In this document: positions 1-64,000 of the stretch, piece after piece
Numbering within the stretch: position 1 is the stretch's first letter
How the letters are laid out: every line of letters starts with the position of its first letter
Assembly: GCA_964057225.1 (NCBI GenBank)
Contig: OZ059894.1
Coordinates: 9,486,001 to 9,550,000 of the forward strand
Length of the DNA: 64,000 nucleotides
Source: Auanema rhodensis
Lineage: Eukaryota > Animalia > Nematoda
Direction: 5' to 3'
Made by a program: the position numbers and the translations under genes
Notes under the pieces: generated by a model
What the model was told of the DNA's origin: nothing
The model's database searches: none
The model's input: the letters and a program-made list of their open reading frames with translations, nothing else

Positions 1-661
1 AACAAACTTGTATCTTCGTATTCACTGTCTCATCTATCTCTTTTAAAATTTTAAAATAATGATAGGTCGAAGCATTTTGAACCAATTGTAATGCTGTGGC
101 CCTGATTGACTTGAGTCACATGGCCTATACTAAGGGAAAGGCTCGCTGGGCTGTTGATCACAAGAGAAAATTAAATGTTGCAACACAGAGAGACTCAAAG
201 AAGAGGATAGTTGCGAACACAAGTTCAATTGAATACGCATGAGGAATGACATTCATCTGATCTTATCATATCCCTCAAATCCTAGCACTGTGTGATTAAA
301 GTCATCTAATACGCTCGAGGCATTTCCCAAAGACAATAAATCAAGAAATGTAAAGTGCCAGAAGAGTAGTCTGTCTATACTTGCGTATGTATAACGTTCC
401 TAAACTAAGTTAATAATTTTTAATAATTTTTTCAAAAAAAAATTTAAAAAGTTTGAGGAAATAAATTTTTTTTCACAATATTTTTCAATCTTAAAAATAT
501 TATTTCAATAATACTCATCAATCAGAATTAGAGAAACTCACGTGTCATATGCCACGCTTATCACGTTCAGTAACTGACGTCATTTCTTGTCGACGAAACA
601 AGGATGAACGGTTGCTATCTCTTCAAATCTCAAACTATTATCTCATCCCACCTCTTTCCTG

Positions 662-699
<38 letters not shown>

Positions 700-2515
700 C
701 TTTATATGTTTTTCATGTTTAACCTATCAGCCATTACATCTTCAGCAAATTATTTTCCTTTATTTCGCATATAGCATCAAACAAGCCCTATAACAAGCAT
801 CAAACTTGAGTTTTAAAAATAATCGAAAAGGATTTCATGAGCAGATATTTGATTTTGGTTGCCCTAAGTACAAAAACGTGAACAAAGAGAAAAACAAGCA
901 AAACGGAACGGACATTTAAAACAATCAAAACGTTTTCATCCTTAGCATGTTCTAACCTATGAAATGTGACTGCTGGGGACATATGGCTGTATGACTCTTC
1001 TTAGTAGATGACTCGACTACAGAAGACGCAATGAATAAGAGAAAGAGCAGCTGTTTTCAAAGTTCAAATCACTTTTTTAACATTGAAAAGAGACAATTCT
1101 GGCTTAAGAATGTTGATGAGTTACCTTTGATCAAGATGTTCGGTGAAAACATTACAAGATGTATCATTAATTATTTTCATTTTTTGATCATTTATCCAAA
1201 TTCTGTGCGGGTTTAGTGCACTCTTTTCAGCCAATTTCTTTATTTTTTCACATCTCCTGATGTACTACTTTCATCCACAAACTGATATGTAAGACAAATT
1301 CGTCTTGTTGGAGGAAAATATTCTTAAATCATATGTATAAATATAGATTTACATATCTATAATATCTATAAAATAGATGAAGACATGAATGAAAGACATT
1401 AAATCATTGGTAAAGTCACGAAGAGATAAAGCCAGGCATTTCCCTCCATCACAGACAGCTTAAATGGTCTTAAAGGGGGCCATAGAGGAAGAGATAGATA
1501 GAGAGAGAAAGAGAGAGAGAGAGAAACGTACAAGGAGTGAGAACCATCCATTTTTATGAGGAAGCCATCACCATATTTCTTATATGATCCACCGAAATTC
1601 TCTTTTCTTTGAAGCACTTCTTTCATTTTTAGAAGATTTGAACCCGAAACGTTTACAAACTTGAAAACAATTTTATAGTTCAAACCAAGTTTTATTATTA
1701 TTTTCCAAAAAAATCAAATAAAAAATCAAATAAGAAATGTTTTTTTAGAATCCAAATCCTTCATGAAAACTTTTCAAATAATATTATTATTTCATAAATT
1801 ATTATTAGTCTTTGTTTTATAATCAACACATGTAATCAAGTTTATTACTATTCAAATATAGTATAAACCATACATTTAGATAATTAACTATACTATATAG
1901 TATAGAATATCAAATATTTAGATATTATACATAGATAGTTATCTGACATCATCTATCAATCTTGAATAATAGATTATGAAAGTGAAATTTAGAATTCAAA
2001 TTGTGAAAAGGATTTAGATGGTATCTCAGCTTTTCCATTCATTTCATGCAAAATCTATAATCTTGACCTCTTGGCCTTCATCCGCTTAGATGCATATGAA
2101 CGTCCTTTAATGCCTTGATTTCACCAACTTTTTTATTTATTTTCATTTTGTTTGACATAAAATATTTGGAACCATTTTGATCTTTAAAATTAAAAGAAAT
2201 ATTATTTTTAAATAGAAATCAAATTTGTACAATGAAGTTTCTGCAAACATTGTTGATATTTGGCATTGTGCTACAGATAGATGGATAGATTTCAATTTTT
2301 CTTTACATTCTCTTCATTATTTTGGAGCAAAGTTAACCTTTTGTGCCAGTATTTCACCTCATTTTCTTGCGAACATTGGCTTTTTTTGATTTTCTTTTGT
2401 GGCAAGCAATGACAGCTTTAAGCTTACACTCAGGCTCATCAAACTGTTCTTTGCTCTTTCATAAAAATTGCCAAACCTTTTTTCTTCATCTCTAAGCTCT
2501 AAGTTGATTTGGTAC

Positions 2516-4864
2516 AAGTGTCATCTGATACGACAGGACATCTGTTGGAGGTTGAAGCTGATGCTCCGCACCAGTACCGAAATCGACGACAACTATGATT
2601 TTACATCTGATTCATGCAGCCTGTCATGCACAGCACACTATATTTGGCTTTGAATAGATTTCATGAGATGCAACCTCAATGAAAATAGGATGAAAACCTG
2701 TGGTTGCTTGTGAGATTGTGAGAGGCACAGAGATGAGACTGATGGATGGAGTCTCTCTCTCTCTCTCTAAACACACAGCGAAACTCAGACGGTCACGGCT
2801 CTCTGCTTGTTTTCTATGAGCACAAATCAAGCTGTTCTTGGGATGTGCACAAGTATTTCGGAACACATTGAGCATGAACATGTTCACTCCATCTATATTT
2901 CTTTCTTTTCTCAGCTCACATGATTGCTTGTCTTTGTGATATTTGAGAAAAAAACATCAAAAGGAATACATGCAGATGACATTTTCTCCATTCGTGAGCA
3001 ACTTGCCCTTCAGCATTATTCTAAAACTTACCGAAATGACAAAGGGATTGTTCTTCACTATGTCTTACAACGGTACCAATGATGATGCAATCCTCCTTTC
3101 TAACTGAAGGCACAACGTCCAATTTCTGTTCAGAAATTGAGCCTTGTAACATGAGTCACTCATTCAATTTGTATTTTTGCAACAACAAAGAAAAAAATAA
3201 GAAAGCATTATGATGTTATTTCTCTTAAATTCATTTTTCCTTTTCTCTTTTCATCTTCATCATCATTTTGGTGAGCTATCACTTACGCTTGTCGCCGCCA
3301 TTTCATCCATTCTCCAGGCTACATCTTTTTACCTCTCCATCTAACTTTCTCTATTTCTTGCTGTCCTCTCTTTCTACATTCTCATGATGTGCTGTCACCT
3401 ACGCTTTTTGCTTCATTTTCTCTTTACAATCACAGACAATCCTTTAGTGCTAACCCTACATGAGGTTAAAAGTGCTAATGGATCAGATGAATGATACCGT
3501 ATAGATATATAGAGATGGTTAAAAAGGGAGAAAGAGAGAAAGAGAGAGAAAGAGAGATAGAGGGAGAGAGAGAGACTTATACATATCTTTGTAGGAAGAA
3601 TATTGTTCAGATTATTGTTCAAAAATAAAAAAAAAGTTGTATTTCCTACTATTCATTCATTCTAATCTCTTCTGTATTATTTTGCATGAATCACATCTTT
3701 TGCAAATGCCAATTGAACATGAGGAAAGAGAAAGTATTCAGTTTTTATGACATTTGGCCTACAGTTTTTAGTGATAAAATTGTTGAAATGAAATAAAAAA
3801 AAAACAAAAAATCACTAGTTTATCATGTTTTACACATGATTTTTCAATTTTTTTTCTTACAAGTATGGATATTTTAATTAAAATGAATAAGAGTCAGTCA
3901 TTTCGAATTCTAATCGTCCAATTTTCCCCAGCACATTCTCACTATCCGACCAAAACACACACCCACTCAACTATTTTTCAAAACACACGTGAATAACGTG
4001 AAATCAGCATATTTTTATTATTTCATTTTGATTTCATAACAGGCTTAAAACGGTTGTTCTCTTATCTTCAAAACTAAACAATACAACAACAACAACAACA
4101 ACAAAACAAAACAACAAACTGTTTACACAAGTAATTTATATTGTTTATTTGATTAATAATAAAAATAAATAAAAATAGAACATTTTTGATATGAAAAATC
4201 TTCTTTAATATTCCCAAATATTATATTCTAATTATATAATAAATTTATTTATGCTAATGAGCTATAAATTTCACTTAATAGTTCATTTGTTCCGGCAAGA
4301 TGGCTTTCACACGCAAATAGTGCAAGCAGTTAATGAGCTGATTTTATTTCCAGAATGATTTAAAGACGTTAATGAAATTTTCCAATAATCCAAAATCTAT
4401 ATAAGAAGAGACAGACCACCCATTAGCTATTGAAATTACAAAAACAGTTATTCTCGTTTACATTTGACATTTGGAAAAAGATGATGACAGTCAAAAGAAT
4501 AGAAGAAGGTCAACATTGAAAGAGAGAAGAATATTTTCAATTCTGCCTTCACTGCCCCCCCCCACCCCCTCCAATCCTTTACTCTTCGACATTCATACCA
4601 AATACTGATACTTCTCTTTTTGGCTTAACAATTCTTTACTTTGTCTCAATACTAAGTGTCCATAAAGTTTTATTTATCTTTTACTTCATACGGGGCTACT
4701 CAAAATCAAACAACTTCTTATTTCAATTTTCACTTTTAACAATCTTAAATTAAAATCATTTTATCATATTATTCTATTTTGAAAAATATCTTGTTTGTTC
4801 AATGATTAACGTATATTACCTATGTTTATTTCATCTTCCATATCATATAATTACTATTTTCCCA

Positions 4865-4895
<31 letters not shown>

Positions 4896-5176
4896 ACCTC
4901 TCTCTCTATCTATCTTTTCAAATGAATCACACCCATTCTTGTAATCATCGATCAACAATCTGATAGACTTTACCAATTTTTACCCTTATTGACGTAAAAT
5001 TTATCTTTTGTAGTTTGAAGTTCTTAGGTTCTCCCGCCATTTAAAGACGAACGCGAGCCAGGCTCTCCGCATCTTCGAGATGTAATTTCCGTTTTTCCAT
5101 CCAAACTCTGTTGACCTATGGCGAGATACTAGCTGCCTGCTCTGATGCTTACCGGCTCCACGAGCACACTTGTCAT
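2516..5176 (-). CDS. Putative multi-exon gene of unknown function with alternative first exons; 3' part uncertain and may run to ~812 or off the window
   Basis: Two phase-0 ATG exons with strong donors: 5176-5153 (MTSVLVEP|gtaagc) and 3310/3301-3287 (MDE-MAATS|gtaagt). Both fit an open exon 3125-3032 (KLDVVPSVRKEDCIIIGTVVRHSEEQSLCHF|gtaagt), followed by a phase-matched open exon from 2592 (VVVDFGTGAEHQLQPPTDVLSYQMTL). No homolog recognised. Confidence 0.45.
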
Positions 5177-6014
5177 TTCCACTAACTATATCTAGTTATC
5201 AATTGTGATTTTGCATGATTTTTCGACTGCCTGTTGAGAGCATTGTGCAGAAGTTTCGCCTTTGCTCTGGTCTTCTGACATATTTTTTTGCTGATCATCG
5301 TGTGAGCTATGTTTAACAACTGTAAGATTCATTTACAATTTGTTTCAAATTTTGCAAGCTCCGTTCCCTTTTCTCTAATTTCTCGTAGCTTTCTTGCATC
5401 ATTCTTCAGTGGGCGGAGCAAGAAAGTGGGCTGGACTGCGAGCACGTCCTCTTTGTTGCTTCACTGGCCATTAGTCCAGAGAATAAGGCATCATCTCATT
5501 CCATCATCTACCGTTCATGCAGCTAGTTATCTATTCCTCCACATTTCATATACCATGATATCAAGTGTCTAACAAAGAGTTTATGAAGTTATTGTGTGTG
5601 TGTTGGGTAGTCTTGGATTGATGTTGTGTCTCTCCTTCCTTCTCTCATCTCTTTAAAGCTCTGATTTTCACGAAGCAGTCATCTATCACAGATATTTACT
5701 GAACATGAAAATCAAAAATGCCCTTTGTTTGATCTCTTTTTTTCTCTGATTATTTACAAGGAAATCGTATTTTTGGATGTGAAGGCTGTAGTTCACTTGT
5801 CAAGCCATGTGATTATTCAGCATATGATTTCGAGCATTACAACCTTTGAGAAATGCTTATCTCTCAACTGCTCTCTATACATTTGACTGATTTCCATCGA
5901 CATATTGCTCATCTTCCATTTCACGCCTGCATATCATATTCATGTACTTCTTGCGATAAATGTTTTTTTTCTCGTTTTCAATCGTTTTTCCGACTTTATG
6001 ATGAAAGCTTTCAG

Positions 6015-6658
6015 ATGCGTGCCTTCATTTTGCTCAGTCTGCTCTTCGCTTCCGTTCTCGCTTTCCATTTACAGAAAAATGAATTTTTGGATGAAGAATA
6101 TGTGAGTTTTAGTTTGGAGAAACCTTCTTCAACTTGTCGCTTGTTTCAATCTCATAATGCTTTTAATGTTCAGTTAACCAGAACTGTTCGTTCTGCAGAG
6201 GACAGCAGTTCATCCGAGGAAAATGAGAAAGCTGAAGCTCAGGGAAATAAGGTATAAACAAGAGGGTTATTGAACTGAAAGCTTATTTTTGATGTTTTCT
6301 AGGTCGAAGAAGAAGACAGTTCCGAAGCTTCTGGAGATAAAGATGAGAAGGAAGAGAAGGACGAGAAGGAAGATGAAGATGGTTCCGGTGCTCGCTTCAT
6401 CCGTGACACCGATGAGGGTTCTGGTGACAAGAGCAACTCTTCTGAAGAAGATGAAGATGAGGGATCTGGAGAAAGATTCGTTCGCGAAGTAGAAGAGATT
6501 GAAGGATCAGGAGAAGTATCTTGAATCAGACTATTGCTATTCAATAACATACACATTTTCAGCTCATCTCCTCTCAGTCTGTATCTGTTGTCGATGAGGA
6601 AGGATCCGGAGAAGGAGCCGATGAAACATTCTTCAAGGAGCCAGCCTTCTTCTTCTAA
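6015..6658 (+). CDS. Small secreted acidic chondroitin-proteoglycan-like protein (CPG-8-like), 4 exons, ~157 aa
   Basis: tttcag-ATG. Exons 6015-6101, 6174-6251, 6303-6515, 6563-6658 join in frame. Signal peptide MRAFILLSLLFASVLA, six acidic Ser-Gly sites (EASG, DGSG, 4x EGSG), RTVR/RFIR/RFVR motifs, ends FFKEPAFFF*. Confidence 0.8.
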
Positions 6659-8150
6659 TAAGTTTCATCCAATTATAAGCTTTCCTTTCAAATCTTGCTT
6701 GTCCTTCTTTCTTTCTCTCCCTCTCACTCCTGCCGTGATATGTGTAGACTGCTGTACTGAGAAATGATATTCCCGTTAATTTTTTTTTGGAAATATCATG
6801 TTCCATCAGCAATCAAAGCTCGTGCTATCGATGATTATGCTCATCGTTCTGGTGTTTTTATCGTTTTTAAAACGTCGTAGTCATATTTTTATTTGATTGT
6901 AATTCATTATGATGATGCTCTCCTCTCCCCTCACTCATCAGAACCGTATTATTTGAAAATTCAGGATTCAAAATTCCTCTGTTGTTCCGCAAAACGCTGG
7001 TTTATGGATTTCAGAGAGGTAGATATGGCTTCTAGACCATATCTAGCATCCCATTACTTTTAGTATTTTATTTAATTTAATATTAAAATCTTCTAATATC
7101 AGAAAAAATGTTGAAGAACTAAGCTCCTTTCACCCCTAGTTTTGGCCCCCCGCCTCCCCCTTATGGTTTTGAAAATCTCCACCCCCTCAACATCAAGTCA
7201 TCTGACCCATGAACTATGTTTGTACATTGCCCATGATTGTGTTTTACACATATGATCATCATTCATTTGTCATTTTGATGAACATTTCTAACAATTTATC
7301 TTTTATTCAATCAATTTTTATCTTGAAAGTTCAATCAAAACTATTAAAATACAGCAGAATATGAAGATGCAGATCTACAAGATATTCAGTTTATTCTGAA
7401 ATGGTGGTCTATGCTGGTCATTCATGAATTGTTAACAACAAATTCTGAATATTTACGAATATGAGAGTGATCATAATGAGGAAACTTTAAAATTTATTGT
7501 TTAAACTTTGTTTAAACTTAACCTTTTGACATGTATTTGAATGAAAAATGAAGGTAATAAGGTGATTAAGCTATACGTTTGTTCTCTTGTTTGATGTCCT
7601 TCACATAGTATACATGATGAAATGCGGATATTGCTGACCAGTGTAATTAATTCTGGCCATCATCATCATCATCATCATCATCGTAGTACGTAAGTTCAAA
7701 TGAGTTGTTTAATTGAAAATTTGTGGTTTTTTCTTATATCAGACAACTGATTGTACATGTGATAGCTGACTAATAACAAACCAGCTGTTGCTGTTCGATC
7801 AACAACTGATAAAGTTGTTCGCAAAGATCACTACATTGAAGCAAAGCAAGTAGAGAAAAACGATATATAATGAAATGAAACTTATTTAATTGACCGGCAA
7901 ATTATAAGAAAATCATTCAATACACACAATATACACGATATATACATAGAAATATACATATATGTTAGAGATTTAGTAGCATATAATGCTGTTAAGTAAC
8001 GATGTTTCGAACTTGAAACTCTGAACATCACAGTTTTCTTCGAGAGGCGAGAGTGAATGTGTCCGAAAACAAGAAATTCATGCAGCTAATCGTTTGTCCT
8101 AATAGAAATCGGAAAGAAAAAACTAAGAAATAGGCAATTAAGGAAGAGTA

Positions 8151-9013
8151 TTAAGGAGCTACCAGTTGGCGATATAAGTGATATCGTATCCTCATCAATG
8201 GATCTTGTGTATTATCTATGGGAAATGGCAGACTATCGTCGTCTTTCCAACAGATATCCAATAATTCTTTTAAGTTATTTGCATTTCTCATCAATTCGCT
8301 TATAAGATGCCGAGTAAATAATACATGACCATATTGAGCTTGATGAGCGCGATACTTGTCACACAGGATCTGTTGATGCTTCCGACCACAGGCTGAACAG
8401 GCTGAACCGCAATTACGACTAGCATGCTTCGGGCCCAAACAACGCTGGCATAGACCCATGCTAGATAGACGTAGATATCGTTCTTCACCATTTTTATACA
8501 ATTCGCAGTCTTCTGAATGATGGACAGATGAGCAAAATAGACATCGACCATCAACCAAATGAATAATATGCTTCTGAAATGAGAAAGTACATGGTAACAT
8601 ATGATGATCAAACTATGACATACAACTACTCTTGACCAATGACGCATCAATTCTATAAACGTAATTGTTGTTGCCACAATACGTCGTCGAATTTCCGGAG
8701 TCGAAGTATCGTCGTGCCAAGCTTCAAATTTCGGATTTCCGGCATGATTAATCCAATAATCCTTAGCTTGATGAAGCTTGACTGTTTTCTTCCAAACTTC
8801 TTTCATTTGCCATCGAATATTCTTGATATCTTCGTTATAAACATCATCCAAATCAGAGCCTTTATACGAAAGATCATGATAAGTTAGATGCATATCAGAC
8901 AGCCATTTTGGAAAATTAACTGTTGACATGGTTGCTTCAAGATATTGATCCACTAATGGATCATCCCAAAAGTGTTCAGCCTTTAACGTTAATATTTCTG
9001 GAGGAATTGTCAT
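8151..9013 (-). CDS. Intron-containing protein with BEL/Pao-type Gag triple zinc knuckle (candidate domesticated gag), ~270 aa
   Basis: tttcag-ATG at 9013. Exon 1 9013-8624, a 50-nt GTATGT..TTTCAG intron (8623-8574), exon 2 from 8573 in frame. Contains CLFCSSVHHSEDC, CQRCLGPKHASRNC and CSACGRKHQQILC. The 3' end is either the stop at 8151 or a short extra exon (DKRLAA*). Confidence 0.8.
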
Positions 9014-11644
9014 CTGAAATATCATTCTAAAATATGGAAATTTGAAGTTACAACATCAATTGAAAGCTCAAAATAACAGAAAAAGAGGAAACCTATTGAA
9101 ATTCTAATAATTTTTAATTGAATTAAAAAAAAATAAAAATTCGAATATCCTGACGTATTTCACGTAAAATAACGTGTCAATTGGATTTAATTTTTAAATT
9201 TACGTGTGAATGACATGCATAATGGCCATATAGAATGGATGTGATAAGCCAAATAAGAATATTTTTCCTTTTTAGCAAAATAGTTATTTCTTTTATAAAA
9301 AATACTAAAAAAATAGAAAAAAAAGAGAAGATTATCAAATGAACAACTTGAAAAAGTATAAGAAAAATAAATATAGAAATAGAATATAATTTTCAAAAAT
9401 ATAGAATTAAGATTTAGAGAAAAAAAGAGAAAGAGAGAAAGAAAGAAAGAGAGAGAGAGAGAAAGAGAGAGAGAGAATGCAAAGGAATGTGAGAGTCGAA
9501 AGGAGGGAGGAAAGAAGGAAATAAATTAAATAATAAACATCCACTCTTCAAAAAGTCAATTTGTATCATTAAAATCAGGTCTATTATAATATTATGAAGC
9601 TCAAAACCAACTCATTATTCAGATTGGACAGACGTCTTTGTAGCTCATTTGGAGCCAAATATTTTCAGATTGTACTTTTTACTATAAAAGATCAAAAAAT
9701 GCAACAAAAGAAAAATAATATTATCAGACAATTCAGTTAAAAAGATTAATAATCAATAATATTTTCAAATGAGAGAAAGAAGATAAAAAAAATGAAATCC
9801 TTAAACAATAAAAGGAAGATTAGCAAAAACAGAAGAAAATGAGAAAACGAAAAAGGAGAATTAACATGAATGAGAGGGATCAATACCTATGGATATGTAT
9901 TATATCGAAATATTTTTATTTAAAAAAATAATATCTAAATCTAATATGCGATAAATTAAATTGAATTTACAACTAAATTGGCGAAATTTTAAATAAAAAA
10001 TTGTGGAAAAGCTTTAGCTTCAAGCATTTTTATGAGCGTAATATTGGTAATTAAATGGGAGAACTTTAAAAGATTTGACCAATTTTCGATAGAGGAAATA
10101 GAACGAGAGAAAACTGAAAGACCACCCTTAACGGAAATGATAAGCCTTGTTGAAGATATTTGGATTAAGCAATGTAGTGTCAGCTGTTCATTCAGAAGAA
10201 CAATCTAAGTCGTTATCCTGATGCCATCACGCTTGTGACTAATAGCTCACACATACGAACGCCACAATCAAAAATTGAAGTTTAAAAAAGAAGTTTTAAG
10301 ACTAAACATGGATGCAAACTCATGGGAAAAAATAATTTTTGTGAATTAATGAGAGAAATTAATGAAAAGGGGGTGATGACAGACGTGGCGCAAACATAAA
10401 TTTCTTGGAAAAAACAAAGAAAGTCCTTAATATTCTGAGAAACGAAAAAGCTAGATTAACAGATAGACACATACATATACACAGAGACAGACATAGACAT
10501 GCATAGGCACTTCATGGATTGAGCTTATACTTGATAAACTAATTGAATATGAACCTTGAAGGAATACGGCAATTCAATTATTTCATTTTAAGACTATTTT
10601 ACAACACAATGATAATACGTATCTAAGTTCAAACTAGAGGAGAGGATAAAACAAATGAATTTTCTGAATGACGAAACTGAATTTGGAGGAAATGTGGGTA
10701 CTTGGCTTGGATCTGTTAGAAGAAGAGAAAGAGAGCATGTAGAGAGCTATGAAAGCACTGAATACGAGCTCTGAAATGAAAAAGAGACTGCAAGATGTTG
10801 GAGGAAAAGCAGCAGAAGGAAGAAAGAGAGACGAGGAAAAGGGAAAAGAGAAGAAGAAGAAGAAGAAAAGGACAGCCGGCTGGTCATCTTCGAGATTTGT
10901 TCATTTTAAGAATATAAAAAATGTTTGTGATTATGTCTTGCACAGGCTTTTCACTTCAGCCTATATTTCAGTCAAAATATCTTACTTAACACATATGAAA
11001 AACATGCTTAAAACTGATTTTATAAGATAAAATATTAATAATTAGAATAATAAAATGCAGAATATGCTCATTTTAATGAATATATATCAAGTTTTAAAGT
11101 AAGTTAGAACATATAGTATGTATATATCAGCAACAAATCTATGTATCTCATTACGAGTTTTGGTGTTGAATTCAAGGTTCAGCTTATTCGCATGATTTCA
11201 ATCTCTAAATTACATTATAGTTTTATATAATTTGATTTCATATTAAGTACTTCGTATACATATAGTCAAATATAATTATAAAATCTTGTTTTCAAGTTTA
11301 AACTTTTGTTATACTAACTATATCCATAGTTATTCAGGTTATTCTAATGACCTTTTCTTCAATATTTAGATTCTGAGATGCTCTGCAATCAATTATTCAT
11401 ATAATTTTCTTAAAAGTTTCACATAAACCATGAAAACAATTGAAATTTTCTAAGAATTCCTATCTTTTCTTTTATTTTTCTTATAGAATCTAATTATAAT
11501 ATCATATCCTATATTCTAATTGGCACGTGCTACGTGGAATCACGTGATAATTGCCACGTGAAAACTGTAAAGTCGTACTTCTTGATCATTTTTTTTTTCA
11601 AATTTTTTAACTTAACTATATATAAATAGTATATATTACTAATT

Positions 11645-13522
11645 ATGTCTAAAACTCGAGCTTTTCGTGTTAATGCTAAAGGTTCAGAAGATACTGAGCT
11701 CATTATTTATCAATGTAATTGCTCTTTTAAACTTTTTTTTTCTGTTCGTAAAAAATAAATGAAATTGTTATAGGTGAACGACTTTGTGGGAAGGGAAATT
11801 TTTCAAGCGTCTTTCAAGCTCAGCTTATTAAGCCTGAACAAAGAGCAGTTGCAATTAAGAATATCTGGTAATTATAAATATATATATACATAATTCTATT
11901 TTATATAATATAAAATATAAAATTAGGAATACACTGAATAAGCAGACCCGACGAGCTGATGATGAAATTGAAATTCTAACTCAGATTCAACATGAGAATA
12001 TAGCTTCATTGTTGTATTACTTTTCAAAACGTGTTGATGAGGATGTGAGCATATCTTTCATCTTATCAAAACTTATCTGTTTCAAATCTTATTTCAGTGG
12101 ATTATCAGTTTAGTACTTGAATACTTACCGAATACTATGATGTGCTATCGAGATAGGAGGAATTATTTCAATAAAATTGATATTCAGGTACGGTTATTTG
12201 AAATTAGTTAGGCTATATTCTTAGATAATACTCGAATCTTGATTTTCTTGTGTCAGTTTACTCAAAGTAAGCAAAGTTTCAGTTGTACTCATGGCAAATT
12301 TTTACGGCTCTTAGCTATCTTCATGCCAAATCTATAGTTCATATGGATTTGAAGCCATCTAACATAGTTCTTGATCATAAGGTTTGTTCATTTCATAATA
12401 TTCATTAAACTAAAGTCATAATTCAAGCTAGGTATAGTTAAGCTAACTGATTTTGGTAGTTCAATCAACCTATCTTCCAACAGAATCCCCACTAATTGCT
12501 ATCAAGTAGTGCATTGAGCTGAGCGATATATATGTACATTCATATATACGTTTATCTCTCTCATAATCACACTTATTCTATTAAATTAAACAGGTTACCA
12601 GATACTACAGGCCACCAGAGCTTCTTTTTGGTTCTATATCCTTTACTTGTGCTATTGGTAATCTGTTTGAAATCTTTGAAATGAAGCTAAGCACCTGTTT
12701 TCGATGTGTTTTTTTTGCAGATCTATGGTCAGTTGCATGTGTTATTTACGAAATTATAACTAATCGAATCTTGTTCAAAGAAAGTACTACTGAAAAACAG
12801 GTAACATATATAATGTTTATATACAATGTTTTGAAAAAGTAAAACACTATTGTTATTATTATTACTATTTATAATAATAATTATAATTATCATCATCATC
12901 ATCATCATCAGCATTATCATCAGATCGAACTGATAACGGACATTTTTGGTTATCCAACTATTGAAGATATCAGAAATATGAAAATTAGTCGACCACGAAT
13001 TGCTCGACGAGACGGACGTGGAATTGATTTGGTTTGTGTTTCTTTCTGTCTGTTAGTCTGTCAGTCTCCCTCTCTCTCTCTCTCTCTCTCCCCTTTCTCT
13101 CTCTCTTTCTATATACATATATTCATTAATCTATATTATATTTAATAAAAAATAACTATATTTCAAATATAAAAGAGAAAATTTCAGTTTATAGCTAATT
13201 CTGTGAGTGCTGATGAATTGCTTTTCTTGAAAACATTTCTATTTCTTGATCCTTTACGTCGAGCTTTTGCTTCAGCAGCTCTTGACAATGAATTTTTTAG
13301 ATATTTGATTGAGGTTTGTTGCACATAATTACTATATTTCTCTTTTTCTATATATATATATATATAGATATAGAAAACTATATTTATATAACTATATGTA
13401 TATAAATAATAATAATATTATTATTTTTGCTTTAGAATTATGATAATCCTGACATAACTGTGCGAATAATACCAGACTTTGTGAAAGTACAATTGGAAAT
13501 AAAAAAAAACGAAAAGAAATAA
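11645..13522 (+). CDS. GSK-3-like Ser/Thr kinase of the nematode gskl type (non-RD), ~11 exons
   Basis: Spliced translation gives GKGNFSSVF, VAIKNIW, HMDLKPSN (12340-), DFG, YQVTRYYRPPELLFG and DLWSVACV. Stop at 13520-13522 if the last exon is not spliced onward. Absent from the ORF track because the exons are short. Confidence 0.85.
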
Positions 13523-13593
13523 AAATTATTTTTGTATTTTTCATTTTTGTTATTTCACTATTGGTTAATCGGTTGAATACATGTATTTAGGAT

Positions 13594-14072
13594 ATGGATC
13601 TTACAATTAGTGGATTTGATTTATACGAAGGTTTTTGCTTTTTTTTTGTTTGGAAAGTAATAGAAATCGAAAATTTCTTATTATAGATGCTTTGAGAAAT
13701 ATTGAAATTGATACAAAAATACTGCAAATCACATACTTAACAACCATATTTATTCTTATTATTTTCATTTTATTACCTATGGGATTCGTTAAGCTTAGCT
13801 ATAAGTAGGAGATTTAGTTCACTGTATGTACATATGGATTTCGTTTATTTATTTTTAGATTATTCAAGAAAAATCATGATGATGTAATTGAAGAAGGAAC
13901 TTGTGGCAGTGAGCAATATGACCCGGATGGCACATATAGAACGCATGCATTGGATAAAGTAACTTTATTAAATTTCATTTCATCTAATTAATTTCTTATA
14001 AAATTATATTAATTATAAGAGAAAAAGGTGAATTTTGATATTTTGAAGACGAAATACTCAAATATACAATGA
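13594..14072 (+). CDS. Putative ~90-aa single-pass membrane protein (or C-terminal extension of the kinase)
   Basis: Exons 13594-13630, 13687-13804, 13859-13958, 14049-14072 join in frame: MDLTISGFDLYEDALRNIEIDTKILQITYLTTIFILIIFILLPMGFVKLSYKLFKKNHDDVIEEGTCGSEQYDPDGTYRTHALDKTKYSNIQ*. Confidence 0.5.
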
Positions 14073-14390
14073 ATAGATATACGTATTATCATCAAGTTTT
14101 TTTGTTTTATAAGTATTTTTGGGCAAAAAATAATGGAAAATGAGTCATTTACTCTTTTTTTGTTGTTAACCGGATGGACAATCAAGGTAATGTGGTGCGT
14201 GGTTTACATAATCTCTTAAATGTTTTTTCTTTTGAATACTCTCAGTAAAATATAATGTTTTGTCCTTTTATTGCCCTTCAAATCATTATGATGAATTGAC
14301 TGCCGTCCATCTGATGATGGTTTGACCGAAAAAACCGAAGGAAAGTGTATTTAGAGCGAGACAAAAATACAAAAAACTAGCTTGACCATT

Positions 14391-15992
14391 CTATTCTACT
14401 ATTGTCCCCTCGCCCATCCACCTCTTCATGAACGTTTGATGCTGGTAATGCTGAAATGTATGATGCCAATAGAAATGATGTGCACGTATGTTGTACATGA
14501 ATGATATATGCTGTAGTTCTGTATGTATGTATATGCTATTTCTCTGCTTCTTTGTCCTCCTCGATGAACGGTGCTGATGTGAACTGTCGCGGGTGAAGTG
14601 GTCGAAGAGGTGCTGGAAATGGACGAAGTGAAATGAATGCTTTTCTGATGACATTTTAGTAAGTTAGTCATTGACATGTGTTATAAGAATGAACAAGTAG
14701 CTTTAATAGAGAAATATAGAGAAGATAGGCATAGAGAGCCAGTGCATTCGATTGTATGTTAGAAGAAGAAGAGAGAGAGAGAAAACCCTACCTAAAGAGG
14801 GAGAGAAAGAGAGAGAATAAAGAAGAGAAAGAAGAAAAAGAGGAAGCTAAAAGAAACTTGTCTGATGTGATGTGCTTGTTTGCTGTTGTTTTCGTCCGCC
14901 ATAGTCCATCGATGTCCAGGAAGAGACAGACAGTCAATTGTGGAAGAGACAGACAGTCAGCCGAACTGTGCTTCACATGGCATACCAGTTGCAACTGCAA
15001 TTGAACAGAAAGATTAAGCTAGTCAATAGGCCCAGAAGAAAGAGATTGTTACTCTATCTAAGCGTATTTTTTGATTTTTTTTTCTGTTTTTCTATTCATA
15101 TTTCATTGCCAATATCTGCAATTGTCTTTTTCCCTATTCCTCATTTGGTTACCCCTCATAGCATTCTTCTTAATAAATGTTTTTTCTTTGAATCAATTCT
15201 CTTTACCAATCGTTATTTGATCTTTTGTTTGTAAATATTCACAATTTCAATTTGTTTTTCACTAAAATCTGTTCCGTCTGACATTACAAGAGAACAAACT
15301 ACTAAGCATTTCCTATTATTACTAAACCATTTCATTTTTCCTTTTTTTTTTGTTTCTTTTTTGATTATTTTTAATGTTAAATATTCAATTTTATTCATTT
15401 CTCTCACAACTTTCTATAAATACATTTGGTCTTCAACTTATTGTTCTCAGCTCATATTTTTCTTTTAAAAAAACAAATAACATCCCATCATCCCATCATC
15501 CCCCCCCCGCCCCCTGCTTCAATAATGACAATAAGTTTTCATTAATATTATTTTAATTTTTATTCTTTTATTTCTCAAATTAAATAAGAAAAACTAGTTA
15601 AAAGAGATTTTGTCTCTGTGTGTATGTGTAATTGTTTCCGTTGAAAGAGAAAGTATAACTTTTGGCAACATTTTCCTATTTCATATCTTTAAATTTGATC
15701 CTTATCTACTATATGTATTTCTTTTTCTAACTCTTTATTTGCAAAAAGAAACTAGTTTTTACTATATATGGAAAGAAGTTAAATAAGGTTCTTAAGCTAG
15801 ATAACATCCAACTAATTTCTCTCTTTTTCTTTCTCTCTCTAACTCTCTCTCTCTCTATCTTTATATATACATTCATCTTTATCTCTCTCTCTCTTTCTCT
15901 CTCAGTGTCTTAGTACGATATTCGTATACCGACAATCCCCCCCCTCTTCTACTATAACCCCAACCCAACGCTAGAATATACTTCTATATTCC

Positions 15993-16027
<35 letters not shown>

Positions 16028-19000
16028 ATCTTCCTCTTCCTTGTACTCGGATTTTCTCTGAATTTCCTTTCTATTTTAATAATTTTTATTCTGCTTACTT
16101 CTCCTCGTTTATCTATTTCCTCATTCCTTTCCTCTTCGTTTCAAAGCTCTTCCTCTTACGTGTGCTGCCATTACTTTCTCTCACCTGCTAAATCTTATAT
16201 TTCCTCATCTAGTTGTCTATTATTTTCATGAATTTGCTATTTTATGCTCGCAAAAACTGCTTCACAACTAAACTCTATCTCTCATTTCGACTTTATTTTA
16301 TCTTTTTTCATCCATTCTGATTGCAAACTATCATGACATCATTATTTGGAAAAAATAGAACTAGGGGATGGCCTTTATCTCTTCCTCTCTCTCTCTCTCT
16401 CTTTCTTTTTTTCCAAAAATCATTGTTGTCGTGCATAGCAGTGAGGGAAAACCGGGTATAATTCCACGGATTTTCATATGAATGATGGTCACAACATCAA
16501 ATTGGCGGCAGGCAAGCGTCCATCCAGCTTTGTTGTCATCAAATCCGGACCATTTTCGGATGTTTTGTGTTACTTTAGCTTTCGTTTACGTATAGTTTGT
16601 TCAGACAACGTTCTTTCTAATTCTTTCCAAGCATGTATTGTGGAATTTTGCAGAGTAATTTTGCAATAGATTGAAATAGATTGTAATCGAGTCAAAAAGC
16701 GGAGCTTATGCCTTCATCCTCTTCAGCAAAAACTTCTGATTTTTAATTTTTTTTCTTCTAAAATTCTTTGTAAAAACATGAACATGTCGAAATATGAACC
16801 CATTTTATACTATATAACCTGTAAAATCATTAAATAACGCTTTTCCAATTAGGGGTTTAGTCATTCTTCTGCTATTTCTCTCTCCCCCCCCCCCTTCTGT
16901 CATGTTTTCTTCCCTGTCTACCAATCTATCTACCAAGTGTTTTTTTTAGAAGAAAACGAAAAAAAACAAAAAAATTGCAAAGGCAATAAGCTAAAAAGAT
17001 CGAAAAACGCTACCACATGTTCTTCTCAGTTCATTTCGTCTCATTTTAAAATTTGGTCACTTATTTTGTAACAGCACGTTTAACAAGTTTGTGGGCTGAT
17101 GTACTACTGGAGCACCCAAGCCTACAATTTTCGGTTCCAATGAAATGATTCTGAACATTTAATTTTTTTTTCATCAAAGATAACAATCTGCGTCTAATAG
17201 TTCAGAGTTTTTTCAACAAATCTTGGTGATGACGCCAGAGGACGGGAAAGACTAGTGATTCTTCATGAAATATAAAAAATTTTGTTCCTTCATTTCTTAT
17301 TCAAAACGTATTTGCTTTCACATTTTTATATAAAAATATATATTTATCTATGTGAATGCTGTACTTTCTTTAATTTCACCATAATTTGTTGCAATTAGAA
17401 CTTTGTTCAATGATTTTCCTCTCCAAATATAGATCATATTCAAAAAAAATGCGCTTGAAAGCTTTTTTGCGTTCTCTTCCTTCCGCCTTCTCGTACTATT
17501 CGTTTTCGCTCTCAGTTTTTTTTGTGAGTATGTATGAGTGTGGGACCAAACTTCGATTAAAACGTTATTTGTTGAAAAGTTCTATATTTCAATATCTTAA
17601 AGTCGCTTTTACTCACCATCTACTTGTCTTACCATCGTTCTCACCTTCCAATTCTCATATTCCCATTCTATATACTATCTTTGTTATGCTATATCTCCTT
17701 CTGTAGTCCCCTTGTCGCACTCTAAATCCAGAGAGAATCAAACAAGAGAGAGAGTATATATATTTTCTTTCTTCCTCCATTTTTTTTGAAATGGAAAAGA
17801 AAATAGTATAAAGCAAAACACTGTTTTAAACATAATTATACAGTACAATTGTCCTTTCATAGCATAAAAAGCTGATAACTGAACCTTTCTATTCATATTT
17901 CTGAACATATAATCAGCTCAATTTATGAATTTATTTCTATTTTATGCAATAAATACATATATTTCTGTATACACATTTGTTTTTGTCATCTATCCCTTTA
18001 ACATTCTCTTACTTTTCATTTAAAATTTTTAAAGTTCTTCTGTGTAATTTTTAAAAGTGTTCCACATCAGCCTACCGACTTATTTCTGTTCACAAATCGT
18101 CATTATGTTGATTCTCTACTTTACTCTTCTAGTCTATCTATTCACCTTCATCTTTCTTTCTATCTCTCTCTCTTTTTCTTTCTCGTATTAATACTCTCTG
18201 TTCTAAAATCTCCTTCTCTCTTTGTTGATCTCTCTGATGCTTTCTACTCGTTTCAACCAATCGTAATGGGTGGTGAAACCTGTTCACCTGGTGCCCAAGC
18301 CGAGCCATCCTTTCTTCCATAAATACCATCAAATCGACAGTTTTGTAAGATTTAATGTCTGAAAATTCACGGCTAACATCTCAAGTTGGCTAATATCATG
18401 GATTTCAGCTTTTCGCAATTATCGAAATCTCATCCCCTACTTCTTCTGTCCATACAAATTCGTGCGAAATCACCTCAGCGATTCCACAATCTGCTTACCT
18501 CCTGCCGATCTGAAAAGTTATTGCAAATATGATTTATATAGTCTCGCTACTATTTCGTTCAAAAATTTTCATTTTAACGGCCAATCAAGAAAAAAAAATT
18601 CTGCTTATCGTGTCAACACGAGCGTATTGTATGGTCTCACATTCATGTGTTTTTTCTCGAGTTTTCTAGCAAATGCCAACTTTCACGGGAAAAACTGCTC
18701 TCAAATGAAATATTACAGCATTTAATTTTTTTTTTATTAAATATTTTACAGATTATTAAATATATAAAATTTTGTCAAAAAAAAAATAAAGATATAAGAT
18801 TTTAACATTACACTATTACAGCTGATTAAAAAACAAGAAAGCCATTGGTCAAATGGGCGTCGTTTGTTTGTTTTGTGGTCAAAAAACAAGATTTTTCGTT
18901 TTTTTCTTTTAAATAATTTTGTCGTTCCTAGCCACACTGACACTGCTGATAGTTGTAAAATTTTCTACTGAAAAAATCGTTTAAAATTCATATCTTTAAG

Positions 19001-20028
19001 ACTTTATTACGACTAATTTTGATTGAACTGATGCGATATATTATATTTTCATTCATTCATCTCTTTTCTATTTCGTTTGTTTTGGAATTTTTTTTATATG
19101 ATAGAAGATTTGAAAAGTTTAAAGCAATTGAAAATGAAATAAATGATCAACCGGTCACTGCGTGAAGAAAAAGTAAAATAAAAACGTGTAATGGTATTCA
19201 CGTAAACTTCCACGTCACGTATCCGCGTGGGCATCTGGGTTGCACCACCAGTATTACTGGCTTGCCAATAGAAAAAAGTGATGATATTTCAGAAAGTATT
19301 ACAGTTATGAATGACTAATGAGTTTATGTGATGATGAAATAAAGGAAATTGCGAAACAAAAACTTAAATATGGCTTAATGTCACATTCATATGACTGAAA
19401 TGGCTTGTATAACTATATTAAAAGTTTGAATAACATTCCAATGTCTCTATACATTCATTTTTCTGAGATAAAGCCAGAAATTCTTCTATTTTCTGACTCT
19501 ATTCACTGCTTTATTCGTCGGCTTTCATGAAAATAATATGCTTATTCAATAAATTTTAAGAACAATTGAATGCCCAAAAAGTGGTTTTCTACTTTAGCTA
19601 GCAATGTACTTGCATAATACTTTACATATTTTATTTCATTTTTACAAATTTAGGGCTTTTTTTGTTTTCAGACCAAGGTTCTTTCTCCCAACTTCTTGTT
19701 AGCATCAACGCAGTAAAGTAGCCATTCTGGATTTAAAGTAAACGAACTACTACTATCTCTTCATACTCAGCATTATCTTTCTCTTTTCTCTTCAATTTTT
19801 GAAACTCAAAAAGATATTTCTATTTTTCTTTTTAGTATTCTGACATATTTTATTCAAATAACTTTAAGCTCAATTAGATTTTAAAGTAAAAAATACATTT
19901 ATTTTGTTTATTATAGAAAAGGTCATGAATGTTGGTATAGATGAACATACATTTGTCATATTTCTATTACCTATTTCTTCTACTTACCTCACTCTTCTCT
20001 CTCTCTTCTCTTTCTTTCTCTCTTTCTT

Positions 20029-20082
<54 letters not shown>

Positions 20083-20391
20083 TGTTAAATCTTTGTATAT
20101 ACATATCAATCCTACCCCCCCCGCTCCCTCAAACAGAGCCAGAGCTTCTTGTTGACGTCGTTTAGTAATTTGAATTTGACCAAACTTGTCTTGTATAGAA
20201 ACAAGCAAGTATGACCTCGACGATAATTCTTGTCTCGTCATTCTTGCTGAATCATTAAGCTGAGACGAGAGATTTGAAGTAGCAAATATTGAACAAGAAA
20301 AGCTTATAAATTCGATTCTGTTCAACTCATATGACCTTCGATGGCAACCCCCGATAAGGTCTTCAATAGCTGTGGTAGCGACAGCCGCCAT
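14391..20391 (-). CDS. Putative ~122-aa protein of unknown function built with 11-nt and 9-nt microexons
   Basis: Exons 20391-20336, 18509-18499 (ttttcag|ATCGGCAGGAG|gtaagc), 18358-18288, 14994-14986 (ttgcag|TTGCAACTG|gtatgc), 14612-14391 are all phase-compatible: MAAVATTAIEDLIGGCHRRSAGDIKSYKTVDLMVFMEERMARLGHQLQLHLFDHFTRDSSHQHRSSRRTKKQ... There is also a 42-nt 5'UTR intron at 20452-20411 (gtaagt..ttcag). Confidence 0.5.
14919..14959. repeat. 18-nt direct repeat GGAAGAGACAGACAGTCA x2 (14919-14936, 14942-14959)
   Basis: Exact duplicate read directly. On the minus strand it is UGACUGUCUGUCUCUUCC, just downstream of the 9-nt microexon donor. Confidence 0.9.
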
Positions 20392-23300
20392 GCCAGCCGA
20401 AGCATATCAGCTGAAGAGAAGAAGAAGAAGACACGCTTCAAGCTTGACTTACACGATTGCTGTCAGATCGACTACAACAGATAGAGTATGGAAATGGCGT
20501 AGAGGCTTCTAGCAAAACGATGAATACGAAAAGGTTGAATGGCTACAGAGAGTGAGAGAGAGAGAGTGAGAAATCCTTCTTTCACCTCTATTTCTCTGCT
20601 TCACTTTCATTCAACCTTGTGCGCTTAATGTCGATCCTTATCGACGATTGCCATTCGAGTGACAGTCAGCATATGACGACGATTCTTTAGCTATCTTCCT
20701 TTCTCGTCATCTGTGTTTCTTTTTATTTTCCACTTTTTTTTACATGAAACGAGGTGAAAGTGAAGAAAAGATCTTAAAATGAGGGAGAGTGTGTCAGAGA
20801 GAAAAGGAGAGATAGCTAAGAAAAAATTAGAATTGATGACTCTCGTCCTCCACATAGCTAGAAAAATTGGATCGTTTTAATCTTGTTTTCTTCCGCTTTC
20901 CCATTTTTATATTCCGATGTTCATCTTCATCATCATCTATCTAGCCATACTAACATTACGTAACATCTTCCCCATTCTCTCTCGATTCAGTTTCGTTCAA
21001 ACAACTTTCTCATCCACACTAGCTTGTCTTTCATCTGAAGGACAAGGTAATTTTGGAAACAAAAAAGGCAGAAGCATTCTCACAACTTCATTCAAATTCA
21101 CATAGCTTTTACTCAAAAATGTTTTTGGTTTCGCAGCTCTAACACATGTACTGCTATGTAATTCGTATCCTAATTTACATTTTCTTTTTGAAATCGAAGA
21201 AGTCACCAATGACGCTCGGTTAAGAAGCCGTTCTCTTCTTCATGTCCTTCATCATCATCGTGATCTTTTTCTTCTTCTTTACTTCAGTTTTTAATAGATA
21301 ATTTAATCTTTTTACACTGTTACTCACTTACAATCTTATCTTCATTTAATCATTCTATGAAGGTAAATATATTCTATTTCCAACATTTTGTGAAAAATAA
21401 AAGAAAAACCATCGCTTATCACACTATGTTCTTTCCAAATATATCTTCCCTATCTAATATTTTCTTCGTACTGTTCCTTCGGCGGCCCCAAAAGAAATGG
21501 AATTGACGAGTGTTAGGTGCAATCAGGAAATACACGCTTCGTTTGTCCAAAGAAATCTTCAAGTACATATACTGTACAAATATTTTTCGTATTCTAACCA
21601 TGAATTTTAGTCTGGTTTTTGATTTTATCATTAATTTCTTCATTTATTCTTGCATACAATCACACTAAAATGGAATTCAGAATACATTTGAACCTGACTA
21701 TTACTTCCTCAATAGAGCTTCGAGTTGTTCGTCTTCTCAACGGTCAACCGCGCGGATTAAAAGTGCATGAACGAACAGCACGCTTCATACATCTGGGCAC
21801 TGAACTTCAAAAACAGAATCCGGTGATGACAATGCTCAGGACAATAGGCCAAAGCTCTTTCTCTCGTACTCGCTCCTTCATTCTCTCTTTGTGGTTTTGT
21901 TAACTGCAGTACTCAATATTAGCTGCCATATAGTTGAGATCAATGATTGGACTCTTTCTCTTTCTCTCTCTCTTTCTCTCTCTCCCTCTCTATTTTGTTC
22001 GTTTCTTCCTCTTATTATCTTTTTCTCTCATTCCCTCGTGTTCTCTTTGCTTTACTATTCTCCTTGCTCCATCTGTCTCTTTTTTCATTTTCTCAATTTC
22101 TCTTTTTCATTCATTTTTGCCACACCGGACCCTCCTCCCGTTGACGACAATCTGCTTCATGCATCCAACCTCTCCTTTCTCATCATTATTATCTTCTTCT
22201 GCCGTCGTTTCTCTAGATCAACAACAGTCACGATAGCTTGAAGTTTGACATATGAATCCAATGATACTCTTCTCCCCTCGTTCTCCCTTGCCGCTTAAAG
22301 TAAGCCCAAAGGTATTTCACGTGAGCTTCGTATCTCGATTTCATTTTCGCTTGACGGCGCTTTCCGACCGGTTGTATCTGGTTTTTTCCCGGCAAAAACT
22401 ATATTATATTCCATTTCAGTCATACACCAAAAGCATCAGCTGAGTGCTTACAAGCAAACTTTGTCCGCACTTATCACTATCGCATCACAGCCAAATTATT
22501 ACTGAAAAGCTGTACTATCATCGTTTTTACTTTTCGCTTTGTTTCTTTTTGCCTTATTTCAATATTAAGAAGAAACAACAAAGAGAATTTTTTATTTTGT
22601 TCCATCTGTGTTTCTCCTGTTTTTACTCTCAGTATATTCAAACGGCTTTGGAGTTCAAGTTCGAAAGGACAGATGGCCGTCAAAGCAGTTGACTTAGGGT
22701 TCAGTGTCATCGATGCGTTCTTCATCTCCTCGTTTCTCCTTCAAGGCTTCAGCTTGTCTTGATCATCATCAGACCATTACACATTAAACTGCATCAACAG
22801 ATAGCTGAAGATGCTATGCTATTTGCCAACGATTCAAACGGATTTTTGAAGTTTTTTCACTTCAAATGTCCTCTTAACTCTATCCAGATCGCAATTCTGA
22901 TGATTGATCTTAAAAGAAAGCTCATTGTTTACTGTTTACCTTGACATTTTTTCTATTTTTGCATTCTGATGGCAGAATGTCTTTCAGCTTCACTATGAAA
23001 TCAAAACTTGTTAGGTTCGTTCGCTAGCACCGAAATGAACATGTTTGTTTGTCTGTTTGTTTAGTATAGCTTATTGTTGGATGCTATAGTACATAGAAAA
23101 TTGGCTGCTCCTTTTCCCTCTCTCTACCACTTTCTCGTACTCTTCTTCTCTGTCTATTCATCTATTTTAAAGAAGCAAAATGTCTTACTTTCTCATTTCA
23201 TGTCATCAGGTTAATTACCTGCAGTACAGGTTTTCTTGCTTCTTCTCATGTTCTTCCTCTTCCAATTTTCATCATCGATGTCGTCTTCATCGTCGTTTTT

Positions 23301-25792
23301 GGGCTCGCTTTCGTTTTTTTTGCTTTTTGACGTTTTACTGCCTTTCCTATTGACTAAGGTCTATCTTCGTGTTACTTTATCTGAAAAATATCAATGTTCT
23401 AATCTCTGTTATAACTCGATTCATAGAAGAAACACTATTGTTTATTGAATTTTGCTCTTTGCAGCTTTTCTGATCAAGAGTTATCCAGAAAATTATGTAT
23501 TTTTTGCTCGATGCGTAAGCTTCCTAACAACAAAGATGATCGCTTGAACTGCCTTGTTTGGCTAATAGTCAAATTCAAATTTCCTTGCATCCGTTGAAAA
23601 AGGAACAACGTGGAGAACGGCAAATGCGCTTCCTTTTCACACGTTAACCATCCACATAAACCCATTATTCCACTAATCTCCCCCCTCAAAATCTGATTAT
23701 TGCCCCTAGGCAATTACCAATTGCTCGGAAGCCTTGGTATATACGCAATTCGCATTTTCCCACTAACGCCCTTATGCCATTCATATGTATGCACAAACTG
23801 AATATTTTTTTTATAGCTTTCCCTTTCTTCTGTCAAATTCTAAGTTTTCTAATTTTTTAAAAAGTAAGTTGGTTTCAATTCTACAATTAAGTTTCTTCAT
23901 ATAGTTTTGTAAAGTTTCACAAAGAAATATGCCGTGTACTGGACGCTAGGGTGTGCCGTAATAGTGGCGGCGTCTCGTTTCGGATGTAATATTCTCGAGA
24001 AGCGACTAGTTTCCGTGTTTCTTCGTCGGCCTTCAGTCACACACATAGACACTCACTCACGCACGTACACACTCGCACACATAGGTCTACACCTTTCAGC
24101 TTTCTTCTTATTAAATTCAGCTAGAATCAGGTGAATTCCGAGCTGTAACCTGCCATTATACTCCTCTTACATATCGGCCTTTCATGTTTTCCTTTTTTAG
24201 TTTTATTTGCTTTCGTCTTAATATTGTTGTATGCGCTGCTGCATGTAGTTAATGAGAATTCCAAAACCTTATTCATACTATAAAGGACATTTGAGAAGGC
24301 TTTGATCCTTGTTTACTCTACCTAGCGCTTGATTTTCCTTTCTTTCCCTCGTCACTTTCCTTGCCTCTCCTCCAATTTAGTTCGTACTAGTTACAGATCT
24401 CCCAAATCTCAAAGACTGGATATGATCGCATCATTCCTTTTCTCTTTTAAACGGAATATTTTACTTATAACGCTTATTAAAAAATAGGTTCATCCATTAT
24501 TAAATTATTATGATCATTCCCCCCTCATTATTTTGCCTTTTTTATTAGCCGAAAACACTTCTTGTAATATGCTGTAGGCAATTAATTTCCTTTTCTAACT
24601 TTATATTTATGCTATGAACACGCTCTCATATTATGAACTTTCCTTTTTGGTTTTCTGTTCAGAATGCTTATTTTGTTGACCTTTAACATTACCACAAGAA
24701 ATATTGTCAGTTATTGTGCTATCGCATTCCTAAAAAGCTTAGTTCGTCCACTTCAATCATGCTGTTTATGTGAGCTGGAAAACCTACATATATCCCTGTT
24801 TCAACTTGCGTCTTCTGTCTATTTCTTATCCCTAGAGCCTGAATTCTCTTTTCTTGTTCTTAGTTTTGCTTGTTCCGGACAGCATGTTCACTTTAAACTT
24901 TCATTTTTTTTTCTTAGGAAAAGTCTACCTCTTTACTTCACATTTTCTTCATTCCCCATCTCTATTCCAAGTTTTTGTTTTTAAACTTTGGTCGTCATTG
25001 TACATGTGATACAGGTAAGATGTGTATGTGCCTTATCACTGTTCTTGTCTTCTCGCCCATTATGTTTTCACTCCCCTAATCATTCACAGTGGTAATAGAA
25101 TTGGAGCTCTGTGCTCTTTGCTCACGTTTCCTTCAAACTATGAACTTTTCAATTATTTTTGTTCCATTTATCATTATTGAATCTTTATTTTCATTGTTTC
25201 TCGCTTCCTATTTTGCTATATCGATGTTCAATTGATATAACAAGTATCTTCTCCACCACATATTCAGTAGCATCGACAGCGGAATATGTCTGTTCTCGTT
25301 TATTTTTCAAATTTAGATCATGTGCCATTGAGAATGACCTTGACAATGATCATTCGAACTCTCTCTCTCTTTTTCTCTCCCTCTTTCTCTTTTTGCCTTT
25401 CTCTCCTTTTTTCTTTGTAAACGCAATTCTCTCTCTATCTTCTATATTCCTTTTTTAAAATTTTTATTTCTTTTAATATTCCCGTTTATACTTGAGATGT
25501 TATTAAAGCTCTCAGCTTTTGAACTTGTACTCGGTACATATTTTTATATTTTTTGTCTTTTTTATTTACTTTTCTTTCTTATCTTATTAGTTCTTATGCA
25601 TATAATAGATATATTGAGAGACACATATAGTTTTCGATGTTTTTTTCTTTCAGCGAGTTCTATTTCTCTTAAGCAATTATCAATAAAGTTTGACAACTTG
25701 TTAGAGGTAAGGTTTTCTTCTTCTCACTTCGTTAAAAAAAACTTTTGTTCTCCTCTTCTCTCTGTCTTACTCAGTGCTCTTCTGTTTCAGTA

Positions 25793-27795
25793 ATGTGGAC
25801 AGTTTCGTTAGAAGGAGGTCCTCGACGTGTGAATCATGCTGCCGTAGCCATTGGAGATAACGTGAGTTTCTATTTGCTCCTGGAATTCGTAGTTCGGAGC
25901 ATCATCTTCATCACGAACATTTTAGGTTTATTCTTTTGGTGGCTACTGTAGTGGTGAACCCATGGACGCTGACAACCCAATCGATATACATGTCCTGAAT
26001 TCAAGTAAGTTTATAAATTTCCAATTTTCGGATAACTATTTCGACGATGGTACAATAATTCTTTTCTTTTCCATAAAAGTACGTGCTTTTTAATTCAATT
26101 TTTCTTAAGGAACTTATCGATGGCGCCTTCTCAAGGCTAGAGAACCAGATTATGGAGTTCGCGCAGAAAGTTCAATGGATGGTAGTGAATTTGAGGTAAA
26201 ATAATCTTTAGTATTCTGTTTCCTATTTTCTTTGACAAGCAAGTCACGTTTTTGCTCTGACACATACATGTTATAGAACAGTCTCCATGACGAGGAAACA
26301 GGCAGTTTCCACTCAAAATCCTTCCCATATCAAAGGTAACGTGACTGATTTTGGCTCATAAACTGTTTTTTATCTTCAGATATGGTCATACTGTAGTGGT
26401 TTATAATAACAAGGCTTATTTATGGGGAGGAAGAAATGATGAGTCGGGAGCAATTAATGTTCTTCATGAATTTGATCCTGGTGTGTGACTTATGTGTCTC
26501 GATCAGTAATATTATTCTTTGGTTTCAGAAACATTGACCTGGAGAATTATTCCAGCTACTGGAAGAGTTCCACCAGCTAGAGATGGACATTCAGCGATCG
26601 TTGTTGGTGACAAGGTTTTAGCAACCTTCACCGCTTAGTTGTAATGTTATCACCTTTGCAGATGTATATGTTTGGCGGATTTGAAGAAGATGCCCAGCGA
26701 TTTAGTCAGGAAACTTACGTTTTTGACTTTAAAACATCCAATTGGAGCGAGATGAGAACTTCAGTATGTTTTTTGTTTTTTTTGTTTCTATATAGTTAGC
26801 ATTTTAAAGGGATTCCCTCCTTTGTGGCGTGATTTCCATACTGCAGTTGGAATAGGGAATATGATGTATGTATTTGGAGGTCGTAGCGATCAAATGGGAC
26901 AGGTTTATCATTACAATTCAATTAATTTAATTTTTTTACAAATATTTAGTATCATTCCACTAGAGATGTTTACTGTGATCGTTTGAAAGCTCTTGATTTA
27001 ACTACTGGCGAATGGATTGAGCCTGTGGTCAAAGGTGAAAAACCATCCGGAAGAAGAAGTCATTCTGCCTGTAAGTAATGAACTTTCGATCACTTTACTA
27101 AGTTTTTTTACATTAAAGGGGAATATAACGGAAAGATGTACATATTTGGCGGATTCCTAGGAACTAAAAACGAACATTATAACGACCTGTATTGCTATGA
27201 CCCCCAAACTTGTGCCTGGACAAAGATCAAGGTAAGCTTCTAGGTCCCATAGTGCAGACGATGTCGTGGAAATACTTTCATTTTACATAAACACTCGTAT
27301 TTAGGCCCGTGGTCTTCTTGAATCTCCAAGCCCTCGTAGAAGACAGTGCACTGTTGTTGTTGGAGATAGAGTATACTTATTCGGTGGAACTATGTAAGTG
27401 TTTTTTTGCTCTGTCCCACTAATTCGATTGCTATTTGAATGAAAATTAAATAAAAAACTTATTTTCAGGCCAGTTGCTGGACAAACTGCCGGTCTTGTTG
27501 ATTTGGCAGATTTATATGTTTATGATTACGGTGAGTTCAAATAATGTTATTGCAAATATATTGTTATTTCTTTCGTTTCCAGCTCCAAGCTTATTCAATA
27601 TTGCTGCCCAAAATGTCATTAGACGAGGTCTAAGACCTTTAGCTCAACCATACTTACCTCATGATATCAAGTAAGATTTTCATATATTTTAGAACTTATT
27701 AATATTTTTTTCTTTTCAGCCAAGAACTCCGTTTTTTGACAACTCCTAATGCAATTTCTAACCCTCCTGCAATCAGACATGATGTAGCTGGATAA
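25793..27795 (+). CDS. Kelch domain-containing protein 3 (KLHDC3) ortholog, CRL2 C-degron receptor
   Basis: MWTVSLEGGPRRVNHAAVAIGDN|VYSFGGYCSG matches the KLHDC3 N-terminus. Kelch repeats RYGHTVV, ARDGHSA, WRDFHTA, GRRSHSA, PRRRQCT. BC-box-like PSLFNIAAQNV. Ends IRHDVAG*. Confidence 0.92.
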
Positions 27796-28252
27796 ACCCC
27801 TCAGATGTATCTAATTTTACTACCTCCTGATATACCTTTTTGAGATTTTTCTATGCAAACGACAAAAAATTAATTGTGATTGTATATACGCATGTATCAT
27901 GCTAAAAACGAGTACTTTAAGTTTTTAGGAATTCTTATTGTTTGATTATTTTTTTCAAAGAACAGCATTGCTGACATCTTTTCAATTGTCGCAAAATGAG
28001 CTGTTTTGCTACATATTAGTCCATAATATTATACGGGCCTTCCGATCTATCATTTTGAAAAAGACCTACCCTTTTTGTAAGTTAGGCACTTTGTGAGATC
28101 AGTTTCTCATTAATCAATTGTTTCTTGTTGAAATGAATAAAGTTTCAATTATTATCTTCGTTTTGTTATCTTTTATTTTCATAGTTGAGCTCTTACATAA
28201 TATCGACATCAACATTATTAATTATTACATTGAAATTGCACAGAAGGATCTC

Positions 28253-29469
28253 ATGGGGTTTTACCTGGTGGCAACTTCAGCATTACTTCCTTTCTCATAC
28301 GTGGGGCTTTTGCATTTAGCTGATAGAAATGGAACAGATAGAAATAATCCTAATTCCGTGAAAAGGCGGTATGTGTTCATATACCGTTATCATCATTGCT
28401 AGTCATCCTTTAGCTGTCTCGGTGCTGTAACATGTTGCGCAATCTCTGTAGGTTTGACATACAATATTTTGAAATATATGGTATTCAATTTACTTCAATT
28501 CTTTACACCATTACACAATTGTTTGCAGAGGGTTGAAGCACCTTTAAGTTTTATGGGATTTAGATGGTCGGGAATAGTTAACGCAATAGTATATCCTACC
28601 ATACTAGTCAATCTTCTATATGCTGGTCAATGGTTGTTGTTATATCATGATGGGTACTTTAAAACTTTTTTCTGTAAGTTTATAACTCGTAAACATGTCA
28701 TATACATGCACAGCACATATACTTTATGCTAATTTACGTGTAGCATCATTTCATTTTGAACTCGGCGTTCAAGCAGATCGGTTGCATGTCAATTTTCTTT
28801 TTCGACTATAGCTCATTCATGTTTTTCAGCTTTGAAACAGTGGGTTTTGAGTTTCAAAGATGTTTGCTGGATTCGTGATGCTATTCTCGTGAGTTCTATT
28901 TGTTTGAAATAGAAAATAATGTTAACGGTTCTAGGCGCCTTTGACTGAAGAAATCACGTTCAGAGCTTGTTCTACAGCTCTACTTGCTCAGTATTTCGGG
29001 TTCACCACAACAATATTGGTTGCTCCACTATTTTTCAGTCTCAGTCACCTTCATCACATTGGCGATGACGGTCGACGAGGATACACTTTGAAAGAAGCCC
29101 TTTTACGCAGAAGTATGTTTTCAAAATTTAATTTTAAATTTGAATGAGAAGACTTCATATTCGACTGTTATAGGCTTCCAATGTTTATACACATATGTGT
29201 TCGGGCTGTACTCTAGTTATCTTTTTTTATCCACTCGGCATGTTGTAGCACCAATAATCACACACGCATTTTGTAACTCTCTGGGTTTGCCGCTTTTCTC
29301 AGAAATCGGTTTGAATTATTTTTATGTAATAATGTGAGGAATGCTGCTACTTTCAGATACGTTTCCGAAGAAGTCAACCAGGATAGCATTGTGGTCTATC
29401 TTCGTACTTGGCATGTTCGGCTTTGTTGGAGGGCTGCGCCCATTGACAAATTCTAACTTGTATCTCTAG
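28253..29469 (+). CDS. fce-2: CAAX prenyl protease 2 (Rce1/FACE-2)
   Basis: APLTEEITFRAC (EExxFR), FFSLSHLHH and HAFCNSLGLP (HxxCN) motifs, multiple TM segments, DRNNPNSVKRR N-terminal motif. Confidence 0.92.
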
Positions 29470-29763
29470 GTTTTCAACTACTCTCATATTCATAATGAGA
29501 ACTGGCTTTATACGTCATACTATCCTGACACATATTAAAAAAATTTATTTTAACTTATTATGTAAATTATTCATAAACATTTATATAAATGAGATCTTTT
29601 TTTTAAATTATTTTTTAAAATTATAAATAAAATATGATAATAAGACACTTCGTTAGAACCCCATAGGATATAGACGGCTTAGAATGATTTCAAAAAAAAT
29701 CTAAAGATAAAGGAGAAGTACTACCGAATTCTGCCAAATTTTCATATTATGTTTCTCATTAGA

Positions 29764-32700
29764 CTAGTCTGAACATTGGAAGTATGGACCAGAATCATAT
29801 GTTGTAGCTTGTCCATCAGGGAAACGTGTGTACTTAGTACCATGGTCATTCTAAAAAAATTTTAATCTTCGATGCAAATTTAGAAAAACTGCTTACCTCA
29901 TCCAGTATCCGGGTCTCTTCTTCGTCTTTTATGAAGAAACGGGTCAAATTCAGCTGTGGAACATCGTATAGAGTTGCCAAGAATAACATCATACAGCATA
30001 ATCCAACTAATAAATATACTGAAATGACAAAGATTCAGTTACAACCTGAGAGTTTCAATGCATTACCTGTTGCTCCAACTTTGTATAAACTACGAAATGG
30101 AGCATCTGGTCTATCACCAGGTTCATAATCTCCTGAAACAATACATTTTCATTAAAATATTTAAAGAAATTGATATAGAATACCTAAACCAATTGTTGTT
30201 AAAGACACAAAGCAATAGTAGAAAGCATCCAAGAAACTCCATTCCGGTTCGATACAGGTGAATATATAAGCTGGAATGACAAAAACAAAGACGAGTAGAA
30301 GAAGAGAGACTGTCAATAAGTGAAACATCTGCAAATATTTGTTAAATTTACAAAATTGTGAGGTCATATCGTACCTGAATTTGACCAGCATGGAACAAAT
30401 TGGCTAATTTGGTATTTAAGTAACCTCTAAGCCATTGAGATGGTGTCTTTAAACGTGCTACTATAGCCGATAGAAAAGCCAATGTGAGAGGAATTCCTGA
30501 AAGTTTGATTTAAAAATAATAGTTGACTTCTGAAGTTATTAATACCTATGATGCAATACACGATGGTAAACAGTTTACCATGTTCTGTACGAGGAGAAAC
30601 TCTACCATATCCTGTAAGAGAGATATCGTAATCTTCTGGATTCAACATCTAATTTCAGGAAACATACCTACAGTACTGATCAAGGTTCCTGAAAAGAAGA
30701 AAGCCTGACCAAATGACCAATTCGGATTGTTCGACATGTTCTTCTCAACCCATATCCCATTGAGTGTTGCATCGCGAATATCATCAAACAAGCGATCAAT
30801 CTCTGATTCTGAAATATAAAATCATGATAATGATAATGCTTCAAGTTTCAGAGTATTAGGATGGTTGAGGGAAAATAGTGTTGTTGTCAGAGAACTTTAG
30901 ACGGTTTCCCTTACGCGGACAATTCGTTGCCACTTTGAATCGTTCAACAGCTATCTGGAACCGATCTCTAGCTTCTATCTCATGCTGAAGTTCTGCTGAT
31001 AGAAACAGAAAAGCTCCAGCTGTTACATAAAGTATAATGACAATGATTCCCAGAAAGATTAAAGACAAATCTCCACTTCGCATCTAGAGAGAAATGACAT
31101 CATTTCAGATAGTACGCTAGAAAGAAAACAGAAAAAGAGAAATTACAAGAAGTTTCTCGAAGTTTAATCTTCAATACTTCAAATAAAAAGTTTCAATTGA
31201 ACCAAAGTAAAAGGTGAAAAAATTAAAATTAAAGATAAAATTCTATATAATCCAAAGGAAATTCATTTATAAGCTGATAAATGGAAATCAAATACTTTGA
31301 ACTTATAAACATACATAGTTCATAGATTATCTATAATTTGCAAAAAAAAGGAAATAATTATGCGTATAAATAAAAAAAATGAATATAATCAATGTCGATT
31401 TGTTTAGAATAATTAAGAATTGATTAATAGATAAGATATGAATTATATCAAAAATACACACAATAGTAGAAGATAGAGAGAGAGAGAGAGTAGAAAGAGA
31501 AAGAGGGAGGGAGGAAGAAGAGATGTTAACAAAATAATTTCTGCTCAAAATATGATTCAGATCAATAATCTTTTTTTTTGTTCTTTTCCCAAAGGCTAAA
31601 TATATAGTTTTGGTCAAAAATGATTATAGATTGACAATAGATTTTTTTCTTCCGTAACCTCTCTCTCTCTAGCTCTCTCTCTCTCTAGCTCCCTCTCTCT
31701 CTCTGTCTATCTCTCTCTCTAACTCTCTCTCCACTTGTCTTGCCTCCTGTACAGCTGATAACACCGTTCCTCCCCTCTTATTCTGACCAATTTCTTCATT
31801 TTTTTTCTCCTTTTCCAATCACAATACATATTTTCTCGCGAATTCTAAAAGTTCCATTTAGTCGAGCAATTTTTGTGCAAAATAAAGAAAATAGTGAAAA
31901 TAGCTGTTTTCGCCTAAGCGCGTTATTCCGTCTGATTGGTATATTAGCTCAGCTCCATTTTTTTTGAAACATAATACCGAGTGAAAATGGGAAAAACAAC
32001 ATTTTACATTACCAATAAATCATATATCAAATCATTATTTGCTTTAACATGAAGCTTTCTTCTCATCGACACGTAATTTCTGCTGAATAATCGCATTCTG
32101 TATGTAGTCAGCTCATCGAATCCAGCAAGATTTGTCTTTTTTTAATTTAATATCTTTCAACTTGACTATGAGCTTAATCTCAGTTATTATTTCAAAGTTA
32201 ATGAATAAGCTTTTTAGTTTTAATTTAAATATATATGAAATGTTTAATTAATGAGAAAACTACCTGGAATTCCTGCTTGAATCAATCTTTCTGTCCATTG
32301 ATCTCTATATTCTTTGTATGTTTCACGCTCAATACGCTCCAATGGATATTCCAATCTGAATATTCGTTCTTCATTCAAAACTTTGTTTATTTGCAAGTAA
32401 AAAATATGTATTTATTTCTATTTTTCATAAAAAAAATTGAAAAATACGCCTCAGGAACAAAGTTTAAAATAATTTTGAAACCCAACCGGTTAGAATGCAC
32501 CCATCCCGCTCCACCCCACGTTACGCTAATGAGAATGACGTGTAGCATACGTGGGAAAAACAGGTTGAAGTAAGTTTCAAGCTTCAAGTTTTGTATATGT
32601 GGACATACGTGTATATATATATATATGGAGAATAATGAAGAAAATTATGTTTTTTCATGGTTTAAGTTGTGAAATTTGCATTTATAACTCGAATTCACCT

Positions 32701-32885
32701 CACAAACACTACAGCTCCAATGAAGAGATAGATGAGCATAGACAGAGCTCCCACACCCAGCCGGCGATTTGATTCTCGTCCATCAAACGTGGGAAGAACC
32801 TAGAACAGAGCGAATAAGATGAAAATAATTGTGGAACGAACAAAATATTTACCTCATTGTTAACGGAAAAAATCTGTAATCCCAT
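29764..32885 (-). CDS. twk-46: Two-pore-domain K+ channel (TWIK/KCNK1-like), distal-promoter isoform
   Basis: Exons 32885-32853, 32799-32699 (M1 [13 protein letters not shown]), 32355-32264 ([11 protein letters not shown]...) join the common exon at 30808. P1 [20 protein letters not shown]2 TTIGLGD, stop 29766-29764. Symbol assigned from recalled similarity. Confidence 0.85.
30915..31083 (-). CDS. Alternative (proximal) first coding exon of the K2P channel: second M1 plus cap helix
   Basis: ctag-[59 protein letters not shown], then a phase-1 gtaagg donor compatible with the common exon at 30808. Confidence 0.8.
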
Positions 32886-33079
32886 AGTGAGTCTAAGATT
32901 TCTCTTTTGTTTGAGGTTATTGAAGTGAAAGCTAGAAGATTTATGTATATATGTGATGGATAATGTATTCTGAAAAGCTAACAAGGCAATGAGAGACATA
33001 AAGTATTTGGAATAGTTAACCATGAATAGAAACAAAAAAGTTCGATTTTAAGAGACATGAGTGTTGAACAGAGTTGGAA

Positions 33080-33124
<45 letters not shown>

Positions 33125-35058
33125 GAGAGAAAGAGAGAGAGAGAAAGAAGGGGAGAGAGATTGAAGAAATAGAAAACAAACTTTGATTTTTCTTAGAAAA
33201 TTGACCATTCATGGTAGTGTAGTGAGTAATGATGAAGTCAATAATTGAAGGCCAAAATAAATTATATTAAAGCTAACACGTTAAAATACGGATTTCCTTT
33301 GTTTTTCTTTGAAAAAAAGAAATTTTTTCTCCAAAATTCAGCATTTTCATACAATGTGAAAGCGATGGTGTAAATGAAAACTAAGGCTTGTTGAGATAAT
33401 GAAATGAAAAGGATTGTCGGAAAGCGAAGAGAAAAGAAGGAAACGATTCTTATTACATCAAATACTATTCTCAAAAGCTGTTCAACCTAATGATGCTGTT
33501 TCTAAGTAAGACAAATACATAAATATTGAGAATTCTTAAGCTGTATAAGGTTTTTTGGAAAAAAAAGTTTGTTGAGAAACTTTTTGAAACAGCATAAAAA
33601 ATAAGTTGAATAGCTTTCATGAGAAGAACAAAGAAACCAAATGAAGCTGGAACGAGAGCTATTTCGGCAATTGTATTTTCCTAAATTAGAAACACAAAAT
33701 CAAGAAATATTATATAAATATATAAATATATAAATATATATATATATAACTATATGTATATATTTTCTATTATAGTTGTGAAAAGAGAGAAGAAAAGAAG
33801 TAAAATATTCATTGTCGAAGTGCCAACTGAATTTTCTTGATAATTTATTTTTTTCGCTCGAAATGAGGTAATAATTAGCTTCTAACTTTCTAATAATATT
33901 CAATGACGCACTTCCAAGTGAAGTATTAAAATTTTGTTTTGTTTTTCTTTTCAAATATGAAGAAAATATTTAAGAAATTTGTATAAATTGACGAAAATTT
34001 AAAATCAAAATGTCAAACATGTTGGCAGCATGAGAGGGGATAAGATCTAGAATGTCAGGAAGACAACAACGCTCTTCAACTGCTTAAGCATCAATTCAAA
34101 AGCAATTTAAAAAAAAAAGTTCGAGAGTAGAATGAGCTTAAAAGATTGAATTTTTTAAACTATAAAGGAAAACTAGCTACGACGACAATATTTCCGAATA
34201 AGGTAAGCTGGTTAGCATCACAAGTTAGCCACTGAAGTTTGTGCTGTTCTCAGTTTCAGGAAGAAACATGGTTACTTCTCGCATCTTCGGATAAACTGCT
34301 CACTCATACTTTCAGTCTACTTGCTTCTCTGTTCTGTGCTTGTTCTCCATCACTCCTCCCTCTCTTTTTGTTTCTTTCTCTGTGTCTCTACTTCTCTCAC
34401 TAGTTTGCTCATTCTTTTCTCATTCACGTTTTCCTCCACCTCAACTTATTTCCAACTTCTTTATGCTCTCTGCTTCTTAATTTTTTTTCTCCAAAAGAGC
34501 AGCTAAGACATTGAATATTGAATCTGGTGCACCGGCAATTATGTATAATCGTCAAGCAGTATCCTTTGAGATGGGAAATAAATATTGTTAGCATGATTCG
34601 AAAATTATTTCCGGCAGACGTGCTGTAAATACAGCTCCCAGATTAGAAGAACAAGCACAAAAAAGAAATGAACGAATATTCCGGAATAAACTTAATGGTT
34701 AAGGGCAGACAGCATTATATCAAACCATTCCAGACGTTTTTCATTCATTCTTCTTCTTCTTTTCTTCTTCTTTTTCTTTTCTTCTTCTTGTTCTTGAATG
34801 CTTAGAGAGATACAAAGTAATGTTGTCTTGAAGAACTAAAGTGTCTTCAAAGAGAATGCATGCTAGTACTAGAATAGCTCTCTTTCATTCAAAACAGGAA
34901 ACTGAGATGCTGGAAGTATAAGGACCAAAAGGAAGAGCGTTTTGCATGAGACACGTGGCACTGGAAATGTTGCTTCATGTTAGAAGCATGCTCATCAGAG
35001 TCTAACTAAACTAAGCAGATAAAATAAAAGACTGAAACTTAGAAAGATAGATATGAAT

Positions 35059-35060
<2 letters not shown>

Positions 35061-35130
<70 letters not shown>
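35061..35130. repeat. (AG)n microsatellite, ~35 units; the longest of many CT/GA tracts (others e.g. 665-692, 16002-16027, 20036-20078, 33082-33145)
   Basis: Read directly from the sequence. Confidence 0.97.
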
Positions 35131-35136
<6 letters not shown>

Positions 35137-38100
35137 GGGGGAGGGGGAGAAAAAAAAGAAAGAAGAAGTAATAAAAACTTTATTTCAATAAAGGATATTA
35201 AGGTGTTATTACGAAGTAGCCAGGTAACAAGATGATGATGGATTCCCAAAAGCTATTTAGGATATATGCAGTTGAAATGAGGCTGTATTCATTTGGAATT
35301 CTATTGTTCGTCAGTTCTACACTACCCTCCCCCCCAACTCTTTAAGTTGTCCTCCTCTCCCTCCCCCTCGACCACTGTCTAGCTACAACAACGATTTTCA
35401 TGCTATTTTAGTTGTGTCTTCTTCTATTCAAAATATAATATTAATGAATAGATAACTATTATTAAATAATAATATGAATTAACTATATATTTAAAAAAAA
35501 TTTCTTTCTATAATCCATAAGAGACAAAAATAGAAGAAAAAAACATTTTAGAAAAATATACGTAGAAAACAAACATAAATAATAGAAAAATATACATAAA
35601 TGTGAGAACAGAAGTATCATGAAATAACCGGAAAAAGAAAAAAAGAGGATAGCTTGGAACAATGTCTTCGCATATGACAGGCAAAAGCCTGTGTCTCATT
35701 GAAAGTAAATATTAGCTAGAAGTAACATATCCAATTAGATATTTATTTCCTGAACATGAAACCTTGAATAAGAATTTTATGGAATTTGCTCAATGTTCGT
35801 ATAGAATCTACAATAAGTTTTCAGATTAAACTTTTAATAAACTAAGTAAATCTCTCTTTCTATCTTTCCTTTGCTATCTTTCCCTTCTTATCTTCCCCAC
35901 CTTATCTTTTCCTCTTTCTCTCTCTTATACTTTATATAAACAACCGTGTTTTGTACGAAATATTGTAAAAATAAAAATTTTGAACTTACACGTGTAGTCT
36001 CTCACGTGAACTACAATCAAGTCAATATGCAAATTAAGCATTTATTTTAAAGAATAAAAAACAACCAAATGAAATACAGAATAGCATAATAAAGCATTTT
36101 TGGAATAGAAGAGTATAAGAGTTAAGATATTCGATGCGAGTCACGTTGGCAAAGCCAAATGGTCAAAATGGAAGAACAGGAAATCGACATAGAACAAAGC
36201 TATTCATCAGGAAGCAAGACCTATAATCCCGTTCAGCATATATCATTCTGATGTCTGAAACCTCTGCACTTCTACATTCACATAAGCCATTTTCTAATAT
36301 TAAAGTTTAAAAAGAAAGTTCGACGAAAATAGGGAAAGTAGAGTATGAACTGATTGAATTAGGCTTCAATTCACTCATGGCAATCATTTTCAAAACTAAA
36401 CAATCATTCGACTTATAAAATATTATTAATGGAATATTTGGATTAAGAAAATGAGTTTTAATAAAGATAATCTGATATATTTATATTTAAATTTATGATA
36501 AAATACATGATGAATAGATAGATGTCAGTATACAAGCCACAGAATATCCATAAGATGTGAAGCTGAAGCTAAGATGAAGATGATGCTCATTTGGTGAGCA
36601 TCGTGAAAAGACACATTTTTCAGATATTGCTTTGAAATGAGCAATTGTATACATCGTTTCCTTGACATTTCTATTATATATAAGTCCATTTTTTGCTTTT
36701 TGTCCTGTATTTCACACCCGCTTAAATGCTTTTCCCTTCTCTTCTCTTCTCATTCTCTTTCAAATAATGAAACCAATACTAAATTACAAGAAAAAACATT
36801 TGAAATTATTGAAGTGCAATATGTGTTTCAGAGGAAAAAAAGGCAAAAAAATCAAGAATCAAAGGAAATACAGCATTACATCTTATAGCCAATTACGTTA
36901 ATTTTGGCAAATCATGCAAGTTTCTAATACAATTTCAAATGATTTCAAGTCGATATAGACAGAAAGAAAAGTTGCAAGAACTTGACACTATAGATCATTT
37001 CAGAGAAAAGAAAAATTTTTTCTCTTTTTTTCCTTTTTTTTGAAGGAATTCTTGGAGCGAAATTGGAAAAAAAAGCAAAACAACATGAATGGTGATGATG
37101 CTGAGTAATAGAAAACTCTCAGAATCTGATATGAGACATGGATATGGATGATTGCCTATGATGCATTATATGAATGTGTTGTACTTGTTCAGTTTTCTTA
37201 TTGGTTTGTTTCTTTTGAGAAAAAAAAACGAAAAAAAATTAATCAGCTTTAAAGGAAAAAAACATACGCAAGGAAGGAAATTATCTAATTTAAGTAAAAA
37301 CTTCAGTTTCTCTCAGAATGTTGTAGAATGTGTAGAAGAATAAGAAGAAATAGAGAAAACGATGAGCTTCATGATGGTTGGGCTACTCAATGAAATTCCC
37401 AAGAGTAAAGTCTTCAAGAGCGTATGTTTACGCTAATCTGGCAGAATATGCCCATTTTAGAGGCAATCATGATATATAAGCTGAAAAAGAGAACAATAAA
37501 ACAAATATTATTACATATTTAATATTTAATATAAAATATAAAATATTTTTTACCTTTGAGGTAAATGAAAAAAAAGGAAGAACATGAATTCTTGTCTAAA
37601 TTCTTTTAATTTTTTTCTCAAAAATATGTAAAATAGTTATAACTTCAAGTAGAATTTCGGAAGAAATGGAATAGCACTGAGAAGAAAAACGCTGGCTACT
37701 GCTGCAACTCGTACTCGAAAGATGGATAAATCATATAATATATTGAGTTCAATTGCTCAACTGCTGACGTCAAACATCAAATGCTAGCTGTCAAACGATT
37801 TGTACTACAACTAGAAAATCTTATGAGAGAATCATGAATTATCAAATGAAATATAAGAAATATTGTCATTCTGTATAATATCAATGAAATTAGAAATTAT
37901 TTCCTTGTTTTCAAATTGTTCCTTCTTACCTTTCTGTCAATGTTTTTGTTTTTAAATCTTTTTCTTTTTCGATTAATCATTTCAAATATCTGCCATTTTC
38001 TCAAAATCTTTTGCTCTAAGGGAGTGAGATAGTTGAAAGGTGAACATTCAATGTTTTTTCCAATTTCTTTTGGAGAATTTCGTCAGATTCTCTAGAAACT

Positions 38101-39534
38101 TTCTCTCATTGCATAACGCGTAGCTCCTTTTCTCCATCATTAAAACTTGAAAACCATCTTTTTACTAAGCTTTAACTTAAAAAATAAATTCGGAAAGTAC
38201 AATTTCAGCATCGTTTACTTGTCTAGGAACTTCAAATAAATGGATTTTTGAATAAAAACAACGAGATATAATAAGCAATTTTATTTTTAAATTTTGGAAA
38301 AAAATTAGCATATTAAATGATTTTATTTTATTTTTAAATTGCAAAATATGGAGATCGGTTGTATTTGATTTCAATGTTCATGATTCTAATGTTTTTGAAA
38401 TATGAAACATAAAAGTCTAATAGAAACATAATTGTGAGAAGAAGCATCTAGTGAGTAGTGTATTAGACGGATCGAAACCCTGTCACGAAGGCTAAAAGAG
38501 GAGGTGATACAGAGATGGAGAAGCCGTCAGCCTATACGAATTGATGCCAAAAGAAATTAAAATTTGATGAAAATGTGAGATGTAGCATCTTAATTTCAAC
38601 CAGATATAAAAAGCTCACAAAAAATTGAAATGACAAGCGAAAGAACATGAAAATTATGATTTTTTACTAATTATAAAAATGTAATAATTAAGCAAAAATA
38701 TTATATTTTAAGGAAAAATTGTATACAAGTATTGTCTGGCAATGATCTAAAGCATTTCTTCTGCCCATCATCTATGCCATTGTCTTAGCTGAATATCTAT
38801 TTGAAAGGATTTAAATCGAATTCGTGTCTGGCCATCATCATATAGATTGACTAATTTCATTGCCAAAATTCCAATAAACATACTGAAATAGATGAAAAGA
38901 TAAGAAAAATAATATTTACAAATAGAAAAAATCAATGAATGCATTATATGATGAACTGGAAAAGAGGCTTCACGATTCAGGAAAAGCTTAATGCACAGAC
39001 TTTTCTAATGTGAGGTACAGTAGTTTCAGCTACTAGCACTGCTACACTGCTATTGCTATAAGCTTAAGCTTATCGTCTCGTCCACTGAACTACATATCAA
39101 CTACATCGAGTTTTTGAATTTTAGATAAGAAATACATGACAAGCTCAAGATACATCGTATGCTACCATATCAAACTATCTTTAACATTGATATCATTAGT
39201 TCTTATCTACATATCCAGCAAGCTTGATGTTTTATCTTGATTGTACAACTGTGATAAGCAACTTATCAGGCTGCAACTTGAAACGGAAAATACAGGAAAA
39301 CTTCGTTCATTTCCTTAAACTTATACTGGAAACTAATGTTAACGTCAGATTGGAATGGCTTACAGTACTATCGCTTTCGCTAATAGCTTACAACTTAGTT
39401 TATTAGTAAACTTAAGCATTTTATAATAAATACTCCAAAATATGGAGGACTTTGTTGCAACTTTAACAAAATTCAAGTAAAAAATATAATTCTACAACAG
39501 TTTATTAAACAGCTTACTGTACAATTTCAATTTA

Positions 39535-40821
39535 TTAATTTGATGGCAAAGCTGAAGCAAATCCTATTCTCTTTTGCTTGATATCATAGACTTGGCAGTA
39601 AGATCTCATCCAAGTATCTCCTAAGATCCAAGATGGCCCAAATCCAGCAGCACCCATAGAGAAGAAACTAATCACACATCGGCCATTTCCCAATCCAAGA
39701 TCGAGAACGTATTCTTTGGGTAAAACTTCATATCTTTGTCCATTGAAAGTGAAGAAAAGTGGTGGAAGAGATGACATCTGATCGCAAGGAACAGTATAGA
39801 CTTCGTTCAGTTTGTCGAGGGTAGCTTTGGTTTGAGCAACAACGCTCTTGAAAACAGATTCAGGGCATCCGAGCCATGACGTACCGGTGTCAGAGATAGC
39901 CTGAGTTTTCTTAGCGGTAATGAAATCTCCAATTTGGAAGGCATCCATGGGGAACTGCCAGTAGGTCTCACTCGAGAGAGCAACATATTGAATATTGAAG
40001 TCACAGTGAGCGTTATCGAATCCTCCATAGGTAATTAAGCCTCCGTCAGCTTGGTTAGCAGAGCCACCACGATGAGCCATGAAGACTGTGAAGATTTGTT
40101 GATCAAGGCTAGGTAAAAGGTTTTGCATTGGTGGTACGACTTTATCTACAGCTAAAGCTGGCCATCCGAGTCCCATGATTCCATCCATTGGTTGGTATCC
40201 GATTGTGGAGTCAACATGAGTAGCAACTCCAAACTCTTGATTCTTGACAGAGAGACCGCCGAGAGAGAGATTATCTAATCCAAGATATCCCTTGCATGAT
40301 CCAGCCTTATAGCGAATTGTGAAAGTTCTAGACTCCTTCACGAAAGTAGATGATTGACCAGTGTTAAACTTCTTCTTTTTGTAGTTGGAAGCAGCAAAAC
40401 CATTACAAGCAGAGGTATTACAATCAGCATCAATAACCCAAAGGTTGGATGATCCAGTATCAGGAACGATAGTGAAGGTTTGAGCTGAAGACATTATAGA
40501 TGAGAAGTGAGTATCAAAGTGGCGTAGTTTTTACCTGGAGTTCCAAGAGTAATGTTGGCAAGATAGAAGTCATCGGAGTAATCGATGAAATGCTGATTTC
40601 CGACTTGAGGGTCAACTTGGAGTCGAGCAAGATGCTTTTGAGCAAGATATTCATTGTATATTCCTTCCCTAAATCACAATTATTAATATTCAACTTAGTT
40701 ATTATATAAATTACTTAATCATTCTGGCCATCCTGGAACCAGTGCTCCTAGTTTCCATCTTAACGACTGCAGCTTGAGCTGCTGACAGACCGAGCAAAAG
40801 TATAACGAATAAACTTCTCAT
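39535..40821 (-). CDS. Secreted pepsin-family (A1) aspartic protease, asp-1-like, 3 exons
   Basis: Signal peptide MRSLFVILLLGLSAAQA, propeptide, FIDYSDDFYLANITLGTP|AQTF, catalytic DTGSSNLWV and DTGTS, WILGD and RIGFA. Confidence 0.95.
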
Positions 40822-41012
40822 TCTGAAAATGTGAATAAATAAGTTCGAAAGCTATAAGGTTGCCAGCAAGGGCTGAGGAATAGCAGAGAAAGAAGTGTGA
40901 ATTTCTGAAGAAAATGAGTTCATTATATACCAACTCATCTCTTATCGCTCTGAATATCAGTATGAGAAAATAAATGACGAAGAGAGAGAGAAGCATCAAC
41001 TTGTGGGGCTCT

Positions 41013-41262
41013 TGATAAGCTCAAATCGTAGTCAGGCACATCATTCAAAGTTCTTATCACTGACTTTTATTCTTTTTACTAAAGGATGAAGATTGATATA
41101 ACACCAGGCTTCAAGCTACTGTCTTATCTCCATGATGTAATGTGATAAATGGTTAATTTCGCCAGACTGTACTCCAAATTACTCCACCCATAACATCAGA
41201 CTCGCACTCATCTAAAAGGAACTGTACCAATAATTATCATGCTGTTCCGTTATGTCTTATCA
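41013..41262. promoter_or_regulatory. Cluster of TGATAA (GATA/ELT-2-type) sites upstream of the aspartic protease
   Basis: TGATAA/TTATCA at 41013, 41054, 41143, 41234, 41257, plus TTATCT at 41124. TATA-like TATATAA on the minus strand near 40923-40929. Confidence 0.75.
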
Positions 41263-41345
41263 CTAGATGTGTATATTAAATATTTTATTCAGTTTATTGT
41301 GATGATATAACTTAATTAGTTTGAAGCAACGGATTTTAAATGAAT

Positions 41346-42705
41346 CTAGGCTTTTGCTTTTCTCAAGATGAAAGCTTCCAGCAGTTCGAGCTTAGCATCT
41401 TCCGTCATTTCTACATACAGCTTGTTGTGAAACATTGAGCAGAACTGTGTATAGCTGTCAATCCTTTCCAGACATTTGTCCTAAAAAAACGTTCATTTTC
41501 AATTTCTTTTATATTCATATAGTATACAGTGGATCCATTTATTCTTACTAACCTTATATAATTTTAGATTAAATCTCCATACATATAGGACTATAGTATC
41601 AGCACTTAATCCAGTTCCTTCATAATTTTGTAAAAAATTTTGACAATAATATTTAATTATAGGAACATCATATGTATCAGCTATACGAAGTATTTTCTCC
41701 ACATTATTTTCTTCAAAAAAATTCAATTTTTCATTTTATATTTCAGATGAATCATTCAAATCTTTCTCTCTCTTCCTCGCTACATACCGTATACTTCATC
41801 TTCACAGATGTAGAGAAGATATAGAAATTGCTCAAAATCTTTGTAAGTGATATCATAACCAATGTCCAAATCGATATTTGTATTTATAGTAGGTGGTGGC
41901 ACTTCAAGTAAGCCAAGATCTACGTGATGAATGTTCAAGAAGAATGCATATCCAGGAAAAGGACGTCGACTCCTTCTCTCTTGTTCTTCAATTAATTCTT
42001 TGAAAACGCTTGAATGACGTTTTAGTGTCTGGAAAGCTGACGTGATTTAGGTGTTCAGATGCTTCTTTTCAATCTCATCAAAACGAACCGCTTTATGGCA
42101 ATAAAGAGATCGACCTTTTATGGTTAGGCTTAGATCAACTCCATCAAGATTACGTGTTCGAAAGTTTATGAACGGCAAACTTCTGAATTGTAAACAAATT
42201 ATGTTTACATAGCTAGTTTAGGCACTACCTGATTCCTTGAGTTGTCATATTACTGATTGTAATTTGCAAAGATATGGAAGAATGTCCTAATTCGGGTTCC
42301 CGTTCACATAATCTTGAATAAGGTTGTTGGAAAATAGTAAGTGAATTCTTTGCTTTAAGAGTTATCTATAAATCTCAAAAATGAATCGAATACAGAATAT
42401 CACAGAGAAGACTGACTTCTTCTTCTTCGTACAACACACCGTTGACATCAGAATGAAAATCCAAAGTCATAGACCAATCCTTGATGGCACGTACGTGGTG
42501 TGGCACAACGCTAACATCCACAACAACCATATCAATCATATCCACTTCTTTTCGTGAAACAGATAGAATCCTTTAAGAATAAAACTTGAAATAAAGATTT
42601 ACATGCAACTTACCAAGCACTTTTGTCTTTTAAAAATTTTTTTGATGTCACTTCATCGGTAATGTCATGAAAATTTTCAAAAGTGTGATGTATGGAAATG
42701 TCCAT
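41346..42705 (-). CDS. MATH-like + BTB/POZ domain protein (bath-family-like CUL3 adaptor), 7 exons
   Basis: Spliced translation MDISIHHTFENF...W|ILSV (MATH-like), VDLSLTIKGRSLYCHKA|TLKRHSSVFKELI, ITYKDFEQFLYLLY, NNVEKILRIADTYDVPIIKYYCQNFL (BTB). All junctions in phase. Confidence 0.85.
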
Positions 42706-43693
42706 TCTGTAAATAATAATCTTTAATTATATGTAAAATTAAATAAAAATAACAAACAATAGAACAAAAAATAAATTTAAAAAAAACCTAAAAATTAATA
42801 ATTTTATCTTTTTCTTTCTCATAAAAATAGAGTTGTATTGATTTTTTGGAGTATTTTTTATGAACAACATCAATATTTTTCCATAATTCTTTGTCTATAC
42901 ACACCAACTTTATCTATTAAAGTTGGATTTTTCAACTTTTTTCTTAACCAAACTTTAGGCAAAAGTAGAAAAAATGGTTTAAACATAAGATTTACTTCCT
43001 TTCTATTTCATAATTCCGAAAAAAATCTCTTATAACAGGTTATTTTGGTGCGAGAACCTATGTTTTAATGCCAAATACAATTCATTTAAAAGGTTTAATA
43101 TTACTTTTCAAAAGTTATTTAATACTTCTATTTCAAGAAAAAAAAGAAGAAATATATAAATTATTTACTATAAAGATATTTATCATTTTTTATAAGTTAT
43201 ATGACAATTTTTGTAAAATGTTGTAGTTTGATCGAGGTTGGATAAAATCAAAATGGAAATGGTTATACTATTGTTTTCATCTTAATTTAAGTGACAAGTA
43301 GTCAGCTGTCAAGTTTCATATAGTTTTTCCGAGATGTTCATTAGTTAGTTCAGAAGAACATGAACAGATGTTTTTCCAATTATAAAGATCTTACTATACA
43401 TATGGTTAGGAGGCTCTGTTATTCTCTTGTTTAAACTAGAATAAAGCTTAATATGCTGTTAGGGTATAATAAAAATAATTATTTCGATCTTGCCTATGTA
43501 TGATTAAGAGCTCTTATGGCTTATTGGACTTTGAACTCTAAGATCAGTAGATCGAAGATCATCCTGGATTTGCTCACATGGGCTTTGTGTTACGGTACCG
43601 CTGACCTAGGTGCATTTGGCTCCGCCTACTTTGAGCCTGTATATATAGAGATGCACATGCTCATATTCTTCAGATTCGACCATAATCTCTAAA

Positions 43694-44343
43694 ATGGCTT
43701 CATCAATTGTTCTTTTTTCTATTCTCTTCGTTTCTGTTATTGCCTGCCCCTGCGCTAATAAGGATAAGGAGCAGCCCAGTCCACAGCCTACTGCTAACTC
43801 TGATTTTGATTGGAAGACTGCTGATCGCATTCGCTTAGCACAGAATGTGCTCTTTTCTCCTCCCAAGATGGAAACCCCTCTCTGCGGAGATGGCTGGGAA
43901 GTCATGAAGGAGTCTTGCTACTATGTTGAGAGAGATGAAAAACTTTCTTACAATTTGGCTGAGAAGAAGTGCCGCAACCTTGGAGCTACTCTCTTTGTTC
44001 CCAACACCAAGGAAGAATATGTAAGTTTTTTCTAACTATACCCTGTTTCTCATTCTAAGCATTACAGGAGCTCCTCGCTTTCGACGCTCCACAAAACTTC
44101 TTCACCTGGTCTGGACTCACTAAGAAGACCGATACCTCTGAGCCACAATGGTCATCTCCAGAGGGTGTTGACTTCAAGCAATTGAACTGGATCAACCAGC
44201 CTTACGGAGATGCTGTTAATGGATGGAGCACTGCTTCTCAATGTGCTGCTCACTTCAACTCCGTCACCAAGTACACCTTCTGGTATCCTTGCGATTTCGC
44301 CAACTACTACATCTGCGAGCGTAATGCTACTCTAGTTCATTAA
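43694..44343 (+). CDS. Secreted C-type lectin, clec-87/88/91-like
   Basis: Signal peptide, CGDGWEVMKESCYY, AEKKC, LFVPNTKEEY|, WSGL, NGWSTASQCAAHFN, FWYPCDFANYYICE. Exons 43694-44020 and 44068-44343. TATA-like at ~43640. Confidence 0.92.
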
Positions 44344-45161
44344 TTAAGAAAATCTGATAAGATCCCATCATCGAATACGAGTAAAGTTGTAAGTAAAACT
44401 TACAAAATTATGTAAATAAGTAATAAAACTTTGATCGAATATCATATTTTTTGTATTTTCTATCTGATAACGCAACTGAATGAGAAAAACCGTAAAGATC
44501 GTGCAGCTACGAATTGAAAGTAAATGAGATTCTCATCAACATCAGCATCATCAAACCGATCATCATGATCGTACACCGTCTCAATGTTTCTACCTATGCT
44601 TTCAATAAACGATTTGCGAATTGCCGCAGATGGTTGATTTGATTAATAGTTGAAGAGAAACATGTCACATTAGCATCATCCTGATCATCCGAATATCCTT
44701 GTATTTCCAGAAGGTCAGATGAAATCTTGACCAGACAAGCCACGTGTGGAGGGAAGATGTATTTGATCAAAAATGAACAAAATTTTCAAAAGTAATGTGA
44801 TTAAATCTATTTACTTCATTCGCAAGGTTTCTACGAATATCCTGATTAAGCTAGCTGACAGAAACATCGAATCATCTGTCAATCTGAGTAATTCATGCTG
44901 ATGCTAGAAAGAGAAAAACGAACTTGAAGTGGTAAACTTGTCAATTAATATATATGATGTATTATCTATTTACCCATTATCTTATTATTTTGTTATTTAG
45001 AGTTAACTATTCAAAATAATTCATTGAAGTGAAAAATCGTACTGTCGCCGTTCTTGACCCTATTATTACCTTATATAAACTAGCTGACTAGTCCAAGAAG
45101 GTTTTCGGTTTTTTGCTGTTAGTTAGTTCAGTCGTAGAAGAGATTGAAGAATAGAACAAGG

Positions 45162-48100
45162 ATGATCACGGTATGAACATCATTCATAATATTTTTCATG
45201 TTGTGGTTTATTTTGGTCAAAAATCATTGATTGATATCAGTATGTGCATGCTTTTGACTCACTTATCTCGTTCTCTCTTATCTGTTTCTCTCTCGCGCGT
45301 GCGCCCTAAATCTCTTCCAACTTTTTTTTTTAATTTAAGCATGCTCATCTAACAACTTCAAAAAGCATATTTCATCAGTGATTTAATGCTTTATCCATAA
45401 TTAATATGAAATTTTCTTTTTTTTAGCTGTTGCTGATTAGCCTGTTGAGCTTGATTCCATGCTCAATCGCAGTCGATACGAACACGTTACAGGTGCAAGT
45501 AGGAGATGAAGATGCTTTCGGTAAGGACTCTGATTTGCATCTTTGAGAATGGAATGAACCTTTGAAATGACTTTGCGTGTGCATGAGCTTTTCTAACTGT
45601 TTTTCCGACTTTCTGACCGCTGTAGCTTCTCTGACTCTTTCCATAATAGTATCCTCCTCCTCTATCCTTTCGCAGTATGTTCGCAAAGTTTTTCCAAATG
45701 TAAAAAACATTTTCTCCTTTTTTGGCGAAAAATTAGAATAAGAACGTAGGCTCGCAGGGAGAACTATGGCGCTCGTGTGATGAAGTACCGTGTATTAGGA
45801 ATTTCGTCTGTGTGATGAGAAAGCTTACATGTCTAAGCGATCAATGCTCCAACATATCACCATTACCACTCTGTGTTCCTGGAGATCCACGTATATACAT
45901 TAGCTTCTGTTGATCACAAATTCTTATTTTCAATTTGCTTTCAGAACATAACTGTGCGTTTGTAACATGTGTCGATGGTTTCAAATGCATTCATGTGGAA
46001 AATGAATGTGATACTACTCCATGTCTGCCACAACCAAAATGCGTAGCATTTGAGTAAGTGGAAGAAGCCTTTTCACGAATTACAGTTTCATGTTCATCAG
46101 CAGTTCTGCTAATGAACCGTTAATGAAACTTGAATGAAACTTGAGTAGAAATGAAAACGATCACGACAACGTGGATTGCGTTGCAAACGATACTGACATT
46201 CTTTCAGTTTTCAAATCTTACTTTCAAGTTTTGATATTTTAATCCTAATTTCGTTTACAGGGCCTTAACTGATAAAGTTGAACAAGTCACTTCAAGCCCT
46301 AGTTCACAAGAAGATTCGGATAAACCCCGACCTCTTAGTGATAGTAGTATTCAACACTTACATATTCCTCTCCCACCAGGAAGTCGCTTTTTTCAACTTT
46401 ACATGTAGTAACTTGTCCGAATTTAGCAAAACGTCCACCTAAACCAGAAATAGATACATCACTTCCAGCAAGAACACAAATATTCCAAATAAAGGATACT
46501 AAGAGCAGGCGACAACCAAGTTCTATACAACCTGGTATACACTTGTTCAAATCTTCGCAACATAAAATTCTTTATAGTTACAACTACGTCTCCTACACCA
46601 GCTCCAAAAACCTCTGCCAAGACGATAGCATTGGAAAGGTCCGTCAAAACCACTAAACAACCTGAACGGTTAACAACACATACCTCTCCAATTACTCGTA
46701 TTCCTTCTCGTCCTATCTTGTCCCGTGCTGGAAGAATTCACCCTCACCCAACGCATAAAAACTCTAGCAAACCTATTGAGAAAGTACCAAGAAAAGTTTT
46801 ACAACCACATTTGTCAACCACAACATCAAAACCTGTTGACCCACAACCTCAACATCCTCTAAATCAAAAGATTGTGGATCATAGAGAAGCCCGCAGAGGA
46901 TCTCTACGACTACCTAAACCTATTGTTGAGCCTATAAGTCAATTTAGTACACAACATTTGACTGAAAGAGCAAGACCACGTCCTCAGCAACCGGAAAAAC
47001 CTTTCAATCCCATACCTACTTCATCACCTTCTATGGCTGAAGCTCCAGTGGATGAGGCACTCCCAGCTAATATACAAGCTTCGCGAGCTGTGAGCTTCAT
47101 ATTCTTGGATGCTAGACCTGAAGTCATCAGTGCTATTGGAGATTATGCCTGTATGTTATAACTCTACCATCTAGTAATATTATGGTTATAAACTGAATGT
47201 TCACATTTATAGATAGAAATCGTGTACATCGACGTGGCGGTAGCTTCTCTCGTCAACGATACATCACCCGTACGTCAAGAACTGAATCATTTATTTTTAA
47301 AATCAGCCAAAACTTTCAGAAGATCCTTGTGCCAGCGTATTATGCGGAGAAAACCAACGATGTGAAGTATGTCAAAGAATCTATGACAAAGCATAATCCT
47401 CTACCTCTATTCTAGGCAATCTCAGATACAGCAGCTATGTGTGCTTCAGTACCAATATCCGCTTCAAATCGAGCTGTTCCTCAATTATCGTACGAAAAAT
47501 TAAAATTTGAAATTAAACTGAATTCGAAATATTCTAGGCAAATTGTGAGTCCATGGGCAATACAACCACCAACTAAAGGAATAAACAGTAAGTACTTGAA
47601 AAAATTTTATTTGAATCAAGTCTTTAAATGACGAAAATACGTGAAAAACATGAATTGCAACTTTAATTTCAAAGAAAAAATGGAATAAAAACGTTTGAAT
47701 TCTGATTTTCAAAAAGAAAACCTGAATTTGAAATGAAAACATTAGTTATATTTCATTCTTCAGATTTGAACAACTTTGTTTCTGGAGCTGTTAATAGTGT
47801 CCAAGGATATATCTCGCAAATCGAGTGCATTTTTACAGGAAAATGTCTTTCGGGTATCTATATAGGTTAAACCTATAAAATAATTTTTAACTATCCTTTA
47901 AAGATTATCAAACAACTACAAACTATCCTCGTCCCCCTACTACAACTACGACAACACAAAGGTTTTACTACATTTAATCCTGTTTGTTTTATTGTTTTTC
48001 TCAAAGGTATATTACTATTACTACTACTCGAGCACCTACAACTAGATCTTATGTAACGAGACATCCTTGTGATTCCATATACTGTATAAACGGTTTCTGT

Positions 48101-48589
48101 GCAATTAGAAATGGACGTGCTCAATGTGTTCCAGGTAATATAATGGAATTCTATATAGCAAAAGCCAATATATAGTTAGAAGATGCTTTGAAATAGCGGT
48201 ATTTTTATTTAGATTATATCACAGAAACTGCGAGACCAACGACATTATGGCCAACTCGCCCCGCAACAACAGCCACGACAACCACAACGACCACAACGAC
48301 TACAACGACAACAACTCCTCCAGCAGCCCCAAAATGTGGACCGTTTGAAGAGCTAAGCACATGCGGAAAAAACTGTGAAGTTACTTGTACAGATGTGAAA
48401 ACGGTATCAACTAGGCACAAGCTATAGATCCCTCTATATTTCAATTTTTAGGGATGTGTACCACAATGTGGAACCGTGCAAGAATGCATCTGCATGCCCG
48501 GATTCTATCGTTTTGCTGATTTCTGTGTCCGCTCTGCTCTCTGCCCTGTAAATCCATTCGGAAGAGCTATTCCTTTACCAGGAAAGTGA
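45162..48589 (+). CDS. Secreted mucin-like protein with follistatin-N-like Cys repeats, Pro/Thr-rich tracts and a C-terminal TIL domain
   Basis: MIT|LLLISLLSLIPCSIA signal peptide. Cys modules CDEVPCIRNFVC, CAFVTCVDGFKC..CDTTPCLPQPKCV, DPCASVLCGENQRCE, HPCDSIYCINGFC. Poly-Thr at ~48265-48315. Ten-Cys TIL CGPFEELSTCGKNCEVTC..CVPQC..CICMPGFYR..CVRSALC. Some internal junctions unresolved. Confidence 0.8.
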
Positions 48590-48831
48590 AAGAGAACAAT
48601 TAGTTTGTGTATGCTTGTTTTGAACTATTCGGGTATGATCTCACCAGAGTAAGTGGGAAGTTCATGATGCTAAAACATTAACAAAACATCTTTTAAAACA
48701 TGTTATGGTTTGCAATCAATATACAGTGCTATTATTGAGTTTCACATGTTCCACTTTCGAAAATAAAGTTTTTGTAAGTTTTATATCTACAACTAACCGA
48801 ATTATTCAATAAAAACTATTTCAAAAGTTAC

Positions 48832-48915
48832 TGTCATCCGCAGGATTCGAACCTGCGCCCTCCGGAGAGGACTGCGACCTGAACGCAGCGCCTTAGACCA
48901 CTCGGCCAGAATGAC
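48832..48915 (-). tRNA. tRNA-Leu(CAG)
   Basis: GTCATTCTGGCCGAGTGGTCTAAGGCGCTGCGTTCAGGTCGCAGTCCTCTCCGGAGGGCGCAGGTTCGAATCCTGCGGATGACA: cloverleaf with long variable arm, A/B boxes, and a downstream TTTT terminator. Confidence 0.98.
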
Positions 48916-49088
48916 TTGTAGTACTAGTCATTCTTTTTCCAACATAACTGATAATAACAACCAGACAGGAGAGAGAGCACACAAAAACAAGTAAAACGAT
49001 TAAAAGCATTGCTTTCATTTTATATTTTTATGAAGCATACTTTTTAATTTTAATCTGAACAGTTGATTGAGAGTTAAAACATTTAATT

Positions 49089-50617
49089 TTATGGATTATA
49101 ACAAATGTTGGAACTAAAACCAATAGACGTAATTGGTCTTAGTTTAACAGATGATCTCACAAGGCGATCCTGAAATGGCAAAACGATAAGAAATAACTTG
49201 TTTAACGAAAGAAAACTTCTTCATTTCCTTGTTGAAAATCAGTGACGAAAGTTGCGGAAGGAGGGAACATTTTTGAAGATTTGCCAAATGGGTCCTATAG
49301 TAACAAATCCAATCAGAAAATGTGGAGTAATTAAACGAATAGGATTACAAGAAGTATAGTGAGAATCAGATTAATTAAGAGAAATAAACGTTGGAAATGA
49401 ATTATGATATCGTCCTACCTCATTTGATATGCCACAATCTTTTTCTGATATAATGCTGGTCAGAATAAGCATAGATAAGCAGTCACATATGATGACGACT
49501 GAAACAATTTAGTACATGTTTGTCTTTTAAATTTGTACTTTGTATTACCTAGACCATCTGATGGACCAGAACTTATGATTGTCATTAAAAATTTTTTTAT
49601 ATTTGATATGGCCGAGTCAAGATCAAGTTCCTGAATATGGAAATATTTGACATATCATTCTATCTATGAATATATCTGATTATCAATGTAAACGAATTTA
49701 CCTTCGTATGATTTTCCTCCTGATACTCTTCATCAATGCTATAACCTAATTCTTTCAAAGTTTGTGGTGCAATCCAAAACGGCTTCGCAACTCCATTTGT
49801 CGCTAATAGGCTACTTATTCTGATCTTACTAGGCATTTTTCTTAATATTTGTATTTTTAACGATCATTTAACTGTCTACGTACTTCATGGAAAGATACAT
49901 CTGCTGAATAGCATTAGCCGTTTCTAGGCAAGCTAATGATGGAGAAGAATATATCTGATGAATAGGTCGTTTCGTACGTTGCAAGAGCTCTTTGGCAACC
50001 AGTTGCGAACATACATTTCCCATCTAAACATGAAAACAATCAAATATTTTGCCAATTTCGATCTAATCTTACCACACTCAATGGAGGATCAGCTTTGTAA
50101 GCTGCCTTTAGATTAGGCCGTTTTGGAATCTCCACCGGAATATTCTAACAGCAGGGAAAATTACAACTTTTTAACACAGAAGCTTACCAAGTCATAAGGC
50201 AAATAAAAGCTTTTATCTAGTTGACTGTCGTCTATCCACTCGGGAAATACTTCAGCCAATGTTTCTCCGTGTCGAACCAATATTATTTCTTTCCCACTCA
50301 AAGGAATAGTCGGTCCTAATAGCTTAAATAGTATTTATAACCCATAGAAGAATAATTTTTATTATTTTTATTATAGCATTGAACCCCTTTCATTAGATAA
50401 TGGTCTTGGTGGATATTGCTATAGTAAGCTAATAATAGTACTATTAGTGTTTTCAGCAGGTGTTCACATATCTGATCGATTTCAATTCCATTTTGTATTG
50501 AACCATATAATTAATTTTACCATTTACGTTCATTGTTTGAATAATAGTGTTTTCAAATTTTGTTTTATCAAAATTTACCTTGAAAGATCCAATAACTTTA
50601 TCAGATGACGTTTTCAT
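49089..50617 (-). CDS. Histidine phosphatase (PGM/STS-UBASH3-like) family protein, catalytically degenerate; 5' exons uncertain
   Basis: IILVRHGE (50274-50263), YLPYDL|NIPVEIPKR, DPPLSV|MG, IYSSPSLACLETA, GYSIDEEY. Stop at 49091-49089. Confidence 0.8.
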
Positions 50618-50952
50618 TTCAAGGAAGACGAAGATCAACCGGTCACTGTTCTTCCAACTGTTTAAATGCGCTGAGTAGCCAAATCATTCTCACGTTTATT
50701 TTTTGTCTAATTATATCGATTTTTATTTTATTTTACTAAAATAAAAACCTTAATTTTCCTTTTGACAAAAACTTTAAGCTCAAAAACCTAGGGTTAACGA
50801 ACACGCTAAAATGCGTATTTTGCTGTTCACCTAAAATTAAATTTTAGCACGTAGCCTTACAAAGCTTTTTTTGTCCAAGTTTAAAATAAGCTGCTTGTTT
50901 TCAAATCAAAAAATTGTATACAACTTACAGTTTCAAGCAGGGAGTTCAAACC

Positions 50953-53900
50953 ATGTTACATTCTGCAGTTTCTGGGACTGCAAAAATCACAATGTTACTT
51001 CCTAAAACTTCGTATCGAGCTTTATCCACTGGCTTTGCCACTCGTTCGCTTTTAAGGTCGAGAATTACTTACGTGTTTATTTCAATTATATATGCTTTAA
51101 TTTTTTTTTATATTGTTCATATGCATTTTTCAGATCTAAGGTTTGCAGAGTTCCAGTTTGTCGTCGATTCATTGTTACTAGCCTGCGCGCAATGACTAAT
51201 TCTTCCATAATTGCATCCCGACATGATAATATTACTAAGGGTGCCACAGATAAGAGAGAAGTATTTTTGTGATGAATCACTATTTTTTAAAAATTAATTT
51301 TCAGTATCGTGGTTTAGTTTTAACTAATGGTCTCAAAGTACTGCTTATATCTGATCCCAATGCAGATAAATCTGCAGCTGCTATGGATGTAGCAGTAGGT
51401 TAGTTCATAACAAAAAAATAAGTCCAAACTTATCTCTTTAGGACATTTAATGGATCCTTGGGAACTTCCTGGTACAGCACATTTCTGTGAGCATATGCTT
51501 TTTTTAGGAACAGAAAAGTATCCACAAGAAAATGAATATGGAAAAGTGTGTTTCTGGTATTTTACTTATATATTCTTGTTATTTTGAGTTTATAACTTCC
51601 AACGGAGGAGAATCAAATGCATTTACTAGCTCCGATCACACAAATTATCATTTTGATGTAAAACCCACAGAACTATATGTGAGTTCAACATTATAAATAT
51701 TTAATAATATTTTTATTTCCAGGGTGGCTTAGATAGGTTTGTTCAGTTTTTTTTAGGACCTCAGTTTACAGAAAGCGCAACAGAGAGAGAAGTATAATTT
51801 GTGGAAAGTACAATACAAGGGAAATATAATTTACTTTAGGTTTGTGCTGTTGATTCTGAGCATTCCAATTATTTGAATAGTGATTCTTGGCGTATTTTGC
51901 AGATTGATAGGTATGGCCTACAAAGTGTTTAATAATATACTTTTCTTATTTTGCAGATCTTTATGTAGACCTGGTCATGATTATGGAAAGTTTGGTACTG
52001 GTAATAAGGTATTAATATTGCAGTACTTTCTTTTTTTTCTATTAAATAATATTGTCAGAAAACTTTGATGGAGGATGCGCGGAAACAAAACATTGAACCA
52101 AGAGAAGCTCTTTTAAAGTTCCACAAGACGTGGTACAGTTCAAATATGTATGTTTAGTTGCTATTCTTTTATAACTAATGATATGTTTAGTATGAGTTGT
52201 GTAATCGCGGGTAAAGAATCTTTGGATGAGTTGGAGTCATACTTGGGTTCTCTCAATTTCCATGAAATTAAAAACAAAAATGTTGATATGAAGCAATGGG
52301 ACGAGCATCCATATGGCGCTGATCAGTTGAAGAAACGTATTAATGTATAGTTTGTCTTGTAGGACTTTTTCTAATTACATTTTTTTAGATTGTGCCAATT
52401 CAAGACAGCAGAATGTTCAGAATGGTTTTCCCAATTCCAGATACTACCCCTGAGTATAAGTCTAAACCCGCTAATTACATCTGTAGGTTTAGTTACTCAA
52501 TGGAAAACCTAAGATCGAAATTCTAGCTCATCTTATTGGCCATGAAGGTAAAGGATCTCTCTTATCAGAGCTTAAGAGACGTGGATGGGCTAGTTCCCTC
52601 TCAGCTGGAAAAGCTACACTGGGAAGAGGAATGGCAGTTTTCGATATTACTGGAGATTTGAGTCCAGGTTTGAACTGCAAACAGTTTTGTTCTTTACATT
52701 TTGGTTCAGAGGGTTTATCTCATGTTGATGAAATTATTAAGTTACTATTCAATTACATTGCCACCATAAAAGCCACTGGCCCTCAAAAGTTTGTTCAGGA
52801 TGAACTTCGTCAGCTTTCTGAGACCAGATTCCAATACTTGGTTGGTTTTTTTCTTCTTTTCGAATGAGACTTTGCAAATTATAGGATAAACAAAATCCTT
52901 TACCTTATGTCACTCACTTGGCTTCCCACCTTCAACGTAAGCCTTTCGAAGATGTTCTGTCATTCCAATACTTGATTCCTGAATTTAAGCCTGGTACTCA
53001 ATTTTATTGATGATTTTTTCTTTTTATTTAATGATTAAGATTCTATTTCTGAAATTCTTGATCTCTTAAACCCGGATAATATGTTCTGTGAAGTTGTTTC
53101 AAAAACGTTTGAAGGACAAGAAGGCAATACGAATGAACCTATTTATGGAACTGAGATGCGAATTGAGAGTATTCCAGAGGTTTTTCTTAATAACACGAAC
53201 TTTTTCTAATACATAGTTTAAGAATACTCTTGAAAGCTATAGAGAAGCTTTGGCCACAATCAATCCTGTATTCCTTCTTCCAGAGCCAAATATCTATATT
53301 GCTTCTAAGTTCGATCTGAAGGTCGACAAAGAGCTCAGGTTCTAAATAAAATCACTAATTATGCTTTAATTGTTTCAAATTTAGCAAGCATCCAAGAATT
53401 GTGTATCAGGATGACTATACTCGTGTATGGTACAAGGAAGATATGCAGTTCAATGTTCCCAAGTTGTTGACCAGAGTTTGAATTATTCTATAATTCTGTT
53501 AATTTGTTTGAATAATTTCAGATCGTTGTTCATTCCTCTATATATGCTACATCTACTCGTCTCCACATTCTTCAAGCTTTGCACTCTAGTTGTCTCTATG
53601 TATGATGTGTCAAAAGGAATTTTAAATTCACTTGTTTGAATAATTTTAGGATTCCATTAATGGTGAAACATATGATGCTCTTCTAGCGGGTATGAAAGGA
53701 GAAATTAAAATGTTTGACGGAAAAGTTCAGTTCTCAATTTTCGGATATGACGAGAAACAAGCTGTATTTGCTCAAGATCTTGTTAAATACTTCTTGAATT
53801 TCAAATCTGGTATAAAGAAAGCCAATTGTAAAGATCTGATTAAGAATATTCTTTAGATCCTTTGAGATATGATGTTATACGTGAAGCTTTCATTAGAACC

Positions 53901-55321
53901 ATAGAAAATGCCGTTCATTCTCAACCATATCAACATGCTGAATACTGCAACAAGATGCTTATGGCAGATAAATTCTGGACCAATGAGCAGATATTGTCTG
54001 TACTTAACGGTAATTATTAAACTTTCTATAACTTCAAAGCTTCATCATGTTTTTCAGAAATTAGTATTAAGGATGTGAATAACTTTGTTAAAGAACACTT
54101 CGGTGCTTTCCATGTTACTGTCTATGGACATGGAAATGCTAAAGAAGAGGTTAGAAATATGTTCATAAACCCACATTCAGTTCGTTATTACAGGAAATTA
54201 TTGATTTGAGCAAAAATGTAACGAACTTATTCAAAGATGCTATGACTACTCATCGTCCTTTGTACAAAAATGAATTCTTCCGCAATCATGAGATTGCTTT
54301 GGAAAAACGTAAGTTCTCTCAAGTTTGGAATATAATGCATTGTTTTATCTAGAAACTGAGCATGTTTACCATCATTATCAAACAACTCATGATTGTTCTT
54401 GTGTTAGTGTACTCTTTCAAGTTGGGCTTGAGGTGATCATCAGCTCTCGAGTTGTAGAACCGTATACGTTATTTAGATCAACCAAAATTGGGCTGCTGCT
54501 GAACTTCTTGTCCAGCTGTTACGTGAAGCTGCTTTCGTTCAATTGAGAACAACTGAGCAGTTAGGATATATTGTCTGGACCGGAAACAGATTCTCCAATC
54601 GTACCGTCGGACTGGAATTGATTGTTCAAGGACCCAAAGATCCTGCTCACGTTTTAGAACGCATTGATAGCTTTTTGGAAGTTTCAAGGGTACGCCTGTG
54701 TTCAAATCTGGATCTTTATGTGTTATTCAGAAAACTATTGCTGATATGTCTGATGAGGAGTATGCTCAACATGTTGATGGCTTATGTGCTAACATTCTCA
54801 TTAAGCCTAAAACTTTAAATAAGCAAGCTCTTCGTTTCTGGGGAGAAATCAGCAAAGAATTGTATGACTTCGATAGACGTGAGTTGAAGTTCTAAGAGTT
54901 TTGCGATACTGTTTTTTTTGAAGTTGATAACCTTGCGGAGGAAGTTCGAAGCTTGTCCAAAGCTGATATTCTCAAGTTCTTTGATGAGAGAATTGCCGCA
55001 GATGCTCCAAAACGTAGAAAGGTGAATTAAAATCTAAATTTTTGGAAATAAATAATATTTTGGTTTTCAGTTATCAGTATTCGTGCACTCCAATGCTGAT
55101 GAGCCAGGATCCGGCAAAATTGTTCGTGAAGAAGGTAGTGATAAGAAATATCCAGTAAGTGAATGAGCTCTCTTCCTTTCTACATCTGAGAACTATTTCA
55201 GGTTGAGATCGAGAGTCCAGAAGAGTTTAAGACTTTCTTGAGCAGATATGGAATGACTAAGCCAAAACTTGATATCAGTTCAATTGGAATAGATCCCAAG
55301 AATACTTTTAAATCAAAATAG
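50953..55321 (+). CDS. Insulin-degrading enzyme (insulysin, peptidase M16A), many exons
   Basis: [35 protein letters not shown] (HXXEH at 51480-51494), [33 protein letters not shown]. Stop TAG at 55319-55321. Confidence 0.95.
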
Positions 55322-55464
55322 TTTAAAAACTTGATAGTACTTGCAATATGTTTTGTAATATAGTAGACTTGTTATTATTATCTAAAAATTCATACTTTGT
55401 TGAAATTTTGTATTTTTTCGAAAGAAAAAAAAAGACAAAAAATAAAGTTTTCATAAAATTATCT

Positions 55465-58384
55465 TTAACTTGTTGCTTCAAACATTTCATCAAGCTTTGA
55501 CTTTAGTTCCTGTGAGGAGATATGCTCAGGAAATAACTCTAAAGCTTTTGTAATAGCAGCTCGGCTTTCTTGATAATATCCCATCTAAAATATAAAATAT
55601 GTTTAAATATGTATTGTCTTGTTATTACGTCAAAAGATAGGAGAGCTAAGTTGTAATGAGCTTCGAACAAATGTGGATTCTTGGTAATTGCGTTGTGGTA
55701 TAGTGATCGCGCTTGATCCTTTTTGCCTAAAAGTATGGCCGATAGATGATATATCTCTCTTCTTGTTGATTACCAGCTCTCTGAGATAGTATACCTAGGT
55801 TGATCATTGCTTCACCATGATTAGGGTCAGCGGTTAGTGCTAAACGATAACAACGTGTAGCCTGCTTTACGTCACCAGTTTGCTGAAATTGAAAAATAGC
55901 TTTCAGTTGAAATGAAATCTGAGAATACAATCATAATATGTCCTATGTTATACCAAATTTCAGCTGCTACATCATCAGTAGCTAAGGATTGAGCTCTGAA
56001 ATAAGATCACATCATGTGGGAGATCATGATTTTCAAACTTTAAGATCGATGCTATAGCGAAATCATATTGTTGGCATTCGAAGCAACATAAGCCTATGTT
56101 GAGTAGAACTTCAGCGTTGCATATTCCCATTTGCATAATTCGCCTTTAGAAATAATTGAATATCAAAGCTTAACCGAGTTAGATCAAACCTGTAATATCT
56201 TAAAGCTATTTCCGGCTTTTCTCCATAATAGTAGTTTGTTGCTATACAAGCAATGGCTTCAATGTTGTTGGCTTGACAACTAAGAATTTCCTTATATAGA
56301 TTAATCGAGTCATCCAATTCATTCAATTGCTGTAAGGATCATCGACATTCATTGCATGTACATATGTTTATCTGTGATACCTCTTTTACCCGAGCTTTTC
56401 CTGTCAACAATGTTACTTCTCGAGGAAATTGTTCAAGCCCATCGTCAAAATGCTTGATTGCCAGTAAAGGCTGATCGACACGACAAGCAATCTTCAGAAT
56501 ATTTCGTTTTAATTTGTATATTTAATGTAATTACCTTAGCTAAAAATGCATATGTTTCAACTAATTTGATATGCTTCAAAGATGAAAGAAATTGCTTCTC
56601 AGCATCGGAAAACATTCCTAATCTGAAATATCCAGAATGAAAGAGGTGTAACGTTGCTCCAACTAACCTATAGTAGCATTTCCCCAACTGATTTTTCCAG
56701 TACCAATCATTGTAGTCAGCAGCTTTTGTGGCTATTGAGGCTATCTAAACATATGGAATATCTCAATATTGGAATTCAATAAAGAACTTGATGGGCAATC
56801 TTGATATCAGCTTCTAAGTAGAAAACATATTCGAACAGTTGTCTGTTAATCTAAATTTTAAAATGTTATAATCATCAAGTATTGGAATGTAATTGCCTGA
56901 GGATCTGCAGCATATTTATCAACGTTTAATCGAGCTAAGTTCAAAAATGGCCCATCTGATGCGGATGCCATTGATGCTGTACCAAGTCTTAACATTCGTG
57001 CTGAACTACTACTCATTGCCCTAGCTGTTTTAGCTGTTCTACTCGTTCTAACAGCCTAAAGATACATGTTTTTACTCGTTGCTCTTTAATTCAAAATGAC
57101 TTGTTCCATTGTTCCTGGTCTCATAGTAGTTAAAGGTCTAGTAACACCAGATAATGGTCTACCAGCATTTGTCGTTGGTCTAAACATATCTCTGCCTGAT
57201 ATAGCTTTGCCTTTAAAACTACCGAAGTATAGGATTTGCTCCTTTAGCACTTGTTGATGGTCTTTGGAAAGATGTCCCTGGCCTAGCACTTGGAGCAATC
57301 ACGTTCTGATCCAAAAACGTTTCAGCTGGAAATAGATGATAACTCGGAAGAAATCAAAGATTAGCTCTACCAATGCCAATATCTTCATTTTCCAATTCAT
57401 CCACATAGGTTGTTTCCGTTAGACAAGCCATTTTCAAAGCCCATGCTGCCTGAACATTTAATTTTGAAATATAATCTAATAATCTCAGTTTGATCTCAAA
57501 AACGTATTAAAGTCCAAAATTATCATAAAAAACTTGATTACGTGAGAAATGCGTGAAAAACATTGAGTTATTTATACTTTTTGAACTCATTGAACGGTTG
57601 TATTTTTATTTTCGCAATTTTTGTGGATGAAGCTCAGTTGAGCTTTTGTTATTTCAGATGTTCAGCTAAGTTATTATCGTTCCCCAATGGATTTTCACAG
57701 ATATTCTGAACAATGTTATCGTCGCCCACGCTCTCTCTAAGAAACTATTACAACATATTCTGATGATTTTCTGTTGGTTGTGTGTTGGAGGGAAACCCCA
57801 ACACACTCGGTAACAACTGCTTACACTGAGATATAATGAAATTAGAAGAGATATATAGAGACAAGAACCATTGAATACTTAAGTTAATTGGTAAATTGTA
57901 TAGCAGTAACACCTTGTTTAATAGATAAAATATCTTATAAGATGATATTTACCGCATTGTTAGCAATATGACAACGGTTATGCTCATTTGAAATCAAAAG
58001 TAAATAAAGAAAATTGAAAAGGAACAGAAACTTTAAATTGTTTAATGAAGAATCAATTGATTATCAATGTGAAGTGGTGTTCGGAATATGAATCTTACTA
58101 TATAATTTCGAATTATTTATCGAATTTCAGTTTAATATATCTTTAGATTTTGAACTTTAGCATATTTTCTTGGACTAGTAAAAACATTTTGATCATTTTG
58201 TGAATTGCGAAAATAAAAATATTAAGATTGAAAAGTTATAAATACTTACTTGATCCAATGGATTTTTGCTTAACAATTTGGTACACTCATCTTCAGCTTC
58301 TTTAATTTTATTAGCATGAAATAGACGTAAAGCTTTAAAAAATCCTGTGAATTCAAGTTTTTCAGAAGACGTTTGATTATCCAT
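55465..58384 (-). CDS. bbs-8: BBSome TPR subunit BBS8/TTC8
   Basis: LLSKNPLDQ|AAWALK, GRPLSGVTRP, RLGTASMAS, DWYWKNQ|LGKCYYRLGM, NNIEAIACIATNYYY..PEIALRYY, TPR repeats. X-box upstream. Confidence 0.96.
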
Positions 58385-58455
58385 ATAGGAACTGTGTTGA
58401 AAATCAAGGATGAATATGCAGCAAACTCATACGCTTACTAGACAATTGCACACTT

Positions 58456-58469
58456 GTTACCATGGTAAC
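58456..58469. promoter_or_regulatory. X-box (RFX/DAF-19 site) GTTACCATGGTAAC
   Basis: Perfect 14-bp palindrome fitting GTHNYYATRRNAAC, ~72 bp upstream of the bbs-8 ATG, the usual position for ciliary genes. Confidence 0.93.
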
Positions 58470-58939
58470 TGCTACCGGGCACTACATAGGCGTCAGCTAG
58501 CCCAAAAGCTGTTGATCTATGCACATGGCAAACTTGAAATGTTTCCAGATTCTTAACCTTTTCTTTCATCAAATGATAAGATTATTATTGTTTCAAAACA
58601 TTTTGGAATATATTATTTGGTTGTAATGTCTGTATACTCATATAGCTTGACATGTAACACCTTCACTTCGTCATACGTAATGTTGTGAATTATGATTATT
58701 GATCAGTTTATTTGCTCATTATAAAACTATTCGACATACTGCAATTCATTTTATTTATATGTAAACGTATAGAAAGATAAAGATATTACGGTAATTATGT
58801 GAGAGAGGCTGAAGATGTTCTTAGTCAGTTTTGGCTGAATTGGATGGATTTGATGAAAGAGAATCGATGCCAAGGAATATCATCTCTCTAGTATACATTG
58901 AAAACGAGCAAGAGACTACTAGTTATGTCATTCTCACAT

Positions 58940-61787
58940 TTACCAAAGACGTCGGACATACTCTCCGCGGACGTCACGAGGAGTACCGAAGGCAGACATA
59001 CCGGTCTGGTTAGCATGCTTGGCCTCTTCTTGACCGGTCCAGAAGGGAACCTCTGGTCGGCGAGCCATATCAGCTGGTAAGTCTTCGTGAGTGTCGTCAA
59101 CAAAGGCAGTGTAGACCTGTCTTGGCATACCGAATCCGGTCTTTCCGGATTGAGACTCCAAGAAGTTAACTCCCATCTGGTATGGGATCATACCCTGAAA
59201 ATGTATTTTTATTAGGCTGGCTCTCTGTATAATGCTTTACCTGAGAGCGTTGATCTTGGGCTTGAAGGACGGTGACGGTGTTGTTACGGAAAGCTCCAAA
59301 TCCGGTCATACCGGCTTGGTTGGCTCCCTCTCTCCATCCGGAGGTTTGTCTGGAGGTGGATCCTTCATCATGTGGCATCTCTCCTCTGATCTCGTCCTTG
59401 TACCTATAAGTTGAGAGTAGAAAACAAAACTTTTATGTGCTCCGTTACTTGGTGATTTCTCTTCTTGGCATACCAAATCCAGTCATACCGGCTTGGTTAG
59501 CGAATCTGTTGGTTCCCATCTGGAGGTGAACGAATCCTTGAGAGTCACGGTCTTGATCGTTAACCTTGCGGACTAAATGTATCTAATTAGTTTGAAGACT
59601 TCTATGGAAAATGCTTACCATCAACAATACGTGGCATACCAATACCGGTCATACCAGCTTGGGAAGCCAACTTGTTGGTTCCGGATTGAAGGGGGACAAT
59701 TCCGTCAGTGGCGCGAGCCTTCTCTTCTGGAACTTCAGAAGCTCCTCCAGTTCCTCTGGTCTTGTAGTTAACATCACGAGGGCTACCGAATCCTAAGAAA
59801 ACAGTTCAACTGTACATAGCTCTACAGTATTGTTCATACCGGTCTGTCCCTTCTGAGAAGCAAACTTGTTGGTTCCGGATTGGAGCCAAGTGGAAGCCTT
59901 AAGAGATTCGATCTTCTTCTCGTCGGTAAGTTCAGCCAAGTTCTCAGACTTGATTTTGTCGATAACGTCACGGGGAACACCAAATCCTGAAATCAGAAAG
60001 ACTTATATTCGATCATATTTAGAAAAACTATTTTTAAATTTCTTAATTTTCTTTAATAACCCCCATCCCTCAAAAAAAAAACCAATGAGATATAACAGCC
60101 TGCTGTTCCGTAAAGGGGGGTGAAACAACAAAACTTTATGAAACGGATTACGATAAGAATTGTATTCTTTCGTATTGAATAGAGAAGAAACCTTTGAACC
60201 TTTTTTATAAACAGTAAGCATCTATGCTCTTCTTTGAACCTTGATACTTTGTTTCATAACTTCTATTCGTCTCATCTCTTGAAGTAATCAAGCACAAGGT
60301 ATTCAAGCGCATATGATTATAATGAGCAAGAGAGAGAGAGAGAGAAAGAGAAAGAGAGAAGCGTTCTTCCAAAGAAGTTTTCAAAAACGTTATCTCGAAA
60401 TGAAGAAATAAGAGCTTAAAGCGTTCACGTGAAGAATGATATCTTCTTATTTCAGCTGTACTTTGAACTTCAATAAGTAATAGCATGCAAATGAATAGGA
60501 GAAATGCTCCAAGTTTGATTCAAGTTGATGAGTGAATATTCACATGCCACGTAATTCTGTACATCTGATTTACATTCAAAACTTACACGATAGTTCTGCT
60601 TGAAGTTTCTAAGTACTTTGTACCCGGAGCTTCAATACAAGCTCCTACCGAGTGCCTCCTGTCCATCTAAGACACTAGTTAATCCTTTTATCGTATTGTT
60701 TTCATTGAAATTATAAAAGACTTTGACCCGCTCAAGTTTTTTGTGTTTTCTGATTAATTGTATGAGATTGTTTGCCACTGATTTTAAGTTTTACTTAAAA
60801 CGACACAACATACCGGTCATTCCTCTCTGAGAAGCATACTTGTTGGAACCAGCTTGAATAGGAATGATTCCCTCGGATCTCATGAGCTTGTTCTTGTCAT
60901 GCTTGGAAGGCTTTCCAGCAGAGTATTGGAGCTGCCTGAAAAAGAAAAAAATCTACATATTCATCTCATGTCAGTCTGTTCGTACTTTCTGAGGACAGAT
61001 TGTGGGATAGAGATGACGGGCTGTCTTCCTGGAGTAGGACTCTTAAGAGCTGGTGCTGGTGGAGCCTTACGCTCTGGCTCATCAGCTGGAGCTGGAGCAG
61101 CCTCTTCTGGCTCTTCAGCTTCCTCCTGTTCTTCCTCCTAAAAACATCATCTCATTCACATCACATCTCAAACTGTTCAGTAAAAGTCGTCTAAAAGCTC
61201 AATCTGTTCCGAATTTTATTTTTTCAAGTTTTCAAGCATGCTAGGCAACTATTTTTCTTCCTTGAATTCATCTAGACGTTGGTGGCAAAACGGCTGACGC
61301 TTTTCTTACATTATTACAACGGCACCACAATGAATGTGAGGGAGGCAGAGATACGGCTGTGACTGGCAGCTTTTACAGCTTTAAACCAAAAGAATCATTG
61401 AAGAATATAAGAAATCAGTTATTTATTGATTTACAAGTAACATTTAACATTTGCCAAACGAATTACCGCAAAAGTTTGAGAAAAATGCCGTTTCAATCTC
61501 GAAAGTTCGGATGCAACCCGAGCCTCGTAAGAAAGTAAAATATCACTAAAATCAAACGATTCTAAGAATAAATGCTAAATCATATAGACTCGTCCACGAA
61601 TTCTCGGAATTTTTAGAGAATATAGCAACCGAAATAGAAAACCCGTAACAGAATAGCTAATAGGCAACACCAAAAATGGAAAAATGAATGAAAAACATAG
61701 AAAACGAACCTCTGGAGCCTCATTCTCGTCTTGTGGCTCTTCCTCCTCCTCCTCCTCGATGTATTCCTCGTCTTCAACGTCAGACAT
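58940..61787 (-). CDS. clik-2: Calponin-like (CLIK) repeat actin-binding protein, UNC-87 family, 7 repeats, acidic N-terminus
   Basis: MSDVEDEEYIEEE..., then repeats IIPIQAGSNKYASQRGMTGFGVPRD, STWLQSGTNKFASQKGQTGFGSPRD, IVPLQSGTNKLASQAGMTGIGMPRI and four more. Ends VRRLW*. The paralog symbol is tentative. Confidence 0.88.
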
Positions 61788-64000
61788 GGTGATGGTTAGC
61801 CGCTGTTATAAAATCCAAGCAACTAGATCTGTAGAGCTGCCGGAGGCAAAGTAGGCGGAGATATCTCTTCTCTCCTCATCTCCTACCCCTCCTACATATT
61901 TTCCTCTTACTTTAAGATTTCTCTTCTTTTACAATAATCTCTTACTTTTTGCCTGAGAAGATGAGCCTACAACATATTGCATTGCCACATAGCAGCTTCA
62001 AGATACGACTCAACTCCTCTATCCTATTTTTCTCTCTCTTTCTCTCTCTCATCAACTTCTAACTTTCTTTATCACCTATACTCTCTATGTTATTCTGTCT
62101 CTCATGTTTCACCTTTTCACCTCTCTCTCACCCTCCCCGTACATCTTTTCACACTCTTTCTTTCTCTACCATTTTCCCAACCCTCTCTCTCTATTTCGTT
62201 TTTTATCTTTTCTACTACTTTCTGTAAATCCTCCCTCAATTTCTTTTCAGGACATGATGATAGTTACACTGTTTTTACTAAGAAAATGAATGAAGGCAAA
62301 AAAATGTTCTGAAGAGATAAACGAGAGACGGAGCATAATAGAAGCAATTTTTGGGTTCTACAGAGTATCAAACTCAATACCAATATATAAATTTTCTCTT
62401 CTTCTCTGTAATGAGAGTTTTCTTTTGTATTTTTCAAACCTTTTCTACCTATCTATACGAGTTTAGATAGGTATTTCAACTTTCTCATTTTCATCTTAAA
62501 CTTGATACGATCAAGTTTTCTCGAATCACCAGAAGACTCTCCATCCACTTACTATACTATTCCACCCCGATTTACTGAGCAATTTAAGATAATTGAACAA
62601 CATTCCCTGTCATAACATATGTTTCTCATTAGTTCTTCGACTTCAGATTCGGCTTGCACAGTGTTTCTGTCTGCCAATTTGAAATATCAGAGAACATTAC
62701 AACTGCCCGTTTTTCTTCGTAAGCTGGATGTCTTGCGGGGGACATGCGATAGCAATCGTTTTCGTTAGTATGCATTTGTGTTGAAGACACCAAGACAAAA
62801 AGAAAATCTAGAGATATTGATGGAAAGAGCAGAGGAAAATCAGCCGATCTCTGCTACAGCCAGCTAGCTTCTCTTCCTTTAAGCATATGTATGAGTTCTG
62901 GCATACCGCGTCATCTGTTCTGGATTACATCTTCTTACTTCAGAAGTCAGCCTCCTCCTTCTTCTTATTCTGGCTCCACATTTAACATCTCCAGATCTCC
63001 CCCTTGTTCTATTCATCACTATCTCTCACTCTCTCTTCCCACACCTCTCAATCTCTCATTGACATTTCACGCTCATTCATATTCTTTCCTTCTGGATTTC
63101 AATAGTTCGTTTCGATCGAGAAAAGATATGAAATAAGGATATCAAACTGATAGACAACTAAATCTTCTTGTAAAAAGATTTCAACATTCTACATCAGAAA
63201 ATGTTGCTCACTGTCTCGAATCTTCCGCTCTTCGTAGGTTTATTATGATAGAAGCCTGTTCTTACTATGTCGCTCTCTCTCTATATCTCTCTGTATTGCT
63301 TGCTCTCTCTCCATCTTAATTACTCTCTTGCTCAGTCTTTCCAGTTCATTCTTTACTTATGCTTTATTCTCTCTCCCCCCCCCCGCTTCACGTTCAGATG
63401 GTATGAGATCACTTGCTGATAACACGATAGTGAGAATGCTCTTAAGGAATATTCATAATGAGTATATCTATTGAATCAACACTACTATCGAGCCAAAAAA
63501 CCTCGTGGTCTTCTGAAGAAAAGCATGGTATGTGTCGTGAAAAATCTAAATTTGGGATAAAAACCGGAAGCAATAAAGACATTAAGATACATCTTGAAAT
63601 ATGAATGAATAGATAGGAATGTAATTATTTGTAATTTATCAATCAAGCTGAACATCATCATGGGTAACTGATTTATTTCTTTGTTATTTTCAAAAAAAAA
63701 AACAAAGTAAAAACAACGAAATATCTTGGCATAAACATGCTGTCAACAAACTTTATGTGATATTACTTTGAAGTACATCTGTTTAGCTGTTCTATAGCTC
63801 CACTAAAAACTTTGACAAACTATAGATAAAACTTGAATCATTACAGATTTATGCTTAAAATCTCTTATAAAGAATATTGTTATTAATATGTGTTCGTTCT
63901 TTAAATCTTTCCAATACTTATGTAATCAAGACCATAATAGATGGACGACAATTTTGCCATTAAAGGTATAATCAAGAAGCTGTTTTATGATTTCTTCTTT

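Follow-up and report, generated by a model that had tools for sequence, protein, structure and literature searches.

A recurrent oriented element in the nematode Auanema rhodensis resembles an Initiator and downstream-element core promoter

Core promoter elements downstream of the start have been studied thoroughly in flies and are rare or ill-defined in humans. In flies, the Initiator and the downstream box are read by TFIID through its TAF subunits. The Initiator follows TCA+1GTY in flies and BBCA+1BW in humans; relative to A+1, the DPE is RGWYV at +28 to +32, a one-base shift being harmful, and the MTE is CSARCSSAAC at +18 to +27 (revised to CGANC at +18 to +22), with CGG at +27 to +29 (PMC5580651). 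Promoters of the Initiator and MTE/DPE type are one-directional and are known from Drosophila and humans (PMC5580651). Both the DPE and the MTE have been reported not to be enriched in C. elegans (PMC3730108).

We analysed 64,000 nucleotides of Auanema rhodensis DNA (contig OZ059894.1, positions 9,486,001 to 9,550,000; hereafter the window), for which an original prediction had described ACGTG paired at fixed spacing with a downstream CGGTTG. The hexamer CGGTTG occurs 14 times, seven per strand, rather than the roughly 12 times counted originally. All nine ACGTG/CGGTTG pairs first listed lie where they had been placed, and the pairing is non-random as proposed: ACGTG stands 33–63 nt upstream of CGGTTG in 8 cases against 0.07 expected (ACGTG-N28-58-CGGTTG, dinucleotide shuffles of the window), and 13 of the 17 same-strand ACGTG-to-CGGTTG distances within ±300 nt fall at +33 to +69. 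We conclude that the repeated ACGTG...CGGTTG element is real. The claim of fixed spacing holds for a different pair of boxes, since the ACGTG-to-CGGTTG distance is loose (33–78 nt), whereas that from TCATTT to CGGTTG is rigid. This third box, T(C/T)ATTT, lies at −28/−29 from the C of CGGTTG at 10 of the 14 window sites; it had been glimpsed as 'TTTCATTTT' in three copies and is the key part of the element, present at this fixed place in most copies. The pattern ATTT-N22-23-CGGTTG has 9 matches in the window (0.23 expected), and T(C/T)ATT is found at −28/−29 in 8/14 sites against a chance of about 1%. Hexamers with one mismatch to CGGTTG carry either box at chance level only. The element recurs about once per 5–6 kb. 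Its copies and the remaining CGGTTG hexamers are listed below, with the A of the Initiator-like box as predicted +1.

539..614 (+): full copy; CACGTG 539–544, ACGT cores at 563 and 577, Initiator-like TCATTT 580–585 (predicted +1, A582), CGGTTG 609–614, GGTTG at +29.
3986..4056 (+): full copy; CACGTG 3986–3991, ACGTG 3996–4000, TCATTT 4023–4028 (predicted +1, A4025), CGGTTG 4051–4056, GGTTG at +28.
13541..13575 (+): core-only copy; TCATTT 13541–13546 (predicted +1, A13543), CGGTTG 13570–13575, GGTTG at +29, upstream ACGTG missing.
19148..19220 (−): full copy; ACGTG 19199–19203, 19211–19215 and 19216–19220, TTATTT 19176–19181 (predicted +1, A19179), CGGTTG 19148–19153, GGTTG at +28; the surroundings have no clear coding signal.
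21745..21750 (−): background CGGTTG, non-member; neither box, long open frames around it.
22318..22419 (+): full copy; CACGTG 22318–22323, TCATTT 22341–22346 (predicted +1, A22343), CGGTTG 22369–22374, GGTTG at +28, acceptor TTTCAG 22414–22419 (+77).
28726..28888 (+): full copy directly 5′ of the Rce1-like gene; octamer-like ATGCTAA 28726–28732, ACGTG 28736–28740, TCATTT 28751–28756 (predicted +1, A28753), CGGTTG 28779–28784, GGTTG at +28.
Rce1-like gene start (+): acceptor TTTCAG 28824–28829 (+77), ATG 28860 (+108), first coding exon ending before a GTGAGT donor at 28889; the assignment comes from a Pfam match over 29092–29334.
32483..32552 (−): doubtful copy; CGGTTG 32483–32488, ACGTG 32517–32521 and two further ACGT cores, Initiator-like box at −28 missing.
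35941..36008 (−): full copy; CACGTG 35989–35994 and 36003–36008, TTATTT 35969–35974 (predicted +1, A35972), CGGTTG 35941–35946, GGTTG at +28, followed by a (GA)n tract.
38305..38361 (+): core copy without ACGTG; octamer-like TTAGCAT 38305–38311, TTATTT 38328–38333 (predicted +1, A38330), CGGTTG 38356–38361, GGTTG at +28.
46988..46993 (−): background CGGTTG, non-member; neither box, antisense within an open reading frame conserved with Auanema sp. JU1783.
50615..50695 (−): full copy 5′ of the histidine-phosphatase-family gene; ACGTG 50691–50695, GCATTT 50664–50669 (predicted +1, A50667), CGGTTG 50636–50641, GGTTG at +28, ATG 50615–50617 (+51).
57540..57657 (+): full copy, spacing one base shorter; ACGTG 57540–57544, TTATTT 57568–57573 (A57570), CGGTTG 57595–57600, GGTTG at +27, acceptor TTTCAG 57652–57657 (+88).
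61626..61631 (−): background CGGTTG, non-member; neither box at the right place.

This inventory alters the membership first given. The hexamer at 13570, set aside originally as an exception, has the −28 box and is really a partial member, whereas the other two exceptions, 21750 and 61631, are true background, without the boxes in place. Two hexamers had been overlooked, a partial member at 38356 (+) and one with neither box at 46993 (−). The supposed CGTTTG variant at 47639->47692 lacks the −28 box, as does the pair at 32488 (−), which has its ACGT boxes and stays doubtful.

We sampled 42.6 kb of the nearest public genome, that of Auanema sp. JU1783 (14 sites), and 68 kb of Necator, C. elegans and P. 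pacificus as outgroups (18 sites). The −28/−29 box is present at 8/14 JU1783 sites and at 0/18 outgroup sites, and ATTT-N22-23-CGGTTG has six matches in the JU1783 sample and none in the 68 kb from the three outgroups. The window species and JU1783 are very diverged. The phosphatase promoter has an orthologous counterpart in JU1783 with every box in place, CGGTCG being the variant there and the ATG lying at +45, although the flanks can no longer be aligned with those in the window. Gene calls for JU1783 are demonstrably incomplete.

We next set these boxes against the published Initiator and MTE/DPE code. Anchored on TCAKTY with its A as +1, GGTTG occurs ten times at +28 and four times at +29, with 0–2 occurrences at each other offset from 18 to 40; in the outgroups, no TCAKTY-anchored GGTTG was found. 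Among 29 CGGT(T/C)G sites in Auanema DNA, 20 have B-Y-A-T-T-Y at the right place, and these 20 copies were used for a per-position fit. TCATT(T/C), which fits BBCA+1BW, is found in 15 of them; GCATTT in one keeps the CA+1 core, and TTATTT in four fits the older YYANWYY consensus only. Position +2 is T, as against the fly G. GGTTG (once GGTCG) begins at +28 in 13 copies, at +29 in six and at +27 in one, so that the spacing between Initiator and downstream box varies by at most one base. C+27, G+28, G+29, T+30 and G+32 are invariant (20/20) and T+31 is found in 19/20; A+25 is present in 16/20 and G+24 in 15/20. G+24 reportedly has a role in flies, described by Kutach and Kadonaga in 2000. As regards the MTE, CGG stands at +27 to +29 in all 20 copies and C+18 in 9/14 of the first set, and the CGANC half (+18 to +22) is unmatched. 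RGWYV words other than GGTTG show no enrichment at +28, TATAWA is absent from −38 to −24 in all 19 copies searched, and no mirrored partner element was found. As read from the sequence with the A of TCATTT as +1, the geometry agrees with the Initiator–MTE/DPE code, strict spacing included; we roughly estimate that chance would bring both rigid boxes into the exact published register in about 3 of 10,000 cases.

Two copies lie directly 5′ of conserved genes, encoding an Rce1-like protease and a histidine-phosphatase-family protein, with start codons 45–108 nt downstream (JU1783 included). The original suggestion of a sperm or germline gene class finds no support in these identified downstream genes. 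A consensus TTT(C/T)AG splice acceptor ends at +77, +77, +78, +81 or +88 in 5/19 copies against 0.55 expected, and a 10.3-bp WW periodicity runs downstream in phase with the element (p about 0.01), the acceptor window and the periodicity test both having been chosen post hoc, after the data had been viewed. Many copies are away from annotated gene starts, in introns or antisense: one lies in a 118-nt intron of a sterol-reductase gene, others antisense in introns of carboxylesterase and ryanodine-receptor genes, and another between convergent 3′ ends. There is no consistent T/A strand skew over the 0.5–1 kb downstream, so that most copies give no sign of long sense transcripts. The sequence right after CGGTTG is pyrimidine-rich and G-poor. 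The copies share no similarity beyond the boxes, save a local 14-nt ACGTG repeat (blastn, word size 7, 19 contexts of 500 nt), and no snRNA genes, whose upstream motifs would bear on an snRNA-type (SNAPc/PSE) promoter, were found in the window or in sequences L001 and L002.

We consider it reasonably probable, on the strength of this sequence geometry, that the element serves as a core promoter for RNA polymerase II: compact, one-directional, without a TATA box, and of the Initiator and downstream-element type. The predicted first transcribed base is the A of T(C/T)A(+1)TTT, 26 nt upstream of CGGTTG. The hexamer would lie inside the transcript at +27 to +32 and act as the MTE/DPE contact region, with CGG at +27 to +29 and GGTTG as RGWYV at +28 to +32, usually preceded by G+24, A+25 and A/C+26. 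Both boxes would be read jointly by the basal machinery, which would explain a spacing fixed to within one base; the reader of CGGTTG would then be the general machinery and not a dedicated DNA-binding protein. One to three ACGTG(A) boxes upstream, the nearest at about −17 to −35 and a second often 11–14 nt further upstream, may serve an activator of the bHLH or bZIP class and, along with an octamer-like ATGC(A/T)AA often found further upstream, would supply activation.

Several features count against this promoter reading. Many copies lie away from annotated gene starts, although the JU1783 gene calls are incomplete, and a consistent strand skew downstream is missing; the downstream box tolerates far less variation than the fly DPE, which could mean a dedicated sequence-specific reader instead of TFIID; GGTTG at +29 (six copies) or +27 (one) would, in flies, be expected to weaken DPE function; and the CGANC part of the MTE (+18 to +22) appears to have no counterpart. 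Such a dedicated reader is the basis of an alternative that we hold to be unlikely, in which the boxes are sites for sequence-specific proteins and form a fixed-geometry enhancer, insulator or chromatin-organising module that does not itself set a start. CGGTTG could, for example, be read by a Myb/SANT-like factor, as it fits CNGTTR. The strictness of the hexamer, whose one-mismatch forms are not enriched, agrees with this idea, as do a placement seemingly indifferent to gene orientation (introns, gaps between convergent genes) and the missing long-range strand skew downstream. However, the element has a strict orientation without a mirrored partner, its rigid boxes agree, in exact register, with two independent core-promoter consensus sequences from the literature, two copies stand 45–108 nt 5′ of start codons, one of them conserved, and acceptors cluster at a fixed downstream distance.

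It is more doubtful that the elements are autonomous mini-promoters of short capped RNAs, possibly piRNA/21U-like loci of a 'Pristionchus type' independent of the Ruby motif, with CATT as the YRNT start. Equally doubtful is the wider form of this idea, in which thousands of autonomous Inr+CGGTTG mini-promoters in introns and intergenic DNA give rise to short capped RNAs, forming a piRNA-like or other small-RNA system with a DPE or pause-type downstream box in place of the Ruby motif. In flies, promoter-proximal pausing is associated with Inr+DPE and pause-button promoters, which speaks for such loci; so do the density of about one per 5–6 kb and the fit of CATT to YRNT. A replacement motif is conceivable, canonical Ruby enrichment being absent, and the spread of the copies resembles that of P-type piRNA loci, which are intronic in both orientations (PMC6436959). 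Both tests of a piRNA/21U role were nevertheless negative. GTTTCA, TGTTTCA and CTGTTTCA occur as often as a Markov model predicts across 106 kb of Auanema DNA, and GTTTC has no fixed place in the copies. The high-then-low melting signature, reportedly strongest in P-type species, is missing: counted from CGGTTG, GC is flat, at 0.32 over both +6 to +19 and +20 to +40, and with the TCA start as origin the GC-rich stretch spans about +15 to +35, rather than running from the start to +19 with a valley at +20 to +40 (n = 20 in both cases). A conserved 9–10-nt block in or beside every small RNA would also be odd, one copy has been kept at the promoter of an orthologous gene, and the acceptors at +77 to +88 suggest longer, spliced transcripts.

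We give slightly less credence still to the geometry first proposed. It would put the start of transcription at CGGTTG and leave T(C/T)ATTT, at about −30, in the role of a TATA-like box. The 28–29 nt between them is also a TATA-to-start distance, the TTTTATTTT variants are AT-rich and a pyrimidine-rich, G-poor stretch follows CGGTTG; but TCATTT, with its C:G pair, is no match for TATAWAAR, the word expected at −31 to −24, a CA or YYANWYY core is missing from CGGTTG, and the alternative register fits Inr and DPE at each defined position. CGGT as a YRNT start is a poorer fit than the A of TCATTT, which would place CGGTTG at +27 to +32. Very improbable are transposable-element relics, either LINE 5′ ends that carry an Inr+DPE promoter internally, as those of fly LINEs do, or a motif-pair MITE like Caenorhabditis CERP2/CELE2: the element is dispersed and oriented with many intronic copies, and TE-borne motif pairs did seed germline promoters in Caenorhabditis (PMC9757741), but 500-nt contexts compared all against all share only the boxes, retrotransposition would not copy activator boxes upstream of the predicted start, the boxes persist amid randomised spacers, and one copy has an orthologue in a second, very diverged species.

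If the core promoter reading is true, a promoter class of the Initiator and DPE type exists in Nematoda, kept or re-invented, and offers a natural setting of unusual clarity in which to study the reading of the downstream region. It would also provide a sequence rule for Auanema start sites that are normally hidden by trans-splicing, including internal and antisense promoters.

Among known systems, the Drosophila 'pause button', KCGRWCG at about +25 to +35, overlaps the downstream box in position; the JU1783 variant CGGTCG fits CGRWCG, whereas CGGTTG misses one position. The m1m2 pairs of Caenorhabditis, bound by HIM-17 in germline promoters derived from CERP2/CELE2 (PMC9757741), are likewise lineage-restricted, fixed in spacing and orientation and present in thousands of copies, only some of them at annotated promoters, with a 10-bp periodic A/T signal nearby. 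They differ in lying upstream of the start within recognisable MITE copies, whereas the Auanema copies share boxes only and match basal-machinery motifs. Nematode Ruby-motif piRNA (21U) promoters (PMC6436959) are also dispersed, oriented Pol II start modules of fixed geometry, numbering thousands, with a YRNT-type start word and, at P-type loci, intronic positions in both orientations. In contrast to them, the Auanema element has no GTTTC core and no pausing-type melting profile, spans 28 nt from box to box rather than about 40 nt from motif to 21U, and in some copies is a conserved gene promoter. A close counterpart is the Drosophila and human Inr + MTE/DPE promoter (Burke & Kadonaga; PMC5580651). 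The original proposal of an undescribed fixed-spacing core promoter is backed by the geometry as far as a core promoter goes, but Drosophila and humans already have this design (PMC5580651); the apparent novelty lies in its abundance and stereotypy in a nematode. The Auanema word is a near-invariant CGGTTG where the fly DPE is a degenerate family, +2 is T where flies have G, the MTE is unmatched in its 5′ half, a third of the copies deviate from the register by one base, ACGTG boxes stand where a TATA box would be, and initiation and TFIID binding are in Auanema only predicted from sequence. Shared by the two are the TCA(+1) box, GGTTG at +28 to +32, CGG at +27 to +29, A+25, C+27, a spacing rigid to one base, the lack of a TATA box and a single direction.

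The coordinates of the original prediction, a recurrent oriented pair of ACGTG and CGGTTG, were all correct on re-checking of the window sequence. We counted 14 CGGTTG hexamers in the 64-kb window (34% G+C), and of the 17 distances from an ACGTG to a CGGTTG on its own strand within ±300 nt, 13 lay between +33 and +69. The preferred spacing also held up against a dinucleotide-shuffle control run on the window, in which ACGTG-N28–58-CGGTTG had 8 matches versus 0.07 expected. One-mismatch versions of the hexamer had an upstream ACGTG at the chance rate (9/248). CGGTTG is therefore strict, and the CGTTTG at 47692, earlier put forward as a variant, is unsupported.

Enrichment of k-mers between ACGTG and CGGTTG picked out a third box, TCATTT, in 8 of 14 copies (background 3.4%). 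Its placement is rigid: in most copies T(C/T)ATT starts 28 or 29 nt upstream of the first base of CGGTTG, and ATTT-N22–23-CGGTTG was matched 9 times in the window versus 0.23 expected. Relative to CGGTTG, T occupies −25 in 19 and −24 in 18 of 20 copies, with G at −3 (15/20) and A at −2 (16/20). Hexamers first set aside as exceptions do lack ACGTG, but not all of them fall outside the element, as some have T(C/T)ATT at 28 or 29 nt. Only three hexamers in the window have neither box; one of these, at 61631, precedes a calponin-repeat gene by about 500 nt.

CGGTTG hexamers without the full element, and the calponin-repeat gene
21750, minus strand: CGGTTG without either box, within an open frame
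46993, minus strand: CGGTTG without either box, within an open frame
61631, minus strand: CGGTTG without either box, within an open frame
32488, minus strand: CGGTTG with ACGT boxes only, a doubtful member
58943–61137, minus strand: calponin-repeat gene (Pfam Calponin, E = 5e-14)

Counting from the A of TCATTT (+1), CGGTTG begins at +27 and its GGTTG spans +28 to +32. The fly DPE is RGWYV at +28 to +32 from the Initiator A+1, with strict spacing such that a one-base change is harmful; the MTE is CSARCSSAAC at +18 to +27, its revised version including CGG at +27 to +29; and the Initiator is TCA+1GTY in flies and BBCA+1BW in humans (PMC5580651). GGTTG matches RGWYV perfectly, TCATTT conforms to BBCA+1BW, CGG stands at +27 to +29, and A+25 and C+27 fit the MTE tail. 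G+24 is said to have a role in flies, reportedly described by Kutach and Kadonaga in 2000. When offsets 18 to 40 were scanned from an independent anchor, TCAKTY, GGTTG was found at +28 in 10 cases, at +29 in 4 and at each other offset in 0–2; samples from the outgroups Necator, C. elegans and P. pacificus had no GGTTG at +28 or +29 of TCAKTY. Across Auanema DNA, 20 of 29 CGGT(T/C)G sites have an Initiator-like word, which places GGTTG at +28 (13), +29 (6) or +27 (1), and none of these copies contains a TATA box. On these sequence features, we consider it fairly probable that the element works like an Initiator + MTE/DPE promoter.

The copies could instead be piRNA loci, given that their dispersed, intronic, both-orientation layout resembles that of P-type piRNA loci (PMC6436959). 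This is improbable: Ruby words (the nematode 21U/piRNA upstream promoter motif) occur in Auanema DNA at expectation, without enrichment; GTTTC was not found at a fixed place in the copies; and the high-then-low melting signature used in PMC6436959 is absent from them. No snRNA genes for a PSE comparison were found in the window or in L001 and L002, two loci of Auanema sp. JU1783. A reading of TCATTT as TATA-like, with the start at CGGTTG, fits neither consensus, and was rejected once the Initiator/DPE register proved to fit every position.

Under the Initiator + MTE/DPE reading, transcription would start at A+1. For the copy at 28753 (+), TTTCAG follows at +77, and at +108 comes an ATG, the start of a short coding exon whose end is marked by GTGAGT; an exon further downstream has an Rce1-like Pfam match. 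A sense-strand consensus acceptor is present in 5 of 19 copies, ending at +77, +77, +78, +81 and +88, versus 0.55 expected within a range picked after inspection. The copy at 50667 (−) is located 50 nt upstream of the ATG of a histidine-phosphatase-family gene; the orthologous JU1783 promoter keeps the ACGTG boxes, TCATTT and GAACGGTCG, with the ATG at +45, amid unalignable surrounding DNA. An exploratory analysis detected 10.3-bp WW periodicity downstream, in phase with the element (p ~0.01 versus random sets and phase-scrambled copies). None of the copies examined had a mirrored divergent partner element, and the module is therefore one-directional. Sense-strand tracts of (CT)n (660–700, +) and (GA)n (35870–35930, −) each lie 50–90 nt downstream of a copy. 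The placement of several JU1783 copies calls for caution: these occupy a 118-nt intron, run antisense within introns or fall between convergent 3′ ends, at loci where the JU1783 gene calls miss at least one conserved gene. There was no T/A strand skew by element orientation over 0.5–1 kb.

Upstream, the ACGTG closest to A+1 begins between roughly −17 and −35 (median near −27), often with a second ACGTG 11–14 nt further upstream. ACGTGA occurs in 11 and CACGTG in 8 of 19 copies, and an octamer-like ATGC(A/T)AA also in 8 (background 5.6%). From their motifs, these boxes resemble binding sites of bHLH/bZIP-class and POU-class activators.

A search with the aspartic-protease ORF found the window's own proteins absent from the protein collection and JU1783 to be the nearest genome; it also supplied the two loci used for comparison, of which L002 is syntenic, in inverted orientation, with 39.5–53.5 kb of the window. 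The −28/−29 box is present at 8 of 14 JU1783 CGGTTG sites and ACGTG at 5 of 14, whereas the element boxes are absent at all 18 hexamers in 68 kb of the outgroup samples. Judged by its boxes, the same element is present in JU1783. Comparison of the copies with one another found no common sequence outside the boxes and no similarity of the kind that members of a TE family share; since they are alike in the boxes only, recent duplication of a repeat does not account for them. Two tandem element cores 390–430 nt upstream of the lectin gene in JU1783 have no counterpart in the window, so that there is turnover of copies. In one JU1783 copy, five tandem 14-nt units of (T/C)CCCACGT(G/A)A make up the upstream part (L001 7566–7640, +), which suggests that ACGTG boxes multiply through local duplication.

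The C-type lectin gene itself has a conserved classical proximal promoter with a GCTCCGCCTA box and a TATA box (window 43560–43700, +; L002 9330–9480, −), so TATA promoters coexist with the Initiator/CGGTTG class; a homology search with the lectin exon matched only itself. A tRNA-Leu(CAG) gene occupies the same syntenic place in both genomes (window 48832–48915, −; L002 4598–4681, +). A multi-exon gene at 45740–48586 (+), especially ORF 46493–47158, has a counterpart at L002 4852–7586 (−; ORF 5946–6905), with identity up to 92% over 50 aa; Pfam gave no match for it, and the JU1783 gene calls shown for L002 lack the counterpart. Homology-trained codon scoring was weakly useful, and a self-trained version drifted to simple repeats. 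When 30 open frames were compared with Pfam, the only families recognised were Rce1-like, calponin and Kelch, each in pieces, and a candidate K2P channel at 30.8–32.9 kb was not confirmed. A 241-aa gag-like ORF (8300–9025, −) had no Pfam match and no relative at E ≤ 1e-5 in a 5.8-billion-protein collection.

Reads from one study, in four 20-Mb runs, gave one 199-nt piece over 17401–23400. Of the words sampled from 18001–28000, 13–16% were present in the four small public runs, which contained almost nothing of 17401–23400. The words shared with 18001–28000 probably come from the Kelch-repeat gene at about 25.7–27.7 kb, which would fit RNA, not DNA, libraries.

Saito et al. report no enrichment of DPE or MTE at start sites in C. 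elegans (PMC3730108), and we came across no nematode DPE-type promoter in the literature searched; we therefore take the Auanema element to be, most likely, a new variation on the known Initiator + MTE/DPE type. Its downstream box, CGGTTG, is far narrower than the fly DPE, and may therefore be read by a dedicated factor.

Follow-up and report, generated by a model that had tools for sequence, protein, structure and literature searches.

A locus of 863 bp on the minus strand of a 64-kb stretch of nematode DNA (hereafter the window) has an open reading frame that ends in three zinc knuckles of the type found in the Gag proteins of BEL/Pao retrotransposons, followed by a short tail. The question it raises is whether this is a host gene built from a piece of gag or what a retrotransposon insertion has left behind. 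Gag-built host genes rank among the important cases of molecular domestication. Almost all of these genes, such as Arc, PNMA and RTL, derive from Ty3/Gypsy elements and have retained the capsid, and the known co-opted gag genes have often lost the nucleocapsid (NC). In a published survey the fungal gene Crtg14 is the single co-option of a Bel-Pao gag, and none is reported there from animals (PMC8321522).

Gene structure and coding evidence

The locus (8151-9013, minus strand) extends from an ATG at 9013 to a TAA at 8151..8153 and can be read as two exons. Exon 1 (8624..9013) consists of the ATG and 129 further codons, 130 in all, and encodes an N-terminal region without detectable relatives. 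A predicted spliceosomal intron of 50 nt (8574..8623; GTATGT...TTTCAG, 68% A+T) separates it from the coding part of exon 2 (8154..8573), whose 140 codons specify the knuckle module and a C-terminal tail of 69 aa. Translation of the joined exons gives a product of 270 aa with a single, terminal stop, in agreement with the intact frame claimed in an earlier note on this DNA. The intron (8623-8574) lies 10 residues ahead of the knuckle module, and exon 2 is essentially an NC domain with a tail. Directly 5' of the ATG stands the hexamer TTTCAG (9014..9019, minus strand) that the earlier note had pointed out as acceptor-like; its presence can be read from the sequence, and its role as a trans- or cis-splice acceptor is putative. 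The same hexamer occurs 88 times in the window and 44 times in shuffles, a twofold difference. Within 400 nt 3' of the stop codon there is no AATAAA, and ATTAAA at 7885..7890 (minus strand), the sole such hexamer over this distance, is a weak candidate for a poly(A) signal.

The 50-nt host-type intron that had been proposed restores the frame and, judged by its letters and position, looks genuine. The two strands of the window (128 kb) together contain five matches to the strict pattern GTRNGT-N30-55-TTTCAG, 47-58 nt long, and most of these have open frames alongside, as real introns of the short nematode type should. Of the five, only that at 8623-8574 has at least 50 open codons on each side. 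Its length is the modal 50 nt and, being 2 mod 3, joins two open frames exactly; from the density of the pattern in the window, the chance of finding it at this spot is about 1e-3. To our knowledge the gag genes of LTR retrotransposons normally have no spliceosomal introns, and the intron therefore argues for a resident, non-mobile copy.

The two open segments measure 251 and 153 codons from stop to stop, the second and fourth longest in the window. When the locus was shuffled with a first-order Markov model, at least 130 open codons were obtained in 0.9% of trials and at least 251 in none of 5000. A codon log-likelihood score, for which 1274 codons from host exons of the window served as the training set, was highest in the proposed frame (0.11 for exon 1 and -0.03 for exon 2, versus -0.35 to -0.60 off frame), and these in-frame values fall at the low end of those for host exons (0.05-0.48).

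The frames overlap. The frame of exon 1 stays open through the intron and for 90 codons into exon 2 (8303-9055, minus strand; 251 codons in total), and intron retention would thus yield a product of 241 aa without knuckles and would not run into an early stop codon. Within the intron, an ATG at 8600 opens a knuckle-only ORF of 149 aa (8151-8600, minus strand). Going by these frames, unspliced products are also possible.

A triple CCHC module with BEL/Pao spacing

The module occupies 8361..8543 on the minus strand, corresponding to protein residues 141-201, and was located by regular expression, HMMER, tblastn, profile comparison and alignment. Knuckle 1 (8543-8505) reads CLFCSSVHHSEDC and has the form CX2CX3HX4C, knuckle 2 (8450-8409) reads CQRCLGPKHASRNC and has the form CX2CX4HX4C, and knuckle 3 (8399-8361) reads CSACGRKHQQILC and again has the form CX2CX3HX4C. 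The first two are separated by a spacer of 18 aa, ELYKNGEERYLRLSSMGL, and the last two by the three residues GSA. This is exactly the three-knuckle spacing that had been described, and a search of all six frames of the 64 kb with the expression CX2CX3-4HX4C returned these three motifs only.

A triple Cys-His box is the hallmark of Pao/BEL Gag, with published spacings of CX2CX3-4HX4C, CX2CX2-4HX4-5C and CX2-4CX3HX4C/H (PMC554778), and the three knuckles of the window conform to them. In an alignment of 31 module sequences, every invariant or near-invariant column (14 columns) is present in the window protein. All twelve zinc ligands are kept, nine Cys and three His in three CCHC knuckles, as are the two conserved non-ligand positions, an Arg in the spacer and the Leu after the second Cys of knuckle 2. 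Knuckle 1 has the conserved aromatic residue (C-L-F-C). The HH doublet is absent from the third knuckle, which reads KHQQ at this point and so has HQ; the doublet is frequent in BEL/Pao Gag, not universal, is missing from Pao and Sinbad themselves, and is not a defining feature (PMC554778).

Relationship to BEL/Pao Gag

The two exons were searched separately, exon 1 by word index and exon 2 also by an exhaustive HMMER search of 1.84 billion sequences (E<=1e-3). With exon 2 as query, 134 proteins were recovered, the best at E 3.5e-11, and all of these except one (P0105) align solely to exon-2 residues ~8-80, the knuckle module. Many matches are short (100-400 aa), and gag-only fragments dominate the list. 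The matches that can be named come from Panagrellus redivivus, Caenorhabditis nigoni, Bursaphelenchus xylophilus, Aphelenchus avenae and Panagrolaimus, some of them labelled 'Pao retrotransposon peptidase family protein' or 'Gag protein'. Eight top matches were scanned against Pfam (E<=0.001). DUF1759 was present in six of them and no Pfam domain in the other two. The full order, with DUF1759, the knuckles, DUF1758, RVT_1, Peptidase_A17, integrase, DUF5641 and a phlebovirus-G2-like env, was seen in two of the eight; one more has DUF1759 together with a DUF1758 protease, and the remaining carriers of DUF1759 have this domain only. Taken together, the scanned and the named matches are mostly Gag-Pol(-Env) polyproteins of nematode BEL/Pao elements.

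Profile and translated searches gave the same result. A local profile was built from 39 Gag regions, each taken from the N-terminus to the end of the knuckles; in the spliced protein it aligns to residues 138-209 (E 5e-27). When nine BEL/Pao polyproteins were compared with the whole window by tblastn, 8250-8576 alone was matched (E 5e-14). Module identity to BEL/Pao is 24-40% in the 31-row alignment and reaches 48% for one search match. Against PDB, the module profile matches EIAV Gag (6t61, E 5e-5) and HIV-1 NCp7 (~3e-4), with the EIAV and HIV-1 NC matches ranging from 5e-5 to 1e-3, and more weakly Air2 (~3e-3) and Lin28 (0.02). Several general searches were silent: zf-CCHC (PF00098) had no Pfam match in either exon at E<=10, neither exon had a Pfam or NCBIfam match above chance level, a word-index protein search returned nothing for exon 1 or exon 2 (the unspliced ORFs served as carriers to widen its length windows), and phmmer against PDB returned nothing for either. 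From the similarity of the module, the kept columns and the published spacing we conclude, on sequence comparison, that the module is a BEL/Pao nucleocapsid domain and is most like those of nematode elements. The identification of a BEL/Pao Gag triple knuckle that had been made by eye is thus borne out, by homology (best E 3.5e-11), by profile (5e-27) and by spacing as published (PMC554778).

Some of the matches have features of their own. Two to four tandem triple-knuckle modules are found in P0001, P0002, P0009, P0022 and P0040; P0002 (439 aa) has three copies of the module, no DUF1759 and no Pfam domain at all. The contig context of P0002 and P0003 was uninformative. An 'UNVERIFIED_CONTAM' flag (Armadillidium vulgare assembly) is attached to P0022 and to P0263, the NCBI-named member of the cluster of P0009. 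In P0004 and P0008 (C. nigoni CAO4377336.1) a BEL/Pao Gag-Pol is fused to a fusion glycoprotein of Phlebovirus G2 type (Pfam E 1e-84 to 1e-88), and proteins of this type represent env-bearing nematode BEL/Pao elements.

Regions outside the knuckle module

The earlier note had spoken of a gag gene, and for the NC module this is correct; a capsid or DUF1759 region, by Pfam, HMM and hhalign, is not found, and the recognisable part is NC only. The 137 residues before the knuckles have no detectable similarity to DUF1759 or capsid by Pfam, by the Gag profile or by hhalign. DUF1759 (PF03564) was not detected in exon 1 at a Pfam threshold of E<=10, and hhalign of exon 1 alone against Gag gave E 0.39 at a probability of 0.15%. 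In the scanned matches the distance from the end of DUF1759 to the knuckles is usually 70-85 aa (153 aa in P0001). An upstream exon with DUF1759 was considered and rejected, as no six-frame segment of the window upstream of the ATG matches the Gag profile, and 'HFWDD' near the N-terminus, considered as the FW motif of DUF1759, was unsupported by any alignment method. Neither exon 1 nor the 69-aa tail (8154..8360) has any likeness among the 142 proteins that were fetched. P0105, considered as a relative of the C-terminal tail, is a tandem-repeat protein in which weak matches add up, and was rejected as an artefact.

Structure prediction places its confidence in the knuckles. AlphaFold2 drew exon 1, without an alignment, entirely as helices at a pLDDT of 41, too low to judge the fold. 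For exon 2, with the 31-row alignment, the knuckle module reaches pLDDT 87-94, with a short helix in the 18-aa spacer; the long helix predicted for the C-terminal tail is less confident (pLDDT 55-76). Helices are therefore drawn in both of the flanks that had been called helical-looking, and pLDDT values of 41 on the N-terminal and 55-76 on the C-terminal side lend this description weak support. When the confident exon-2 model was compared with PDB and BFVD by Foldseek, no structure reached an E-value under 0.1, and the top rows, all insignificant, were knuckles of Lin28 and of lentiviral (HIV) NC.

Genomic surroundings

The tblastn comparison with nine BEL/Pao polyproteins found no remnant of protease, RT, RNase H, integrase or env in the window, and the Gag profile agrees. 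LTRs and terminal inverted repeats are absent, self-blastn of the 64 kb giving no match of at least 60 nt, and a second copy of the locus is absent within the window. The earlier statement that no protease, RT or integrase ORF and no LTR lies nearby can thus be extended to all 64 kb. Pfam-checked ORFs elsewhere in the window belong to host genes, for a protein kinase, a two-pore K+ channel, a C-type lectin, an M16 peptidase and a protein with calponin repeats, of which the nearest is ~3 kb from the locus. The locus lies between two plus-strand genes, one for an acidic secreted protein (about 5.85-6.7 kb) and the protein-kinase gene (about 11.8-12.9 kb). The region is gene-rich and repeat-poor with host neighbours, and the description of the locus as a stand-alone gene fits it well.

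The only repeats detected in the window are (GA)n/(CT)n microsatellites, at 635-735, 4845-4941, 9403-9520, 13029-13130, 15806-16050, 19993-20114 and 34998-35252. The one at 9403-9520 lies ~400 nt upstream of the ATG.

Origin of the gene and alternative explanations

On balance we think it probable that the locus is a fixed, non-mobile, intron-bearing gene of two exons that derives from a captured fragment of a BEL/Pao gag and encodes a nucleic-acid-binding protein of NC type. The first exon and the C-terminal tail would on this account be either unrelated to Gag or diverged beyond recognition, and the captured transposon part may be the knuckle-bearing exon 2. Most likely a piece of gag was captured at the locus, or stayed behind there, and would since have been spliced and expressed like a host gene. 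By analogy with retroviral and retrotransposon NC, each knuckle would bind one Zn2+, and the three Zn2+-CCHC knuckles together would hold on to single-stranded RNA or DNA; partner binding or self-association may be a function of the helical flanks. The locus holds an intact ORF of which the NC part alone is demonstrably derived from Gag, and it has no means of transposition. 'Domesticated gag' is accordingly only partly supported as a name, and we regard the locus as a well-defined candidate for domestication, not a demonstrated case. The roles suggested for it earlier, in transposon defence or germline RNA binding, are speculation.

The locus could instead be a dead relic of a BEL/Pao gag. 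The insertion would have been truncated, or the rest of it deleted, and the remaining piece would be young enough to be open still, yet unexpressed and without use, with an intron-like stretch of 50 nt by coincidence. Such a relic would explain why the only recognisable part is a transposon domain and why there is no canonical poly(A) signal, and short gag-only fragments do dominate the list of matches. It would also agree with the failure to find an orthologue or paralogue in the protein collections or in a metagenome scan; the source species and its near relatives are absent from the databases searched, and therefore the absence of orthologues says nothing on the age of the gene. An old relic, bare of pol and LTR traces, should however not keep 14 NC columns and 270 open codons at 31-37% G+C, and a young one should have element sequence around it, of which none is present. 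Nor would a relic be expected to have a strict intron pattern, found five times in 128 kb, in phase exactly where the frames switch, or an exon 1 that is open and codon-biased in frame and yet not Gag-like. We consider this origin unlikely.

Membership in a multi-copy mobile or selfish family appears distinctly improbable. The locus would then be a non-autonomous gag-only element, or a fragment carried in another transposon, with ends too short or too diverged to see. The occurrence of 2-4 tandem triple-knuckle modules in several matches, with P0002 lacking any Pfam domain, speaks for such families, but no terminal direct or inverted repeats flank this locus, no second copy is present in the 64 kb, and the gene has a host-type intron. 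Least probable of all, to the point that we give it very little weight, is that there is no intron, and that two overlapping ORFs are expressed separately (241 aa from 9025, and the 149-aa knuckle ORF from 8600) or an ancestral ORF was frameshifted between 8612 and 8574. Both frames are indeed open across 8303-8612 and each has an ATG; against this, a GTATGT...TTTCAG of the modal 50 nt compensates the frame exactly, with a chance of about 1e-3.

Comparison with known systems

With the Gag proteins of BEL/Pao elements (Belpaoviridae), for example Sinbad, Pao, C. nigoni CAO4377336.1 and Aphelenchus avenae KAH7714691.1, the window protein shares the same spacing of three CCHC knuckles, and its module keeps the Arg of the spacer and the Leu that follows the second Cys of knuckle 2. 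Unlike BEL/Pao elements, the window gene has no upstream DUF1759, no downstream protease, RT or integrase and no LTRs; unlike a BEL/Pao gag, it has a host-type intron just before the module; and its third knuckle has HQ in place of the HH doublet frequent in that group. Like the co-opted gag genes Arc, PNMA, RTL/SIRH, SCAN and Crtg14, it is a stand-alone, intact ORF without pol or LTRs. It differs from known co-opted gags in that NC alone is recognisable, and its source would be an animal BEL/Pao element. HIV-1 NCp7, EIAV NCp11, Lin28 and Air2 likely share a mechanism with it, to judge by the knuckle motif, namely zinc-dependent binding of single-stranded nucleic acid. Whereas retroviral NC and the cellular binders have two adjacent knuckles, the window module has three, with a helical spacer of 18 aa.

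A bolder proposal, which we put forward as a long shot, is that this is the first co-option of a BEL/Pao gag in animals and one of NC only, in which the triple knuckle was fused to new helical exons and now serves as an RNA binder in the germline or a small-RNA pathway, or as a decoy that acts against the packaging of BEL/Pao genomes. In its decoy version, which falls under the same low expectation, the protein would be a restriction factor comparable to Fv1 or enJS56A1, directed against resident BEL/Pao elements. If true, an NC-only animal gene derived from BEL/Pao would widen the picture of Gag domestication and provide a tractable nematode case for the role of a captured nucleocapsid, be it RNA chaperoning or transposon restriction. 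The novelty, if the case were proven, would be modest, given that the survey has no BEL/Pao co-option in animals (PMC8321522), and it is tempered by how commonly gag-only fragments of BEL/Pao elements turn up in nematode protein predictions.

Other features of the window

Four further features were noted in the window. At 39535-40494 (minus strand) an uninterrupted exon of 319 codons encodes a pepsin-like (A1) aspartic protease with at most 62% identity to its ASP-1-like counterparts in Auanema, strongylids and Caenorhabditis. These matches place the source among the rhabditid (clade V) nematodes; an exact look-up of the protease had no record, and the proteins encoded in the window are absent from the collections. 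An open segment of 222 codons at 46493-47158 (plus strand), rich in Pro, Thr and Ser, and a poly-Thr stretch at 48197-48424 (plus strand) both have the low-complexity look of mucin-type proteins. The sole Rfam/ARAGORN match in the window is a tRNA-Leu(CAG) at 48832-48915 on the minus strand.

Follow-up and report, generated by a model that had tools for sequence, protein, structure and literature searches.

A minus-strand locus of Auanema rhodensis contains a candidate exon with two out-of-frame ATGs, each behind an in-frame stop, and a candidate 11-nt microexon whose inclusion or skipping would decide which of the two ATGs opens a productive frame. The locus lies in the window that we analyzed (64,000 nt of contig OZ059894.1, to which all coordinates below refer), and rereading its letters and frames confirmed this anatomy as the initial annotation had described it. 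That annotation had proposed two consequences, a splicing-controlled switch between two N termini with different localization or control by an upstream open reading frame (uORF). The N-terminus switch finds no positive support, and uORF-type control agrees with the reading that we prefer. We favor, tentatively and at somewhat less than an even chance, a small lineage-specific gene in which the non-triplet microexon is mostly included and ATG20405 is an out-of-frame upstream AUG. We infer that the pieces are exons, forming the 5′ part of a small spliced gene of this rhabditid nematode, whose protein would start at ATG20391. The microexon (18509-18499) would be present in most or all mRNAs, linking the first exon in frame to 18358-18288, and a skipped mRNA, if there is any, would be a minor by-product.

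The stretch of the A. rhodensis genome that holds the locus is gene-poor. All of the features described here are on the minus strand. The candidate 5′ leader exon (20453-20546, its upstream limit being uncertain) contains no ATG and ends at the donor cgt/gtaagt (20453/20452); the ATG-free run at this place (20609-20406) extends over 204 nt, which is matched by only 4% of composition-matched shuffles. Next is a candidate 42-nt intron (20411-20452, gtaagt...ttcag); alternatively, if SL1 is trans-spliced to 20410, this stretch would be the last part of an outron. Cis-splicing from the GTAAGT donor 42 nt upstream and putative SL1 trans-splicing appear equally possible from the sequence at 20410. 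SL1 is encoded in the genome in more than 3400 exact copies, in 252-nt arrays, and at 20410 an acceptor stands close before a start codon, as at an SL1-type 5′ end. The CCT genes of A. rhodensis typically have introns of 30-50 nt, and both the SL1 genes and introns of about 40 nt are consistent with the proposed 5′ end.

The candidate first coding exon (20336-20410; 75 nt, with tcttcag/ before and /gtcata after it) forms a G+C island (56% versus 30% in the intron and surroundings). It contains TGA 20409-20407, the upstream in-frame stop of the ATG20391 frame (frame A), followed by ATG20405 (20403-20405; frame B) and by ATG20391 (20389-20391), the AUG of the coding-like frame and the likely protein start. 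Frame B is closed by a TGA five codons upstream of ATG20405, whether the candidate 42-nt intron is removed or kept. Candidate intron 1 (18510-20335; 1826 nt) opens with the non-consensus donor GTCATA and includes a (GA)n microsatellite (19988-20079), the only tandem repeat at the locus. It is followed by the candidate non-triplet microexon ATCGGCAGGAG (18499-18509), which is flanked by ttttcag/ and /gtaagc and contributes -SAG- in frame A, by candidate intron 2 (18359-18498; 140 nt), and by candidate exon 3, DIKSYKTVDLMVFMEERMARLGHQ (18288-18358; 71 nt), flanked by ttttcag/ and /gtgaac. A possible terminal coding piece, NREY-stop (18188-18202), would come after an 85-nt gtgaac...ttttag intron and is speculative; AATAAA lies 3′ of it at 17935-17930.

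The earlier claim that the microexon flips the productive ATG is exact by frame arithmetic. With the 11 nt included, the ATG20391 frame runs through the whole third piece without a stop (46 aa), whereas that of ATG20405 ends after 36 aa at TGA 18331-18329. If they are skipped, it is ATG20405 that stays open (47 aa), and ATG20391 ends after 20 aa at TAA 18354-18352. Both frames are open throughout the stretch that is read twice (20391-20336, 56 nt). ATG20405 lies 14 nt upstream of ATG20391 and out of frame with it, which is the structural definition of an overlapping uORF, and there is no AG between the two, so no acceptor could remove the first ATG. The four control genes all use as start codon the ATG that comes first behind an acceptor, at a distance of 0-18 nt (4/4); ATG20405 is the first AUG after the 204 ATG-free bases and stands 5 nt behind the acceptor tcttcag/. 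Because the control genes start at the first ATG after the acceptor, an out-of-frame first AUG is costly for the reading from ATG20391. In our preferred reading, ATG20405 on the microexon-containing mRNA would be read and act as a brake, its 36-codon frame overlapping the true start, and this overlapping uORF would only lower the output of the main protein, via competition of the two starts.

Of the two ATG frames, codon usage prefers that of ATG20391. In a codon model trained on 1016 codons from CCT genes of the same genome, frame A beats frame B by 17.9 bits over their shared 18 codons and beats the third frame by 28 bits in the first-exon candidate. As a control, we scored true exons against their own +1 frame, which gave leads of +24 ± 9 bits in the CCT genes (leave-one-out) and +17.4 ± 7.9 bits in five other genes of the window, so the margin of A over B matches that of a true exon over its +1 frame. 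Were frame B coding, its expected lead over A would be +26 to +31 bits, and across 483 true windows a deficit against the +2 frame never exceeds 2.8 bits. Scored on synonymous choice only, frame A (-0.3 per codon) is close to exon 3 (-0.2), and frame B stands at -1.1. The segment 20403-20353 has the top codon score in a minus-strand scan of 13-21 kb; 7% of the window's ATG-started open 18-codon windows score as high as frame A. In exon 3, the proposed frame is the best of the three, with a moderate overall score, and reaches +14.6/+8.1 bits per 18 codons inside versus -3.1/-4.4 just past the donor; the coding signal drops directly beyond both proposed donors (first exon and exon 3). This test, which uses the genome's own conserved genes and is calibrated on real exons and presequences, is reusable for other dual-frame claims in A. 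rhodensis.

These scores bear directly on a plain two-exon join, in which translation would start at ATG20405, the first exon would be spliced directly to 18358 to give a basic N terminus, and the 11-nt piece and ATG20391 would be coincidental. Such a join needs no microexon, it complies with the first-AUG rule and the acceptor-proximal start of the control genes, and codon statistics may be a weak guide for a young gene. However, frame B trails by 17.9 bits instead of leading by the roughly 26-31 expected of a true frame, its third positions are the opposite of those in real presequences (see below), and only 7.4% of shuffles contain a strict microexon-like motif at any place in the intron. 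We consider the two-exon join very unlikely.

The initial annotation had also likened the ATG20405 N terminus, basic and acid-free for 22 residues, to a mitochondrial presequence. Its composition is as described: the first 22 residues of frame B carry a net charge of +3 and no D or E, the first acidic residue being E23 (net +2 over the 23 scored residues, E23 included), and the maximum helical moment of 0.51 is within the range of four real presequences (0.37-0.72), which we took from HSP60, SOD2, CS, and MDH2 of the same genome. Its codon usage is unlike theirs. The third position is T in 2 of 23 codons of frame B (9%) versus 40 of 77 in the four presequences (52%; Fisher 2e-4) and G in 12 of 23 (52%) versus 11 of 77 (14%; Fisher 4e-4), and the synonymous score per codon, -1.1 in frame B, is +0.5 to +0.8 in real presequences; the third positions of frame A show no difference from the four presequences. 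The look itself is common off-frame. Of +1 off-frame windows, 12% are acid-free and basic, versus 1.5% in frame, and the +1 frame of real exons is open in 47% of 22-codon windows; neither the openness of frame B nor its acid-free basic look is above chance. As a mitochondria-targeting start, ATG20405 reads like an out-of-frame by-product.

We weighed these results against a regulated cassette that toggles the two AUGs, inclusion giving a neutral N terminus from ATG20391 and skipping a presequence from ATG20405, such that the same body would become mitochondria-bound through a presequence overprinted on the same 56 letters. In its favor, the frame arithmetic works out exactly, no AUG precedes ATG20405 behind the acceptor, frame B is basic with a helical moment in the presequence range, and non-triplet microexons that choose between two readings are documented in Caenorhabditis elegans (PMC13247117). 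Arguing against a toggle are the off-frame-like codon usage of frame B, the frequency with which +1 off-frames are open or look basic and acid-free, and the length of the overlap, 56 nt, which is below a 60-nt threshold for dual coding (PMC13247117); in addition, the consensus-strength signals of the microexon do not suggest frequent skipping. The switch is therefore, in our judgment, improbable. If true, it would extend non-triplet dual-coding splicing in nematodes to a recoded N terminus with exchanged start codons, and it would represent a compact route to two cellular addresses for one protein.

The pair of splice signals around the microexon is rare. The candidate has a perfect nematode acceptor (TTTTCAG/A) and an AG/GTAAG donor, and with its non-triplet length of 11 nt, an acceptor AG, and a donor GT it falls within the size class of microexons (≤27 nt). 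Across both strands of the window, where 1.56 such strict motifs are expected, the piece 18509-18499 is the sole TTTCAG-N(3-30)-GTAAG site. Dinucleotide shuffles of the 1977-nt intron produce a frame-restoring strict copy in 1.35% of cases, and a frame-restoring copy with looser signals (TTYAG..GTRAG) in 13%. TTTTCAG is not enriched on the minus strand here (3 in 7 kb). By a rough estimate, such constellations would be expected by chance several times per genome, and this finding was picked from a genome-wide read. The weak first-exon donor GTCATA was considered as a counter-argument and dropped; the donors of real short introns in A. rhodensis are equally degenerate.

Protein searches, which we ran exon by exon, gave no relatives of the candidate. 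Pfam returned nothing above threshold for the open frames around each piece; word searches drew a blank both with the exon-3 open frame, against proteins of 44-140 aa, and with the 14394-14654 frame; and HMMER, run exhaustively with a 31-aa reference around exon 3, gave no match. No metagenome loci were found, nor any paralogues in the species' own genome at the DNA or protein level, and Rfam gave nothing near its thresholds around the locus. As a control, we searched with the window's ASP-1-like exon, from a conserved enzyme, whose closest match was 61% identical; proteins of the genome itself are absent from the database. With the closest annotated relative only 61% identical, the blank homologue searches carry little weight. 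Two loci of Auanema sp. JU1783 around ASP homologues were compared; one of them retains the order M16 - lectin - Asp, the flank facing the candidate gene differs, and tblastn of each exon peptide on these two loci yielded only noise. Three sequencing runs of about 20 Mb with the species label contained next to no matching words, which is neither support nor proof of silence, and no contig matching window positions 14500-20499. Codon-score scans of the minus strand found no credible coding exon downstream of exon 3, and the open frame at 14391-14612, which has no frame preference (-1.0/+1.3 bits per 18 codons), is probably not coding.

The same observations could be explained if there were no protein-coding gene at all, short open frames and chance splice-like strings having been joined and any transcript being non-coding. 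The motif count at chance level and the unenriched TTTTCAG would fit this explanation, as would donors so degenerate that nearly any GT could serve, leaving the reader free to choose, a supposed terminal ORF (14391-14612) that carries no coding signal, and the lack of relatives, paralogues, and matching contigs from the three small runs. It leaves unaccounted for one strong motif in the right intron, strand, and length class (p ~0.014), and the fact that the microexon rescues precisely the frame whose codon signal resembles that of true exons and stops at the proposed donors; the ATG-free leader and the G+C island at the first exon also speak against it. We regard the absence of a gene as unlikely, albeit a serious contender.

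A real gene could also have another 5′ architecture, of which three forms were considered. In the first, frame A would be joined via a weak acceptor (ttag/C at 18372) that precedes the exon-3 acceptor by 14 nt; this also restores frame A and reads through without stops, but the acceptor (gttag/C) is poor. In the second, the first exon would be long, frame A remaining open for 134 codons to the strong donor GAG/GTAAGT at 19988/19987 and continuing into the microexon in the same phase, again without stops. The window has four ATG-ORFs this long (≥135 aa; 0.12 expected), the corresponding 135-aa ORF (19984-20391) being one of them. We dropped it as strong evidence, because a (GA)n run free of stops makes up 92 nt of the extension and the codon signal there is weak (+7.0/+3.3 per 18 codons); the ORF's sole Pfam match is below threshold. 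In the third, the mRNA would be trans-spliced at 18510 or 18359 and translated from ATG 18329 (MVFMEERMARL...). A TTTTCAG acceptor close before an in-frame ATG is the usual look of trans-spliced starts here, but a coding-like first exon would be left unexplained. Together, we give these architectures only a small chance. If the preferred reading, with start at ATG20391 and an included microexon, is true, the locus would be another small unannotated nematode gene with an upstream AUG and a tiny exon missed by gene finders, useful for annotation yet ordinary.

Out-of-frame upstream AUGs and overlapping uORFs with leaky scanning are a general means of translation control in eukaryotes. Our candidate resembles them in its AUG 14 nt upstream, in another frame, and in its 36 codons ending inside the main coding region; unlike the general case, the candidate uORF is defined only with the microexon included. 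Dual targeting is known to arise when alternative first exons, alternative splicing, or alternative start codons supply or withhold a mitochondrial presequence, and the proposed outcome, a single protein body that either carries or lacks a basic, acid-free extension at its N terminus, is similar. However, in known cases the extension that is gained or lost is in frame, whereas here the same letters would be read in two frames, and the codon usage of the presequence-like frame B is not of the coding type.

Among described microexons, the neuronal ones of C. elegans depend on PRP-40 (PMC8378409); compared by size and host only, the Auanema candidate shares with them a length of ≤27 nt and a nematode genome. 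In Xlr2 of the fungus Trichoderma virens, microexon skipping moves the start 717 bases downstream with loss of a domain (PMC11121469). There, as would be the case here, inclusion or skipping decides which N-terminal part can be made, but Xlr2 does not use a second frame of the same exon (PMC11121469). The nearest likeness is to the non-triplet alternative microexons of C. elegans that give dual-coding isoforms, such as the 28-nt microexon of tnt-3 (Athavudeen, Issac & Norris 2026, PMC13247117), where dual coding is defined by at least 60 nt read in two frames, slightly more than the stretch in Auanema, and is characterized by two abundant isoforms that resist NMD and by elevated wobble conservation. 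Both are nematode cases with strong splice signals in which a non-triplet microexon sets, or in Auanema would set, the neighboring frame. In the C. elegans class, recoding affects the part downstream of the microexon, and the isoforms share one start codon (PMC13247117), whereas in the Auanema candidate, as read from sequence, the recoded stretch would lie upstream, with two start codons and a common downstream body.

We re-read the letters of the stretch, and all coordinates and frames of the initial annotation, which had proposed that inclusion or skipping of an 11-nt microexon picks between two N termini, were confirmed. The candidate gene lies on the minus strand in an AT-rich part of the window (18–22 kb, ∼31–38% G+C) and would consist of exon 1 (20410–20336, 75 nt; tcttcag before, gtcata after), the microexon (18509–18499, between ttttcag and gtaagc), and exon 3 (18358–18288, 71 nt, between ttttcag and gtgaac). 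A candidate 42-nt intron (20452–20411, minus strand, gtaagt...ttcag) precedes exon 1, and the leader upstream of exon 1 is ATG-free. Two reading frames begin in exon 1, frame A at ATG20391 and frame B at ATG20405, and both ATGs have in-frame stops upstream. With the 11 nt included, frame A is open for 46 residues to the end of exon 3 and frame B ends after 36 codons (TGA, 18331–18329); with the 11 nt skipped, frame B is open for 47 residues and frame A ends after 20 codons (TAA, 18354–18352). A possible short gene end reading NREY-stop (18202–18188, minus strand) would follow an 85-nt intron, with an AATAAA at 17935.

The window belongs to a 181-Mb assembly with chromosome-size contigs, in which the canonical nematode SL1 leader is present in >3400 copies, in 252-nt arrays, and housekeeping-gene introns are ∼30–50 nt long. 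In the CCT chaperonin and hsp-60 genes, the donors of these short introns are very degenerate (GTATCA, GTATTG, GTTATT, GTTTTT, GTTTTC, GTTTGT) and only one in ten has G at position +5, whereas the acceptors hold to TTTYAG. The exon-1 donor GTCATA is non-consensus, yet it does not count against the model: donors such as GTATCA, GTTTTT, and GTTATT serve real short introns here.

We asked which frame looks coding by using a codon table built from 1016 codons in stop-free exon pieces of the CCT chaperonin genes of this genome. Frame A outscored frame B by 17.9 bits and the third frame by 28 bits across the 18 codons that the frames share. A score as good as that of frame A is also reached by 7% of the open 18-codon stretches that begin with ATG anywhere in the window. 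Frame B is the +1 shift of frame A, and were frame B real, frame A would be its +2 shift. With the caveats that the comparison genes are highly expressed, that the window's exons were chosen by codon score, and that codon bias may be weak in a young gene, true exons led their +1 shift by 24 ± 9 bits in the CCT set (leave-one-out) and by 17.4 ± 7.9 bits in a second set of 263 windows, drawn from five further genes in the window, and their +2 shift by 31 ± 10 and 26 ± 9.5 bits, respectively; the largest loss of any true-exon window to its +2 shift was not above 2.8 bits. Because presequences have an unusual amino-acid make-up, synonymous usage was scored separately, giving −0.3 per codon for frame A, −0.2 for exon 3, and −1.1 for frame B. 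Four real presequences located in this genome (HSP60, SOD2, citrate synthase, and MDH2; 77 codons) scored +0.5 to +0.8 per codon, and their third positions are 52% T and 14% G. The corresponding figures for frame B, 9% T and 52% G, differ from these (Fisher 2e-4 and 4e-4), while the third positions of frame A showed no difference. The citrate synthase gene is present on genome contig C3 as tandem copies with equal match scores (13948070–13949150 and 13951172–13952252, ∼3.1 kb apart), with the hsp-60 gene (C3:13953795) immediately downstream of the pair.

ATG20405 had been proposed to open a mitochondrial-presequence-like N terminus. A crude resemblance stands, with a helical moment of 0.51, like real presequences; similar values belong to frame A (0.56) and exon 3 (0.57). 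The codon usage of frame B resembles that of an off-frame reading, and the look is common in +1 frames: when real exons are read in the +1 frame, 47% of 22-codon windows prove open; acid-free windows make up 14%, and those that also have at least three K/R 12%, versus 1.5% in-frame. Such a resemblance tends to be the usual product of reading an Ala/Gly/Thr-rich frame off-frame. That inclusion and skipping switch between two functional N termini is improbable. A plain gene starting at ATG20405 has a very low probability against the same codon evidence, even though no other ATG occurs in the 204 bases before it (a run seen in 4% of composition-matched shuffles; ∼8% of the strand falls within ATG-free runs of that kind), an acceptor lies 5 nt upstream, and in four control genes the start is the first ATG, 0 to 18 nt past an acceptor-like site.

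The reading we tentatively favor is a microexon that would be included in most mRNAs, with ATG20391 as the probable protein start and ATG20405 as a putative upstream, out-of-frame AUG. It is favored because two independent lines agree: the frame with the codon signal needs an insertion of 3n+2 nt, and the intron has one 11-nt candidate of consensus strength. There is no AG between ATG20405 and ATG20391, so the first ATG cannot be removed by any acceptor, and the mRNA under this reading would have an out-of-frame first AUG. Across both strands, the window has a single TTTCAG-N(3–30)-GTAAG site, the microexon candidate, versus 1.56 sites per window in shuffles; thus, the motif by itself is not enriched. 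Dinucleotide shuffling produced a strict copy in this 1977-nt intron, on this strand, stop-free and restoring frame A, in 1.35% of cases; a strict copy of any length or frame appeared in the intron in 7.4%, and with looser TTYAG..GTRAG signals a frame-restoring copy appeared in 13%. The finding was picked from a genome-wide read, and by a rough estimate several such constellations would be expected per genome by chance.

A gene with another 5′ architecture also has a low probability. Frame A is likewise restored by a poor alternative acceptor (gttag|C at 18372) that lies 14 nt before the one of exon 3. Unspliced, frame A is open for 134 codons up to a consensus donor in the same phase (GAG|GTAAGT, 19988/19987), and the window has four ORFs of 135 aa or more, this frame-A ORF among them, versus 0.12 expected. 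We rejected this long ORF as strong evidence, its codon signal being weak and its length including a 92-nt stop-free (GA)n run. Two low-complexity tracts raise ORF lengths and codon scores: a 47-copy GA/CT microsatellite (19988–20079) and an ATG/ATT/AAT-rich run reading poly-M/I/N (12729–12920, minus strand).

That there is no gene here at all is less probable than the favored reading but the likeliest of its rivals; this would fit exon 3, whose coding signal is only moderate (+14.6/+8.1 per 18 codons), an open frame at 14612–14391 (minus strand) without frame preference, and the rest of the downstream region, which has no coding look. Against it, exon 1 is a 56% G+C island amid 30% G+C and has the highest-scoring codon segment found from 13 to 21 kb on the minus strand, and the codon signal in both exons stops at the proposed donors. 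Antisense to exon 3, an open frame at 18224–18310 (plus strand), ending ...GETCSPGAQAEPSFLP-stop, is coding-like by the genome codon table (segment 14 bits; ATG18266 window 23/26 bits above the shifted frames), but it matches no family and lacks obvious splice sites. Another short coding-like segment (SGFDDNKAGWTLACRQFDVV..., 16460–16549, minus strand) lies in the surrounding "desert" without good acceptor or donor signals, and a lone open frame at 12681–12842 (plus strand), perhaps a fragment of a gene, encodes a motif resembling protein-kinase subdomain IX (DLWSVACVIYEIITNRILFK); no further kinase exons were noticed nearby.

Database searches were performed with each piece separately, exon by exon. 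The single pieces had no match above threshold in Pfam and none by word search, by exhaustive HMMER, among metagenomes, or elsewhere in this genome, and Rfam gave no fitting family. These homology blanks carry little weight: the best protein match of the window's aspartic protease exon is only 61% identical (Auanema sp. JU1783, Caenorhabditis, hookworms), so the collection searched includes neither the proteins of this genome nor those of close relatives. In a check for RNA, three small sequencing runs under the species label gave no contig on window positions 14500–20499, which is not evidence of silence. The order M16 peptidase, C-type lectin, aspartic protease (window 39.7–54.9 kb) is common to Auanema sp. 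JU1783 (CALQYR020007254.1); past this block, a ryanodine receptor gene in JU1783 takes the place of the window's K2P and Kelch genes, and the partial synteny stops short of the candidate gene's side. The nearest conserved-looking gene comprises Kelch-repeat-like exon pieces (26100–27520, plus strand), divergent and ∼5.7 kb from the candidate's 5′ end.

For C. elegans, non-triplet microexons have been documented that select which of two ways a stretch is read, with 54 dual-coding events, among them the 28-nt tnt-3 microexon (PMC13247117). There, the recoded part lies downstream of the microexon and a single start codon is used, whereas the proposed switch would recode an upstream part from two start codons, and its overlap of 56 nt is below the 60-nt threshold for dual coding used in that study. 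A fungal microexon switch changes an N-terminal domain via a far-downstream start (PMC11121469). The reading we favor combines a microexon and an upstream AUG, both already known kinds of feature.
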